64,000 bases of DNA from Phaeosaccion multiseriatum (lineage: Eukaryota; Protista; Ochrophyta, other classes), in NCBI GenBank assembly GCA_965112735.1, contig OZ218965.1:186001-250000 (forward strand), read 5' to 3'. How positions within the stretch are numbered: position 1 is the stretch's first letter; the number at the start of each line of letters is the position of its first letter. The position numbers and the translations under genes were made by a program. Below, piece by piece: positions 1 through 64,000 of this stretch. Under the pieces are notes generated by a model that saw only the letters and a list, made by a program, of their open reading frames with translations, searched no databases and was not told where the DNA came from.

Positions 1-3000
1 AGGCGAGAGGAAAAGACCCTCTCCACAAGGAGTGCCGAATGGCCAACAACGAGGGCACAAACCTGAAGGAGCAGTAGCTCTTGCCGAACACCACGACGTC
101 GTTCTTGGCCACTTGCTCCTTCAGCCACCACCGCCATGTGGCCGGGTCCTGACACCAACCAGCGTTTTCACAGAGCAGAAACAAGTGTATGGGCATGAGA
201 GAGCTGACACCAGCACCACCAAGAGGACTTTGGTCAACCTCCCTCCCGAGCAGCACGTGCTGAGAACGTTCCTCGAGGACATCACCCTCCCCTGAGAATG
301 TTCTGCGAGGACACCCCCCTCCCCCACAACACCCTGGTGCTGACTGTGGTGGACTGTGGTGGTGACTGTGGGCATCCCTTCGTAGCTACTGGGGGCCATG
401 GCCAGACAGTCATTAGCTTATTGCGCTGTACCACTCCTCACCTGATCGAGCTCCGCGAGTGTGGCAAATCGGTCCGAAATCTCCTCCCAGCTGCCCCTCT
501 CGTTCATCACCCACTGCCGCGAGAGGAAGACGGTGGACACACACAAGACACGGGCCGTGAGGAGGGGGAGAGAGAAAGAGAGAGAAAGGGAGGGGGGGGG
601 GTGGGGGGGGGTTATTATGACGGTACTGAGGAACTGAGGGACTGACTGACTGACTGCCTGACTGACTGACTGACTGACTGCCTGCCTGACTGACTGCCTG
701 CCTGACTGACTGACTGACTGATTGACTGACCCCTCTCGCGGCGCCCCCCCCCGCACCTGTCTGCCTGCGCTCTGCCGTGTGTCGCTGCCCGGCTGGCTGC
801 TCTGGTCTGTACTCTGGTCTGGGCTCTCGCTCTCCATGTACTTGACGAGCTTGGGGCCCGAGGTGGACGTGTCCTTATTCTCCGAGTTCTCGATCCACGC
901 CACGAAGTCCACCTGCGCATGCACACACACACACCCACACACACCCACACACACACACACACACACACGTGCCCGCGGGCGCGACATTCGGCAGTGGAGC
1001 GACAGAGACATACGTCATGAAACGCCATGGCAGGAAGGGTCATGGCGGTAAGAGCTTTGGCGGGAAGGGCTTCGGCGGGAAGGGCTCACGCTCCCCCTAG
1101 TGCTTATCACTCCTCGATGGCCCAACCTGTGTATGCCCAACCTGTGTACGCCCAACCTGTGTATGCCCAAACAACCCCACCCGTGCATGGCCCTGCCCGC
1201 CCCGCTGCTGCCGACAGTTTCACTCACCTTGTGCATGAGCTTCTCTACGGTGAGGGGCACCTTCTGCAGCGAGTCCTCGATCTCCTCCTCGGGCACGAAA
1301 CGGCCCGTCTGCTCGCCGCGCTCCTTAGCCCTTCGAAACACACACTCGCGGTCGGCGAACACGTAGAGAATGGCGATGCGGTAGTGGGGGCGCTTCAAGC
1401 GGATCTGTCGGAACACGATCTGCGCGGGCACAAATACACACACACATACACACACACAGTCAGAAGGGGCCAATGTGCTTCTGTCTGCAGATGGACGGCT
1501 CTCTCTATCTCTTTCTGTGTGTGTGTGTCCGTCTGTCTCTCGCCCTGCGGCGAGGTGAGTGCGCAGCCCTCATCCGTGGCGACCCCACACACGCACGCAC
1601 GCACGCACCTCATACCACTCTGCATCCCTTAGGCTGCCATCGACCCACACGTTCTTCTGCCTCTCCATGGCAACCTCCTGCGCAGACAGGGGGGGGGAGC
1701 ACGCACGAGGCAGGGGGTAGAGAGCGGCAATGTCAATGTCAATGTCAATGTCAATGTCAATGTCAATGTCAATGTCAATGGCAATGTCAATGTCAATGTC
1801 ACGGGGTCAAGCTTGGGGTCAGCGGCTACAGTGCAAGGTGTCAGGACAGGGAGGGCGTGTCACTGACTACTCACTGAGCTGGCTGACGAACCTATTGACA
1901 GGTTGAATCACTGACTGACTGACTGACTGACTGGGGAACTGGCTGACTCACTGGCCGACCGACCGACTGACTGACTGACTGACTGACTGACTGACTGACT
2001 GACCTGTGCAATTTCGATCATGAAGCCGCTCTCGAGCCTAGTCCTGTTGCCGGCCTCGTTGGGGCACGTCTTGAGGTAAAGCTTCCACTCGGGAAACGAC
2101 ATCTTGAGCATGTCGGGGTCCAGCTGAGGACAGGAGGGGGGGGAGGGCAGGGGCGTTGGGGGGTCAGAGAGGGAGGATGGCAGTGGATGACAGTGGATGG
2201 CAGTGAATGGCTCTTGCAGATGGGGACAGAAGTGTGACAACCCAAAAGACAAAAGCTCCCTCCCTTCTGTGGTCATCGGCTGCTTTCCCTTGGGCATCAC
2301 TGTGTGGATCTTTCGAGGCAGGTTTCCAGGCCTGCTGGGCATGCCCTATAACTTATGGCGAGTACACCGCCTCCTCACGGCTTGTACCCCGCCCCTGGTG
2401 CCGCTCCTTCCCTCTCCTCTCGTATCCCTCGCCTCTGTCCCTCAATCTCAAACATCCCTCTCCTTTCCTCTCCTCTCCTCTCCTTTCCCTCACCCTCTCC
2501 CTCATCCTCTGCTCCTCCTCCCTCAAACTCAAACTCCCCTCTTCTCTCCTCGTCCGTCCCCCCCCACGCCCCTCTCTGTGTATGCGTCTGTCTCTCTAAG
2601 GGCCGCACCTGCACCATGTCTGCAGAGAGGAGGGTAAAGGCAACATGAAAGAGGCAAAATGCACACACAGGAGGGGCAAAGCAAGGGTGTGGGTGAGAGA
2701 GAGATAGAGACAAGCGAGCGAGAGACAGACGGACAGCGAGCGACAGAGAGACAGACGGACAGCGAGCGACAGAGAGACAGAGACACCGACAGCGAGTGAG
2801 AGAGACGGCGAGCGCATACTGTTGGAGGACCACCCCAAAAACAGAGACAGAGACAAAGACTCCATCATGACACCACCCCACCCCCTCCCCGCCTCTCCCC
2901 TGACCACCCCACCCACCTGGCACGGGGAAGTGCCTCTGCTCGGACAGCCACCCGATGGTGTGCCCCTTGCCAGCACCCATGGCACCCGCCGTGAAGATGA

Positions 3001-4102
3001 TCCACGGCTTGGCCTTGGGCTGCGCCATGTTCACCAAGTTGTCGATCAGCGTGTCCTGCATCCAGGCATATGGGCAGGCGTATAATGGGTGAGAGAGGTA
3101 GGCAGACAGGCATATGGGCGAGAGAGGATGAGAAAGAGAGGGGTGAGGCGGTGCCGGCTTTTCTCCCGGCGAGCGGGTCCACACCACTGCAGACTCTTAC
3201 TGCCTGTGACTGGGCTACACTCCCCTGTCTACCATGCGCAGTCATACGGGCTCACTGACCTGGAAGTACTGCCTCTCCTTGGTGTAGTTGCCGTGGTAGG
3301 CGAAGTCGAGCTGCTTGCGTACGTGCGCGTACTTGCCAAACACGCTCTGCCCCTTGGCCCCGTAGTTCTCCTGCGTGCTCTTGGCGCAGTCGAAGGTGGG
3401 GGGGATCTCCCACTCCGTCATCTTCATGTTGTCTGTGTAGAGCCAGCGCCGCCGCTGCCGCCCAAGCTGGGGTGCAGCACCAGAGGGGGGGGAGGGGGGA
3501 GGAGGTGAGGGAGGAGGAGGAAAAGGAGGGGGTGTTGGCGAGCCAAGCCGAATTGGATCGCTACGCGCGACGCGGACCATCGAGCGCTATCGATACAAAA
3601 GACACGAGCGTGGGCTCTATAGTCTGCCCGACGGGTAGTTAGCCCCTTACACGATACAAAAGACACGAGCGTGGGCTCTATAGTCTGCCCGACGGGTAGT
3701 TAGCCCCTTACAACGCCACCGCTTGACCTGCACACACACCTGCTGCTTGTGGTGTCTCCGGTAGGACCTCTCCTGCAGATTGAAGCCCTCCACGGTCCAG
3801 CCCCTCTCGAGCATCCGCATGGGCACGCCCATGTCCTCATCTCCGCTCAGGGCCCCGTCTGTGTTGGCTGCACTCGCGCTGCCCAGCTCGTCCGAGTCTG
3901 CACGGTCATCTCTTAACCACGAGTCGCAACGGAATGACACAGACCTCTGCAAGGGCTCCACCTCCCCCCCCTCGCATCGGAGGGCCCTCTGTTCCTCCAA
4001 CCTCTGCTCTTCCTCCAACAGTTCTGCCTCGCAGTCCGATCTCGCTCTGTCCCGGAGCAGTTCCGCCTGCGCGCGTCTCATTCTCTCGGGAAGGAGACGC
4101 AT
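1..4102 (-). CDS. Zeta-toxin-like P-loop kinase fused to C-terminal glutaredoxin (spliced; 3' end lies beyond the left edge)
   Basis: GT-AG exons on minus: ~4102-3740, 3466-3260, 3055-2917, 2619-2609, 2123-2004, 1677-1609, 1419-1228, 912-757, 513-442, 148-63. They join in frame to give the Walker A PWIIFTAGAMGAGKGHT, then VQLDPDMLK, VWVDGSLRD and RAKERGEQTGRFVP (zeta-toxin-family hallmarks), then KNDVVVFGKSYCSF (glutaredoxin start). Start codon uncertain. Confidence 0.8.
1728..1801. repeat. (ATGTCA)n intronic hexanucleotide microsatellite; seen as (TGACAT)n at ~28022, ~42564, ~55680 in the inverted copies
   Basis: Directly visible tandem repeat. Confidence 0.95.
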
Positions 4103-4666
4103 TCAAGCTCACCAAGGGTTTTCCATCTGCCTCTGCCCTTCCTTCCCCTCCCTTCTCCCCCCTAGGCGGCTCCAACCCTGGGGTCTTGGCCGTCTTCTCG
4201 TCATGCTCCTGAAAGAGAAAAGCGGGCCATTATACACAAAATGCTCTGTTTCTCGCCCTCTACTCGGCCCTCCTCTCTGTGCGCTCCTCCTTCAAAGCTC
4301 CGACGTAGGCCCCCTTTCGAACGACTCGTCTCTAACGACCAGCCGAAGACAAATAGTGCAAGCGAGAAGGAAGAAAGGCGCAATTGTATGTCCATACCGT
4401 GCTGGAAACCATGTAATCGGTATTAGAAATCGATGTGCAATATCGAACACGTTTGCCACACAATCAGCACAAGGCCCCAGCACCATTTGATAAATCCATC
4501 CAACAAATACCCCTCTACCTCTCCCTCCTTCTCTAGTCCACGCTCTCTCTTGACCTTCTCACGTGGTGTGCTCGCGGCGTGTCTGGAGGAGCCCTCTCTC
4601 TTGGGTCGAAAAGTGTGGTTCTGAGGCGTCAAACCCTTCAGGCGCGTGGTTGGCGAGCAAGGAGGG

Positions 4667-5313
4667 ATGGACGCGACGGAGGAGATGGCGCAGGAAGCGC
4701 AGCAGGAGACCACGCAGCAGCAGGAGACCGCGTCCGACTTCTTTGAAAGCATTAAGACGTCTCTACCACGTAAGAATGCCACAGCTCCAGGGCAACTGTC
4801 GCTGGCCTCTCCACACTCAGGCGTGTCTGTCTCCCCCTCCCTCACTCTCCCTCTGTGTCTGTCTTGGCTCACCATTTCTCTGGTTTGAAGTCTCTCCCTC
4901 CTCCTTCTCAGTGTGTGTTCCTCTGTGCCTTCCTCCATGGTTCGTGCTCTCTCTCTCTCTCTCTTTCTCTCCCTCTCTCTCTCTGTCTGGCTCTGACTTG
5001 AAATCCCTTCTCCTTCTAGTATGAGGCCCTCTATGCCTTCCTCCATAGTTCGTGTAGGGGAGGAAAGGGTGGTGTCCGCTCACCCCCCGGTGCGATCGAT
5101 CAGTCTTTCCTACTCCAGCACTCCCACCTGAGTGTCTTTCCCCCCTCCTCCACCCTCATTCCTCCCTCTCACTCCCCCACTCTCTCTCTCTAGGGCTGGA
5201 CATCTTTGACCCCAGCGTGTTCAACATGCCCATGCTCATTGGGGCGGTGGTGGTGTGCGGCATGACGGCCTTTCTGCTCTATCGGGTACGCGGAAGGGTG
5301 TAAGGGTGGACGG

Positions 5314-5344
<31 letters not shown>

Positions 5345-7074
5345 TGTGCGTTGTGCCGATGTGTGTGTGTGTGTGTGTGTGTGTTGTGCCGGTGTGCGAG
5401 GGGAGGGGGGGGTAGGGTGGGGGCGGGTGCTCTCTGTGTGGCGCTGTCCTAGCAAGTGTCGCGACACGTACGTGTTTGTCGCGTCCGTGAGTCCGTGAGT
5501 CCGTGAGTCCGTGTCCCTCCTCTCCTGACCCCATACCCATACACCCCTCTCTCTCGGTCTCTCTCCCCTCCCCCCCCCTCCCCCACAGATGTTCGTAAAG
5601 AACGTGGTGGGTGAGGACAACTTCCTGCGGTCCCTCGGAGTGTCCTATTGCGACTTTGACATGCCCGACGAGATCGACGAGTACTACGACCTCCTCGTAA
5701 GTCAACACCCCAGGGGGGAGGGATGGGGGCAGTTGGAGTGCCAGTGTGTTGTGTCTGTCGCATGGGAAAGGGAGGGGTGTTCATGTGCTTTGGGGGCTGT
5801 GACGTCAGGGGAGGACGCGAAGGTTTGGGATGCGCTGCCCCCACCCCCTCCATGCCGCCCAGCGGGAAGGAAGGAAGGAAGGAAGGAAGCTGTGCTGACG
5901 GGCCTGACCCCACCCCACCCCACCCTTCCCTGTCGCTGCTCGCCTGCTCGCCCATACGCCTGCCTATCCCCTGTCATGCCCTGCCCATATACCTCTGCCC
6001 TGCCGTGCTCAGGACTCGGGCGAGGAGGACCCAGTGGCCATCCGCAAGGCGTTGCTCAAGAGGGCCATCGCAGACATCCCGCTCATCATGCGCATGGAGA
6101 ACGAGGGACCGGGCATGAACAACATGTACCAGCAGGTACGGAGGGAGGAGGGAGGAGGGGGGCAAGTCAGGGAGTGGGGCAGGGAGTGGTTGTGTGCGTG
6201 TGTGCGTGTGTGTGTGTGTGCGTGAGTGCGTGCGTGCGTGGGTTGGTTGGTGGATGGGCACCCGCTGGTGGGGCGGCTCCGTTCCGCCCCTCAGAAGGAA
6301 GGAAGGAAGGAAGGAAGGAAGGATGAGTGCTTTGGCTTGGCCTTGCCTTGTCAGCCCTGTGCCATGTGCCTGGCGTATCACCAACTCGCTCGCTTGCGTG
6401 TGCGTGTGCGTGTGCGTGTGCAGGCCATGATCGGCGACAAGGAGTGGCACGCCTTCCAAGCGGCCGAGCAGGCCATCATGGCAGAGATCGAGAGCGTGCA
6501 GGTGGGTATCGGATCTGTGTGGAGATGAGATGGCACCCCACGGGTAAATGAATCAATGACTGAGTTGAGCTGAGGGCGAGAGAGAGAGGGAGGGCGACAG
6601 AGAGAGCACTGCGGGGAGGCATCAGCTCGGCAGTCGCTTAACGAGAGGGGTCCACTGATGCCGTGGAGTGCCATCCCCCGCTCAACCCTCTCCCTTAAGC
6701 TCTCCCTCACCTTTCTTCTTTCTTCTTTCCCCTCTCCCGGCCCTGCACTTTCAGGAGGAGGCAGATGAGCTGCAGCCAGGCCTTTCGCATGAGATTTGGT
6801 CCCAAGCAATGCGCCTCCGTCAAGCACTCAAGGAGAGGCAGCTCAGGGAGGAGCAGGCCAAGGAGCTGTTGGCCCAGGCCCAAGCGGGGAAGGCCCAGGG
6901 GGGTGCGCAGTCACAAGCGGCGGGGCAGAAGCAAGCACCGGCACCGCAGCAGGACAAGAAGAACGGAGACGCGAGCACGAATGGGAATGGGGCGGTGGCG
7001 GCAGCGGTGGCGGTGGCCAAGAAGGAGAAGGAGACGAGCGGGAATGCGGCAGTTGAGATGGAGCCCATAGACTG
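4667..7074 (+). CDS. SEC66: Sec66/Sec71-like ER translocon (Sec62/63 complex) subunit
   Basis: Exons 4667-4769, 5194-5285, 5589-5696, 6013-6135, 6424-6501, 6755-7074. One N-terminal TM helix (MLIGAVVVCGMTAFLLY), then RKALLKRAIADI...MYQQAMIGDKEWHAF...EEADELQPG, matching the Sec66 pattern as I recall it (ALL.R...LY..G.IG.D.W..F...EAE.LQPG). Confidence 0.75.
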
Positions 7075-8469
7075 AGCGAGCGCACACCCTTCTCCTGCCA
7101 GGGGGGGGAGGTGTAAGGGCATATGGGCACGGCCAGTGGCCAATGAGGAGAGCCGCAGCGCACTTTAGTTTGTTTTGGGCCTTGCCATTTGTGAGCGGCT
7201 TGAGAGAGGACTCAGTCCTCACTCACTCACTCACTCACTCACTCACGCTGGTGCGATGCGGTGCGGTGTGCGCAGAGGGGGCACTTCTGCGTGGTTACCC
7301 TCCCCCCCCGGCGTCATGGACATGTACAGAAAGCGGGCCCCGTTAGCGTAGATAGATAGAGAGAGAGACAGCAAGCAGCAAGCAAAGCTAAGCTAAGCAC
7401 AGCTGTTTTTATTTATTTTTATTCTGTCTCAGCTGCTGCCCATCTCCACATTTCCACTTTCCAACTGTAGGCCGCCGCTCTTGCCCCCTAGACCAGTTGG
7501 TGATACAGCCAGAGCCTCGCCGCCATCTCGAGGCCCGCCCACAAGTGGAGTGTCGCGGTTGGACACTTCACACTTCACAAGTCAGGACGCCGATTGCTCC
7601 GTCCCCTCGGGTAGGTCCCTCCTGCCCCACCGGGGAAGGGGCGCCTAAGGGCTCCTCGCCCCTTCCGCCCCCCTTGTGCGGCGGTGTCAGGACCCGACGG
7701 CGGGGTGCTCCTCTCAACCTTCCTCCCGTGCAAACACGTGTTGGCACCTCCGGACATGCTCGTCCCTCTCAACGAGTGATGCTGCGCACCTCCATACTCG
7801 TCCCTCTCAACGAGTGATGAGTGATGCTCAATGAGTGATGAGTGATGCTCAATGAGTGATGCGCAATGAGTGCTGCTCAATGAGTGATGCTCAATGAGTG
7901 ATGCTCAATGAGTGAAGCTGCGCACCTGCAATCATGTCCGATGGACGACGCAAGTCTCCGCCCGACCGGCGCAGGATTGACTGACTGCTGCTGCTGACTG
8001 CTGCTCCTGCTGACTGCTGCTCCTGCTGACTGTTGACTGACTGCTGCTGCTGACTGTGGCTATGCCTCGGCGGTGCCTTGCCTTGCCTTGCCTTGCCTTG
8101 GCTGAGAGCTGAACCGCTGAGGCTGGCGGATGACACCTCAGCTCAGCCCCCGGGGGGCGTCTGGATTGGGAGGTGTCAGGACAGGGAGGCTTGAGGACAG
8201 CCACATAGCAGCCCCTACAGTCGCCCTTCTCGTTGTATCACCAACTGCTGCTCCTCCTCTGCTGTTGGCTGCTGCTGCTGCTTGCGCCGTACTGCTGCTG
8301 CTACTGCTGCTGCCGGACCGGCGAGAGCTACGGAGGCAGTGCTCGCCTCGTTTGCCCTCCGAAAAGCCCTACTCTACTTTTCTCTACTCCTTTTCGGATG
8401 CCCCCCCCCACCCCACCCTACCCCACCCCAGAGCCAGGCTGAGCCCAAGGAGTAGCAGCGTGGCACTGC

Positions 8470-8815
8470 CGTGTGCCCATATGCCGTGTGCCCACATGCC
8501 CTCTGCCCATATGACCTGTGCCCATATGCCTGCCCATATGGCCTACACACCCATATGCCCTGTGCCCATATGCCCTGTGCCCATATGGCCTACACCCATA
8601 TGCCCTGTGCCCATATGCCCTGTGCCCATATGCCTGCCCATATGCCTCTGCCCATATGCCTGCCCATATGCCTCTGCCCATATGCCCTGTGCCCATATGC
8701 CCTGTGCCCATATGCCCTGTGCCCATATGCCTGTCCATATGGCTGCCCATATGGCCTACACCCATATGCCCTGTGCCCGTATGCCCTGTGCCCATATGCC
8801 CAGTGTCCATATGCC
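8470..8815. repeat. CCCATATG-core minisatellite; same family in reverse at 62604-62983
   Basis: Tandem 12-15-bp units (GCCCATATGCCCTGT / GCCCATATGCCT). Confidence 0.95.
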
Positions 8816-8822
8816 GACACGG

Positions 8823-9796
8823 TTAGAGTGGCAGGCGGTCGAAGTCAATGTAGGGCTCGTAGTGCTTGACGGCAAGCGCCGCCCGCACCATATCCTCCTT
8901 GTGCAGCTGGGGTAAGTCAGTGAAGCCGGGGTAAGGCAGTGAAGGTAAGTAAGTCAGTGACGCAAGGGACAGAGAAGTTAGGGGAGGGTTGGGTTATGTC
9001 AGTGAATCACTCACCTTGGGTGTGTAGGAGCGGATGGCGTCCATGGTTTTGAAGGTGCTCACTCGTGAGTGCAGCACGGGCAGGTCAGCATAAGTCAGTA
9101 AATCCAGCACGTAGTCCAGCGTGCGGGAGGATGTGCCGCTCAGCACCAAGGCGCCGGTGAATTGCTGACCCTGTTAGGATGGCAGTGGATGGGGGGGGGG
9201 GGGGGGCAAGGGCTCACTCAGCGTTCGGGTGTGTGTTTCGTTCCGGCACAGAGTGTCTCTGTCTCTCTCTCTCTGTCTGTCTGTCCGTCCGTCTGTCTCT
9301 CTGTCTGTCTGTCTGTCTGCCTGCCTGTCTGTCTGTCTGTCTGCCACTCCTCTCTAGGTGGTGATGGTGATGGTGATGGTGGTGGTGATGGTGGTGATGG
9401 TGGTGATGGCGGTGCGTATCAAGATGAGAGGAGACATGTCATCTGAGGCCGAAACGGCAGAGAAAGGGGCGGCCCATGCACCCACGCACCCACACCCCCA
9501 CGCACCCCCATCCTCCCTTACTCACGTCAAGCTTGACCTTCTGTGCGTGAGCGAGGAAGCCGAGGATGATGTCCGTTCTGGAGCAGTGCGTCACCACAAG
9601 AGGGCCCTCCACCTCCTGCAGCTTACGGAGGAACATGTCCAGCCGCTGCATGACAGGAGATGGCAGTGGATGCCGGGCAGGGGGTGGGAGTGCGTGGCAG
9701 GGCATAGCAATAAGGGGGGGGGGGGGGAGGAGTGGGCAGACATGGAGGGATGGTGGATCAGGGTGGATGGCAGCAGAGGCCACGAACAAGCACCCA

Positions 9797-9846
<50 letters not shown>

Positions 9847-12800
9847 GACCACACGCGCCCTGAGGGCCACCAACTAGGATCAATGACACATCACAGCATC
9901 ACAGATAACAAGACAAGAAAGAAGATTCGAATCCCCTCCCCCCCATCCAGTGCCATCCGCCCCCCTCACCGTGGCCACCATGAGGGTGTGATCAACGCTG
10001 TAGTGCTTGGTCTTGCGGAAGGATACCGTGCCCATAACCTTGGGGGGAGGGGGGGGGAGGGACACACACACACAGAGAGAGAGAGAGAGGAGGGGAGAGA
10101 GAGAGGAAGTGTAGGAGAGAGGAGGGGAGAGAAACAGTTGGGACACACACACACAGAGAGAGAGAGGAGGAGGGAGATAGACTGAGAGGGGAGAGGAGGG
10201 GAGAGAGCGTTGGGGGAGGGGGAGGACGCCGTGCCGGACACCAACCTTGGTGCCGAAGATCTTCTCCAAGTCATGCAGGGAGGGGCGGCCCAGGTACGGC
10301 TCGTCAGGCACCACGCCTATGGCAGTGGATGGCAGTGGATGGGGGGGGGGGGGGTGAGGGGGGGGTGGAGGAGGATAGGGGAGAGGGAAGAGAGAGAGAC
10401 GGAGAGAGAAGAGAGGGAGAAAGAGTAGACAGAGGAAGAGGAAAGAAAATGGTCCAGAGAGAGAGAGCGAACACACACACAGAGAGAGACAGAGAGAGAG
10501 AAGAGAGATATATATATATATAGAGAGAGAGAGACCCTGTAACTGTAAAAGGTCGTACCTAGCACGGGCACTCCATCCCATCTTTTGATGAGCTTCTCCG
10601 TGTACTCCGTCACCATGTCCAGCTTGGCAGGCAGCACCTGGTGTCAGGTATCAGGTGTCAGGTGTCAGGTATCAGGTGTCAGGTGTCAGGTATCATGTGT
10701 CAGGTGTCAGGTGTCAGGTGTCAGGTGTCAGGTGTCAGGTATCAGGTGTCAGGTGTCAGGTATCAGGTGTCAGGTGTCAGGTGGTAGGTGTAAGGTGGTA
10801 GGTGTGAGGTGTGAGGTAACAGGTGTGAGGTGTGAGGTGTGAGGTATCAGGTGTGAGGTATCAGGTGTCAGGTGTCAGGTGTGAAATGTAAGGAGTGAGG
10901 TGCGACAAGGGGGGGTCAGGGGGGGGGTAGTTGGTGTCAGCAGGGGTTCGTGAGGGTCCTGACACCTTGTGCAGTACTGTAGATATACTGTACCTTGTTG
11001 AAGATGACCCCGGCGATGGGCACGCCGTACGCGTCCATCGTGCAGCTGGGGACACGCACGCACACACGGACATGAGGGAGCGGAAATGAGAGGGAATGAG
11101 AGGGAATGAGTGTGAGTATGCGGTGTCGATGAGCATATGAGAGGGGCAGAGACAGGCAGGCGTATGGGCAGGCAGGCAGGCAGGCAGGCCGACAGGCAGG
11201 TAGGCAGGCAGACAGGCAGGCAGACAGGCAGGCAGACAGGCAGGCAGACAGGCAAGCAGGCAGGCCGACAGGCAAGCAGGTAGGCAACTCAGGACATTCC
11301 GTGGACATTCCGTGGATACGACAGGCTGCTATCACCGTAAGTTTTCTTAGGTGATTCCTATTAAGTCAATCAAACTCTAAACCTCCCTCTGATGGTCCGA
11401 GTGGGAGTGCGTCAGACATATACATACATAAGTGCGTCAGACGAGTGCGTCAGAGCACGTACCGATTCAGCTCGAGTTCGTCGAAAGCCGAGCCGAGCCC
11501 CCCCGGGGTGACCATGATCATTCCGCAGCCGAGCTCCTTGGCCACCTGCGCATTGTTCAAGTTCACCACGCTGCCCACGGCCTGTGTGTGCCATACAGGC
11601 ATACGGGCGTATCACAGACCATCACAGGCATATGGGCAGGCCGAGTAGGAGAGATTAGAATGGGGTGGAGCGGCGTGAGTGCGTGCCCCCATCCCGCGGA
11701 TAGAGCCTCTCCTCCTCTTCCTCGCCCGGTGCCCTCCCTCCAGTGCTATCCAGCGCCATCCAGTGCCCATCCAGTGCCATCCAGTGCCATCCCGCCTCAC
11801 CGTGTGCCCAGTGCCCTCCAGCACCACCGCGTCGCACTCCTTCTCCACGTTGGTGATACTCTGGTGCAGCGCCTCCAGCTGCTGCTCGCGCGCTATCTGG
11901 GGAGGGGGGAGGGGGGGGGTAGAGGGCAAGGGTAGCCGGGGAAGAGGAGGATTATAGGAATCAGCCTAAGAATTACGCATGTGTGTGTGCCTGTGTCTGT
12001 GTGCGTGTCTGGGGCAGAGGAGGGAGGGGGGGGGGGCGGCCTCAAGGACAGAAAGCGAATCGAAAGCCTACAATTCAAAATCATTGACTAGGGTACAAAC
12101 AGGGCAACACTTTGGTCGCCAATCAATCCCCCCTCCGCCTCCCTCGCCCATCCACTGCCATAGACCTCCCTCCCATGCACTGCTCGCCCCACCTTCCCGT
12201 CGATGAAGTCCCTCGTGTACCCCCTGGGGATGAGCACGGGCGACATGTCCTCGTACTTCGTGGTCAGCTTGAAGAACTCCTTCATCAGGGACACGTCCTG
12301 GCATACACACACACACATACACACACATATACGCAGTGGAGAAAGCGCATGAAGCGATCGAGACGCGGCCTTCACAAACAAGCACGCACAGAGAGAGAGA
12401 AACACACACGCACACACACGAACGCACACGAACACACTCACACGCACAGAAAGAGAGAGAGAGACGCGCGCACACACAAATGGAGAGAGAGAGACGCACA
12501 CACGCACACACACCTTGTCCACTTTGACGCCGTCCACGACCTCGTGCTGCTGCCCCACGGGCTTGATGAAGCCCACCTTGCCGTACCTCTTCTGCAGGCC
12601 TGACGGTTAGTTAGGAATGAACAGGAGAATGAGGAGGGGGGGGAGGGCGATACGTGGCATCGCACCGTGGACCCGTTGAGGAAGGAAAGGGAGTGGGCGA
12701 GGAGTGAGGCCGAAGCAGATCTACAGAGGATTCTTACGGGAAGAAAAGCATCAACTTCCTTCGCCTTCCTCCCTTCCTCCCGGTGGGTCCCCTTACCGCT

Positions 12801-12875
12801 CATGAGCGCCAGTGAGACAGTGGTCTTCCCCACATGCTGCCGCGTGGCAGCTACGAACAGGCGCTGTGCTCCCAT
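8823..12875 (-). CDS. Stand-alone phosphotransacetylase-N-terminal-like protein (BioD/CobQ-like AAA_26 P-loop + DRTGG-like domain)
   Basis: Spliced translation: MGAQRLFVAATRQHVGKTTVSLALMSG...KVGFIKPVGQQH...DAVVLEGTGHTAVGSVVNLNNAQVAKELG...GGLGSAFDELELN...IAGVIFNKV...VVTHCSRTDIILG...HYEPYIDFDRLPL*. Stop TAA at 8825-8823; about 12 GT-AG exons. Confidence 0.8.
10640..10882. repeat. (GGTGTCA)n-type heptanucleotide intronic microsatellite
   Basis: Directly visible tandem repeat. Confidence 0.95.
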
Positions 12876-13193
12876 GATGAGTCCTTCTTTTAGAGAGCAG
12901 TTGGAGGAAGGAGGGGAGGAAGGAGACGAATCAGAGGGATGCAAGTTTACTCCTGCTTCTCCTCTGCCACCCCTGCCGCTCCTGCTATGATGCTACTGAT
13001 TCTGCTGCTACTTCTGGAGCTGCCGCTGTTTATTCCTCCGCTGTTTCTTGTGGGTTTTTGATGTGTTATATTTTGATTGTGAAGGAGCGTTTACGATTTA
13101 CGAAGGCCGGATGGCACTCCATGGTGTTTTGCCCGCCTTCTTTCCATATTACCTTCAACTCTCGACGCAGCCTATCTAAAGGCAAAGAGCTTA

Positions 13194-14839
13194 ATGCCAT
13201 CGCGGCTCGTGCTCTTGCTGCTGCCCCTCTTTTCTGTGGCCCATTCTCATAGCAGCTGTTGCTTCTTAGCTATGCCCGCTCTTCGCATGGCCCCACGTTG
13301 CCTCACCTTGTCGCGATGGGCGGCGTCAGGAGGAGGAAGTCGACAAGCGTTCACTGCTGCCGCTCTGGGGGTTGCGAACCGACCGGTCCTATGCAGCCGA
13401 GGCTGGAGGAGCAGCGCCAGTAGTGGAGGCCTCTTGGCGGGGAGCAGCATGGTCAGAATGAGCAGCCATGGTAGCCCTGAGGAGGGAAGGCTTGACAAAG
13501 TCATCGTCATCTCAGGTAGGTCGTCTTTCTGGCTTTGCACACTGATTGATCGACGTAAGAGGTGGCTCGCATTGTGAGCGAGGACGAGGCATTGAGGTAG
13601 AACAGATGCCCAGCTATATGTTGAAGGATCACTTCCCTGCCTCTCTTTGGCTCTCATGCATATGTGTCTTCCTCTCGCTCTCTCTCTCCCTCTCTCTCCA
13701 TCTCTCCCCCTCCCCCCCCCCCCCCCACCCGCTCTCTCCCTCTCTCTCGTGTGTGTGTGTGCGTAACACCCTTCTCTCTCTCTCTCTGCAGGCCCCACTG
13801 CTGCGGGAAAGTCCAGCGTGGCGATGGCGATATGTGAGCGGCTCGGAGGGGAGATTGTCTCCGCTGACTCGGTGCAGGTGCGTGTGCGAGGTGCGAGACT
13901 TCAAGAGTAGAGAGAGGCGAGACACAAGAGGAGGAGAGGGCGACACAGCCTCCAGCCTCTTCCGAAGCGACCCATTCTGAGACTTCCCCACCTTTGCTTC
14001 TCGCTTCACTCCTCACTAACGACTACTTGCCCTCCGCCCCCCCCGTCCTTCCTTCCCAACTGGCGACTGCCAGGTGTACAGCGGGCTTGAGATCGGCTCT
14101 AACCAACCCTCCAAGGACGACTTGAGAAGAGTGAGGCATCATCTTGTCAGCGTGGCACACCCAAGTGACGACTACACCGCAGGTGTGTGAAAGGCGCCCT
14201 CCACCCGATGATGAATATGAGCTGAAGGGACGGACGCTCCTCTCCGCAACCCCTCCCACCCTCTCCCCTCCCTGCTGGACGGGCCGGGCCTCCCTTCACC
14301 TCGTCGATCGATTATCGTACATCCTTCCCTCACCCGTCTATCCACCTCTTCCTTCCGTGGTGTCGTTCCGTGGTGTCGTTCCGTGGTGCCGGTCCTGCTC
14401 GTGCTCGTGCCCTGCGTGCACTACCCCTTGCGTCGTGCTTGGTAGGCGTATTCGTGCGGGAAGCGAACGTCGCCATCCGTGACATCCTGTCCCGCGGCAA
14501 GGTGCCCGTGGTGGTGGGCGGCACCATGCTCTACTTGGAGTGGCTCGTAGAGGGCATCCCCGACGCTGCCCCTAGGTCCCCGGAGGCGCAAAAGCAGGTA
14601 CATGCACGCACACAGCAGTTGATGGTAAAGCAGTTGGTGATACAGCAAATCGGTAGTGTGGGCACGAAGAAAGTGGAATGGATGGCAACGGATGGCAACG
14701 GATGCCTACGGCCGTGTATATCGCCCCCCCCCCTCTGTCGCTGCTCTTCACTGAACACGGTACTGATGCCCGCCACTCACTCACTCACTCACTCACCCAC
14801 TCAATCACTCAATAGCTCACTCACTCACTCACTCACTCA

Positions 14840-14870
<31 letters not shown>

Positions 14871-16401
14871 ACTCCATCACTCACTCACTCACTCCCTCAC
14901 CCACTCACTCACTCCCTCACGCTGCTCTCTCTCCGCTGCACACAAAGGTGGCCGAGCTGGTGCAACCGTTCAAGCAATCGCGAGACTGGGCGGGTGGGCG
15001 TGGACTCCTCGAGGCCACTCACCCCGAGCAGGCCAACGCTCTGTTCCCCAATGATTGGTACCGACTCTCCAGAGCACTGGAGGTGGTGGCAACGGCGAGG
15101 GACATGGAGGGAGGGGCAGTCACGGCATTCACGGGGGAGAGGAAGCTCGAGGGTGAGCAGCGAGAGGAGGGAGAAGGGGGATGGAGGGAGAGGGGGAAGG
15201 AGACTCTGAGCATCATGAGTGTTGGAGGGGAGAGGACGGGTGGAGGGTGTGTGGGCGGGCAGAGGGGGGAGGGGAGAGGGGGGAGCGAAGAAGGGAGATA
15301 TCCTCGTGGGTGGGACCGAGAGAGGGGGGTGGGAGGGGCAGTTCACTCAGGCCTGTGTGTGTGTGTGTGTGGGCGTGACTGTGTTTGTGTGTGTGGTGTG
15401 TGTGTCGTGACGCCAGGTCGGTCTCCAAGCTTGCGCTTTGACCTCGCTCTGAGCGTTTCGCTTTGGTTTCCGGTGCCCGTATGCTGTGTCTTTTGGGGTC
15501 ATTTTTCACTCTATGGGGTTGGTTGCTTGTGTCTGTGCTCGTATTTAAACCCTTCCTTGCCGGCCCATATGCCTGCCTTCTTCCTTCCTTCTTTCTTTCC
15601 TTTCTTCTTCCTTCCGGACTGACTGACTGACTGACTTACTGACTGAGTCAGTACCGGCCCATACGCCTACCTTCTTCCTGACTGACTGACTGACTGACTG
15701 GCTGATTGACTGACTGACTGAGTCACTGCCGGCCCATATGCGTCCCCCCCTTGTGACCCCTTCAGTACCTTACGACTTCCGCACCTTCTTCGTGACGATG
15801 GAGCGAATGTCCATGTGCCGCCGCATCGACGAGCGCTGCGAGCAGATGTTGCAGGAGGGCCTTCTCGATGAGACCGCAGGCCTGCTGCTCAGCGAGGACC
15901 TGAGACCAGACTCGACCGCCGGCAGGGCCATCGGCTACAGGCAGGCGCTGGAGTTCTTGCAAGAGCCGGTAAGTAAGGACGTGTCTACATGTGTGCGTGG
16001 GTTGGAGCATGGGTGGGTAGGTGGGTGCGTGCGTGCGTGCGTGCGTGCGGTGCTGGAGCTTGCATGGGGCTGGGGTAGACTGCTTCCTCCCCTTCCCTCT
16101 GAGCTGGCTTGACCCAGTTGGCTTGACCCCCCGTCTGCTCATGTCAAAGAGCATGAGGGCATATGCCCGGCCATACAGGGTCCCGACAGTGTCCCGACAG
16201 GGTAACAGACCATGCGGATATGCCCCTGTGTGCTCGGTGCTGGCTCTGTCCAAGTGTCCGACTACTGACTCCGCTCCTCCCCTCTCCCCTCCCTACTGCA
16301 GGGAGCCCCAGGGCATGTGGACTTTGAGTCCGAGTCGGCATACTTCCTCTCCTTCTTTGGACACTTTGCAGCCAAGACCAGGCGCTACGCACAGGTCAGG
16401 C

Positions 16402-16442
<41 letters not shown>

Positions 16443-17655
16443 TGTGTGTGCTTGTAGGAGTGCTTGTGTGTTTGATGATGGAGCGGTGGCGCTGCCGAGG
16501 TGCTCCGTCCGTTAAAAGAGGGGTGCCTGGCGGTGCTTTCTCGCACCGAGGGCGTCGGCTCAGCCTTTGTGAACAAGTCTTCTCTGGTCCAGGGGGGTGC
16601 GTATTCCAGGGGGTTGCGCACAGACTAGCGGACGCATGCGATCCACGGGGCCATCTGGTGCCATCACTGCGCCTGCCTCAGTTTCAGTTTCAGTTTATTG
16701 CCCCTCTGCATCACGCCTCACACCTCACACTAGATCTATGTCAGTGAAGCACATGTTGTCGAGAGCTCCTTTCCCCGACGCCGCACCTCCCCCCCCCAAC
16801 CCTCCCGATTCTGTAACGCTCTCTTTACCCCCCCCCACTTCCTGCGCACGCTCGAGCAGCAACAGCTCAAATGGTTTCGATCCCCCAAGGGAAAGAGGTT
16901 TCTGTGGGTGGAGCGCGACGAGGCGGAGCAGCGCATCACGGAGGCCTTCGCACTGGAGCGGGAGGCCTTCGAGGGGGAGGAGGGACTGAGGAGCAACAGG
17001 CAGCAGAGTCTTAGGGGTGAGTGCCCTCGGGTGGATACATGTGCATACATGTGGAGGCGTATGGGTAGGTGGGCATACGGGAAGGCGGGTGGCGAAGGGG
17101 TGGGGTATTGCATGGGCCAGGGGCAGGGGCATTGCATGGGACAGGGGCATTGCGTAGGCCTAGGACAGGGGCATTGCATAGGACTGGGACAGGGGCATTG
17201 CATAGGACTGGGGCAGGGGCATTGCATAGGACTGGGACAGGGGCATTGCATAGGACTGGGACAGGGGCATTGCATAGGACTGGGACAGGGGCATTGCATA
17301 GGACTGGGGCAGGGGCATTGCATAGGACTGGGGCATTGCATGGGACAGGGGCAGGGGCGCAGAGGGCGCGAGGGTGAAGGGGAAGAGTGAATTGAGTGGA
17401 GGGAATTGCTACGTACCTTCTTACGTACCTTCTTACGCCAACCCCCGCCCCCCCACACCGGGTTCTTACACAGATCGCAACCTGGAGGAGGGGAAGAAGA
17501 TGAAGACGTACAGACCGAGGATGCGCTGGCTTATTCGCCCTGAGGTGCTGAGGCCGCTAGTCACCAGGGCCGTAGAGCTCAGGAGGAACGTTCAGCAGCA
17601 CCAGCAGTTGGTGATACAGCGACAGGAGGGGGCACTTGACACAGGGGCGGCGTGA
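13194..17655 (+). CDS. miaA: tRNA dimethylallyltransferase (MiaA/IPPT), probably organelle-targeted
   Basis: Spliced motifs VIVISG|PTAAGKS, GEIVSADSVQ|VYSGLEIGSNQP, RHHLV, GKVPVVVGGTMLYL, NDWYRLSRALEV, RRIDERCEQMLQEGLLDE, AIGYRQ, TRRYAQ|QQLKWF. Long N-terminal extension with a hydrophobic start. Head-to-head with the Pta-N gene. Confidence 0.92.
17110..17350. repeat. 24-bp intronic minisatellite (GGGGCATTGCATAGGACTGGGACA)n
   Basis: About 9 tandem units visible. Confidence 0.95.
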
Positions 17656-20093
17656 GGCTCCTGCAGCCGCCAGACACTTGACACCAGGTACTATCGTTGC
17701 TGCAGCCGCCAGACACTTGACACCTGGTACTGTCGTTGCATCAGGCATGGGCTGCTCCTCTCCCCCCACCCCGCCCCTGGACGACGTAACGCTGGAGCTT
17801 CGGGAGGCCCAGCTGCAGCTAAGGGATCACGCATTTGGAGAAAAGGAGGAGGGAGTTCCAAGAAGGGCACCGACATTAATGGATACTGGTGGGGGGTGTA
17901 GGGAAGCAGCCCGAGGCAGCGGTGGATTAGCACGTCCCAGCCACCACTCCGCCAGAGGGCACCGCCGACCGCATCACCACTGGATACTGCTGCTCGGCCG
18001 GGCGACGGCGGGGGGGGGGGGGGGGCAGCGGAGGATTAGCCCATACCCCACCACTCCGCCATTCTGAGCCTTTACCCCGACACCGGCAATGGTGTCAGCC
18101 GCTAGGAGTATCGCCTCAGCAGGAGGGCCTGGCTGTAGCAGCTGCTGTGCCCCTCCCCTCCACACGGCCACTAGCCCAACCACGACTCAGGCCCAGAGAG
18201 AGTCTTGCTCCCCCGGCGAGACTGCTTTCTCACGAAGACCACGTTGCCTCCACCACGACGGCAGACGCGAGTGGCAACGAGGGAAGACGGGAGGGGGAGG
18301 GGCGGAGGCAGTAGACTAGATGGCCGGAGGAGGGATATGCACCAGCAGAGGGCGAGGCACGGCAGAGGAGGCAGAGGCAGCATTCTAGAACGGAGGGGCG
18401 CACATGCTGCAGCGGAGAGAGCAAGGGTCAGTAAGCTCAGTCCCGGTACAGCTGTATTACGGAGGACGACACGTGCTGTAGCGGTCCCGCAGAGGTCACG
18501 AGTCTCCAACAGCCCCAGTCAGTCCCACCACGACAGCTCGAGCACGGAGGACGGCACGTGGTGCAGCGCCGACATGACGAGTCAGCAACCTGCCTGGGTC
18601 CCACCCGGGACTGCTCGAGCACGGAGGACGACACGTGCTGTAGCGCAGCAGAGCACAAGGGTCAGCAACCGCAGCAGCTGCGAGCCTGGCTCGATGGTCC
18701 CTTGGACGTGTCTCTACCAGCCCGGCATGCCTTCGGTCCTGGAGCCCACCCAGAGCCGCCCCCCCCTCCTTCCTCTAAATCGAGGCAGAACGCGATGATA
18801 CATTGCGGCGCGCGAGACAGCCGAAAAATACCTTTCTTCTTACCACGCCAAGCGCGAGGCGGCTTGGAGAAGACTCTTCTCGCCTTGATCCCCGTCTAAG
18901 ACTGGCTTCAGCACCTGTCGTGGACCTCTGGCTGCTGCTGCTACCATGTCGGGACCGACCGAATCAAGGCGAAGACTTGGCAAAACTCTTGGTGGTCATG
19001 GTGGGGCGGTAGCACGGCCATGCGCTCGCTAGTGCAACTCCTTCAGCATGCTGTAGGATAAGAGGGAACAAGCATCGCATCGCCAGCATCACACAAGAGC
19101 ATCATGACTCTGGGGCCGCCGATAATGGACCGGAGGTGATGGGGATTGAGGGTCTTACCCACATTCGATAGCGGATAGCGGACAGGTTTGGGAGAAAGGC
19201 TCCCGCCCCTGCCCTTTCAAATTGAAATTCGAATTGATTACTCATTTCATTCTTCAATTTCTTCTCTCTGCTCACACTGTACACGACCTAAGGCCCTCTC
19301 TAAGCCTACTCAGAGGCCTTTCTACAGTTTTTTCGCTTTCTACTGTTTAGCGGCGACGCTTTTCAACTTATTTTATCGCTCGGTGTGGCCTTGATCTGAA
19401 CTTGCCGCGGCCGGAGTGAAGAAGAGAGCAAAACGCATTTTTTATAACCCTTTCGAGAGCTCTCCTCACGATGCGGACTGTAAAGCTGGCTGCTGTGGCT
19501 CTGAGTAAGTGTAGGGCGAGGGCGAGTCATGCAGAAGGGAAAGAGAGCTTCGCCTCCTGCTTGTTCTTTGCTGTTGCTTTTTTTTCCTTTCCTCTCTTTC
19601 GTTGGTCTCTGTCTCTACTGCCCTTGCTGCCCCCGTCCCCCTCCAGCTGGCCTGAGCACTCCCATCTTTTCTCTACCATCTGTTGCTCCTGTGCCACCGT
19701 CGTGCCATGCCTCACTGTACTGAATTGTCTCTTAACTCGAAGATATCCGCCTTGTTTACGAAGAGCTTGCTGTCTGCCGACCCTGCCACTCTCCCCACTC
19801 ATATGCTCGAATACTCTCCCTCCTCCCGTAACCACGCCTCACAGGCTGCTACATTGGCGCCCCAGCAGATGCATTCCTAGGCCCCGCTTTCACGGTAAGT
19901 CGTATAGTCTGCCCCCTCGTCCGCTCTTTCGTGTTCTCTCTCTCGTTCCCACAACTCAATAAAATGTCTTCCGTCTTTTGTCGTGTCATGTCATGTGATA
20001 CTGAAGGGCCGTATGTGTCTAACACACTACACACTAAATAGGGACCGGGCTCCCGCGAGCTGTGACCAGTGTTTGCGTGGTACGAAGGTTACG

Positions 20094-23000
20094 ATGTCTA
20101 GCGTCCTCCAAGAGCAGCGTGATATACTCAAAGCCCTCTTTGACGCCACGAGCGGATCCGCTTGGCCTGACAAGGCTGGATGGGACACTGACGCATCTTT
20201 GGAGAACTGGTTCGGAGTAAGCCTTGAAAATGACTATGTGGTGAAGCTTGACCTCACAAGGAACGGCCTCGAAGGTAAGAGAGACATGGATCCCCTCTTC
20301 CTAAAGAGTACGTCGTATTCTAGAGTTTTTCCAGAATGCTGGCAATGTTCTTCCTCTCTTCTTCCCCCCACATGTGATGGGTCTAGATTATTCGGGACGG
20401 ACGAAGCAAAGCGGGGCAAGGGAAGGCATGAGGCAGCGGCATGACGCGATAGTCCAGCGACCCATTCGCGTCCCTTTCACTTCGTGTACCAATGAACTCC
20501 CCCCCGCTCCACAGGGAGTATTCCAAGGGAGCTTGGAAGTCTGAAGAAGCTGAAGGTTTTGGACCTCTCCTACAACAAGCTCACTGGTTAGTGGTACGCG
20601 TACCCGTTCGCGTCCCTTTCACTTGATGTTAGTGTGACCGAAAAACTCTCCTCCCATCCGCAGGGTGTATTCCAAGGGAGTTTGCAAGTCTGGAGAAGCT
20701 TGAGGTTTTGTTCCTCTTTGAGAACAATCTCTCTGGTAAGTAGTACCCACACCCCGTTCCCGTCCCTTTCACTTGAAGTTAGATGACCAAAGAACTTTCC
20801 TCCCATCCGCAGGGAGCATTCCACCAGACCTTGCAAGTCTGCAGAACCTTAGGCTGCTGGACCTTGACGGCAATCTGCTCACCGGTGAGTGGTACGCATA
20901 CCGTTCGCGTACCCCTGAATCGTTCGCGTCCACTTGACTTGATATTAGTCTGGCTGAAGAACTTCCCCACGTCTCAGGGAGTATTCCGCCGCAACTTGGA
21001 CAGCTGTCAAACCTTCGAGAACTTTGCCTCGACATAAACAACCCCTCTCATTTGATAAGTATGACCGAAGAGCTCTCTCCTCCCATTGCAGGGAGTATTC
21101 CACCCGAGCTTGGAGGTCTTCAGAACCTTGAGATGCTGCAACTCAGCCTCAATAAGCTCAATGGTGAGTGAGTGGGACGCGAACCCCTTTCATTTGATAT
21201 GAGTATGGCTGACCTTTCCTCCCATTGCAGGGAGCATTCCACCCGAGCTTGGAGGTCTTCAGAACCTTGAGAGACTGTACCTCTTCACCAACTTCCTCAC
21301 TGGTGAGTGGGACGCGAACCCGTTTGCGTGTTCGCGTCCCTTTCGCTTGATATCAGTGTGACCAAAGAACTTTCCTCCCATCCGCAGGGAGCATGCCGCC
21401 GCAACTTGGGCAGCTTTCAAACCTTCGAGAACTATCGCTTTACAACAATAATCTAGAAGGTGAGTGGTGCGCGAACCCGTTCCCGACCCTTTGACTTGAT
21501 ATGAGGGTGACCAAAGAACTTTCTACCCATCCGCAGGGAGCATTCCACCCGAGCTTGGAGGTCTTCAGAACCTTACGGGACTGTCCCTCGACTTCAATAA
21601 GCTCACTGGTGAGTGTAAGCACACCCGTTCGCGTCCCTTTCGCTTGATAGTCTTATAGCAAAGAACTTCCCCTCCGCCCCACAGGGAGCATTCCAAGGGA
21701 GCTTGAAAGTCTGGAGAACATTGAGCAATTGAGCCTCTACGACAACAAGCTCACTGGTGAGTGGTACGCACACCCGTTCGCGTCCCTTTCGCTTGATAAT
21801 CGTGTGACAACGAACTTCCCTCCTCTCCGCAGGGATTATTCCACCCGAGATTGGAAGTCTTCAGAAGCTTGGGTATTTGAACCTCTCCGGCAACAAGCTC
21901 ACTGGTGAGTGGTACGCACACCCTTTCGCGTCCCTTTCGCTTGATAGTCGTATGACAAAAGAACTTTCCCCATATCTCAGGGAGCATTCCGCCGCAACTT
22001 GGACAGCTGTCAAACCTTCAACAACTTTGGCTCAACGAGAACAGTCTAGAAGGTAGGTGGTACGCGCACCCGTTCGCGTCCCTTTCACTTGATATGAGTA
22101 TGACCAAGCAACCAACGTTCGTCCCATCCGCAGGGAGCATTCCATCCGAGCTTGGAAGTTTGGAGCAGCTCAGGCGCATCTACCTCAACAACAATAAGCT
22201 CACTGGTGAGTGGTAGCATGCCCGCTCGCGTCCCTTCCACTTGGTGCTTTGGTACGGAACATGGCGAGATTTTTGATGAGAGCCAATTCTGAGTGGTCCG
22301 GCTCCGTGGTGACGGGAAGTAAGCCCCTACCGCCTTAAAAGACCACCGCCCATCCTCCGCCGCTCTACTCGCGTCGTGCCCTTGCCTGCAGGCTTTGCAA
22401 CGGGCACGAGTGAAGATTGGATACTCAACATTTGCGGTGAGGGCGTGACTGGCTACACTAACTTTCAGGTGCATGGTAACCCGCTGCAGTACCCGCCATT
22501 TGGGGTGTTGGAGCAAGGACGGCTCATGACGCAAAAGTACTTCCAAGACTTGCGCAAGGGTCGACGGGAAGTAAGGAGCCTCAAGGTCATGCTCTTTGGA
22601 CCGACAACTGTAGGCAAGACCAGGTACGGTATACCCTCTTCGTCACAATGTCCCTTCTAGCCAACTACGATGGGCGACAGAGGAGTTCGAGAGAACGGGA
22701 GAGGAGGGGAATTTTTCTGTCGTCATCACCCGCTGCTCTTGATTAGCTTCCAACATGCCTCCCCCCCCCCCCGACGTTTCGTCCCTTGCTTGTGTCAGTT
22801 TGATGCGTAGCATCATAGAAGGGCGGCCCACAGCAACGGAGAACAGCAAGAAGCCGTCGACGGTCGGTGTTCACGTCCGGGGCTGCGAGCTGGAGAGACC
22901 GGGGCGTTCGGTTATGTCGTGTCGCTTCTTCGACTGTGGTGGTCAGCAAGACTATCACGGCCTCAGCAGCATGTTTCTCACTGAAGGAGCGGCCTACCTG

Positions 23001-26000
23001 CTGGTTTGGAGTCCGCCGGACGATTTGGAAGGCGCTGAGCTAAAGCCGTTCCTTGAAATGCTCCGGCACGGCGCTTCGAAGTCCACGGCGCTCCTTGTAG
23101 CGAATCAATGCGACCGGTGGGAGGAGGCTCAGGGCGATTTGAAGGCACACTGTGGGCGTATGCACGCGCATGTGAAGGAGGAGCTGCGGGAGGGGCGCAT
23201 AGCGTTGGGGGAAGAAGTACACATGACGAGCTGCAAGGAGGAGGAAGGGCGGCGGGAGAAGGAGCTGAACGTGTTGGTGGAGACGTTAATGGGCCTAGGC
23301 CAGACGTTCGTAATGGGTCCCTTGCTCGAGAAAGCAGTGACCCTGGTGGGCGACATGGCAGAGAAGCACATCTTCCTGACAATGAGTGAAGTGGAAGAAG
23401 CCTGGAAGGTGAAGCTGCAGGAGGACGGAGTCGAAGACGAGGACAAGGAGCTCGCGGATGTGATGTTCCAGTGCGGAGTCAAAATGCTGTAAGTACGGGG
23501 GGGCTTCGGGGCGAGTGCGTGCGGAATTGAGCGCGCCTATGGGCTGGGTATGGTTAAGACTCTCAAGGTTTTGTTGGCGTGATGACGGTTCGGAACAAGG
23601 CCAAAGCTTATATATTGAGCCCGAGGCAAGAGGGAACGTAAGCACCCGTGGGGGGCGGGGGTAGCTACATCGCTTTCCCGTGCCTCTCTCATTGTATGTA
23701 TCTCTCGGTGGCGTGCAGGGAAAGGAACGGAAGACTTGTGGTGGCTGGAGACGTGGAGAAAGGTGCAGCCGTTGTTCTTACGGAGGCGGCCTTGTTTTCC
23801 CAGTTGATCAGTCCGCTCCTGACTCCGGCCGGTGACATCATTACCGACGGTGGTGAAGTGCTACTGGGTCGCAACAAGGTGTGTGTGTGTGCGTGTGCTT
23901 GAGGGAGATGGCAAAGAAAGAGAGGAATCAATAGAAGTTGGCCAGAGTTTAGTGATGTTGTGTCGTCCGTCTGACATGCCTCCCCCCTTGTCCACACGTT
24001 TCTCTCTGTTTGCCTCCATCTGCCTTATCCTCTGCATTGTGCTTTATTTGTGCCCCCCACCGAAGGGACTTCTGACACCCGCACTGAAGCCGAAGCGACA
24101 AGTGGACGGCGCCTATGGACTTGAACTGGACAGGAATGCTGCCAACAAACTCAAGAAGGATGGGGTGCTGACGAGTGGTTTTGCCGGATCGGTCTGGAAC
24201 GCTGTTCTTGTTCGTCACGGGGGGGGCGGGGGAAGGACTTTCGACCAACAACACGTGAGGGCTCTGCTGGGAAGGTTGGTGGACCTGGGCATCATTTTTG
24301 AGAAGGCTGAGCACGATAACGCCCCGGGAGGGGTCAATGGTGGTGGCACTGCTGCCAAGGAGCAAGAGCTCCAATTCGTGGTCTCCCTCCGCATGCCAGA
24401 TGCGATGGACAGCTCGAACGAGCGAGCGCAGAAATTAAAAAAAGCGGCAGATGATATCAGTCAGAATATGAAGGAAGGAGAGTACTTGAAGCAGGTGTCC
24501 CTCAAGCTGGAGCGCCCCCCTTCCCCCGGGACCATTGCCAGGCTGGTGTCTACTCTCTCCACCAAGGGACTCGGTGAGGTGGCGGTTGGCTGGAGGCAAG
24601 GGGCGTTGTTCGTCGATGCCCAACAAGCGTACATGGCCTTCGTCAGCTATGACTGGACGGAGCAACGCTTGTACCTGAAGGTGGCTGGTCAGTGGGAAGA
24701 AGGGGAGAAGCAGGTGAGGAAGAGGAAAGGGCGTCATATGCGTGGCCTGATGTACTCACCGTGCCGTCACTCTGACTCTCCAAGTTTTGCTTTTCCTCGT
24801 TTTTATTTGCACTTCGTCAACACTGCATCCACCAAGTGCGACTCTTTCCCGACCGTTGCGATGGGCATGCTGCTCCGGCACACGGTCCGCCATCTCTCCT
24901 CCCACAAGTGCTCGTGGAAAGAAGTGTACGTGACCAAGGATCCCCTGAACGAAAAGTGGGGGCCGCTCTGTGAGGTAAGAGAGAGGAGGGGGGGGTTGTT
25001 GGTTGTACACACCTTGCTTGTTTAGTTAACAGTTGTCGAGGCTTCTCTCGTGCCGGATAAGTGTTGCTCTCAGCTTGCGTGCGGCTCACATACATCATAA
25101 CCTGTGTGTTTTGGGACGGAACAGGGAGACCTTCAGGAATTCGGGTGTGTGCTGGATCCATCGCGGAAAGCTGATGCAGGCACAAACGAGCGGGGCCTGC
25201 TGTCTGAATATGATGTCGAGCGGCTGATCGCTACACCCGTCTTGAGCCCCCGGTGGGCGCCGCCGACTCTGGCCACGAAGTGCTTCAGAGGCGAGTGGAA
25301 GACTGTGTGCGACAAGTTTGAAGGGGAGGCTTTCGTTACACTCCGGACTTGTGTGAAAGGTTTCGAGAAATACCAGGTACGAGGCTCAGTAGGTCTGTGT
25401 TGACGACTTTGCTCTCCGGGCAAAGCTTTGTGTTCTGATGCCGACGAATTCCTCTTGTCCCTCTCTTGTCTCAAAGGAATCCCTGCAGAAGGCGCGAGAC
25501 GGGCTTCCCAACGTCGAGACTATTGAAATGAGCGACGGTAAGGGGTACCAAGTCTTCTTGAGCCACGCCGGGCCGGAGAAGCGGGGCATTGTGTATCTGC
25601 TTCACAGATGTCTGTGGCAGAGAGGAATTCCGACTTTCTTGGACGAGGAAAGCCTGCAGGCAGGAGACCGCGCCGACCACAAGATGCTCCACGTTGCCCG
25701 CACCGCCCCGATTGGCGTGGTTGTGCTGAGTCCGTCTTTTGTGTGCCGAGAGTGGCCTCTTGAGGAGATGCAAATCTTCATGGACAGGGCGGAGGAGGAG
25801 GAAGCGGCGCTGGTGCCGCTATTCTTCGGGCTGACGGTTGAGGAATGCTGGGACACGGGCAAATTAGAAGATAACCATCCCGGCGTGAAGAAGACATGGG
25901 GAGAGTGGAGCAAAGGGGAGGGAGGGGATTGGGATTGGCTTGAGAAGGACAAGTTCAAGACAGCGGACGAGCTTGCGAAGGACCTGCTGGGGCGTGTGGG

Positions 26001-26109
26001 TACACACACGGGTCTCCGCGATGACCACCAAGAAGATCTGTTTGCTTTCGCCAAAAGAGTGGCGAACAAGGTGGAAAGGGTATTGACGACGTTACATTCC
26101 AAGTCGTAA
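20094..26109 (+). CDS. ROCO-TIR protein copy A: LRR N-cap + 12 LRR units + ROC GTPase + COR-like + TIR
   Basis: N-cap exon 20094-20274 (DILKALFDATSGSAW...W.TDASLENWFGV). LRR exons start at 20515, 20664, 20813, 20978, 21092, 21231, 21388, 21537, 21685, 21833, 21981, 22134. Exon 22392-22623 has GNPLQYPP and G1 GPTTVGKT|S. Exon 22799-23488 has G2 STVGV, G3 FFDCGGQQDYH, G4 VANQCD, G5 TSCK. COR-like exons 23719-23878, 24066-24713, 24837-24974, 25125-25376. TIR exon 25477-26109 (YQVFLSHAG...FLDEESL...VVVLSPSFVCREWPLEE). Confidence 0.9.
20515..22205 (+). repeat. LRR cassette array A: 12 units of 72-nt exon + ~77-nt conserved intron
   Basis: Exon consensus G-SIPPELGxLxxLxxLxLxxNxLT-G. Intron consensus GTGAGTGGTACGCACACCCGTTCGCGTCCCTTTCACTTGATATGAGTGTGACCAAAGAACTTTCCTCCCATCCGCAG. 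Confidence 0.95.
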
Positions 26110-26286
26110 CCCTAAGCACTCTTTGTCTGCTTACTCCCCAGCCACCCTCACTCAGAGAGAGAGAGAGAGGCGCCAAAGCTTTTTACGGGCAGAACGAGAG
26201 TAAAATATATTGAAACAATGCCTCGGGTTTCCGATTGGGCATGAACGAGTGGCCTACTCCACAGTCCCCCCTTAACACCTGTTGAG

Positions 26287-26560
26287 GGTATCCACCTTGT
26301 ACGAAGGATCTTAAATCACTCCTTCTGCTTCTGTGTAAGACGGACAGGCAAGCCCCCCCCCCCTCCCCTCCCCTCCCCTCTCGAGTCTCTCGCGTCTTCC
26401 GCCGCTCTGCTCGGCAAGCGAGTGAGCGGTAGCGCTATTTTGTATTCTGCACATGCTGGAGAGCATAAGGACCGCCATCGTCGTGTTCAGGCCCTTGCTG
26501 CTTCTGTTGTATCACCACCTGCTGCTACTGCTGCTGCTGCTGCTGTATCACCAACTGCCA
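26287..26560 (+). repeat. ~0.3-kb non-coding direct repeat (also ~31965-32280, ~40777, ~46498, partial ~54227-54480)
   Basis: Shared GGTATCCACCTTGTAYGAAGGATCTTAAATCA...GTGTAAGACGGACAGGCAAGCCCC...GAGCGGTAGCGCTATT...GCACATGCTGGAGAGCA. Confidence 0.85.
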
Positions 26561-27503
26561 TCGTCGTGCCCAAGGCTCTTGATGAGGCGTCCGAGGCCAA
26601 AGCCGCAAAAGCGCCGCAGCAACACACCGAGTGTCCCCTGAGCCTGCCCCTGACCTTGACCTTGACCCTGACCCTGACCTGGAGCATGGGCCTGACCCTG
26701 ACCCTGACCCTGACCTTGACCCTGACCCTGACCCTGGCCCTGACCCCGAGCATGAGCCTGGCCCTGAGCATGAGCCTGGCCCTGACGTTGACCCTTGGGC
26801 CCTGACGTTGGCCCTTTGGCCCTGACGTTGGCCCTTGGGCCCTGATCGCTCAGATACGCTCCAGGGGCTTGATGCCGAGCAGCTCGAAGCATGTGCCCAT
26901 GGCTCGCTTCGTGGCTTGGCACAGCAGGAGGCGCCCGTTCTGTATCACCAACACGGGAGCGTGGGGGGTGGGGGTGTCAGGACAGCGGGTAGGGGGTTTC
27001 AGGACAGTGGGTGGGAGGTGCCCATTTCGTATCACCGACGGGACAGGGCCATGCATACAGCAGCAGTTGGTGATACAGCGTCAGAGACATTGTGTCACAG
27101 GCATTATCTTAGAGTCAGTCTAGCACCCACAGCAAGTGCCCCACTCAATCCCTCACATACTCACTCACTCACGGACTTAATCACCCACCCACTCACCCAC
27201 CCACTCACTAGTAACTGACTGACTCACTCACTCACTTCCTCACTGCCTCACTTACTCACTCACTGCCTCACTCACGCACGCACTCACTCCCTCACGCACG
27301 TACTCACTCAATCACTCACGCAATCACTCACTCACGCACGTACTCACTCACTCACTCACGTCCACTGCCATCCACTGCCATCCCTCCCTCTCCGGGCGAT
27401 GGGGCGCTCTCTCGTTTGTTCTGCTCCTGCCCCTTGCCATCCGCTGCCATCCTCCCTCTCTGACCCCCCAACGCCCCTGCTCTCCCCCCCCTCCTGTCCT
27501 CAG

Positions 27504-29006
27504 CTGGACCCCGACATGCTCAAGATGTCGTTTCCCGAGTGGAAGCTTTACCTCAAGACGTGCCCCAACAACGATGCCGGCAACAGGACTAGGCTCGAGA
27601 GCGGCTTCATGATCGAAATTGCACAGGTCAGTCAGTCAGTCGGTCAGTCGGTCAGTCAGTCAGTCAGTCAGTCAGTCAGTCAGTCAGTCAGTCAGTCAGT
27701 CAGTCAGTCAGTCAGTCAGTCAGTCAGTCAGTCAGTCAGTCAGTCAGTCAGTCAGTCAGTCGGTCGGTCAGCCAGTAAGTCAGTCAGTTCTCGAGTCTGT
27801 CAGTCAGTCAGTGAATCAGTCAGTCAGTGAGTCAATCTGTCAATACGTTGGTCAGCCAGCGCTGTCAGTAGCGCAGTCAGTGACACGCCTCCCTGTCCTG
27901 ACACATTGCTCTGTACCCGCTGTCCTGACACCTTGCATTGTACCCGCTGTCCTGACACCTTGCATTGTACCCGCTGTCCTGACACCTTACACTGTATCCG
28001 CTGACCCCAAGCTTGACCCCGTGACATTGACATTGACATTGACATTGACATTGACATTGACATTGACATTGACATTGACATTGACATTGACATTGCCGCT
28101 CTCTACCCCCTGCCTCGTGCGTGCTCAGGAGGTGGCTATGGAGAGGCAGAAGAACGTGTGGGTCGATGGCAGCCTACGGGATGCAGAGCGGTATGAGGTG
28201 CGTGCGTGCGTGCGTGCGTGCGTGCGTGTGTGTGTGTGTGGGGTCGCCTGGGATGAGGGCTGCGCACTCACCCCGCCACAGGGGGAGGGAAAGATGGACA
28301 TGCAGGTAGAGAAAGAGAGAGGGAGAGAAAGAGAGCGAGAGAGAGAGAGCGAGAGAGCGAGAGAGAAAGAAAGAGAGAGAGAGAGAGAGAGAGCCAGAGA
28401 GAGAGAGAAAGAAAGAGAGCCAGAGAGAGAGAGAAAGAAAGAGAGAGAGAGAGAGAGAGCCTTCCGTCTGCAGACAGAAGCGCATTGGCCCCTTCTGACA
28501 GAGCGTGAGTATGTGCGTGTGTGTGTATGTGTGTGTGTGTATTTGTGCCCGCGCAGATCGTGTTCCGACAGATCCGCTTGAAGCGCCCCCACTACCGCAT
28601 CGCCATTCTCTACGTGTTCGCCGACCGCGAGTGTGTGTTTCGAAGGGCCAAGGAGCGCGGCGAGCAGACGGGCCGTTTCGTGCCCGAGGAGGACATCGAG
28701 GACTCGCTGCAGAAGGTGCCCCTCACCGTAGAGAAGCTCATGCACAAGGTGAGTGAAACTGTCGGCAGCAGCGGGGCGGGCAGGGCCATGCACGGGTGGG
28801 GTTGTTTGGGTATACACAGGTTGGGCATACACAGGTTGGGCATACACAGGTTGGGCCACCGAGGAGTGATAAGCACTATAGGGGGAGAGTAAGCCCTTCC
28901 CACCAAAGCCCTTCCCGCCAAAGCTCTTACCGCCATGACCCTTCCTGCCGTGACGTTTCATGACGTATGTCTCTGTCGCTCCACTGCCGAATGCCGCGCC
29001 CGCGGG

Positions 29007-29053
<47 letters not shown>

Positions 29054-29512
29054 TTGTGTGTATGCGTGTGTGTGCGTGTGTGTGTGTGTGTGCGTGTGTG
29101 TGTGTGTGCATGCGCAGGTGGGCTTCGTGGCGTGGATCGAGAACTCGGAGAATAAGGACACGTCCACCTCGGACCCCAAGCTCGTCAAGTACATGGAGAG
29201 CGAGAGCCCAGACCAGAGTACAGACCAGAGCAGCCAGCCGGGCAGTGACACGCGGCAGAGCGCAGGCAGACAGGTGCGGGGGGGGGCGCCGCGAGAGGGG
29301 TCAGTCAATCAGTCAGTCAGTCAGTCAGTCAGTCAGTCAGTCAGTCAGTCAGTCAGTCAGTCAGTCAGTCAGTCAGTCAGTCAGTCAGTCAGTCAGTCAA
29401 GTCTCTCAGTCAGTCAATCAGTCTGTCAGTCAGTCAGTCAGTCAGTATCAGTCAGTCAGTCAGTCAATCAGTGAAGTCAGTCAATCAGTGAAGTCAGTCA
29501 GTCAGTCAGTCA

Positions 29513-29551
<39 letters not shown>

Positions 29552-29588
29552 AGTCAGTCAGGCCCTCAGTCAGTCAGTCAGTCAGTCA

Positions 29589-29623
<35 letters not shown>

Positions 29624-31797
29624 AGTCAGTCAGGCCCTCAGTCAGTCAGTCAGTCAGTCAGTCAGCCAGTCAGTCAGTCAATCAATCTGTCAGTCAGTCA
29701 GTCCCTGAGTTCCTCAGTACCGTCATGCGTGCTCTGCTGTGCTCTGATGAAGTGTACTCTCTCCCTCTCTATATCAGAAGCCTCCCCCACCCCCCCCCCC
29801 CTCTCTTCCTCTCCCTTTCTCTCTCCTTCTCCTCACGCCCCCCCCCTTGTGTGTGTCCACCGTCTTCCTCTCGCGGCAGTGGGTGATGAACGAGAGGGGC
29901 AGCTGGGAGGAGATTTCGGACCGATTTGCCATACTCGCGGAGCTCGATCAGGTGAGAAGTGGTACAGCGCAATAAGCTAATGAGTGTCTGGCCGTGGCCC
30001 CCAGTAGCTACTAAGGGTTGGAAAGGGAAAAAGGGATACCCAGTGAGCACTAAGGGGCATTTATTGACTTAATTGTCAGCACCAAGGGAGGCACAGGGGG
30101 GTCCTGACACGAGGCACCAGGGTGTGGGGGAGGGGGGTGTCCTCGGTGAACCTTCTCAGCACGTGCTGCTCGGGAGGGAGGTTGACCAAATTCCTCTTTT
30201 TGGTGCTGGTGTCAGCTCTCTCATGCCCATACACATGTTTCTGCTCCGTGAAACGCTGGTTGGTGTCAGGACCCGGCCACATGGCGGTGGTGGCTGAAGG
30301 AGCAAGTGGCCAAGAACGACGTCGTGGTGTTCGGCAAGAGCTACTGCTCCTTCAGGTTTGTGCTCTCGTTGTTGGCCATTCGGCACTCCTTGTGGAGAAG
30401 GTCTTTTCCTCTCGCCTGGCTGCCTCCTGATCTCGTCCTCCTCAAGTCCTCCTTAGTATCTGTGCCCACCACCCTTACTCCCACTCCCTCCTCTCGACGC
30501 CCCCCCTCCCTGTCGCAGCAACCGCTTGTTGGACTTGTTGCACAACCTTAAGGTGGAGTTCACTGTGGTGCAGGTGAGAGCTTCTCGGGAGGGGCAGGCA
30601 GGCAAGCGAATGGGGAGATAGGGAGCGACAATGTAGAGAGAGAGAGCCCTTGGGATCGATGCAACAGATGACAACTGTCTGGACCACCAACGCCTCTCTT
30701 CCGGCCGTGGGGTGCCATCGTCTTCGCTCACACGCCTGAATAGTTCTCTCTCTTTCTGCCTTACTCATGTGTCTCTCTATCCCTCTCTGTCTGCCTCTCT
30801 GTTTGTCACTCTCTCTCTCCTTCTCTCGTCCGCTCTCTTTTGGCAGTTCGACGAGCTCCCCGGGGGGGGTGTCCCCCTGCAGCTCGAGCTCACCAAGATG
30901 ACTGGCATCGCCACAGGTAAGGCATATGGGTCATCGGTGCTAAGGCATATGGGCCATCAGTGCTAAGGCATATGGGCCATCGGTGCCCCCCGAGGCCCGA
31001 TGAAAGGAGAGGGTGTCCGGTGTGTGGTGTCGAACCCCCCCCCCTGACGCTCCCTCCTCCCTCCTCCCCCCTCTCTTGTCCAGTGCCCCAGCTCTTCAGC
31101 CACGGGCGCTGTTTGGGCGGCTGCAGCTCCTGTTTCGCGTTGCACGAGAAGGGTCTTCTCGAGCTCGCACTCAGCGGACCCCTCACAGCGCAAAGCCCTC
31201 CACAGGAGGGAAGTGGGGGGGGGGGGGGTGGTGAGGAGGAAGCTCAGACTGAGGCAAAGAAAGTCCATCAGCAGCTCCCCCTCTCCAAGCCGCAGTCACG
31301 AGAACCTCGCTCTTCTTGCGAGCAGTCCTTCCGTAGAGGCGCTGATGGGGGTGGGGGCGGCAGGAGGGGCAAGGGCATTGCATGGGTCAGGGGCAGGGGC
31401 ACCCACCGGGGGACCGACGCAGGAAGGGAGGCGGGCAACAGTGGGGCCGTACGGGGGGGAGACGAAGCAGTGGGTGGTACAGCAGTTGGGCATACAGCAC
31501 CTCTCAATGGACAACGACGAGAGCCTCCTTCCGAGCGGGGAGCGCTTGGAGACGCCGCAGCAGGGGAAGCACGAGAGTGTCGTCCCCAGCGGCGACAGGC
31601 GTATAGGCAGGCAGTCCAGCGGGAGGTGTATGGGCCGGGGTGGTCATCAGCTGCAGTGCCTGCCGCCCGTTAAGGAGGAACGGCCGGCAGGTCAGCGAAC
31701 GCCCACCCCCGTAAGCCAACAAACGCCCTCCTCCCCAGTAAGCCAACAAACGCCCTCAGGTCAACCCACCAGCTCGGACGAGGCCCGGCCCAAGTGA
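27504..31797 (+). pseudogene. 5'-truncated copy 1 of the zeta-kinase/glutaredoxin gene (no start, no Walker A exon)
   Basis: Inverted homologue of window 1-2190, starting at exon LDPDMLK (27504). Continues into Grx exons SYCSF|SNRLLDLL...TGIAT|VPQLFSHGRCLGGC. Splice sites intact. One extra G in the poly-G near 31215 relative to copy 2. Confidence 0.75.
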
Positions 31798-33819
31798 GGG
31801 CCCAAGAATCAATAGTAAAAAGGAGGTTGGGAAGTCTCGAGCAGAGGCGTATGGGCATATTAGAGCAGAGGCGTATGGGCATGGCGGAGCCGTGGGGCGC
31901 GGACGGCGGCCTTGGTCGCGCGGGCTCAGGCGAAGGGGGTGGGGGATGTGTAGATAAGCGAACTGGTATCCACCTTGTATGAAGGATCTTAAATCAAAAA
32001 TCAAAGAGAACGAACACATTCAAACTGAACTACTCCTTCTGTGTAAGACGGACAGGCAAGCCCCCCTCCCCTCTCGAGTCTCTCGCGTCTCTCGCGTCTT
32101 CCGCCGCTCTGTTCGGCAAGCGAGTGAGCGGTAGCGCTATTTTGTATTTTGCACATGCTGGAGAGCAGGAGGACCGCCATCCTCGTGTTCAGGGCCCTTG
32201 CTGCTTCTGGTTTATCACCACCTGCTGCCACTGCTGCTGTATCACCAAGTGCTGCTTCTGTTGTATCACCAACTGCTGCTGCTGCTGCTGCTGCTGTTGA
32301 ATGCTGCGCATCCGAGAGTACCCTGGCCGCCAACGTTGTCGCTGCGCCGAGGGCTACGGAGAGGCCGGGTGTGTGCAGTGCGAAGTCGCTCGGGTCCTGG
32401 CCTGTATCTGTAGTGCCCCCTTTGCGACATTGATATCGGCGTCATCGACATTGATATCGGCATCATCGACATTGATATCGGCATCATCGACATTGATATC
32501 GGCATCTCTGGCCCTCGCCACTGCGCTGCTGGGGACCTGTACTGCCCCCTTTGCGGCGCATCACCTTCCACTCCCCCCCCCGCTACATCCTTGTAAGCCG
32601 AAAAGGGGGAACAGCTGATGTGTGTCGTCCATCTTGTCCTTCCTGCATGTCTGTGTCTAGGAGGTCGAGCAGCACCTCCAGCACCCCGACTCGCTGCCGC
32701 AGCGCCCTGCCGTCAAATCGCTGATGACCCTGCGCTTCCCCTTCTGCTCAACTTCCCCCTAGGGGTTTGGCCACATCTCACTGCCGGCCTGCTCGTCCAG
32801 AAAAGCATGATGAACTACAGCCAGTCGCCCTCTCGTCGAGCAGAAAGTCTTTGATCCTTCTATTCATAATCAAGGCAGCGTGCTCATCGACGCTCTGGTG
32901 GCTCTCCCCGGTGACTGCCTTCTGCCTTGCAGCTGCGAGCTGACCCTTCGAGAAACCCTTTCACCCTCTGCATCGCACCTCTGCGTCCACCCCACTACTG
33001 CTGGGGCGTCGTTCCTGGCGCCAGCAACGACTTGCTCTCGTGCGTGGCCGGTGACGCGCTTATCCTCCAGCACCTCATCTATCCTGGCTGGCCGGGTCCA
33101 TGTGCAGGGCAGCGAGACCTCCACCTGGGGTGGCGTACAGCTCGCAAGCCACCCAACGACCGCATCACCCGCGTACGAGGGCCCGCCACTGGACCTCTGT
33201 ACCCACAGCCTTTACCACTGCCGCCTTCCCCGCAGCCCAGACCCTCCGACTCTCTGCCTCAGCACAGGGGAGGGGTAAGCCAGGCCGCCCCGCAGCGCCC
33301 GAAACGTGGAATACGCCCTATCCGGGAGCTTGGCCTGCGCCGCTGCCTTCTTCTCGTTCGCCGACGCCTCTGGCTGCTCCCAGCCAGATGCGGGCTCAAT
33401 GCCCTGTGCCAGCTGCAAGCTTGGAGGGGTGACAGCAGTGCTTCCCTTGTGCATGCTGAGGGCGATTGCAAGATTCTCCTGCGCTATCACGCCTCGCCTC
33501 CGCCTGTCGAGCCGACGCACAATGTGCTCCTCCAATCAATGCCGGCTTCGTAAACGTGGCCCGCCTCCTTCCGTTTTTCCTCCCCGCTGCCTGTCTTTCA
33601 TCTCCCCGAGAGTAATCCCGTTCGCACCAGCCTTGTTAGCAATAATGCTTCTCTATCTGTCTCACCCTTTTTTTTCCCGCGTCACGGTCACGTCCATTTG
33701 TGAACTTCATGGATTCAAAGCTCGCTCACTTTTTATGCTGACGTATCCTGACGCCGTGCAGACTAAACACTGAGACCAGGGCGAGCTTTTATCAGTGTTT
33801 GCGTGTTACGAAGGTTACG

Positions 33820-36800
33820 ATGTCTATTGTCCTCGAGGATCAGCGTAGAATACTCACAGCCGTCTTTCTCGCGACGAGCGGACCCGCTTGGTCTTACAAG
33901 GCAGGATGGAACACGGACGCTTCTTTGGAGAACTGGGTCGGAGTGCGCGTTGAGAATGACTATGTGGTGGAGCTTGACCTCGGAAGAATCGGCCTCAAAG
34001 GTAGGAGAGACGTGATTATGGTTGTTGCGCCTTACGTCCTGAAGAGTACGTCGTATTCTAAAGTTTTTCCAGAATGTTGGCAATGTTCTCTCCTTTTATT
34101 TGTTCTTTTATTCATGCAACAACACGTGATCGGTCTAGAATATTCGGGAAGGACGAAGCAAAGAGGGGCGAGAGATGTGTGAGGCAGGGGCATGATGTGG
34201 TAGTCCAGCGACTCGTTCGCGTCCCTTTCACTTCGTGTACCAAAGAGCTCCCCCCGCTCCGCAGGGAGGATTCCACCAGAGCTTGAAGGTCTTCAGAACC
34301 ATGAGAGACTGTCCCTCAACAACAATCAGCTCACTGATGAGTGGCACGAGCACCCGTTCGCGTCCCTTTCACTTGATATGAGTATGACCAAGGAACTTTC
34401 CTCCCATCCGCAGGGAGCATTCCACCCGAGCTTGGAAGTCTTCAGAACCTGACGGTGCTCAGCCTGTTGCGCAACCAGCTCTCCGGTGAGTGATACGCAC
34501 ACCCGTTCGCGTCCCCTTGACTTGATATGAGTGTGACCAGAGAACTCTCCTCCCATCCGCAGGGAGCATTCCACCCGAGCTTGGAAGTCTGGAGAAGCTT
34601 GAGAGACTGAACCTCTCCGACAACGCGCTCACTGGTGAGTGGTACGCACACCCGTTCGCGTCCCTTTCACTTGATATGAGTGTGACCAAGGAACTTTCCT
34701 ACCATCCGCAGGATGCATTCCAAGGGAGCTTGGACGCCTGGAGAAGCTGAAGGTATTAATCCTCTCCTACAGCAACGTCACTGGTAAGTGGTATGCGGAC
34801 CTGTTCGCGTCCCTTTCACTTGATATGAGTGTGACCAAGGAACTTTCCTACCATCCGCAGGATGCATTCCAAGGGAGCTTGGAAGTCTGGAGAAGCTTGA
34901 GCACTTGAGTCTCGCTGGCAGCAAGCTCACTGGTAAGTGGTACGCACACCCGTTCACGTCCCTTTCGCTTGATATGAGTTTGACCAAAGATCTTTCCTCC
35001 CATCCGCAGGGAGCATTCCACCCGAGCTTGGAAGTCTGAAGAAGCTGAAGGTTTTGAAACTCTCCCACAACAAGCTCACTGGTGAGTGGTACGCGTACCC
35101 GTTCGCGTCCCTTTTACTTGATATGAGTATGACCAAAGAGCTTTCCTCCCATCCGCAGGGAGCATTCCACCCGAGCTTGGACGCCTGGAGAAGCTGGAGG
35201 AATTGCGCCTCTCCCACAACAAGCTCACTGGTAAGTGTTATGCGAACCCGTTCGCATCCCTTTTACTTGATATGAGTATGACCAAAGAACTTTCCTCCCA
35301 TCCGCAGGGAGCATTCCACCCGAGCTTGGAGGTCTGCAGAACCTTAGGCTGCTGGACCTTGACGGCAATCTGCTCACCGGTGAGTGGTACGCATACCGTT
35401 CGCGTACCCCTGAATCGTTCGCGTCCACTTGACTTGATATTAGTCTGGCTGAAGAACTTCCCCACGTCTCAGGGAGTATTCCGCCGCAACTTGGACAGCT
35501 GTCAAACCTTCGAGAACTTTGCCTCGACATAAACAACCCCTCTCATTTGATAAGTATGACCGAAGAGCTCTCTCCTCCCATTGCAGGGAGTATTCCACCC
35601 GAGCTTGGAGGTCTTCAGAACCTTGAGATGCTGCAACTCAGCCTCAATAAGCTCAATGGTGAGTGAGTGGGACGCGAACCCCTTTCATTTGATATGAGTA
35701 TGGCTGACCTTTCCTCCCATTGCAGGGAGCATTCCACCCGAGCTTGGAGGTCTTCAGAACCTTGAGAGACTGTACCTCTTCACCAACTTCCTCACTGGTG
35801 AGTGGGACGCGAACCCGTTTGCGTGTTCGCGTCCCTTTCGCTTGATATCAGTGTGACCAAAGAACTTTCCTCCCATCCGCAGGGAGCATGCCGCCGCAAC
35901 TTGGGCAGCTTTCAAACCTTCGAGAACTATCGCTTTACAACAATAATCTAGAAGGTGAGTGGTGCGCGAACCCGTTCCCGACCCTTTGACTTGATATGAG
36001 GGTGACCAAAGAACTTTCTACCCATCCGCAGGGAGCATTCCACCCGAGCTTGGAGGTCTTCAGAACCTTACGGGACTGTCCCTCGACTTCAATAAGCTCA
36101 CTGGTGAGTGTAAGCACACCCGTTCGCGTCCCTTTCGCTTGATAGTCTTATAGCAAAGAACTTCCCCTCCGCCCCACAGGGAGCATTCCAAGGGAGCTTG
36201 AAAGTCTGGAGAACATTGAGCAATTGAGCCTCTACGACAACAAGCTCACTGGTGAGTGGTACGCACACCCGTTCGCGTCCCTTTCGCTTGATAATCGTGT
36301 GACAACGAACTTCCCTCCTCTCCGCAGGGATTATTCCACCCGAGATTGGAAGTCTTCAGAAGCTTGGGTATTTGAACCTCTCCGGCAACAAGCTCACTGG
36401 TGAGTGGTACGCACACCCTTTCGCGTCCCTTTCGCTTGATAGTCGTATGACAAAAGAACTTTCCCCATATCTCAGGGAGCATTCCGCCGCAACTTGGACA
36501 GCTGTCAAACCTTCAACAACTTTGGCTCAACGAGAACAGTCTAGAAGGTAGGTGGTACGCGCACCCGTTCGCGTCCCTTTCACTTGATATGAGTATGACC
36601 AAGCAACCAACGTTCGTCCCATCCGCAGGGAGCATTCCATCCGAGCTTGGAAGTTTGGAGCAGCTCAGGCGCATCTACCTCAACAACAATAAGCTCACTG
36701 GTGAGTGGTAGCATGCCCGCTCGCGTCCCTTCCACTTGGTGCTTTGGTACGGAACATGGCGAGATTTTTGATGAGAGCCAATTCTGAGTGGTCCGGCTCC

Positions 36801-39800
36801 GTGGTGACGGGAAGTAAGCCCCTACCGCCTTAAAAGACCACCGCCCATCCTCCGCCGCTCTACTCGCGTCGTGCCCTTGCCTGCAGGCTTTGCAACGGGC
36901 ACGAGTGAAGATTGGATACTCAACATTTGCGGTGAGGGCGTGACTGGCTACACTAACTTTCAGGTGCATGGTAACCCGCTGCAGTACCCGCCATTTGGGG
37001 TGTTGGAGCAAGGACGGCTCATGACGCAAAAGTACTTCCAAGACTTGCGCAAGGGTCGACGGGAAGTAAGGAGCCTCAAGGTCATGCTCTTTGGACCGAC
37101 AACTGTAGGCAAGACCAGGTACGGTATACCCTCTTCGTCACAATGTCCCTTCTAGCCAACTACGATGGGCGACAGAGGAGTTCGAGAGAACGGGAGAGGA
37201 GGGGAATTTTTCTGTCGTCATCACCCGCTGCTCTTGATTAGCTTCCAACATGCCTCCCCCCCCCCCGACGTTTCGTCCCTTGCTTGTGTCAGTTTGATGC
37301 GTAGCATCATAGAAGGGCGGCCCACAGCAACGGAGAACAGCAAGAAGCCGTCGACGGTCGGTGTTCACGTCCGGGGCTGCGAGCTGGAGAGACCGGGGCG
37401 TTCGGTTATGTCGTGTCGCTTCTTCGACTGTGGTGGTCAGCAAGACTATCACGGCCTCAGCAGCATGTTTCTCACTGAAGGAGCGGCCTACCTGCTGGTT
37501 TGGAGTCCGCCGGACGATTTGGAAGGCGCTGAGCTAAAGCCGTTCCTTGAAATGCTCCGGCACGGCGCTTCGAAGTCCACGGCGCTCCTTGTAGCGAATC
37601 AATGCGACCGGTGGGAGGAGGCTCAGGGCGATTTGAAGGCACACTGTGGGCGTATGCACGCGCATGTGAAGGAGGAGCTGCGGGAGGGGCGCATAGCGTT
37701 GGGGGAAGAAGTACACATGACGAGCTGCAAGGAGGAGGAAGGGCGGCGGGAGAAGGAGCTGAACGTGTTGGTGGAGACGTTAATGGGCCTAGGCCAGACG
37801 TTCGTAATGGGTCCCTTGCTCGAGAAAGCAGTGACCCTGGTGGGCGACATGGCAGAGAAGCACATCTTCCTGACAATGAGTGAAGTGGAAGAAGCCTGGA
37901 AGGTGAAGCTGCAGGAGGACGGAGTCGAAGACGAGGACAAGGAGCTCGCGGATGTGATGTTCCAGTGCGGAGTCAAAATGCTGTAAGTACGGGGGGGCTT
38001 CGGGGCGAGTGCGTGCGGAATTGAGCGCGCCTATGGGCTGGGTATGGTTAAGACTCTCAAGGTTTTGTTGGCGTGATGACGGTTCGGAACAAGGCCAAAG
38101 CTTATATATTGAGCCCGAGGCAAGAGGGAACGTAAGCACCCGTGGGGGGCGGGGGTAGCTACATCGCTTTCCCGTGCCTCTCTCATTGTATGTATCTCTC
38201 GGTGGCGTGCAGGGAAAGGAACGGAAGACTTGTGGTGGCTGGAGACGTGGAGAAAGGTGCAGCCGTTGTTCTTACGGAGGCGGCCTTGTTTTCCCAGTTG
38301 ATCAGTCCGCTCCTGACTCCGGCCGGTGACATCATTACCGACGGTGGTGAAGTGCTACTGGGTCGCAACAAGGTGTGTGTGTGTGCGTGTGCTTGAGGGA
38401 GATGGCAAAGAAAGAGAGGAATCAATAGAAGTTGGCCAGAGTTTAGTGATGTTGTGTCGTCCGTCTGACATGCCTCCCCCCTTGTCCACACGTTTCTCTC
38501 TGTTTGCCTCCATCTGCCTTATCCTCTGCATTGTGCTTTATTTGTGCCCCCCACCGAAGGGACTTCTGACACCCGCACTGAAGCCGAAGCGACAAGTGGA
38601 CGGCGCCTATGGACTTGAACTGGACAGGAATGCTGCCAACAAACTCAAGAAGGATGGGGTGCTGACGAGTGGTTTTGCCGGATCGGTCTGGAACGCTGTT
38701 CTTGTTCGTCACGGGGGGGGCGGGGGAAGGACTTTCGACCAACAACACGTGAGGGCTCTGCTGGGAAGGTTGGTGGACCTGGGCATCATTTTTGAGAAGG
38801 CTGAGCACGATAACGCCCCGGGAGGGGTCAATGGTGGTGGCACTGCTGCCAAGGAGCAAGAGCTCCAATTCGTGGTCTCCCTCCGCATGCCAGATGCGAT
38901 GGACAGCTCGAACGAGCGAGCGCAGAAATTAAAAAAAGCGGCAGATGATATCAGTCAGAATATGAAGGAAGGAGAGTACTTGAAGCAGGTGTCCCTCAAG
39001 CTGGAGCGCCCCCCTTCCCCCGGGACCATTGCCAGGCTGGTGTCTACTCTCTCCACCAAGGGACTCGGTGAGGTGGCGGTTGGCTGGAGGCAAGGGGCGT
39101 TGTTCGTCGATGCCCAACAAGCGTACATGGCCTTCGTCAGCTATGACTGGACGGAGCAACGCTTGTACCTGAAGGTGGCTGGTCAGTGGGAAGAAGGGGA
39201 GAAGCAGGTGAGGAAGAGGAAAGGGCGTCATATGCGTGGCCTGATGTACTCACCGTGCCGTCACTCTGACTCTCCAAGTTTTGCTTTTCCTCGTTTTTAT
39301 TTGCACTTCGTCAACACTGCATCCACCAAGTGCGACTCTTTCCCGACCGTTGCGATGGGCATGCTGCTCCGGCACACGGTCCGCCATCTCTCCTCCCACA
39401 AGTGCTCGTGGAAAGAAGTGTACGTGACCAAGGATCCCCTGAACGAAAAGTGGGGGCCGCTCTGTGAGGTAAGAGAGAGGAGGGGGGTTGTTGGTTGTAC
39501 ACACCTTGCTTGTTTAGTTAACAGTTGTCGAGGCTTCTCTCGTGCCGGATAAGTGTTGCTCTCAGCTTGCGTGCGGCTCACATACATCATAACCTGTGTG
39601 TTTTGGGACGGAACAGGGAGACCTTCAGGAATTCGGGTGTGTGCTGGATCCATCGCGGAAAGCTGATGCAGGCACAAACGAGCGGGGCCTGCTGTCTGAA
39701 TATGATGTCGAGCGGCTGATCGCTACACCCGTCTTGAGCCCCCGGTGGGCGCCGCCGACTCTGGCCACGAAGTGCTTCAGAGGCGAGTGGAAGACTGTGT

Positions 39801-40601
39801 GCGACAAGTTTGAAGGGGAGGCTTTCGTTACACTCCGGACTTGTGTGAAAGGTTTCGAGAAATACCAGGTACGAGGCTCAGTAGGTCTGTGTTGACGACT
39901 TTGCTCTCCGGGCAAAGCTTTGTGTTCTGATGCCGACGAATTCCTCTTGTCCCTCTCTTGTCTCAAAGGAATCCCTGCAGAAGGCGCGAGACGGGCTTCC
40001 CAACGTCGAGACTATTGAAATGAGCGACGGTAAGGGGTACCAAGTCTTCTTGAGCCACGCCGGGCCGGAGAAGCGGGGCATTGTGTATCTGCTTCACAGA
40101 TGTCTGTGGCAGAGAGGAATTCCGACTTTCTTGGACGAGGAAAGCCTGCAGGCAGGAGACCGCGCCGACCACAAGATGCTCCACGTTGCCCGCACCGCCC
40201 CGATTGGCGTGGTTGTGCTGAGTCCGTCTTTTGTGTGCCGAGAGTGGCCTCTTGAGGAGATGCAAATCTTCATGGACAGGGCGGAGGAGGAGGAAGCGGC
40301 GCTGGTGCCGCTATTCTTCGGGCTGACGGTTGAGGAATGCTGGGACACGGGCAAATTAGAAGATAACCATCCCGGCGTGAAGAAGACATGGGGAGAGTGG
40401 AGCAAAGGGGAGGGAGGGGATTGGGATTGGCTTGAGAAGGACAAGTTCAAGACAGCGGACGAGCTTGCGAAGGACCTGCTGGGGCGTGTGGGTACACACA
40501 CGGGTCTCCGCGATGACCACCAAGAAGATCTGTTTGCTTTCGCCAAAAGAGTGGCGAACAAGGTGGAAAGGGTATTGACGACGTTACATTCCAAGTCGTA
40601 A
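33820..40601 (+). CDS. ROCO-TIR protein copy B (chimera: C-type 5' half, A-type 3' half; 17 LRR units)
   Basis: N-cap 33820-34000. LRR exons from 34265 (donor-dead), 34414, 34563, 34712, 34861, 35010, 35159, 35308 (hybrid), then the A4-A12 equivalents 35473...36629-36700. ROC/COR/TIR translations match copy A. Stop at 40601. Confidence 0.85.
34265..36700 (+). repeat. LRR cassette array B (17 units)
   Basis: Same 72-nt exon / ~77-nt intron periodicity; exact 149-bp period over the first 8 units. Confidence 0.95.
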
Positions 40602-41993
40602 CCCTAAGCACTCTTTGTCTGCTTACTCCCCAGCCACCCTCACTCAGAGAGAGAGAGAGGCGCCAAAGCTTTTTACGGGCAGAACGAGAGTAAAATATAT
40701 TGAAACAATGCCTCGGGTTTCCGATTGGGCATGAACGAGTGGCCTACTCCACAGTCCCCCCTTAACACCTGTTGAGGGTATCCACCTTGTACGAAGGATC
40801 TTAAATCACTCCTTCTGCTTCTGTGTAAGACGGACAGGCAAGCCCCCCCCCCCTCCCCTCCCCTCCCCTCTCGAGTCTCTCGCGTCTTCCGCCGCTCTGC
40901 TCGGCAAGCGAGTGAGCGGTAGCGCTATTTTGTATTCTGCACATGCTGGAGAGCATAAGGACCGCCATCGTCGTGTTCAGGCCCTTGCTGCTTCTGTTGT
41001 ATCACCACCTGCTGCTACTGCTGCTGCTGCTGCTGTATCACCAACTGCCATCGTCGTGCCCAAGGCTCTTGATGAGGCGTCCGAGGCCAAAGCCGCAAAA
41101 GCGCCGCAGCAACACACCGAGTGTCCCCTGAGCCTGCCCCTGACCTTGACCTTGACCCTGACCCTGACCTGGAGCATGGGCCTGACCCTGACCCTGACCC
41201 TGACCTTGACCCTGACCCTGACCCTGGCCCTGACCCCGAGCATGAGCCTGGCCCTGAGCATGAGCCTGGCCCTGACGTTGACCCTTGGGCCCTGACGTTG
41301 GCCCTTTGGCCCTGACGTTGGCCCTTGGGCCCTGATCGCTCAGATACGCTCCAGGGGCTTGATGCCGAGCAGCTCGAAGCATGTGCCCATGGCTCGCTTC
41401 GTGGCTTGGCACAGCAGGAGGCGCCCGTTCTGTATCACCAACACGGGAGCGTGGGGGGTGGGGGTGTCAGGACAGCGGGTAGGGGGTTTCAGGACAGTGG
41501 GTGGGAGGTGCCCATTTCGTATCACCGACGGGACAGGGCCATGCATACAGCAGCAGTTGGTGATACAGCGTCAGAGACATTGTGTCACAGGCATTATCTT
41601 AGAGTCAGTCTAGCACCCACAGCAAGTGCCCCACTCAATCCCTCACATACTCACTCACTCACGGACTTAATCACCCACCCACTCACCCACCCACTCACTA
41701 GTAACTGACTGACTCACTCACTCACTTCCTCACTGCCTCACTTACTCACTCACTGCCTCACTCACGCACGCACTCACTCCCTCACGCACGTACTCACTCA
41801 ATCACTCACGCAATCACTCACTCACGCACGTACTCACTCACTCACTCACGTCCACTGCCATCCACTGCCATCCCTCCCTCTCCGGGCGATGGGGCGCTCT
41901 CTCGTTTGTTCTGCTCCTGCCCCTTGCCATCCGCTGCCATCCTCCCTCTCTGACCCCCCAACGCCCCTGCTCTCCCCCCCCTCCTGTCCTCAG

Positions 41994-42740
41994 CTGGACC
42001 CCGACATGCTCAAGATGTCGTTTCCCGAGTGGAAGCTTTACCTCAAGACGTGCCCCAACAACGATGCCGGCAACAGGACTAGGCTCGAGAGCGGCTTCAT
42101 GATCGAAATTGCACAGGTCAGTCAGTCAGTCGGTCAGTCGGTCAGTCAGTCAGTCAGTCAGTCAGTCAGTCAGTCAGTCAGTCAGTCAGTCAGTCAGTCA
42201 GTCAGTCAGTCAGTCAGTCAGTCAGTCAGTCAGTCAGTCAGTCAGTCAGTCAGTCAGTCAGTCAGTCAGTCAGTCAGTCAGTCAGTCAGTCAGTCAGTCA
42301 GTCGGTCGGTCAGCCAGTAAGTCAGTCAGTTCTCGAGTCTGTCAGTCAGTCAGTGAATCAGTCAGTCAGTGAGTCAATCTGTCAATACGTTGGTCAGCCA
42401 GCGCTGTCAGTAGCGCAGTCAGTGACACGCCTCCCTGTCCTGACACATTGCTCTGTACCCGCTGTCCTGACACCTTGCATTGTACCCGCTGTCCTGACAC
42501 CTTGCATTGTACCCGCTGTCCTGACACCTTACACTGTATCCGCTGACCCCAAGCTTGACCCCGTGACATTGACATTGACATTGACATTGACATTGACATT
42601 GACATTGACATTGACATTGACATTGACATTGACATTGCCGCTCTCTACCCCCTGCCTCGTGCGTGCTCAGGAGGTGGCTATGGAGAGGCAGAAGAACGTG
42701 TGGGTCGATGGCAGCCTACGGGATGCAGAGCGGTATGAGG

Positions 42741-42772
<32 letters not shown>

Positions 42773-43554
42773 TGTGTGTGTGTGTGGGGTCGCCTGGGAT
42801 GAGGGCTGCGCACTCACCCCGCCACAGGGGGAGGGAAAGATGGACATGCAGGTAGAGAAAGAGAGAGGGAGAGAAAGAGAGCGAGAGAGAGAGAGCGAGA
42901 GAGCGAGAGAGAAAGAAAGAGAGAGAGAGAGAGAGAGAGCCAGAGAGAGAGAGAAAGAAAGAGAGCCAGAGAGAGAGAGAAAGAAAGAGAGAGAGAGAGA
43001 GAGAGAGCCTTCCGTCTGCAGACAGAAGCGCATTGGCCCCTTCTGACAGAGCGTGAGTATGTGCGTGTGTGTGTATGTGTGTGTGTGTATTTGTGCCCGC
43101 GCAGATCGTGTTCCGACAGATCCGCTTGAAGCGCCCCCACTACCGCATCGCCATTCTCTACGTGTTCGCCGACCGCGAGTGTGTGTTTCGAAGGGCCAAG
43201 GAGCGCGGCGAGCAGACGGGCCGTTTCGTGCCCGAAGAGGACATCGAGGACTCGCTGCAGAAGGTGCCCCTCACCGTAGAGAAGCTCATGCACAAGGTGA
43301 GTGAAACTGTCGGCAGCAGCGGGGCGGGCAGGGCCATGCACGGGTGGGGTTGTTTGGGTATACACAGGTTGGGCATACACAGGTTGGGCATACACAGGTT
43401 GGGCCACCGAGGAGTGATAAGCACTATAGGGGGAGAGTAAGCCCTTCCCACCAAAGCCCTTCCCGCCAAAGCTCTTACCGCCATGACCCTTCCTGCCGTG
43501 ACGTTTCATGACGTATGTCTCTGTCGCTCCACTGCCGAATGCCGCGCCCGCGGG

Positions 43555-43599
<45 letters not shown>

Positions 43600-44048
43600 T
43601 TGTGTGTATGCGTGTGTGTGCGTGTGTGTGTGTGTGTGCGTGTGTGTGTGTGCATGCGCAGGTGGGCTTCGTGGCGTGGATCGAGAACTCGGAGAATAAG
43701 GACACGTCCACCTCGGACCCCAAGCTCGTCAAGTACATGGAGAGCGAGAGCCCAGACCAGAGTACAGACCAGAGCAGCCAGCCGGGCAGTGACACGCGGC
43801 AGAGCGCAGGCAGACAGGTGCGGGGGGGGGCGCCGCGAGAGGGGTCAGTCAATCAGTCAGTCAGTCAGTCAGTCAGTCAGTCAGTCAGTCAGTCAGTCAG
43901 TCAGTCAGTCAGTCAGTCAGTCAGTCAGTCAGTCAAGTCTCTCAGTCAGTCAATCAGTCTGTCAGTCAGTCAGTCAGTCAGTATCAGTCAGTCAGTCAGT
44001 CAATCAGTGAAGTCAGTCAATCAGTGAAGTCAGTCAGTCAGTCAGTCA

Positions 44049-44087
<39 letters not shown>

Positions 44088-44124
44088 AGTCAGTCAGGCC
44101 CTCAGTCAGTCAGTCAGTCAGTCA

Positions 44125-44159
<35 letters not shown>

Positions 44160-46330
44160 AGTCAGTCAGGCCCTCAGTCAGTCAGTCAGTCAGTCAGTCA
44201 GCCAGTCAGTCAGTCAATCAATCTGTCAGTCAGTCAGTCCCTGAGTTCCTCAGTACCGTCATGCGTGCTCTGCTGTGCTCTGATGAAGTGTACTCTCTCC
44301 CTCTCTATATCAGAAGCCTCCCCCACCCCCCCCCCTCTCTTCCTCTCCCTTTCTCTCTCCTTCTCCTCACGCCCCCCCCCTTGTGTGTGTCCACCGTCTT
44401 CCTCTCGCGGCAGTGGGTGATGAACGAGAGGGGCAGCTGGGAGGAGATTTCGGACCGATTTGCCATACTCGCGGAGCTCGATCAGGTGAGAAGTGGTACA
44501 GCGCAATAAGCTAATGAGTGTCTGGCCGTGGCCCCCAGTAGCTACTAAGGGTTGGAAAGGGAAAAAGGGATACCCAGTGAGCACTAAGGGGCATTTATTG
44601 ACTTAATTGTCAGCACCAAGGGAGGCACAGGGGGGTCCTGACACGAGGCACCAGGGTGTGGGGGAGGGGGGTGTCCTCGGTGAACCTTCTCAGCACGTGC
44701 TGCTCGGGAGGGAGGTTGACCAAATTCCTCTTTTTGGTGCTGGTGTCAGCTCTCTCATGCCCATACACATGTTTCTGCTCCGTGAAACGCTGGTTGGTGT
44801 CAGGACCCGGCCACATGGCGGTGGTGGCTGAAGGAGCAAGTGGCCAAGAACGACGTCGTGGTGTTCGGCAAGAGCTACTGCTCCTTCAGGTTTGTGCTCT
44901 CGTTGTTGGCCATTCGGCACTCCTTGTGGAGAAGGTCTTTTCCTCTCGCCTGGCTGCCTCCTGATCTCGTCCTCCTCAAGTCCTCCTTAGTATCTGTGCC
45001 CACCACCCTTACTCCCACTCCCTCCTCTCGACGCCCCCCCTCCCTGTCGCAGCAACCGCTTGTTGGACTTGTTGCACAACCTTAAGGTGGAGTTCACTGT
45101 GGTGCAGGTGAGAGCTTCTCGGGAGGGGCAGGCAGGCAAGCGAATGGGGAGATAGGGAGCGACAATGTAGAGAGAGAGAGCCCTTGGGATCGATGCAACA
45201 GATGACAACTGTCTGGACCACCAACGCCTCTCTTCCGGCCGTGGGGTGCCATCGTCTTCGCTCACACGCCTGAATAGTTCTCTCTCTTTCTGCCTTACTC
45301 ATGTGTCTCTCTATCCCTCTCTGTCTGCCTCTCTGTTTGTCACTCTCTCTCTCCTTCTCTCGTCCGCTCTCTTTTGGCAGTTCGACGAGCTCCCCGGGGG
45401 GGGTGTCCCCCTGCAGCTCGAGCTCACCAAGATGACTGGCATCGCCACAGGTAAGGCATATGGGTCATCGGTGCTAAGGCATATGGGCCATCAGTGCTAA
45501 GGCATATGGGCCATCGGTGCCCCCCGAGGCCCGATGAAAGGAGAGGGTGTCCGGTGTGTGGTGTCGAACCCCCCCCCCTGACGCTCCCTCCTCCCTCCTC
45601 CCCCCTCTCTTGTCCAGTGCCCCAGCTCTTCAGCCACGGGCGCTGTTTGGGCGGCTGCAGCTCCTGTTTCGCGTTGCACGAGAAGGGTCTTCTCGAGCTC
45701 GCACTCAGCGGACCCCTCACAGCGCAAAGCCCTCCACAGGAGGGAAGTGGGGGGGGGGGGGTGGTGAGGAGGAAGCTCAGACTGAGGCAAAGAAAGTCCA
45801 TCAGCAGCTCCCCCTCTCCAAGCCGCAGTCACGAGAACCTCGCTCTTCTTGCGAGCAGTCCTTCCGTAGAGGCGCTGATGGGGGTGGGGGCGGCAGGAGG
45901 GGCAAGGGCATTGCATGGGTCAGGGGCAGGGGCACCCACCGGGGGACCGACGCAGGAAGGGAGGCGGGCAACAGTGGGGCCGTACGGGGGGGAGACGAAG
46001 CAGTGGGTGGTACAGCAGTTGGGCATACAGCACCTCTCAATGGACAACGACGAGAGCCTCCTTCCGAGCGGGGAGCGCTTGGAGACGCCGCAGCAGGGGA
46101 AGCACGAGAGTGTCGTCCCCAGCGGCGACAGGCGTATAGGCAGGCAGTCCAGCGGGAGGTGTATGGGCCGGGGTGGTCATCAGCTGCAGTGCCTGCCGCC
46201 CGTTAAGGAGGAACGGCCGGCAGGTCAGCGAACGCCCACCCCCGTAAGCCAACAAACGCCCTCCTCCCCAGTAAGCCAACAAACGCCCTCAGGTCAACCC
46301 ACCAGCTCGGACGAGGCCCGGCCCAAGTGA
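41994..46330 (+). pseudogene. 5'-truncated copy 2 of the zeta-kinase/glutaredoxin gene
   Basis: Duplicate of 27504-31797; last exon open to ...DEARPK* at 46330. Confidence 0.75.
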
Positions 46331-48352
46331 GGGCCCAAGAATCAATAGTAAAAAGGAGGTTGGGAAGTCTCGAGCAGAGGCGTATGGGCATATTAGAGCA
46401 GAGGCGTATGGGCATGGCGGAGCCGTGGGGCGCGGACGGCGGCCTTGGTCGCGCGGGCTCAGGCGAAGGGGGTGGGGGATGTGTAGATAAGCGAACTGGT
46501 ATCCACCTTGTATGAAGGATCTTAAATCAAAAATCAAAGAGAACGAACACATTCAAACTGAACTACTCCTTCTGTGTAAGACGGACAGGCAAGCCCCCCT
46601 CCCCTCTCGAGTCTCTCGCGTCTCTCGCGTCTTCCGCCGCTCTGTTCGGCAAGCGAGTGAGCGGTAGCGCTATTTTGTATTTTGCACATGCTGGAGAGCA
46701 GGAGGACCGCCATCCTCGTGTTCAGGGCCCTTGCTGCTTCTGGTTTATCACCACCTGCTGCCACTGCTGCTGTATCACCAAGTGCTGCTTCTGTTGTATC
46801 ACCAACTGCTGCTGCTGCTGCTGCTGCTGTTGAATGCTGCGCATCCGAGAGTACCCTGGCCGCCAACGTTGTCGCTGCGCCGAGGGCTACGGAGAGGCCG
46901 GGTGTGTGCAGTGCGAAGTCGCTCGGGTCCTGGCCTGTATCTGTAGTGCCCCCTTTGCGACATTGATATCGGCGTCATCGACATTGATATCGGCATCATC
47001 GACATTGATATCGGCATCATCGACATTGATATCGGCATCTCTGGCCCTCGCCACTGCGCTGCTGGGGACCTGTACTGCCCCCTTTGCGGCGCATCACCTT
47101 CCACTCCCCCCCCCGCTACATCCTTGTAAGCCGAAAAGGGGGAACAGCTGATGTGTGTCGTCCATCTTGTCCTTCCTGCATGTCTGTGTCTAGGAGGTCG
47201 AGCAGCACCTCCAGCACCCCGACTCGCTGCCGCAGCGCCCTGCCGTCAAATCGCTGATGACCCTGCGCTTCCCCTTCTGCTCAACTTCCCCCTAGGGGTT
47301 TGGCCACATCTCACTGCCGGCCTGCTCGTCCAGAAAAGCATGATGAACTACAGCCAGTCGCCCTCTCGTCGAGCAGAAAGTCTTTGATCCTTCTATTCAT
47401 AATCAAGGCAGCGTGCTCATCGACGCTCTGGTGGCTCTCCCCGGTGACTGCCTTCTGCCTTGCAGCTGCGAGCTGACCCTTCGAGAAACCCTTTCACCCT
47501 CTGCATCGCACCTCTGCGTCCACCCCACTACTGCTGGGGCGTCGTTCCTGGCGCCAGCAACGACTTGCTCTCGTGCGTGGCCGGTGACGCGCTTATCCTC
47601 CAGCACCTCATCTATCCTGGCTGGCCGGGTCCATGTGCAGGGCAGCGAGACCTCCACCTGGGGTGGCGTACAGCTCGCAAGCCACCCAACGACCGCATCA
47701 CCCGCGTACGAGGGCCCGCCACTGGACCTCTGTACCCACAGCCTTTACCACTGCCGCCTTCCCCGCAGCCCAGACCCTCCGACTCTCTGCCTCAGCACAG
47801 GGGAGGGGTAAGCCAGGCCGCCCCGCAGCGCCCGAAACGTGGAATACGCCCTATCCGGGAGCTTGGCCTGCGCCGCTGCCTTCTTCTCGTTCGCCGACGC
47901 CTCTGGCTGCTCCCAGCCAGATGCGGGCTCAATGCCCTGTGCCAGCTGCAAGCTTGGAGGGGTGACAGCAGTGCTTCCCTTGTGCATGCTGAGGGCGATT
48001 GCAAGATTCTCCTGCGCTATCACGCCTCGCCTCCGCCTGTCGAGCCGACGCACAATGTGCTCCTCCAATCAATGCCGGCTTCGTAAACGTGGCCCGCCTC
48101 CTTCCGTTTTTCCTCCCCGCTGCCTGTCTTTCATCTCCCCGAGAGTAATCCCGTTCGCACCAGCCTTGTTAGCAATAATGCTTCTCTATCTGTCTCACCC
48201 TTTTTTTTCCCGCGTCACGGTCACGTCCATTTGTGAACTTCATGGATTCAAAGCTCGCTCACTTTTTATGCTGACGTATCCTGACGCCGTGCAGACTAAA
48301 CACTGAGACCAGGGCGAGCTTTTATCAGTGTTTGCGTGTTACGAAGGTTACG

Positions 48353-51300
48353 ATGTCTATTGTCCTCGAGGATCAGCGTAGAATACTCACAGCCGTCTTT
48401 CTCGCGACGAGCGGACCCGCTTGGTCTTACAAGGCAGGATGGAACACGGACGCTTCTTTGGAGAACTGGGTCGGAGTGCGCGTTGAGAATGACTATGTGG
48501 TGGAGCTTGACCTCGGAAGAATCGGCCTCAAAGGTAGGAGAGACGTGATTATGGTTGTTGCGCCTTACGTCCTGAAGAGTACGTCGTATTCTAAAGTTTT
48601 TCCAGAATGTTGGCAATGTTCTCTCCTTTTATTTGTTCTTTTATTCATGCAACAACACGTGATCGGTCTAGAATATTCGGGAAGGACGAAGCAAAGAGGG
48701 GCGAGAGATGTGTGAGGCAGGGGCATGATGTGGTAGTCCAGCGACTCGTTCGCGTCCCTTTCACTTCGTGTACCAAAGAGCTCCCCCCGCTCCGCAGGGA
48801 GGATTCCACCAGAGCTTGAAGGTCTTCAGAACCATGAGAGACTGTCCCTCAACAACAATCAGCTCACTGATGAGTGGCACGAGCACCCGTTCGCGTCCCT
48901 TTCACTTGATATGAGTATGACCAAGGAACTTTCCTCCCATCCGCAGGGAGCATTCCACCCGAGCTTGGAAGTCTTCAGAACCTGACGGTGCTCAGCCTGT
49001 TGCGCAACCAGCTCTCCGGTGAGTGATACGCACACCCGTTCGCGTCCCCTTGACTTGATATGAGTGTGACCAGAGAACTCTCCTCCCATCCGCAGGGAGC
49101 ATTCCACCCGAGCTTGGAAGTCTGGAGAAGCTTGAGAGACTGAACCTCTCCGACAACGCGCTCACTGGTGAGTGGTACGCACACCCGTTCGCGTCCCTTT
49201 CACTTGATATGAGTGTGACCAAGGAACTTTCCTACCATCCGCAGGATGCATTCCAAGGGAGCTTGGACGCCTGGAGAAGCTGAAGGTATTAATCCTCTCC
49301 TACAGCAACGTCACTGGTAAGTGGTATGCGGACCTGTTCGCGTCCCTTTCACTTGATATGAGTGTGACCAAGGAACTTTCCTACCATCCGCAGGATGCAT
49401 TCCAAGGGAGCTTGGAAGTCTGGAGAAGCTTGAGCACTTGAGTCTCGCTGGCAGCAAGCTCACTGGTAAGTGGTACGCACACCCGTTCACGTCCCTTTCG
49501 CTTGATATGAGTTTGACCAAAGATCTTTCCTCCCATCCGCAGGGAGCATTCCACCCGAGCTTGGAAGTCTGAAGAAGCTGAAGGTTTTGAAACTCTCCCA
49601 CAACAAGCTCACTGGTGAGTGGTACGCGTACCCGTTCGCGTCCCTTTTACTTGATATGAGTATGACCAAAGAGCTTTCCTCCCATCCGCAGGGAGCATTC
49701 CACCCGAGCTTGGACGCCTGGAGAAGCTGGAGGAATTGCGCCTCTCCCACAACAAGCTCACTGGTAAGTGTTATGCGAACCCGTTCGCATCCCTTTTACT
49801 TGATATGAGTATGACCAAAGAACTTTCCTCCCATCCGCAGGGAGCATTCCACCCGAGCTTGGAGGTCTCGTCCAGCTCGACCTCCTGTACCTCCAGTACA
49901 ACCACCTCTCCGGTAAGTGGTACGCACACCCATTCGCGTCCCTTTCACTTGATATGAGTTTGACCAAAGAACTTCCCCTCCGCTCCGCAGGGAGCATTCC
50001 AAGGGAGCTTGGAAGTATGGAGGAGCTTGCGATAGTGGACCTCTCCAACAACAAGCTCACCGGTGAGTGGTTGCATGCCCGGTCGCGTCCCTTTCACTTG
50101 ATACTTGGGTAGGGAACATGGCGAGATTTTCGATGAGCCAATTGTGAGTGGTCCGGCTCCCGCGGCGACGTACAGCACAGCTTGAGCCACTGCCCACTTC
50201 CGCCTTTAAAGACCACCGCCCGTCCTCCACCGCTCTACTCGCGTCGTGCCCTTGCCTGCAGGCTTTGCAACCGGCACGAGTGAAGATTGGATACTCAGAT
50301 TTTGCCCCAACAAGTGGGGCCACATTCGGGTGGAAGATAACCCGCTGCAGTACCCACCAGTTGGGGTGTTGGAGCAAGGACAGCACATGACGCAAAAGTA
50401 CTTCCAAGACTTGAGTGAGGGTCGAAGGGAAGTAACGAGCCTCAAGGTCATGCTCTTAGGACCCACAACAGTAGGCAAGACCAGGTGCGGAATGCCCTCT
50501 TCGTCACTTTGTCATGTCTAGCTGACTACGATGCGCGACAGAGGAGTTCGAGGGCAGGAGAGAGGAGGGGAGAAATGCTAAGACACACACGTCTCGTGAT
50601 TACCCGCTGCTCTTAATTAGCTTCCAACGTCCCTCCCTCCCCCTCCCCGACGTTTCGTCCCTTGCTTGTGTCAGTTTGATGCTTAGCATCATAGCAGGGC
50701 GGCCCACAGCAACAGTGAAAGGAGAGAACCCGTCGACCGTCGGTGTTGACATCAATAGCTACGATCTAAAGGGACATGTAGGGATATTTAGGGCCATATA
50801 TAACCTTCTATTTGGCTACAGTGCGCCGAGGGTGTCGTGTCGCTTCTTTGACTGCGGTGGTCAGCAAGACTATCACGGCCTGAGCAGCATGTTCATGACA
50901 GAAGGAGCTGCCTACCTGCTGGTTTGGAGTCCGCCCGACGATTTGGAAGGCGCTGAGCTAAAGCCGTTCCTTGAAATACTCCGGCACGGCGCTTCGAAGT
51001 CCACTGTGCTCCTTGTAGCCAATCAATGCGACCGGTGGGAGGAGGCTCAGGGCGATTTGAAGGCACGCTGTGAGGTTATTCACGGTGCTGTGAAAGAGAA
51101 GCTGCGGGAGGGGCGCATAGCGTTGGGGGAAGAAGTGCACATGACGAGCTGCAAGGAGACGGGAGGGGGGGAGAAGGAGCTGAAGATGATGGTGGAGACG
51201 TTAATGGGCCTAGGCCAGACGTACGTAATGGGCCCCTTGCTCGAGAAAGCAGTGACCCTGCTGGGAGACATGGCAGAGAAGCGCACCTTCCTCACAATGG

Positions 51301-54031
51301 GTGAAGTGGAAGAAGCCTGGAAGGTGAAGCTGCAGGAGGACGGAGTCGAAGACGAGGACAAGGAGCTTGCGGATGTGATGCTCCAGTGCGGAGTCAAAAT
51401 GCTGTAAGTACGGGGGGGCTTCGGGGCGAGTGCGTGCGGCATTGAGCGCGCCTATTGGCTGGGTGTGGTTTTGTCGGCGTGATTACGGTTCGGAACAAGT
51501 TGTATCGAGCCCGAGGCAAGAGGGAACCTAAGCACCCGTGGGTGGCGGGGTTAGCTAAATCGCTTTCCCGTGCCTCTCTCATTGTATGTATCTCTCGGTG
51601 GCGTGCAGGGACAGGAACGGAAGACTTGTGGTGGCCGGAGACGTGGAGAAAGGTGCAGCCGTTGTTCTTACAGAGGCGGCCTTGTTTTCCCAGTTGATCA
51701 GTCCGCTCCTGACTCCGGCCGGTGACATCATTACAGACGGTGGTGAAGTGCTACTGGGTCGCAACAAGGTGTGTGTGTGTGCGTGTGCTTGAGGGAGATG
51801 GGAACATGGGAACGAGAGAGGAAAGACTGGAACTTGGCCAGAGTTTAGTGATGTTGTGTCGTCCGTCTGACACGTCTCCCCCCTTGCCCACACTTTTCTC
51901 TTGTTTGCCTCCATCTGCCTTATCCTCGGTATTGTGCCTTGTTTGTGCCCCCCACCGAAGGGACTTTTGACACCCGCACTGAAGCCGAAGCGACAAGTGG
52001 ACGACGGCGACTCTGGACTTGAACTTGACAGGAAGGCGGCCAACAAACTCAAGAAGGATGGCGTGCTGACGAGTGGTTTTGCCGGATCCGTGTGGAACGC
52101 TGTTCTTGTTCGTCACGGGGGGGGCGGGGGAAGGACTTTCGACGAAGGACACGTGGAGGCTCTGCTGGGAAGGTTGGTGGACCTGGGCATCATTTTTGAG
52201 AAGGCTGAGCACGACAATACCCCGGGAGGGGGGGTTGGTGGTGGTGGTGGCACACCTGCCAAGGAGCAAGAGCTCCAATTTGTGGTCTCCCTCCGCATGC
52301 CAGATGCGATGGACAGCTCGAACAAGCGAGCGCAGGCATTAAAGAATGCGGCAGATGCGATCAGTCTGTCGATGAAGGAAGGGGGTTACTTGAAGCAGGT
52401 GCACCTCCAGCTGGAGCGCCCCCCTTCCCCCGGGACCATTGCCAGGCTGGTGTCCACTCTCTCCACCAAGGGACTCGGTGAGGTGGCGGTTGGCTGGAGG
52501 CAAGGGGCGTTGTTCGTCGATGCCAAAGAGGCGTACATGGTCTTCGTCAGCTATGACTGGGAAAACCAACGCTTGTACCTGAAGGTGGCTGGTCAGTGGG
52601 AAGAAGGGGAGAAGCAGGTGAGGAAGAGGAAAGGGCGTCATATGCGTGGCCTGATGTACTCACCGTGCCGTAAATCTGACTCTCCAAGTTTTGCGTACAC
52701 TCGTTTTTATTTGCACGTTGTCAACACTGCATCCACCAAGTGCGACTCTTTCCCGACCGTTGCGATGGGCATGCTGCTCCGGCACACGGTCCACCATCTC
52801 TCCTCCCACAATTGCCGGTGGAAAGCCGTATACGTGGTCAAGGACATCAAGAATCCCCTGAAAGAAGTGTGGGGGCCGCTCTGTGAGGTAAGAGAGAGGA
52901 GGGGGGCGTTGTTGGTTGTACGCCTTGCTTGTTTAATTAACAGTTGTCGAGGCTTCTCTCGTGCCGGATAAGTGTTGCTCTCAGCTTGCGTGCGGCTCAC
53001 ATACATCATAACCTGTGTGTTTTGGGACGGAAACAGGGAGACCTTCAGGGATTCGGGTGTGCGCTGGATGATGATGGAGGCACAAACGAGCGGGGCCTGC
53101 TGTCTGAATATGATGTCGAGCGGCTGATCGCTACACCCGTCTTGAGCCCCCGGTGGGCGCCGCCGACTCTGGCCTTGAATCCCTTTCCAAAGGTGTGGAC
53201 GAGGGTCCTCGAAGATTTCAAAGAGGAGACAGACGAGGAAGAGTTGAAGGGACTTTTCAAACCACTACGGACTTGTGTGAAAGGTTTCGAGAAATACCAG
53301 GTACGAGGCTGCTGCGAGCAAAAGTTAAAAGCAGGTCTGTGTTGACGACTTTGATCTCCGGGCAAACCTGTGTTCTGATGCCGACGAATTCCTCTTGTCC
53401 CTCTCTTCTCTCGAAGGAACGCCTGCGAGAGGCGCGAGCTGGGCTTGACACCGGCGACGAAAGTCTTGCAATGAGGGACGATAAGGGGTACCAGGTCTTC
53501 CTGAGCCACGCCGGGCCGGAGAAGCGGGGCATTGTGTATCTGCTGTACAGATGTCTGTGGCAGAGAGGAATTCCGACTTTCTTGGACGAGGAAAGCCTGC
53601 AGGCAGGAGACCGCGCCGACCACAAGATGCTTCACGTTGCCCGCACCGCTCCGATTGGCGTGGTAGTGCTGAGTCCGTCTTTTGTGTGCCGAGAGTGGCC
53701 TCTTCAGGAGATGAACATCTTCATGGACAGGGCGGCGAAGGGGGAAGCGGCGCTGGTGCCGCTATTCTTCGGACTGACGGTTCAGGAATGCTGGGATACG
53801 GGCAAATTAGAAGACAACCATCCCGGCGTGAAGAAGACATGGGGAGAGTGGAGCCAAGGAGATGGAGGGGATTGGGGCTGGCTTGAGCAGGGGAAGACAG
53901 CGGACGAGCTTGCGAAAGACCTGCTGGGGCGTGTGGGTGAACACACGGGTCTCCGCGATGACCAGCAAGAAGATCTGCTTGCTCTCGCCAAGAGAGTGGC
54001 CAACAAGGTCGAAAGGGCATTGATGAAGTGA
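48353..54031 (+). CDS. ROCO-TIR protein copy C (9 LRR units, diverged paralogue of A)
   Basis: N-cap 48353-48533. LRR exons start at 48798 (donor-dead), 48947, 49096, 49245, 49394, 49543, 49692, 49841, 49991. Cap/G1 exon 50262-50484 (GPTTVGKT), ROC exon 50675-51403 (FFDCGGQQDYH), COR exons, TIR with WPLQEM. Stop TGA 54029-54031. Confidence 0.88.
48798..50062 (+). repeat. LRR cassette array C (9 units)
   Basis: Exon starts spaced exactly 149 bp for units 1-8, and 150 bp to unit 9. Confidence 0.95.
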
Positions 54032-55307
54032 CCTTCTGCAGCGTCGGTGAATCTTCGCTAGCTAACTCTGACTCACACTCTGACTCACACTCTTTGTCTG
54101 CTTACTCCCCAGCCACCCTTGGTGAGAGAGAGAGACGCCAAAGCTTTTTATGGACAGAACGAGAGTAAAATATATTAAAACAGTGCCTCGGGTTTCCGAT
54201 TGGGAGTGAACCACGAGTGGCCTTCTAATCACTCCTTCTGTGTAAGGCGGACAGGCAAGCCCCCCTCCCCTCCCCTCCCCTCTCGAGTCTCTCGCGTCTT
54301 CCGCCGCTCTGTTCGGCAAGCGAGTGAGCGGTAGCGCTATTCTGCACATGCTGGAGAGCATGAGGACCGCCATCGTCGTGTTCAGGCCCTTGCTGCTTCT
54401 GTTGTATCACCACCTGCTGCTACTGCTGCTGCTGCTGTATCACCAACTGCTGCTGCTGCTGCTGTACCACCAACTGCCATCGTCGTGTCCAAGGCTCTTG
54501 TGAGGCGTCCGAGGCCAAAGCCGCAGAAGCGCCGCAGCACCACACCGATTGTCTCCTGAGCCTCGCCCTGACCTTGACCCGGACCCTGACCCTGACCCTG
54601 ACCCTGACCCCGACCCTGAGCATGACCTGACCCTGACCCTGACCCTGACCCTGACCCTGACCTTGACCCTGGCCCTGACCCTGACCCTGACCCCGAGCAT
54701 GAGCCTGGCCCTGACGTTGGCCCTTTGGCCCTGATCGCTTAGATACGCTCCAGGGGCTTGATGCCGAGCAGCTCGAAGCATGTGCCCATGGCTCGCTTCG
54801 TGGCTTGGCACAGCAGGAGGCGCCCGTTCTGTATCACCAACACGGGAGCGTGGGGGGTGGGGGTGTCAGGACAATGGGTAGGGGGTTTCAGGACAGTGGG
54901 TGGGAGGTGCCCGTTTTGTATCACTGACGGGACAGAGCCATGCATACAGCAGCAGTTGGTGATACAGCGTCAGAGACATTGTGTGACAGGCATTGTGGTA
55001 GAGTCAGTCTAGCACCCACAGCAAGTGCCCCACTCAATCCCTCTCATACTCACTCACTCACTCACGCACGTACTCACTCAATCTCACGCACTCACTCACG
55101 CACGTACTCACTCAATCTCTCACCCACTCACTCACTCACGCACGTACTCGCTCACTCACTCACGTCCACTGCCATCCACTGCCATCCCTCCCTCTCCGGG
55201 CGATGGGGCGCTCTCTCGTTTGTTCTGCTCCTGCCCCTTGCCATCCACTGCCATCCTCCCTCTCTGACCCCCCAACGCTCCTGCCCTCCCCCCCCTCCTG
55301 TCCTCAG

Positions 55308-55882
55308 CTGGACCCCGACATGCTGAAGATGTCGTTTCCCGAGTGGAAGCTTTACCTCAAGACGTGCCCCAACGAGGCCGGCAACAGGACTAGGCTCGAG
55401 AGCGGCTTCATGATCGAAATTGCACAGGTCAGTCAGTCAGTCAGTCGGTCAGTCAGTCAGTCAGTCAGTCGGACGGTCGGCCAGTAAGTCAGTCAGTTCG
55501 CCAGTCTGTCAGTCAGTCAGCGAATCAGTCAGTCAGTGAGTCAACCTGTCAACAAGTTGGTCACCAGCGCAGTCAGTAGCGCAGTCAGTGACACGCCCTC
55601 CCTGTCCTGACACCCTGCACTGTGCCCGCCGCTGTCCTGACACCTTGCACTGTACCCGCTGACCCCAAGCTTGACCCCGTGACATTGACATTGACATTGA
55701 CATTGACATTGACATTGACATTGACATTGACATTGCCATTGACATTGACATTGACATTGACATTGACATTGACATGCCGCTCTGCAGCTACCCCTGTCTC
55801 GTGCGTGCTCAGGAGGTTGTTATGGAGAGGCAGAAGAACGTGTGGGTCGATGGCAGCCTAAGGGATGCAGAGTGGTATGAGG

Positions 55883-55914
<32 letters not shown>

Positions 55915-56280
55915 TGGGGTCGTCGTGACATTGACATTGACATTGACATTGACATTGGAATTGCGATTGCCGCTCTGCAGCTACCCCTGCCTCGTGCGTG
56001 CTCAGGAGGTTGTTATGGAGAGGCAGAAGAACGTGTGGGTCGATGGCAGCCTAAGGGATGCAGAGTGGTATGAGGTGCGTGTGTGTGTGGGGTCGGCAGG
56101 GATGAGGGCTGCGCACTCTCCCCGCCGCAGGGGGAGGGAAAGACGGACATAGCTACAGATAGAGAAAGAGAGGGGGAGAGAAAAAGAGAGCGAGCGAGAG
56201 AGAGAGAGAGAGCCTTCCGTCTGCAGGCAGAAGCGTATTGGCCCCTTCTGACTGTGTGTGTATGTGCGTGTGTGTGTGTG
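55308..56280 (+). pseudogene. Copy 3 of the zeta-kinase fragment, truncated at both ends, with a tandemly duplicated exon
   Basis: LDPD exon at 55308; EVVMERQKNVWVDGSLRDAEWYE exon twice (55813-55881, 56006-56074). Homology ends in a (TG)n tract near 56280. Confidence 0.8.
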
Positions 56281-57576
56281 TGGCTGTGTGTGTGGCGTCC
56301 TTCATTTACACGTGCGTGCGTGCAGGCCAGGGCCGCTGTGAAGCAAGCGCGACAAGCAAGGCCAACATGCTGAAGGAAGGAAGTGCTGCTCATGTACCCC
56401 AAGGTGCAAGAGCACGCCTCTCGTCTCACTGACATTCAAACAAGACTGGAGACTGCCAAACATTCCCACCCATATTATGTAGCCGCTAATGGTATACCTG
56501 TTGCATGGGGACGACGAATTACACGCTGAAAGTGGAAAGTGCGAGACAACAGTTGGCGGCAGGGTTTTGGGATATGGCTGGTCCTCGAGTGCACCGACAA
56601 TGGCCTGTTGGATGAGGGACCGGCCGATCCTAGGGAAAAGGCGTTGGCTGAATCGCGCAGCCAATTAGCTAGCTATGTGGAGCTCCACGAGCCCCTCGAC
56701 AAAGCCAGCCAACGCGCACCGCCTAGGTAGGTTTTGTGCCTAGCTAGGATAGGAGATTATCGAGCGCCGGGGCGATTAGAAGCGTGTGATAGGGGCTTAC
56801 TACGCTTGCACTAACCCTAACCCCTGACGCACTATCCGCTATCAGCACTCGCTATCCGCTAGCTATCGCCGGTGCTAGCCGGCACGCTATCCACTATCGC
56901 CGGTGCCAGCCGATCCGCTATCCGGTATCGGATAGCGCGCTATCGAGAATGTGGGCGATAGTGCGTTCAGGGGTCGAACAGGGCTTTTCGCATGGCAATG
57001 GCTAGAGCCGGGAGACGCAAGTGAGAGAACATCCCCAACACGCAAGATGGCACCCAATGGTGTGCGTATTCTATTCTACATTGCGTATGCTCTTATCTAC
57101 CAGGGTCTCGTTCGGAAGAAGGTGGACAACGAGTCCCTCCCCGCCGCGTCTGCTGTAGCACCAACTGCTGCAGCTGCTGCTGGTCCGGCGGAGGACGGTT
57201 TGGCCTTGAAGTGCTTGATAGGGCGGCCCGTGATTTCGTTGACGTGCTGCAGCGGCTCTCCCCACCTTAAGTCAAGGGAGGGTGTCAGAGGGGCGTGGCG
57301 TTGTGCAGGGAGGGAGGAGCACTTCAGCAGAGCGGGTCATTGCGGGCAGAGACAGTTGGGCAGGCATATGGGCAGAGACAGTTGGGCAGCCAGATGGGCA
57401 GAGCCAGTTGGGCAGGCATATGGGCAGACACAATTGGGAAGGCGTATGGGCGAGCAAGCGAAGCGTACCTATCCGTGGGATGGAGCACGTCCCGCTCTTG
57501 AACGTTGAGTGTCATTCTCGGACCTGCTCTCATTGCCGCCTTTCGCCGCGCGTGGCGGTCCTCTTGTCCTGCGATG

Positions 57577-57785
57577 AGAGGGAGAGGGAGAGGGAGAGGG
57601 AAAGGGAGAGGGAGTGGGAAAGGGAGAGGGAGAGGGAGAGGGAGAGGAGGAGAGAGAGGGAGAGGGAGAGGGAGAGGGAGAGGGAGAGGGAGAGGGAGAG
57701 GGAGAGGGAGAGGGAGAGGGAGAGGGAGAGGGAGAGGGAGAGGGAGAGGGAGAGAGAGGGAGAGGGAGAGGGAGAGGGAGAGGGA
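57577..57785. repeat. (GGAGAG)n purine microsatellite
   Basis: Directly visible; explains the ER/RG/GE ORFs in the track. Confidence 0.95.
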
Positions 57786-57813
57786 GTGGGAGAGCGCGAG
57801 GGATGGCCGCGGC

Positions 57814-59204
57814 TTAGTGAGGGGATGAGGTGTACATGTACAACTCAGAGATACTCAAAGATAGCACTGCACTGTCAGTTTGGTTGGCGCTTTTAGTATC
57901 AAGAAGACCCGCAGCCTTTTGGTTGGCCCTTGTTTCTCCCCCTGCTGTCACCGTGAGACGCTACGTTTGCCCATAGGCCTGTCTTCTGCCTCCCTGCCCA
58001 TATGCCTGTCTACCTCCCTACCCACGCGTCTCCCTAGCCCGTACGCACGGCCCATTCGTCTCTCTGCTCCTACCCCACTGCCCTTCCACTGCCTTCAGCC
58101 CTCACACCGTCACACCCTCACACCCTCACGCCCCGCTCCCGCACCTGTGATGACGTCAAAACCGACTCCCATACAGCCCTGCCCCCCTCCCCCGCCCCTC
58201 CTGATGGCCGCTGCACACTCCTGGTCCGTGAAGTAGGTTCCATCCGGCCGGTGCCACCCCCCGAAGGTGGGCTGGTCAACCTGTTGGTGATACAGTCGAG
58301 AGGGGGAAGATAACAGAGAGAAGGGAGGGCATCCATCAGACGGGACACTCCAGCGAGGCGGGCAACGAAACGCTTGGCGAGAGAAGCTTGGCCAGCTTAT
58401 GCACAAGAGAGGACCATGGACGCCCGTGGCCGCCGGCCTCTGCCGCTCACTCGAAGCGGTGCTCACTTTGGGTCGGAGGTCGGGGTGCGTGAACTGCAGC
58501 TCGCCCGTGCTGGTGTCATACGTGTCCTTGTGCTTGCCGAGGCTGTAGTTGGTCCTGTTGGCTGTGAGGCGGCAGAAGCCCTCTTGTGGACGGGAACGCT
58601 CGTACGATGGGGCACCTACTCCCATTGAGAGGCTGAGGGCAGCAAGCAGTGGCAAGCAGGCAAGCAGTGGCAAGCAGGCAAGCAGTGGCAAGCAGGCAAG
58701 CAGCGGGTGAAGTACAAGCCTCCCGGGGTGAGAGGTTCAGGGTGGCGTGAAGTCTGACAAGGCGGAGGGGAGGACAGGACGTGTTGAACGTACGTGGAGC
58801 GCGAGATGGTGTTCCACGTCTCCTTGGGGTCCATGTTGAGGTCCCCCTGGATGATGCGAGTGGATGCGTTCTTGTCGATGCGGGGCACAGGCTTAAACGT
58901 GCTTTGCCCCGCCTGCGCGTTGGCCTCCACATAGGTGGTCTGAGGAGAAAGGTGGGCGGGGGGGAGATTAGCTCGGCAAGAAGGTATGAGGAGAAGGAGT
59001 TGTCGCGGAGGAGGGGGGTGGAAGCTGGTCTCCAGCTACGAAGGAGAGAGTGAGGTAGGAGCGAAGGCAAGGCAGCCACCGGCTCACCGTGTAGGAGGGC
59101 TTGCTGATTCCGATTCGCCAGTTGGTGTCTCCTTGTGTGAACGACGCGGCCGGCTTGGAGCGGAAGCTGGGGGCCAGCTTGCCTCTTCGAATAGAGACCG
59201 CCAT
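57814..59204 (-). CDS. Uncharacterised spliced protein, head-to-head with chlM
   Basis: GT-AG exons join in frame: [14 protein letters not shown]...KPSYT|TTYVEANAQ...WNTISRS|[13 protein letters not shown]...[15 protein letters not shown]...RPK|VDQPTFGGW...FDVIT|G. Start and last exon uncertain. Confidence 0.55.
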
Positions 59205-59396
59205 TTCTTCCCCCTGTTCCAAAAACCCAACACCCTCTTCACGCTCGTTCAGCTCATAGTAGGTGGACAATTTACCGCTATGCAGCTGCACCAAGCTCGA
59301 GAGGGCAAAAAACGAAACTGTGAGAATTTCAGTTTCTTCCCCAATGGCATACGTATCCTGCACAGGCCAACATCAATCAAGATAAACATAGAAACC

Positions 59397-60337
59397 ATGG
59401 GGCTTTCATCGGCGGCAAGGGCGGGCTTGGTCCTGCTCTCTCTCAGCGGGGCTTGCGCGTTCACAGTTAGTCCGGCAGTTGCGGCGCTGGGGGGAGCAGG
59501 ATCAGCGAGCCGCAGGAGCACCAGCAATGGGCAGCAGTGCCGAACGAGGCTGGCAATGAGGTGAGGTTGCGGGGCACCGAAGGTCCTTGAGCGCAGCATA
59601 CATTGCCTTGCTTTCCATGCTGCTGCTGCTGCTGCTGCTGCTTTCTGCGTGGGAGTCTCGTGCGTGTTGCCTACTCGGGCCGTGCTCTGCTGCTGACGAT
59701 GAAGCTTAGTCAAGCACGCTTCACATCCTGAAGGGGGGATGGCTCAGAAGAGTCGCCGATGGGGCGGGCACTCTGGGCGCGGCAGCAGAAGGAGGATAAA
59801 GGGGGGGGTGGTGCGCTGTAGTGTGCCTGCGCGTCTGTATCCTCCCGCGTCTCTGCCGTCCTTTTGCTCAATGGGAGGTCGTGCTCCTGTAGCAGTTGGG
59901 TCGCTCAAGACTTGCGCAGCCCAGCAAATAGGAAAAAGCCTGGCCTGGTGCACAAGGCGACTTGATTAGAACTAATGGTTCTCCCCCTCTTTTTGTGTGT
60001 GCTTGTTCCCTGACTGACCATCTGTGACCATATGTGTGCAGTGCCGCCGTGGACAAGGACAAGGTGGAGGTGGAGGAGTACTTCAACCAGGAGGGCTTCA
60101 GCCGCTGGAACAAGATCTACTCGGAGAGCGACGACGTCAACACCGTGCAGCTGGACATCCGCACGGGCCACGGGCAGACCATCGAAAAGGTGAGGAGCCA
60201 AAAGTATGTGTTCAGTTACAGTTAAGTTGGGAGCCAAGTATGTGTGCAGTTAGAGTTAAGTTAGGGGGGAAGCTCGCCAGCCCGGCAGCCAGAGAACGAC
60301 GCACACACACAGAGAGAGAGAGGGAGAGGGAGGGAGA

Positions 60338-60373
<36 letters not shown>

Positions 60374-63063
60374 CCCCACCAGCCAGCCCGCCAGCCCGAG
60401 GGAGAGAGAGATGTGGCCGACGTCCTACGTGTGTGCATACAATGCTTGACATGTGTGCATGCCATGCTTGACATGTGTGCATGCCATGCTTGACGTGGAA
60501 CCCTCCCTGTCTCTCTCCCCCTCTCTGCGTGTGTGTGCGCGTGTGGCAGGTGCTCGGGTGGCTTGATGACGATAAGTCCGTGGCGGGAAACAGCTTCTGC
60601 GACGCGGGCTGCGGAGGTGAGGGACAGGCAGGCCCAATAGAGGGGAGGGGAGGCCTAACACAAGGGGGGGGATGCCCAATAAAGGAAAGACAGGCCCAAT
60701 GCAGGGAAGACAGGCCCAACAACACAGAGGCAGGCCCAACACAACGGGGGGGGGATGGCCAACACAAGGGGGGGAGGCCCAACACAAGGGGGGGAGGCTC
60801 AATACAGGGACAGACAGGCCCAATACAGGGCAGGCAGGCCCAACACAAGGGGGGAAGATCATATTCGTCTGCACTCGCGCCCTGCCCGTCCTCTGTCCTT
60901 CCTCGCCTTGTGTTGGTCTGCCCTCAGTGCCGTGGCTTAGCGCCGTGACGGGAGAGCGTGTGAGGGTTAAAGCGTCCGTCCTGCCGTCCTGTTCTCACTC
61001 CCTCCTGTCCATCCGGTCCTCCCTACCTCCTCACTGGCGACTTGCCTCTCACCGCTCGTCTGCTCCTCCTACACCCCACCCCGCCTCCACTGAGTCGGTG
61101 ATGGTGATGTTCCCTCAATGACGCTCAACGGCCGCCCCCTCCATCCACTGCCATCCACCCTCCCCCTCAATCCCATCCCATGCCATCCACTGCCATCCAC
61201 CCCCCCCCCTTCAGTTGGCTCTCTGACCCTCCCTCTGGCGCAGAGGGGGGGCAAGCTCTTCTCAAGCGACATCTCCGCCGCCATGACCACGGAGGCAGAG
61301 GTAGGCGCCATCTGTGACACGCCTCGCCAGCTATTTTTCACTTCCAGTTTATTGGTATTCGTCTGGGAGGGCCAGACGAGTCGGCACAGAAACGTGTGTG
61401 GCACTGATGCTTGGATGGTTCGATATTGCAGGTCGATGTCGACATTGGGCGGTGCGATGGATAGATTCATTCTCTGACCTGCTGTGAAGTGAACGATTGA
61501 TTCTTGCTCGTGGCTTGTGCCCCCACGACACCGCCAAGTGCGTGACCCCATCTCGTACCGTGTACCACCCGGTACCATCCGGTGCCATCCCCCCTGACTC
61601 CTGACTCCTTCCTTCCCATCTCTCCCGCCTGTTCCATGTCGATTTTGCCCACCTTGGTATCTGTATCCAAAAGGCTCGAGCGAAGGCCAGCCTGGGCGAA
61701 CTCGCCGAGAACTGCAAGTTCACCACGTCGGACCTTGAGTCCCTGTCCGGCAATTACGACAATGTGTGCTGCATAGACGTTATGATCCACTACCCCACAG
61801 ACAAGGTCAGTCACTCACAGATGGCGGGGGATGTTGGAGCACGCACACGCCCACCCACACGTTGGAGCTTGCTGTTCTCCCACTCACTCACTCACTCACT
61901 CTCTCACTCACTCCCATCACTTGTTGTCCCCTTCCTATTCTCCCCGTCGTTCCTCCTCCGCCCTCTCTGCCCTCTGCCCATCTGCCTCCAGATGTCCGAG
62001 ATGGTGACCAAGCTGTGCAGTATGGCCGACAAGCGCGTGATCATCTCCTTCGCCCCGGACTCGTGGTACTACTCCTTCCTTAAGAAGGTACCTGCTGCAG
62101 CCTACGTAACTTACTTACGTACTTGCCTGCCTGTCTGTATGCCTCCCCTCTGCGTGTCCACACCTCGCCATCTGTGACCCCTCCCATCGCGCCCAAGGTG
62201 TTTTCAAGTCATGGACTGAGCGAGTCATGGACCTAGCGATCACTCCCTTCCTCTCCTCCGGTTGTGTGCTGCCTACTTAACTAACGTACTGCCTGTGTGT
62301 GCGTGCGTGCGTGCGTGTGCGTGCGTGTGCGTGCGTGTGCAGATCGGAGAATTCTTCCCCGGCCCCTCCAAGACCACTCGCGCGTACTTGCACAAGGAGG
62401 AGGCAGTCACCAAGGTGAGTCACCCCATCGCGTGTGTGTGCGTGTGTGTACGTGTGTGTGCGTGTGTGTGTGCGTGTGTGTGCGTGTGTGTGTGCGTGTG
62501 TGTATGTGCATGTGTGCGTGTGTGCACGGGAGGGGGGTGACCCTCCCTCTCCGTTACCTCTCCTTCCGTCCTGGTGGTGTGGCTGAGGAGCCCCTCTCCT
62601 GAAATGGGCAGGCATATGGGCAGGCATACAGACGGGCAGGCATATGGGCAGGCATGTGGGCAGGCATATGGGCAGGCATGCGGGCAGGCATGCGGGCAGG
62701 CATGTGGGCAGGCATGTGGGCAGGCATATGGGCAGGCATATGGGCAGGCATGTGGGCAGGCATGTGGGCAGGCATATGGGCAGGCATACAGACGGGCAGG
62801 CATATGGGCAGGCATGTGGGCAGGCATGTGGGCAGGCATGTGGGCAGGCATGTGCGCAGGCATGTGGGCAGGCATGTGGGCAGGCATGTGGGCAGGCATG
62901 TGGGCAGGCATACAGACGGGCAGGCATACAGACGGGCAGGCATATGGGCAGGCATGTGGGCAGGCATGTGGGCAGGCATATGGGTAGTCTTACGGGTCCT
63001 AGGCCGAAGGAGGACGGGACGCTGTTGGCCTCTCTGTGTGTGGCGGAGAGTAACCCTAGTGGT

Positions 63064-63111
<48 letters not shown>

Positions 63112-63426
63112 GTGTGTGTGTGTGTATATATATGTGTGTGTGTATATATATATATGTGTGTGTATGTGTGTGTGTGTGTATATATATATGTGTGTGTGTG
63201 TGTCGGAGAGGGACGTGATTGGTCTTTCTGTGTCGAGTGCTGTGGAGATATCAATGTGCGGCTCTCTCACGGACACTTCTATCTTGTGTGTGTACGTGTG
63301 TGTGTGTGTACGTGTGTGTGTGCGCGCGCTCAGGCCCTGGCGGACGCAGGCTTCAAGGTGAAGCGTAACTCCATGACCTCCACCAACTTCTACTACTCAC
63401 GCCTGCTGGAGGCCGTCAAGGAGTAG
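59397..63426 (+). CDS. chlM: Magnesium-protoporphyrin IX O-methyltransferase, plastid-targeted
   Basis: Eight exons (59397-59560, 60042-60189, 60550-60616, 61215-61300, ~61674-61805, 61992-62087, 62343-62414, 63334-63426). Motifs VEEYFNQEGFSRWNKIY, QLDIRTGH, CDAGCG, SDISAAM, CIDVMIHYP, IGEFFPGPSKTTRAYLH, FYYSRLLEAV. Signal peptide ends ...GACA-FTV (ASAFAP-like). Confidence 0.96.
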
Positions 63427-64000
63427 TGCAGTTGGTGATACAGAGCAGAGCTTGTGCATGCAGGCAAAGGTGCGACGCCCAATGGATGGCAATGGATGGA
63501 GAGGGGAGGGATAGAAGTCCCTTAGACGTTTAACAGAGCCGGGCAGCCGGGCAGTCTTGCCGTGGGACAGATTAGAGGTATACGGGGCCGCCCTGTCCCG
63601 TGCATGTACTATATATACACTCACGGGGAGGGTGGATTGACTTATAGTGTGGCGCGGGTTGATAGATAGGTTTACACGTAACATTATTTACTTGTGTTGA
63701 TGACCACGCTCGGTAAAATAAAGGATGGTACCATAAGTCCGGTGTATAAAGGCCAGAGCAGCTGTGCTGTGCTGTGCTGCTGTGCGGTTGGCCCTCCCCT
63801 CCGTTGAGTGCCATCCCTTCCCCGCCTCTGCAGCTCTAGCCTGCAGCTTTAACATGCCTCTCCTGGCCGCCTCGGAGCGTACTGCCTGTTACGGCCTGTT
63901 ACTGCACCGAACCGAACCTGCACGTCGCCTCACGACGATAGCGAAGGGAGGGGCCCATCACTCTGACTCCCACTGACAGGAGAGGGCTCTGGCAGAGAAG

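What the first reader, a model, noticed from the sequence alone, without database searches (positions are those of the whole stretch)
20094..54031. Tandem LRR-ROC-COR-TIR receptor cluster with a modular, recombining LRR cassette system
Seen: three genes with N-cap, 12/17/9 single-exon LRRs, ROC GTPase, COR-like region and C-terminal TIR, showing copy-number change, a chimera, dead and fused cassettes and a hypervariable ligand face. Known: one-LRR-per-exon ROCO genes with exon shuffling are described in brown algae (Ectocarpus) as candidate immune receptors, and TIR domains are immune NADases in plants, animals and bacteria. Inference: an NLR-analogous sensor-switch-effector that uses a GTPase switch instead of NB-ARC, with a built-in diversification mechanism. 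The TIR effector and the base-level record of recombination are the parts I cannot match to a described locus.
Basis: partly seen in the sequence, partly recalled or inferred. Interest (0 to 1): 0.9.

Follow-up and report, generated by a model that had tools for sequence, protein, structure and literature searches.

The report
Algal LRR-GTPase-TIR receptor gene cluster
Three neighbouring genes of an unnamed alga-like eukaryote each join a leucine-rich-repeat sensor built from one-repeat exons to a ROC-COR GTPase and a plant-type TIR domain, and the middle gene is a very recent crossover hybrid of its two neighbours; this is a new eukaryotic variant of receptor types already described in brown algae and bacteria.

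Summary
There are three intact plus-strand genes: 20094-26109, 33820-40601 and 48353-54031 (1241, 1337 and 1183 aa, all introns GT-AG). Each encodes an N-terminal cap, 72-nt phase-1 LRR exons (12, 17 and 9 cassettes; 34 spliceable, 4 dead), a ROC GTPase with intact G motifs, a divergent COR and a C-terminal TIR.

The TIR passes Pfam thresholds, folds like plant NLR TIR domains and keeps the catalytic glutamate. The middle gene is a chimera. Its crossover maps to 4 bp (35332-35335) inside an LRR exon. The two 14.5-kb copies differ by one substitution plus microsatellite indels. About 2x k-mer depth in DNA runs argues against an assembly artefact.

- One-LRR-per-exon shuffling ROCO genes are published for Ectocarpus.
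- LRR-ROC-COR-TIR proteins are described and abundant in bacteria.
- A TPR-ROCO-TIR is noted in the red alga Chondrus.
- Chrysoparadoxa australica has the same gene architecture, hidden by split annotation.

The scan noted a further LRR-ROCO-TIR cluster elsewhere in this genome (unchecked). An immune sensor-switch-effector role is plausible but inferred. Transcription of these exact genes is not shown. Verdict: new variant of a known kind, moderate interest.

The parts
20094..26109 (+). Gene A: LRR-ROC-COR-TIR, 19 exons, 1241 aa, intact ORF
   Evidence: Spliced model with all GT-AG introns and no internal stop
20094..20274 (+). Gene A exon 1: 60-aa N-terminal cap, no signal peptide or Cys pair evident by eye; ends in phase 1
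   Evidence: Sequence read directly. No Pfam LRRNT_2 match
20515..22205 (+). Gene A LRR array: 11 spliceable 72-nt phase-1 exons (starts 20515, 20664, 20813, 21092, 21231, 21388, 21537, 21685, 21833, 21981, 22134), separated by 67-85-nt conserved introns (207 nt across the dead cassette)
20978..21058 (+). Dead (truncated, fused) cassette of gene A. It has an acceptor and an open frame, but its donor and the first half of its intron are deleted. The only in-frame GT would leave a 33-nt intron
   Evidence: nhmmer matches only model positions 2-100 of 132
22392..23488 (+). Gene A linker and ROC GTPase (exons 22392-22623 and 22799-23488). G1 GPTTVGKT at 22598-22621, G3 DCGGQ at 22932-22946, G4 NQCD at 23103-23114
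   Evidence: Pfam Roc 34.6 bits; motif positions
23719..24974 (+). Gene A COR-like region (exons 23719-23878, 24066-24713, 24837-24974). COR-B signature FVVSLRMP...PSPGTIARLV...GWRQGA
   Evidence: hhalign against bacterial COR-A/COR-B profile: 89% probability, E 2.3e-6, template COR-B columns. Pfam COR models do not match
25477..26109 (+). Gene A TIR exon (includes the stop). Catalytic Glu codon at 25765-25767 (E1128)
   Evidence: Pfam TIR and TIR_2; PDB sequence matches to AtTIR, AbTIR, Roq1 and L6; AF2 pLDDT 89.9; Foldseek top hits are plant NLR TIRs
33820..40601 (+). Gene B: chimeric LRR-ROC-COR-TIR, 23 exons, 1337 aa, 15 spliceable LRR exons plus 2 dead cassettes. Catalytic Glu codon at 40257-40259
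35308..35379 (+). Hybrid LRR exon of gene B carrying the crossover. Positions 35332-35335 (GTCT) are the only bases shared with both parents
   Evidence: Three-way alignment: B equals C up to 35335 and B equals A from 35332
20837..35335 (+). Tandem duplication, copy 1 (14,499 bp): 3' part of gene A, the spacer and the 5' part of gene B
   Evidence: Global alignment with copy 2: 1 substitution and 11 indels, all in microsatellite or homopolymer runs
35332..49868 (+). Tandem duplication, copy 2 (14,537 bp): 3' part of gene B, the spacer and the 5' part of gene C
   Evidence: About 2x unitig depth of the duplicated parts in DNA runs X1-X3
48353..54031 (+). Gene C: LRR-ROC-COR-TIR, 16 exons, 1183 aa, 8 spliceable LRR exons plus 1 donor-dead cassette. 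It has a 14-aa in-frame insertion in ROC. TIR exon is 53417-54031; catalytic Glu codon at 53708-53710
   Evidence: Intron 51404-51608 is removed in a spliced contig of a close relative in run X5
34265..34336 (+). First cassette of gene B with its donor GT changed to AT (same in gene C at 48798-48869). The coding frame is intact but the exon is probably skipped

Best explanation
This is a tandem cluster of three nuclear genes of an unnamed eukaryote. Its nearest database relatives are the ochrophyte alga Chrysoparadoxa australica and, more distantly, brown algae.

Each gene encodes what appears to be a cytosolic ROCO-family protein (no signal peptide seen by eye). Its parts, in order, are:
- an N-terminal cap;
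- 8 to 15 plant-type 24-residue LRRs, each on its own 72-nt phase-1 exon;
- a ROC GTPase with intact G1, G3 and G4 motifs;
- a divergent COR dimerisation region;
- a C-terminal plant/bacterial-type TIR domain with the catalytic glutamate.

Shown here: the gene structures, the domain identities, the TIR fold, and diversifying change on the concave LRR face. Also shown is the cluster's history. An older duplication gave genes A and C (dS about 0.15). A very recent unequal crossover followed, between LRR exon 3 of A and LRR exon 8 (eighth cassette) of C. It created the 14.5-kb tandem repeat and the hybrid gene B.

Inferred mechanism: the LRR surface binds a non-self or danger ligand. This changes the nucleotide state and the dimer or oligomer state of ROC-COR, which brings TIR domains together so that they cleave NAD+ and trigger a defence or cell-death response. 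That would make the protein a GTPase-switched analogue of plant TIR-NLRs and a eukaryotic counterpart of bacterial LRR-ROC-COR-TIR conflict proteins. New receptor specificities arise by ordinary homologous misalignment of the near-identical intron-exon cassettes. No dedicated recombinase is needed.
For: - Intact ORFs of 1183-1337 codons across 16-23 exons with canonical splice sites.
- Pfam Roc and TIR above their curated cutoffs.
- TIR sequence matches to AtTIR (E 5.6e-11), the NADase AbTIR, Roq1, L6 and RUN1.
- AF2 model with pLDDT 89.9, whose best Foldseek matches are plant NLR TIR domains with TM about 0.8.
- The Glu aligned to the catalytic Glu is invariant across 36 relatives and present in all three genes.
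- COR-B profile match.
- Exactly 38 cassettes, of 21 distinct kinds. Entropy peaks at the solvent-exposed x positions. In those codons positions 1+2 are less conserved than position 3 (0.37 vs 0.60), and the reverse holds in framework codons.
- Crossover mapped to 35332-35335, with the two copies differing by 1 substitution.
- Unitig depth in DNA runs is about 2.2-2.4x for the B/C-shared 5' part (242 and 227 against 89-114 in X1). Depth is about 2-2.7x for A/B-type tail unitigs relative to C-only unitigs.
- dN/dS of A against C outside the LRRs is 0.55-0.72.
- The same architecture in C. australica: N-cap, 72-nt phase-1 LRR exons, and a linker exon that also starts with GF, followed by ROC-COR-TIR.
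- A spliced, exon-only contig set in run X5 from a close relative uses the predicted intron 51404-51608.
- Published context: PMC3341825, PMC11378527 and PMC8195603.
Against: - No functional data of any kind.
- Transcription of these exact three genes is not shown. The X5 contigs differ from gene C at about 4-5% of sites and are a mosaic of A-like and private letters.
- Pfam COR-A and COR-B models do not match, and an AF2 model of the COR exon failed (pLDDT 42). COR therefore rests on one profile-profile hit and on motif resemblance.
- dN/dS of about 0.66 indicates only weak constraint.
- The hybrid junction itself was not checked in reads.
- The 4 dead cassettes and the exact splice pattern are predictions.
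- A retained catalytic Glu does not prove NADase activity.
Confidence: 0.6

Rival explanations
1. Gene B and the second 14.5-kb copy are an assembly artefact: a false tandem duplication of one locus. The real genome would then hold only genes A and C.
For: The two copies differ by a single substitution and 11 indels, all in homopolymer or microsatellite runs. That is the error profile of long-read assemblies.
Against: Short-read unitigs unique to the B/C-shared 5' part have about 2.2-2.4x the depth of gene-C-only unitigs in three runs. A/B-type tail unitigs are also about 2x or more. A false duplication would give 1x. The junction lies in register inside an exon and yields an intact ORF.
Confidence: 0.1
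2. The proteins are real, but the TIR acts as a non-enzymatic homotypic adaptor, or the proteins work in abiotic-stress, developmental or self/non-self (allorecognition) signalling rather than pathogen sensing.
For: Many brown-algal ROCO genes respond to non-biotic stresses (PMC11378527 abstract). Animal TIR domains are mostly scaffolds. No pathogen-related data exist for this locus.
Against: The catalytic Glu and the F-x-S-H, D and W positions are invariant across relatives. The closest structures are enzymatic plant and bacterial TIRs. Diversifying change concentrated on the LRR face together with birth-and-death clustering is the usual signature of recognition receptors.
Confidence: 0.2
3. 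The cluster is a decaying, untranscribed set of pseudogenes left over from repeat-driven rearrangement.
For: There are 4 dead cassettes. dN/dS is fairly high (0.55-0.72). About half of Ectocarpus ROCO loci are disrupted (PMC3341825). No exact-match transcripts were seen.
Against: All three ORFs are intact over 3.5-4.0 kb of coding sequence with every splice site canonical. In-frame indels only separate A from C. GTPase and TIR catalytic motifs are intact. Close relatives are transcribed and spliced as predicted.
Confidence: 0.08

Closest known systems
Ectocarpus / brown-algal type-I LRR-ROCO genes (Zambounis et al. 2012, PMC3341825; Teng et al. 2024, PMC11378527)
   Same: N-terminal LRRs of 24 residues, one per exon. 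Conserved introns, exon shuffling, variable repeat number, hypervariable solvent-exposed positions, local clusters of recent duplicates, dead exons, and a ROC GTPase followed by a COR that Pfam usually misses.
   Different: Brown-algal ROCOs are reported as plain LRR-ROC-COR, with an unnamed C-terminal domain, a transmembrane tail, a peptidase or DUF900. None is reported with a TIR. In my alignment the Ectocarpus and Laminaria proteins carry a different C-terminus. Sequence similarity to this locus is low. No non-coding-strand cassette reservoir is present in this window.
Chrysoparadoxa australica proteins CAM9660036.1, CAM9907097.1 and CAM9880587.1 ('unnamed protein product')
   Same: They are the nearest TIR relatives (48-53% identity) and have ROC...TIR in one protein. 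Their contigs carry an N-cap and 72-nt phase-1 LRR exons (GSIPAELGQL...) upstream on the same strand. A phase-compatible acceptor opens onto a linker that also starts with GF.
   Different: It is a different species (contig GC 50% against 58% here). Overall identity is only about 35-50%. The database annotation splits the LRR part from the ROC-COR-TIR part, and no paper I could find describes them.
Bacterial LRR - AP-GTPase (ROC) - COR - TIR conflict proteins (Kaur, Iyer, Burroughs and Aravind 2021, PMC8195603)
   Same: Same domain order: fast-evolving N-terminal LRRs, ROC, COR and a C-terminal effector that can be TIR. Examples are P0161 and P0163, which have Pfam LRR, Roc, COR-A, COR-B and TIR_2. 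Many bacterial clusters of this kind are in the ESM Atlas.
   Different: They are prokaryotic and intron-less, with canonical COR-A and COR-B that Pfam recognises. Sequence identity to the ROCO-TIR family of this locus is low (27-31% to its C. australica relative P0002). There is no exon-cassette organisation.
Plant TIR-NLRs (RPP1, Roq1, L6, RUN1)
   Same: LRR sensor plus nucleotide switch plus TIR effector. The TIR fold is closest to these proteins and the catalytic Glu is conserved. Unequal crossing-over in LRR-coding repeats making chimeric paralogues is the classic mode of R-gene cluster evolution (established knowledge).
   Different: The switch is a Ras-like ROC GTPase with COR, not an NB-ARC STAND ATPase. 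The domain order is reversed (LRR N-terminal, TIR C-terminal). It is therefore an analogue, not a member.
Chondrus crispus Sel1/TPR-ROCO-TIR (XP_005712860.1)
   Same: A eukaryotic algal ROCO protein with a C-terminal TIR.
   Different: The sensor is Sel1/TPR repeats, not LRRs. It is a red alga, and the TIR is more distant (E 8e-13).

Membership tests
ROCO GTPases | ROC (Ras of complex) GTPase domain with G1, G3 and G4 motifs | tested here: met
   Pfam Roc scores 34.6 and 31.9 bits against a cutoff of 27. GPTTVGKT, DCGGQ and NQCD are present in all three genes.
ROCO GTPases | COR domain directly C-terminal of ROC | tested here: inconclusive
   Pfam COR-A and COR-B give no match. hhalign of the family alignment against bacterial COR-A+B matches the COR-B columns (89% probability, E 2.3e-6). 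COR-A was not demonstrated. The AF2 model of the exon was unusable (pLDDT 42). The C. australica relative P0002 (residues 1-612) matches ROC-COR models structurally with TM 0.5-0.62. Teng et al. also find PF16095 in only 18 of 111 brown-algal ROCOs.
Brown-algal type-I LRR-ROCO (exon-shuffling) genes | One 24-residue LRR per exon of constant length and symmetric phase, with shuffling and copy-number change | tested here: met
   34 exons of 72 nt, all phase 1-1; 12, 17 and 9 cassettes; a chimeric exon.
Brown-algal type-I LRR-ROCO (exon-shuffling) genes | C-terminal region as in Ectocarpus ROCOs (conserved unnamed domain or transmembrane tail) | tested here: not met
   The C-terminus here is a TIR. 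The Ectocarpus and Laminaria hits P0154 and P0155 have a different tail and no TIR Pfam hit.
TIR domain superfamily (enzymatic plant/bacterial type) | TIR sequence profile and flavodoxin-like TIR fold | tested here: met
   Pfam TIR 50.6 bits and TIR_2 47.8 bits. Fifteen PDB TIR sequences match at E below 1e-3. Foldseek probability is 1.00 and TMt about 0.8 to RPP1, L6, RUN1 and RPV1.
TIR domain superfamily (enzymatic plant/bacterial type) | Catalytic glutamate | tested here: met
   E1128 (A), E1224 (B) and E1077 (C) align with the Glu of WCLDEL in AtTIR and of AbTIR. The column is invariant in 36 sequences.
TIR domain superfamily (enzymatic plant/bacterial type) | NAD+ cleavage activity | not testable with these tools
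   Needs a biochemical assay.
NLR / STAND immune receptors | Central NB-ARC or NACHT STAND NTPase | tested here: not met
   No NB-ARC or NACHT hit in any exon. The switch is a Ras-like ROC. It is an analogue only.
Plant LRRNT_2 N-terminal cap | Match to Pfam LRRNT_2, with the Cys pair | tested here: not met
   No LRRNT_2 hit at E up to 1 for exon 1 of A or B. There are no cysteines in the cap.
Bacterial AP-GTPase/COR conflict systems with TIR effector | LRR - ROC - COR - TIR order in one polypeptide | tested here: met
   Same order as P0161 and P0163 and as described in PMC8195603. However, this locus is eukaryotic with 15-22 spliceosomal introns, so it is a counterpart and not a member of the prokaryotic systems.

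The most novel reading that the evidence does not exclude
LRR-ROCO-TIR proteins are a functional, GTPase-switched class of intracellular immune receptor in ochrophyte algae, conserved at least between this organism and Chrysoparadoxa. On ligand binding, ROC-COR-driven assembly activates a plant-like TIR NADase. Repertoire change by cassette recombination is fast enough to differ between strains, or even between somatic cell lines as Zambounis et al. speculated.
Probability: 0.3. Interest if true: 0.8.

Novelty: new variant of a known kind. Interest (0 to 1): 0.58.

Why it matters
Intracellular immune receptors of plants and animals use STAND ATPases as the switch. If ROCO-TIR proteins work as inferred, an independent eukaryotic lineage solves the same problem with a Ras-like GTPase driving a plant-type TIR enzyme. 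That would link the bacterial LRR-ROC-COR-effector conflict systems to algal immunity.

It would also give the long-standing candidate status of brown-algal ROCO receptors a testable output, namely NAD+ cleavage. The locus offers an unusually clean, essentially mutation-free example of how unequal crossover inside one-repeat exons makes a new receptor in a single step. Finally, it shows that the database annotation of C. australica splits such genes, so the family is under-counted.

Tried and rejected
- AF2 of the 216-aa COR exon with a 9-sequence alignment gave pLDDT 42 and was not used.
- phmmer of that exon against PDB sequences found nothing meaningful.
- Pfam found no LRRNT_2 in the N-cap and nothing in the small exons. 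It also found nothing in ten ORFs of the 7.7-kb spacers or in other long ORFs of the window, apart from an IPPT fragment.
- The organism could not be named. Run names are coded, the best library protein is only 53% identical, and the C. australica contig has a different GC content.
- A word-based homologue search with P0002 found only 14 hits.
- Logan unitigs are too fragmented in the LRR arrays to read exon skipping or alternative splicing. Most non-GT-AG 'joints' there are repeat artefacts.
- The 119-nt 'skip' at 50713-50833 in DNA runs looks like a gene-A/B-type contig laid on gene C across the 14-aa insertion region, not a deletion.
- Retention of the 123-nt intron 24714-24836 would also keep the frame open. 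I rejected it because it would insert 41 residues between the last COR-B strand and the following helix, and because the intron has strong donor, pyrimidine-tract and AG signals.

Full report
**What is there**

The window is eukaryotic DNA of about 58% GC. Self-comparison shows a large direct repeat and three arrays of a 149-bp unit.

Reading the sequence and assembling exons by script gave three complete genes on the + strand, with no internal stop and GT-AG at every intron:
- Gene A, 20094-26109: 19 exons, 1241 aa.
- Gene B, 33820-40601: 23 exons, 1337 aa.
- Gene C, 48353-54031: 16 exons, 1183 aa.

Each gene starts with a 181-nt exon encoding a 60-aa cap without an evident signal peptide. 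A run of 72-nt exons follows, all in phase 1. Each encodes one 24-residue repeat, G-S-I-P-x-E-L-G-x-L-x-x-L-x-x-L-x-L-x-x-N-x-L-T, and they are separated by 67-85-nt introns.

A nucleotide profile of the cassette finds exactly 12, 17 and 9 copies. All are on the + strand and none lies elsewhere in the 64 kb.

Four cassettes are not spliceable as normal exons:
- A truncated cassette has lost its donor and half its intron (20978-21058 in A, 35473-35553 in B).
- The first cassette of B and C has AT where the GT donor should be (34265-34336 and 48798-48869).

**Domains**

- ROC. Pfam places Roc above its curated cutoff in the 690-nt exon. The P-loop GPTTVGKT lies at the end of the preceding exon. 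DCGGQ and NQCD are present in all three genes.
- TIR, by sequence. The last exon matches Pfam TIR (50.6 bits against a cutoff of 21.3) and TIR_2. It matches solved TIR domains by sequence: AtTIR at E 5.6e-11, the NADase AbTIR, Roq1, L6, RPV1 and RUN1.
- TIR, by structure. An AlphaFold model built on 36 relatives has pLDDT 89.9. Its best Foldseek matches are plant NLR TIR domains with TM about 0.8 normalised to the target.
- Catalytic residue. The glutamate that aligns with the catalytic Glu of plant and bacterial TIR NADases is invariant in the alignment. It is encoded at 25765-25767, 40257-40259 and 53708-53710.
- COR. The roughly 450 residues between ROC and TIR give no Pfam COR hit. An alignment of this region with Chrysoparadoxa, Ectocarpus and Laminaria ROCOs shows the COR-B signature (FVVP-RLP ... 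PPG-L--LVA-C ... W--GV). It matches a profile of bacterial COR-A+B at 89% probability, E 2.3e-6, over the COR-B columns. An AF2 model of the exon alone failed, so COR-A is not demonstrated.
- N-cap. The cap resembles the plant LRR N-cap pattern but gives no LRRNT_2 match.

**Recombination record**

Gene B is base-for-base identical to C from upstream of its start codon to 35335, and identical to A from 35332 onward. The exchange point is therefore the 4 bp GTCT inside LRR exon 35308-35379, and the hybrid exon stays in frame.

The two resulting 14.5-kb units (20837-35335 and 35332-49868) differ by one substitution and 11 length changes, all in microsatellite or homopolymer runs. Such identity could mean a false assembly duplication.

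However, in three DNA runs of the same organism:
- unitigs from the B/C-shared 5' part have 2.2-2.4 times the depth of unitigs unique to the gene-C tail;
- unitigs carrying gene-A/B letters in the tail are also at about twice that depth or more.

This fits two copies of each part, that is, a real and very recent unequal crossover between A and C. The junction itself was not examined, because the single read-laying run was used on gene C.

A and C are older paralogues: about 91% nucleotide identity in the tail, dS about 0.15, dN/dS 0.55-0.72, and only in-frame indels between them.

**Diversification**

The 36 full-length cassettes fall into 21 distinct sequences. Entropy is highest at repeat positions 14, 15, 17, 19, 20 and 22, the x positions of LxxLxLxxNxL.

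In those codons, first and second positions are less conserved than third positions (0.37 against 0.60). Framework codons show the opposite (0.83 against 0.66). The flanking introns are visibly more alike than the variable codons. This is the pattern of diversifying selection on the ligand face, with homogenised introns serving as recombination substrate.

**Expression**

Run X5, from another sample, covers exons only. It contains a contig that removes exactly the predicted intron 51404-51608 (GT..AG). Its letters differ from gene C at about 4-5% of sites: 16 of 30 differences equal gene A and the rest are private. So a close allele or paralogue is transcribed and spliced as predicted, but transcription of A, B or C themselves is not shown.

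**Relatives and literature**

An exhaustive profile search with the TIR exon found 158 proteins at E up to 1e-10. The best reached only 53% identity.

The top three are 'unnamed protein products' of Chrysoparadoxa australica carrying Roc and TIR. Their contigs carry an N-cap and 72-nt phase-1 LRR exons just upstream on the same strand. On L003 a phase-compatible acceptor opens a linker that begins with GF, as the linker here does. The whole architecture is therefore shared, and the database annotation splits it.

Further TIR neighbours are plant multi-TIR proteins and metagenomic NB-ARC-WD40-TIR proteins.

What is already published:
- The cassette organisation, shuffling, hypervariable positions, clustered recent duplicates and dead exons are described for Ectocarpus ROCOs (PMC3341825). 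They are also described for four brown algae (PMC11378527). Those brown-algal ROCOs are called simple LRR-ROCO, and TIR is mentioned only for a Chondrus TPR-ROCO-TIR.
- Bacterial LRR + AP-GTPase + COR proteins with C-terminal TIR and other effectors are described as conflict systems (PMC8195603). I confirmed two metagenomic examples. Several large bacterial clusters of this kind are in the ESM Atlas.
- No paper in the library combines 'TIR domain' with brown-algal ROCO terms.
- Notes of this scan report another LRR-ROCO-TIR cluster, and an LRR-ROC-COR-peptidase gene, elsewhere in the same genome. I could not check either.

**Verdict**

The sensor-switch-effector interpretation is the best available reading but is inferred. 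It also follows published predictions rather than opening a new category. What is new is a eukaryotic, intron-cassette LRR-ROCO family that carries a plant-type, apparently catalytic TIR. It is shared with Chrysoparadoxa, and this locus adds a near-pristine record of a receptor made by one crossover. I rate it a new variant of a known kind and of moderate interest.

Noticed in passing
window 26600-29710 and 41100-44240: The spacers after genes A and B are packed with long microsatellites: (GTCA) about 100 copies at 29300-29703, plus (GTCA)54, (CACT)55, (AG)n, (TG)50, (TGACAT)12 and (CCCTGA)27. All 11 length differences between the two duplicated copies lie in microsatellite or homopolymer runs, most of them in these spacers (3 are within the gene body/3' end at 22761, 24988 and 26154).
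   Followed up: partly
window 14436-14624 (+): An exon-sized match to the tRNA isopentenyltransferase family (Pfam IPPT, E 6e-13) inside ORF 14370-15209. It is the only other recognisable coding fragment found among the long ORFs of the window that were scanned.
   Followed up: no
window 1586-2192 vs 55239-55904: An inverted repeat of about 670 bp at 85% identity, flanking the whole region. It may be a dispersed repeat or a transposon fragment.
   Followed up: no
window 54232-55163 vs 26325-27271 / 40815-41761: The 3' flank of gene C is 86% identical to the 3' flank of genes A and B. Upstream similarity between A and B/C starts only about 40 bp before the ATG (20055 against 33781). The older A/C duplication therefore carried the 3' flank but almost no 5' flank.
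   Followed up: partly
L003 55-3416 (Chrysoparadoxa australica CAXMZZ020002094.1); also L001 and L002: The public annotation calls the N-cap and LRR exons (55-856) and ROC-COR-TIR (1029-3416) as two genes. A phase-1 acceptor at 978/979 joins them into one LRR-ROC-COR-TIR ORF. L001 and L002 likewise have 72-nt LRR exons upstream of the ROC-COR-TIR models.
   Followed up: partly
window 50832-52545, run X5: Exon-only contigs from a second sample are a mosaic. About half of their differences from gene C are gene-A letters and the rest are private. This suggests another allele or paralogue shaped by exchange between family members.
   Followed up: partly
window 50775-50832: Gene C has a 42-nt (14-aa) in-frame insertion in the ROC domain between the switch region and the DxxG motif, relative to A and B.
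   Followed up: partly

Follow-up and report, generated by a model that had tools for sequence, protein, structure and literature searches.

A chimeric LRR-ROC-TIR gene arising by out-of-register exchange inside an LRR exon between tandem algal paralogs

Three tandem LRR-ROC-TIR genes

The window, by which we mean the whole 64-kb stretch of DNA that was analyzed, is intron-rich eukaryotic sequence with a GC content of 58%, and three genes, termed A, B, and C, lie in tandem within it. They share one layout, in which a cap exon is followed by a series of 72-nt LRR exons, a ROC exon, a region at the position of a COR domain, and a last exon encoding a TIR domain.

20094-26109, plus strand: parent gene A, with a cap exon, 12 LRR exons (20515-22205), ROC, COR-position region, and TIR; open frame of 1241-1279 aa
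33820-40601, plus strand: chimeric gene B, with a C-type upstream region and cap exon, units C1-C7, a hybrid unit, units A4-A12, and an A-type stretch from ROC to TIR
48353-54031, plus strand: parent gene C, with a cap exon, 9 LRR exons (48798-50062), ROC, COR-position region, and TIR

Each 72-nt exon encodes one 24-residue LRR, and the introns between these exons measure about 77 nt in A, B, and C alike. The arrays comprise 12, 17, and 9 units in A, B, and C, respectively; every one of the 38 units starts at an AG acceptor, follows the pattern GxxPxxLxxxxxLxxLxLxxNxLx, and sits in the same phase, while four are without a donor. Once the dead units were skipped in the spliced models, a frame check gave open frames in all three genes, including 1337-1375 aa in B and 1183 aa in C with unit 1 skipped in both.

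Pfam, homology, and structure searches were made exon by exon rather than with the joined protein. The ROC exon matched Pfam Roc with an E value of 2.6e-8, above the cut-off, and its closest solved structures were those of the LRRK2 ROC domain; the P-loop, GPTTVGKT, is encoded by the exon before it. In a search of protein representatives, the ROC exon weakly matched proteins of Ectocarpus and Sphacelaria, among others (E about 1e-6 to 1e-7). The COR-position exons, each searched singly with the joined protein outside the search, gave no Pfam match for a COR domain. The TIR exon matched Pfam TIR (E 2e-13) and aligned to TIR structures from plants and bacteria, in which WCLDE pairs with its WPLEE, the catalytic glutamate being kept; by fold and by this glutamate, it would qualify as an NADase-type effector domain, its activity being a prediction. 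A homologous-protein search with the TIR exon alone returned no match at E 0.001, a result that is silent on full-length kin. Judged from their sequences, the three genes appear to be brown-alga-type LRR-ROC receptors with a C-terminal TIR domain, and family resemblance makes B a candidate immune receptor.

Exon shuffling, inactivated exons, and intergenic recombination have been published for brown-algal ROCO genes (PMC3341825, PMC11378527). The LRR-ROCO genes of Ectocarpus resemble those described here in devoting one 72-nt exon to each 24-residue LRR (type I), in carrying dead exons within the array, and in occurring as tandem paralogs that differ in unit number and have recombined both within and between genes (PMC3341825, PMC11378527). 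The genes in the window differ, however, in having homogenized introns of about 77 nt, in being without exons on the opposite strand, and in ending in a TIR domain, whereas the Ectocarpus LRR proteins are without one. Among the contigs of the four sequencing runs considered below, hundreds from other loci matched the conserved intron and exon-start sequence, indicating that the cassette family is large genome-wide.

A single switch inside an LRR exon

Gene B is a chimera of C and A, and both of its parents are intact in the window. The change from one to the other falls inside the eighth LRR exon of B.

20813-20884, plus strand: parent exon A3, template of the 3' part
49841-49912, plus strand: parent exon C8, source of the 5' part
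35308-35379, plus strand: hybrid LRR exon B8, 72 nt, the first 24 nt from C8 and the last 44 nt from A3
35332-35335, plus strand: switch interval GTCT, the last identical bases ahead of five straight A3/C8 mismatches; contigs of four runs begin at 35332

The maximal exact match between B and C extends over 4120 bp (31216-35335 = 45749-49868) and that between A and B over 1935 bp (20837-22771 = 35332-37266), and the two overlap by the four bases GTCT. At every informative site of the exon and of the intron before it, B agrees with C as far as 35331 and with A from 35336 on, so that a single switch separates two sides that are each identical to a different neighboring paralog. Chance cannot account for this pattern, because the A and C exons are only 83-91% identical, and a short gene conversion was ruled out since the C match extends upstream across the whole spacer. 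The first-pass annotation had quoted the sequences of A3, B8, and C8 and had described B as matching C before 35332 and A after 35335; the quoted exon sequences proved correct, and the exact matches and informative sites bear out the description.

Together with the chimera, the intervening DNA was duplicated head to tail, with both breakpoints in aligned homologous sequence.

20837-35335, no strand assigned: first copy of the duplication, 14,499 bp
35332-49868, no strand assigned: second copy of the duplication, 14,537 bp

The two copies differ at 12 places, of which 11 are lengths of homopolymers or microsatellites and one is a substitution, synonymous-looking, with G at 28688 and A at 43236. 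One substitution in 14.5 kb implies a very young event; the 11 length differences are probably consensus errors, and dating by these indels was dropped for that reason. The earlier proposal that the 14.5-kb tandem duplication and the hybrid exon arose together in one out-of-register event is supported.

Four public runs contain the locus, all from one sample that is probably the source of the assembly, and their contigs were compared over 34750-35950. All four contain a 176-bp contig corresponding to 35332-35507, aligned from its own first letter. A contig of this kind begins where the assembly graph branches, and 31-mer unitigs were simulated with and without the duplication. With it, the simulation yielded a 176-bp unitig at 35332-35507 that was present in two copies and had two predecessors (A from gene A and G from gene B); without it, a 217-bp single-copy contig started inside the 5' part of A3. 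The observed contig start therefore equals that of the junction model to the base in four runs, which supports the junction. Contigs flanking the junction were about twice as deep as most paralog contigs (medians in run X1, 999 versus 492), contig depth not being equal to copy number. This secondary, supporting result, for which paralog contigs were the reference, agrees with the twofold depth anticipated over the duplicated segment and suggests that the event is fixed in the sample. A contig across 35306-35361 was not among the contigs listed. We conclude with high confidence that the junction and the duplication are real in the DNA of this sample.

An assembly artefact, in which the sample holds only A and C (perhaps as two alleles) and B consists of reads joined across similar LRR units, is improbable. 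In favor of an artefact, 11 of the 12 copy differences are simple-repeat lengths, as is typical of consensus error, and one of these alters the reading frame of a passenger exon. In a diploid alga, the shallower contigs could belong to single haplotypes and the deeper ones to a normal single locus, and a paralog elsewhere that shares the 31-mer of A3 at 20836-20866 and then diverges could also start a contig at 35332. However, the closest other unit in the window is 8 mismatches away from this 31-mer, and a join at the 43-bp tract shared by A3 and C8 would leave A bases at 35321-35331, where B has C bases at four sites. The agreement of the contig start with the junction, to the base and in four runs, likewise argues against an artefact, as does the lack of any alternative letters over 1.2 kb. 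A second sample under the same organism label (run X5) contained 0.06 of the locus words, reflecting either a small data set or a strain with a strongly different LRR cluster.

Homology at the switch and the route of exchange

The switch interval closes a block in which C8 and A3 are closely similar.

35278-35335, plus strand: C8/A3 homology block, with a 43-bp perfect tract at 35278-35320 (intron end and exon start) followed by 11/15 identical bases; the last 56 bp are 52/56 identical

The perfect tract lies 11 bp upstream of GTCT and is the joint-longest exact tract between the A and C arrays, while 3' of GTCT, the five straight mismatches between A3 and C8 are followed by 8/20 identical bases. 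In this window, 52/56 or better is reached by 6 of the 108 A/C unit pairs, A3/C8 among them. The exchange kept the register of the 149-bp unit, which indicates that it was guided by homology, and pure microhomology end-joining was rejected given an exchange in register inside the 52/56 block. The initial emphasis on a junction with 4 bp of perfect identity was accurate for the overlap GTCT but not for the homology as a whole, as the 43-bp tract and the 52/56 block adjoin it. Nor is a 4-bp junction surprising in itself, since about 60% of random switch points between the A and C arrays fall in runs of 4 bp or fewer.

Very probably, the locus records a very recent tandem duplication that arose when the LRR exon arrays of neighboring paralogs underwent ordinary homeologous recombination. 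The 52/56 block at the intron-exon border, together with the 43-bp perfect tract, may have allowed a DNA end within C8 or a short way past it to pair out of register with A3, which lies 29 kb upstream and could have been on either the same chromatid or its sister. In the segment where C8 diverges, the unpaired tail would then have been trimmed as far as GTCT, the last bases to match, or else branch migration may have stalled at that point; synthesis would have gone on along A3, copying the 14.5 kb again. Such an event would leave the C upstream region and first 7 units fused to the last 9 units and the signaling body of A. Both the repair pathway and the direction of the event are what we infer from the junction. 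In homeologous break-induced replication in yeast, a terminal 5-bp match within flanking homology islands was used in 61% of events after tail clipping, and the bias toward the 3' end was weaker for less diverged partners (PMC4215184). The likeness between that process of template switching and the algal case lies in a junction at a short terminal match that ends a diverged block, with further islands of identity flanking it; the yeast break, however, was induced in a reporter, whereas the algal pathway is read from one natural junction (PMC4215184). Where the junction lies is explained no less well by a non-reciprocal invasion than by a reciprocal crossover, one junction giving the same pattern for both. 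The reciprocal product proposed earlier, a single gene with 4 LRR units, has the expected unit count but is only a possibility, as a non-reciprocal event would never make one; no such gene was seen in the one sample.

Gene B is a chimeric paralog formed by out-of-register homologous exchange, a kind of event known from Rp1-D21 and HNWD. Maize Rp1-D21 is likewise a chimeric immune-receptor gene produced by unequal exchange between tandem paralogs about 90% identical, but Rp1 encodes a CC-NB-ARC-LRR protein with an autoactive phenotype, whereas the algal exchange was out of register within a repeat array and changed the repeat number (PMC4342346). The WD40 hnwd genes of Podospora (het-e, het-r) offer a repeat-array sensor in which fusions of non-equivalent repeats yield chimeric units and changed numbers; these events were experimentally selected and occurred within one gene with intronless repeats, while the algal event joined two genes and duplicated the intervening DNA (PMC2873952). 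In comparison with the Ectocarpus LRR-ROCO genes, in which whole exons were moved, the cut here lies inside an exon, and the event is resolved to 4 bp with its parents intact.

The original brown-algal paper held that LRR exon shuffling was not simple homologous recombination and proposed targeted somatic rearrangement (PMC3341825). Applied to this locus, a targeted (programmed, possibly somatic) rearrangement at a conserved site of the LRR exon, as argued for by Zambounis et al. (PMC3341825), seems to us very improbable. In 14 of 21 units, exon positions 25-28 read GTCT, several exact tracts common to units end at position 23 or 28, and the exchange fell in the array although the gene bodies have longer perfect A/C tracts, up to 105 bp. 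Yet conservation itself drops at position 28 (mean pairwise identity, 0.81 over positions 1-28 versus 0.59 over 29-60), which explains why shared tracts end near there without any special signal. Moreover, no recombination signal or recombinase was seen, 14.5 kb including passenger DNA was duplicated with no new binding face swapped into the unit, the depth suggests an event fixed in the sample, and no somatic recombinant ROCO locus has been reported (PMC11378527). Signal sequences or an enzyme for programmed somatic diversification of the VLR or V(D)J type were likewise not seen, in contigs that drop rare variants and could therefore miss mosaicism. Nothing shows a programmed or somatic rearrangement. 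A broader proposal, that the compact, homogenized intron-exon cassette arrays are mitotic recombination hot spots making TIR-armed receptors in a clonal lineage, with B as one fixed example of a continuing process that arose in vegetative growth, perhaps in culture, strikes us as speculative and rather unlikely. Least credible of all is a real junction that lies on a 14.5-kb circle, released when A3 and C8 of the same chromatid recombined, or that occurs in only part of the culture, and that the assembler threaded into the chromosome: the junction on a circle of this origin would be that of B exactly, and short-read contigs are blind to circle versus tandem copy, but the twofold depth would require about one circle per genome beside an intact A-C locus, one substitution separates the copies, and the reciprocal junction was not seen among the loose ends listed.

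The preferred reading, ordinary homeologous recombination, concerns a single event with an ordinary mechanism, and it bears on how ROCO genes shuffle their LRR exons. A recombinant ROCO locus had, according to a 2024 paper, never been caught (PMC11378527). In the window, the two parents of one such event survive unchanged, and the event can be followed at single-base level. On this reading, ordinary homeologous repair, for which a conserved intron end and exon start serve as guide, can in a single step alter the repeat number, give rise to an additional gene copy, and recombine cassette stacks between genes, with the break inside an exon. The locus also offers a simple assay, in that collapse of the near-identical 14.5-kb direct repeats should occur often enough to be measured and PCR can track the C7-to-A4 junction in clones or strains.

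Composition of gene B and the DNA carried along

The hybrid exon B8 encodes PELGG where A3 has PDLAS and continues with the A3 sequence from there on; its 5' half recurs in A5, A6, and A8. The strand on the concave face of an LRR is the usual ligand surface (PMC11378527), and the variable strand of B8 is wholly that of A3. A new hybrid LRR, as first described, therefore holds for the chimeric exon, but the change is confined to PDLAS to PELGG in the conserved half, and a new binding face in this unit was rejected. The novelty is combinatorial: the C upstream region and first units are stacked on the units and ROC-TIR body of A. B would accordingly be a receptor in which existing binding faces form a new and longer stack that feeds the predicted ROC-TIR output of A. 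A count of 17 units for this receptor is correct, but 15 of them have intact donors, the exceptions being the following.

34265-34338, plus strand: unit B1 (= C1), with donor AT for GT; skipping keeps the frame and intron retention breaks it
35473-35586, plus strand: unit B9 (= A4), in which a deletion of about 35 bp has removed the end of the exon and the donor; the 114 nt that are left are either skipped or continue in frame into the next unit

As intron retention breaks the frame, B1 must be skipped. In A4 (20978-21091) and B9 alike, the reading frame stays open over the 114 nt that extend to the next exon, and the intron remnant can be read as 14 extra residues. The early units of gene C (48798-49465) look degraded, with a dead donor and an L-to-H change in C1 and Ser for the conserved Asn in C4 and C5, and B inherits these units (34265-34932). 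An exact match of 81 bp, spanning intron and exon start, links C4 and C5 (49187-49267 = 49336-49416) and marks an earlier recent exchange or unit duplication in the C array.

The duplicated segment carries part of a further gene.

27435-31800, plus strand: passenger fragment, the 3' part of a zeta-toxin-like kinase/glutaredoxin gene; Zeta_toxin E 4e-4, below the curated cut-off

Between the two copies, a one-base difference in a G run (31215 versus 45749) shifts the frame of the last passenger exon and is probably a consensus error in one of them. The 3' part of this gene lies behind each ROCO-TIR gene (27435-30417, 55239-56282), and a fuller paralog, inverted relative to the fragments and 80-90% identical to them, occupies the start of the window (1-2200, minus strand). 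These kinase/glutaredoxin fragments are a trace of the older duplications that made the cluster. An element of about 215-245 bp occurs at 26322-26536, 32030-32276, and 54231-54477, past the ends of A and C and also ahead of B/C, and sits near the probable edge of the older A/C duplication. Behind C, a local 164-bp tandem duplication (94.5%) at 55734-56089 repeats a small passenger exon, and farther along, at 60043-63430, lies a chlM gene encoding magnesium-protoporphyrin methyltransferase, which fits a photosynthetic host.
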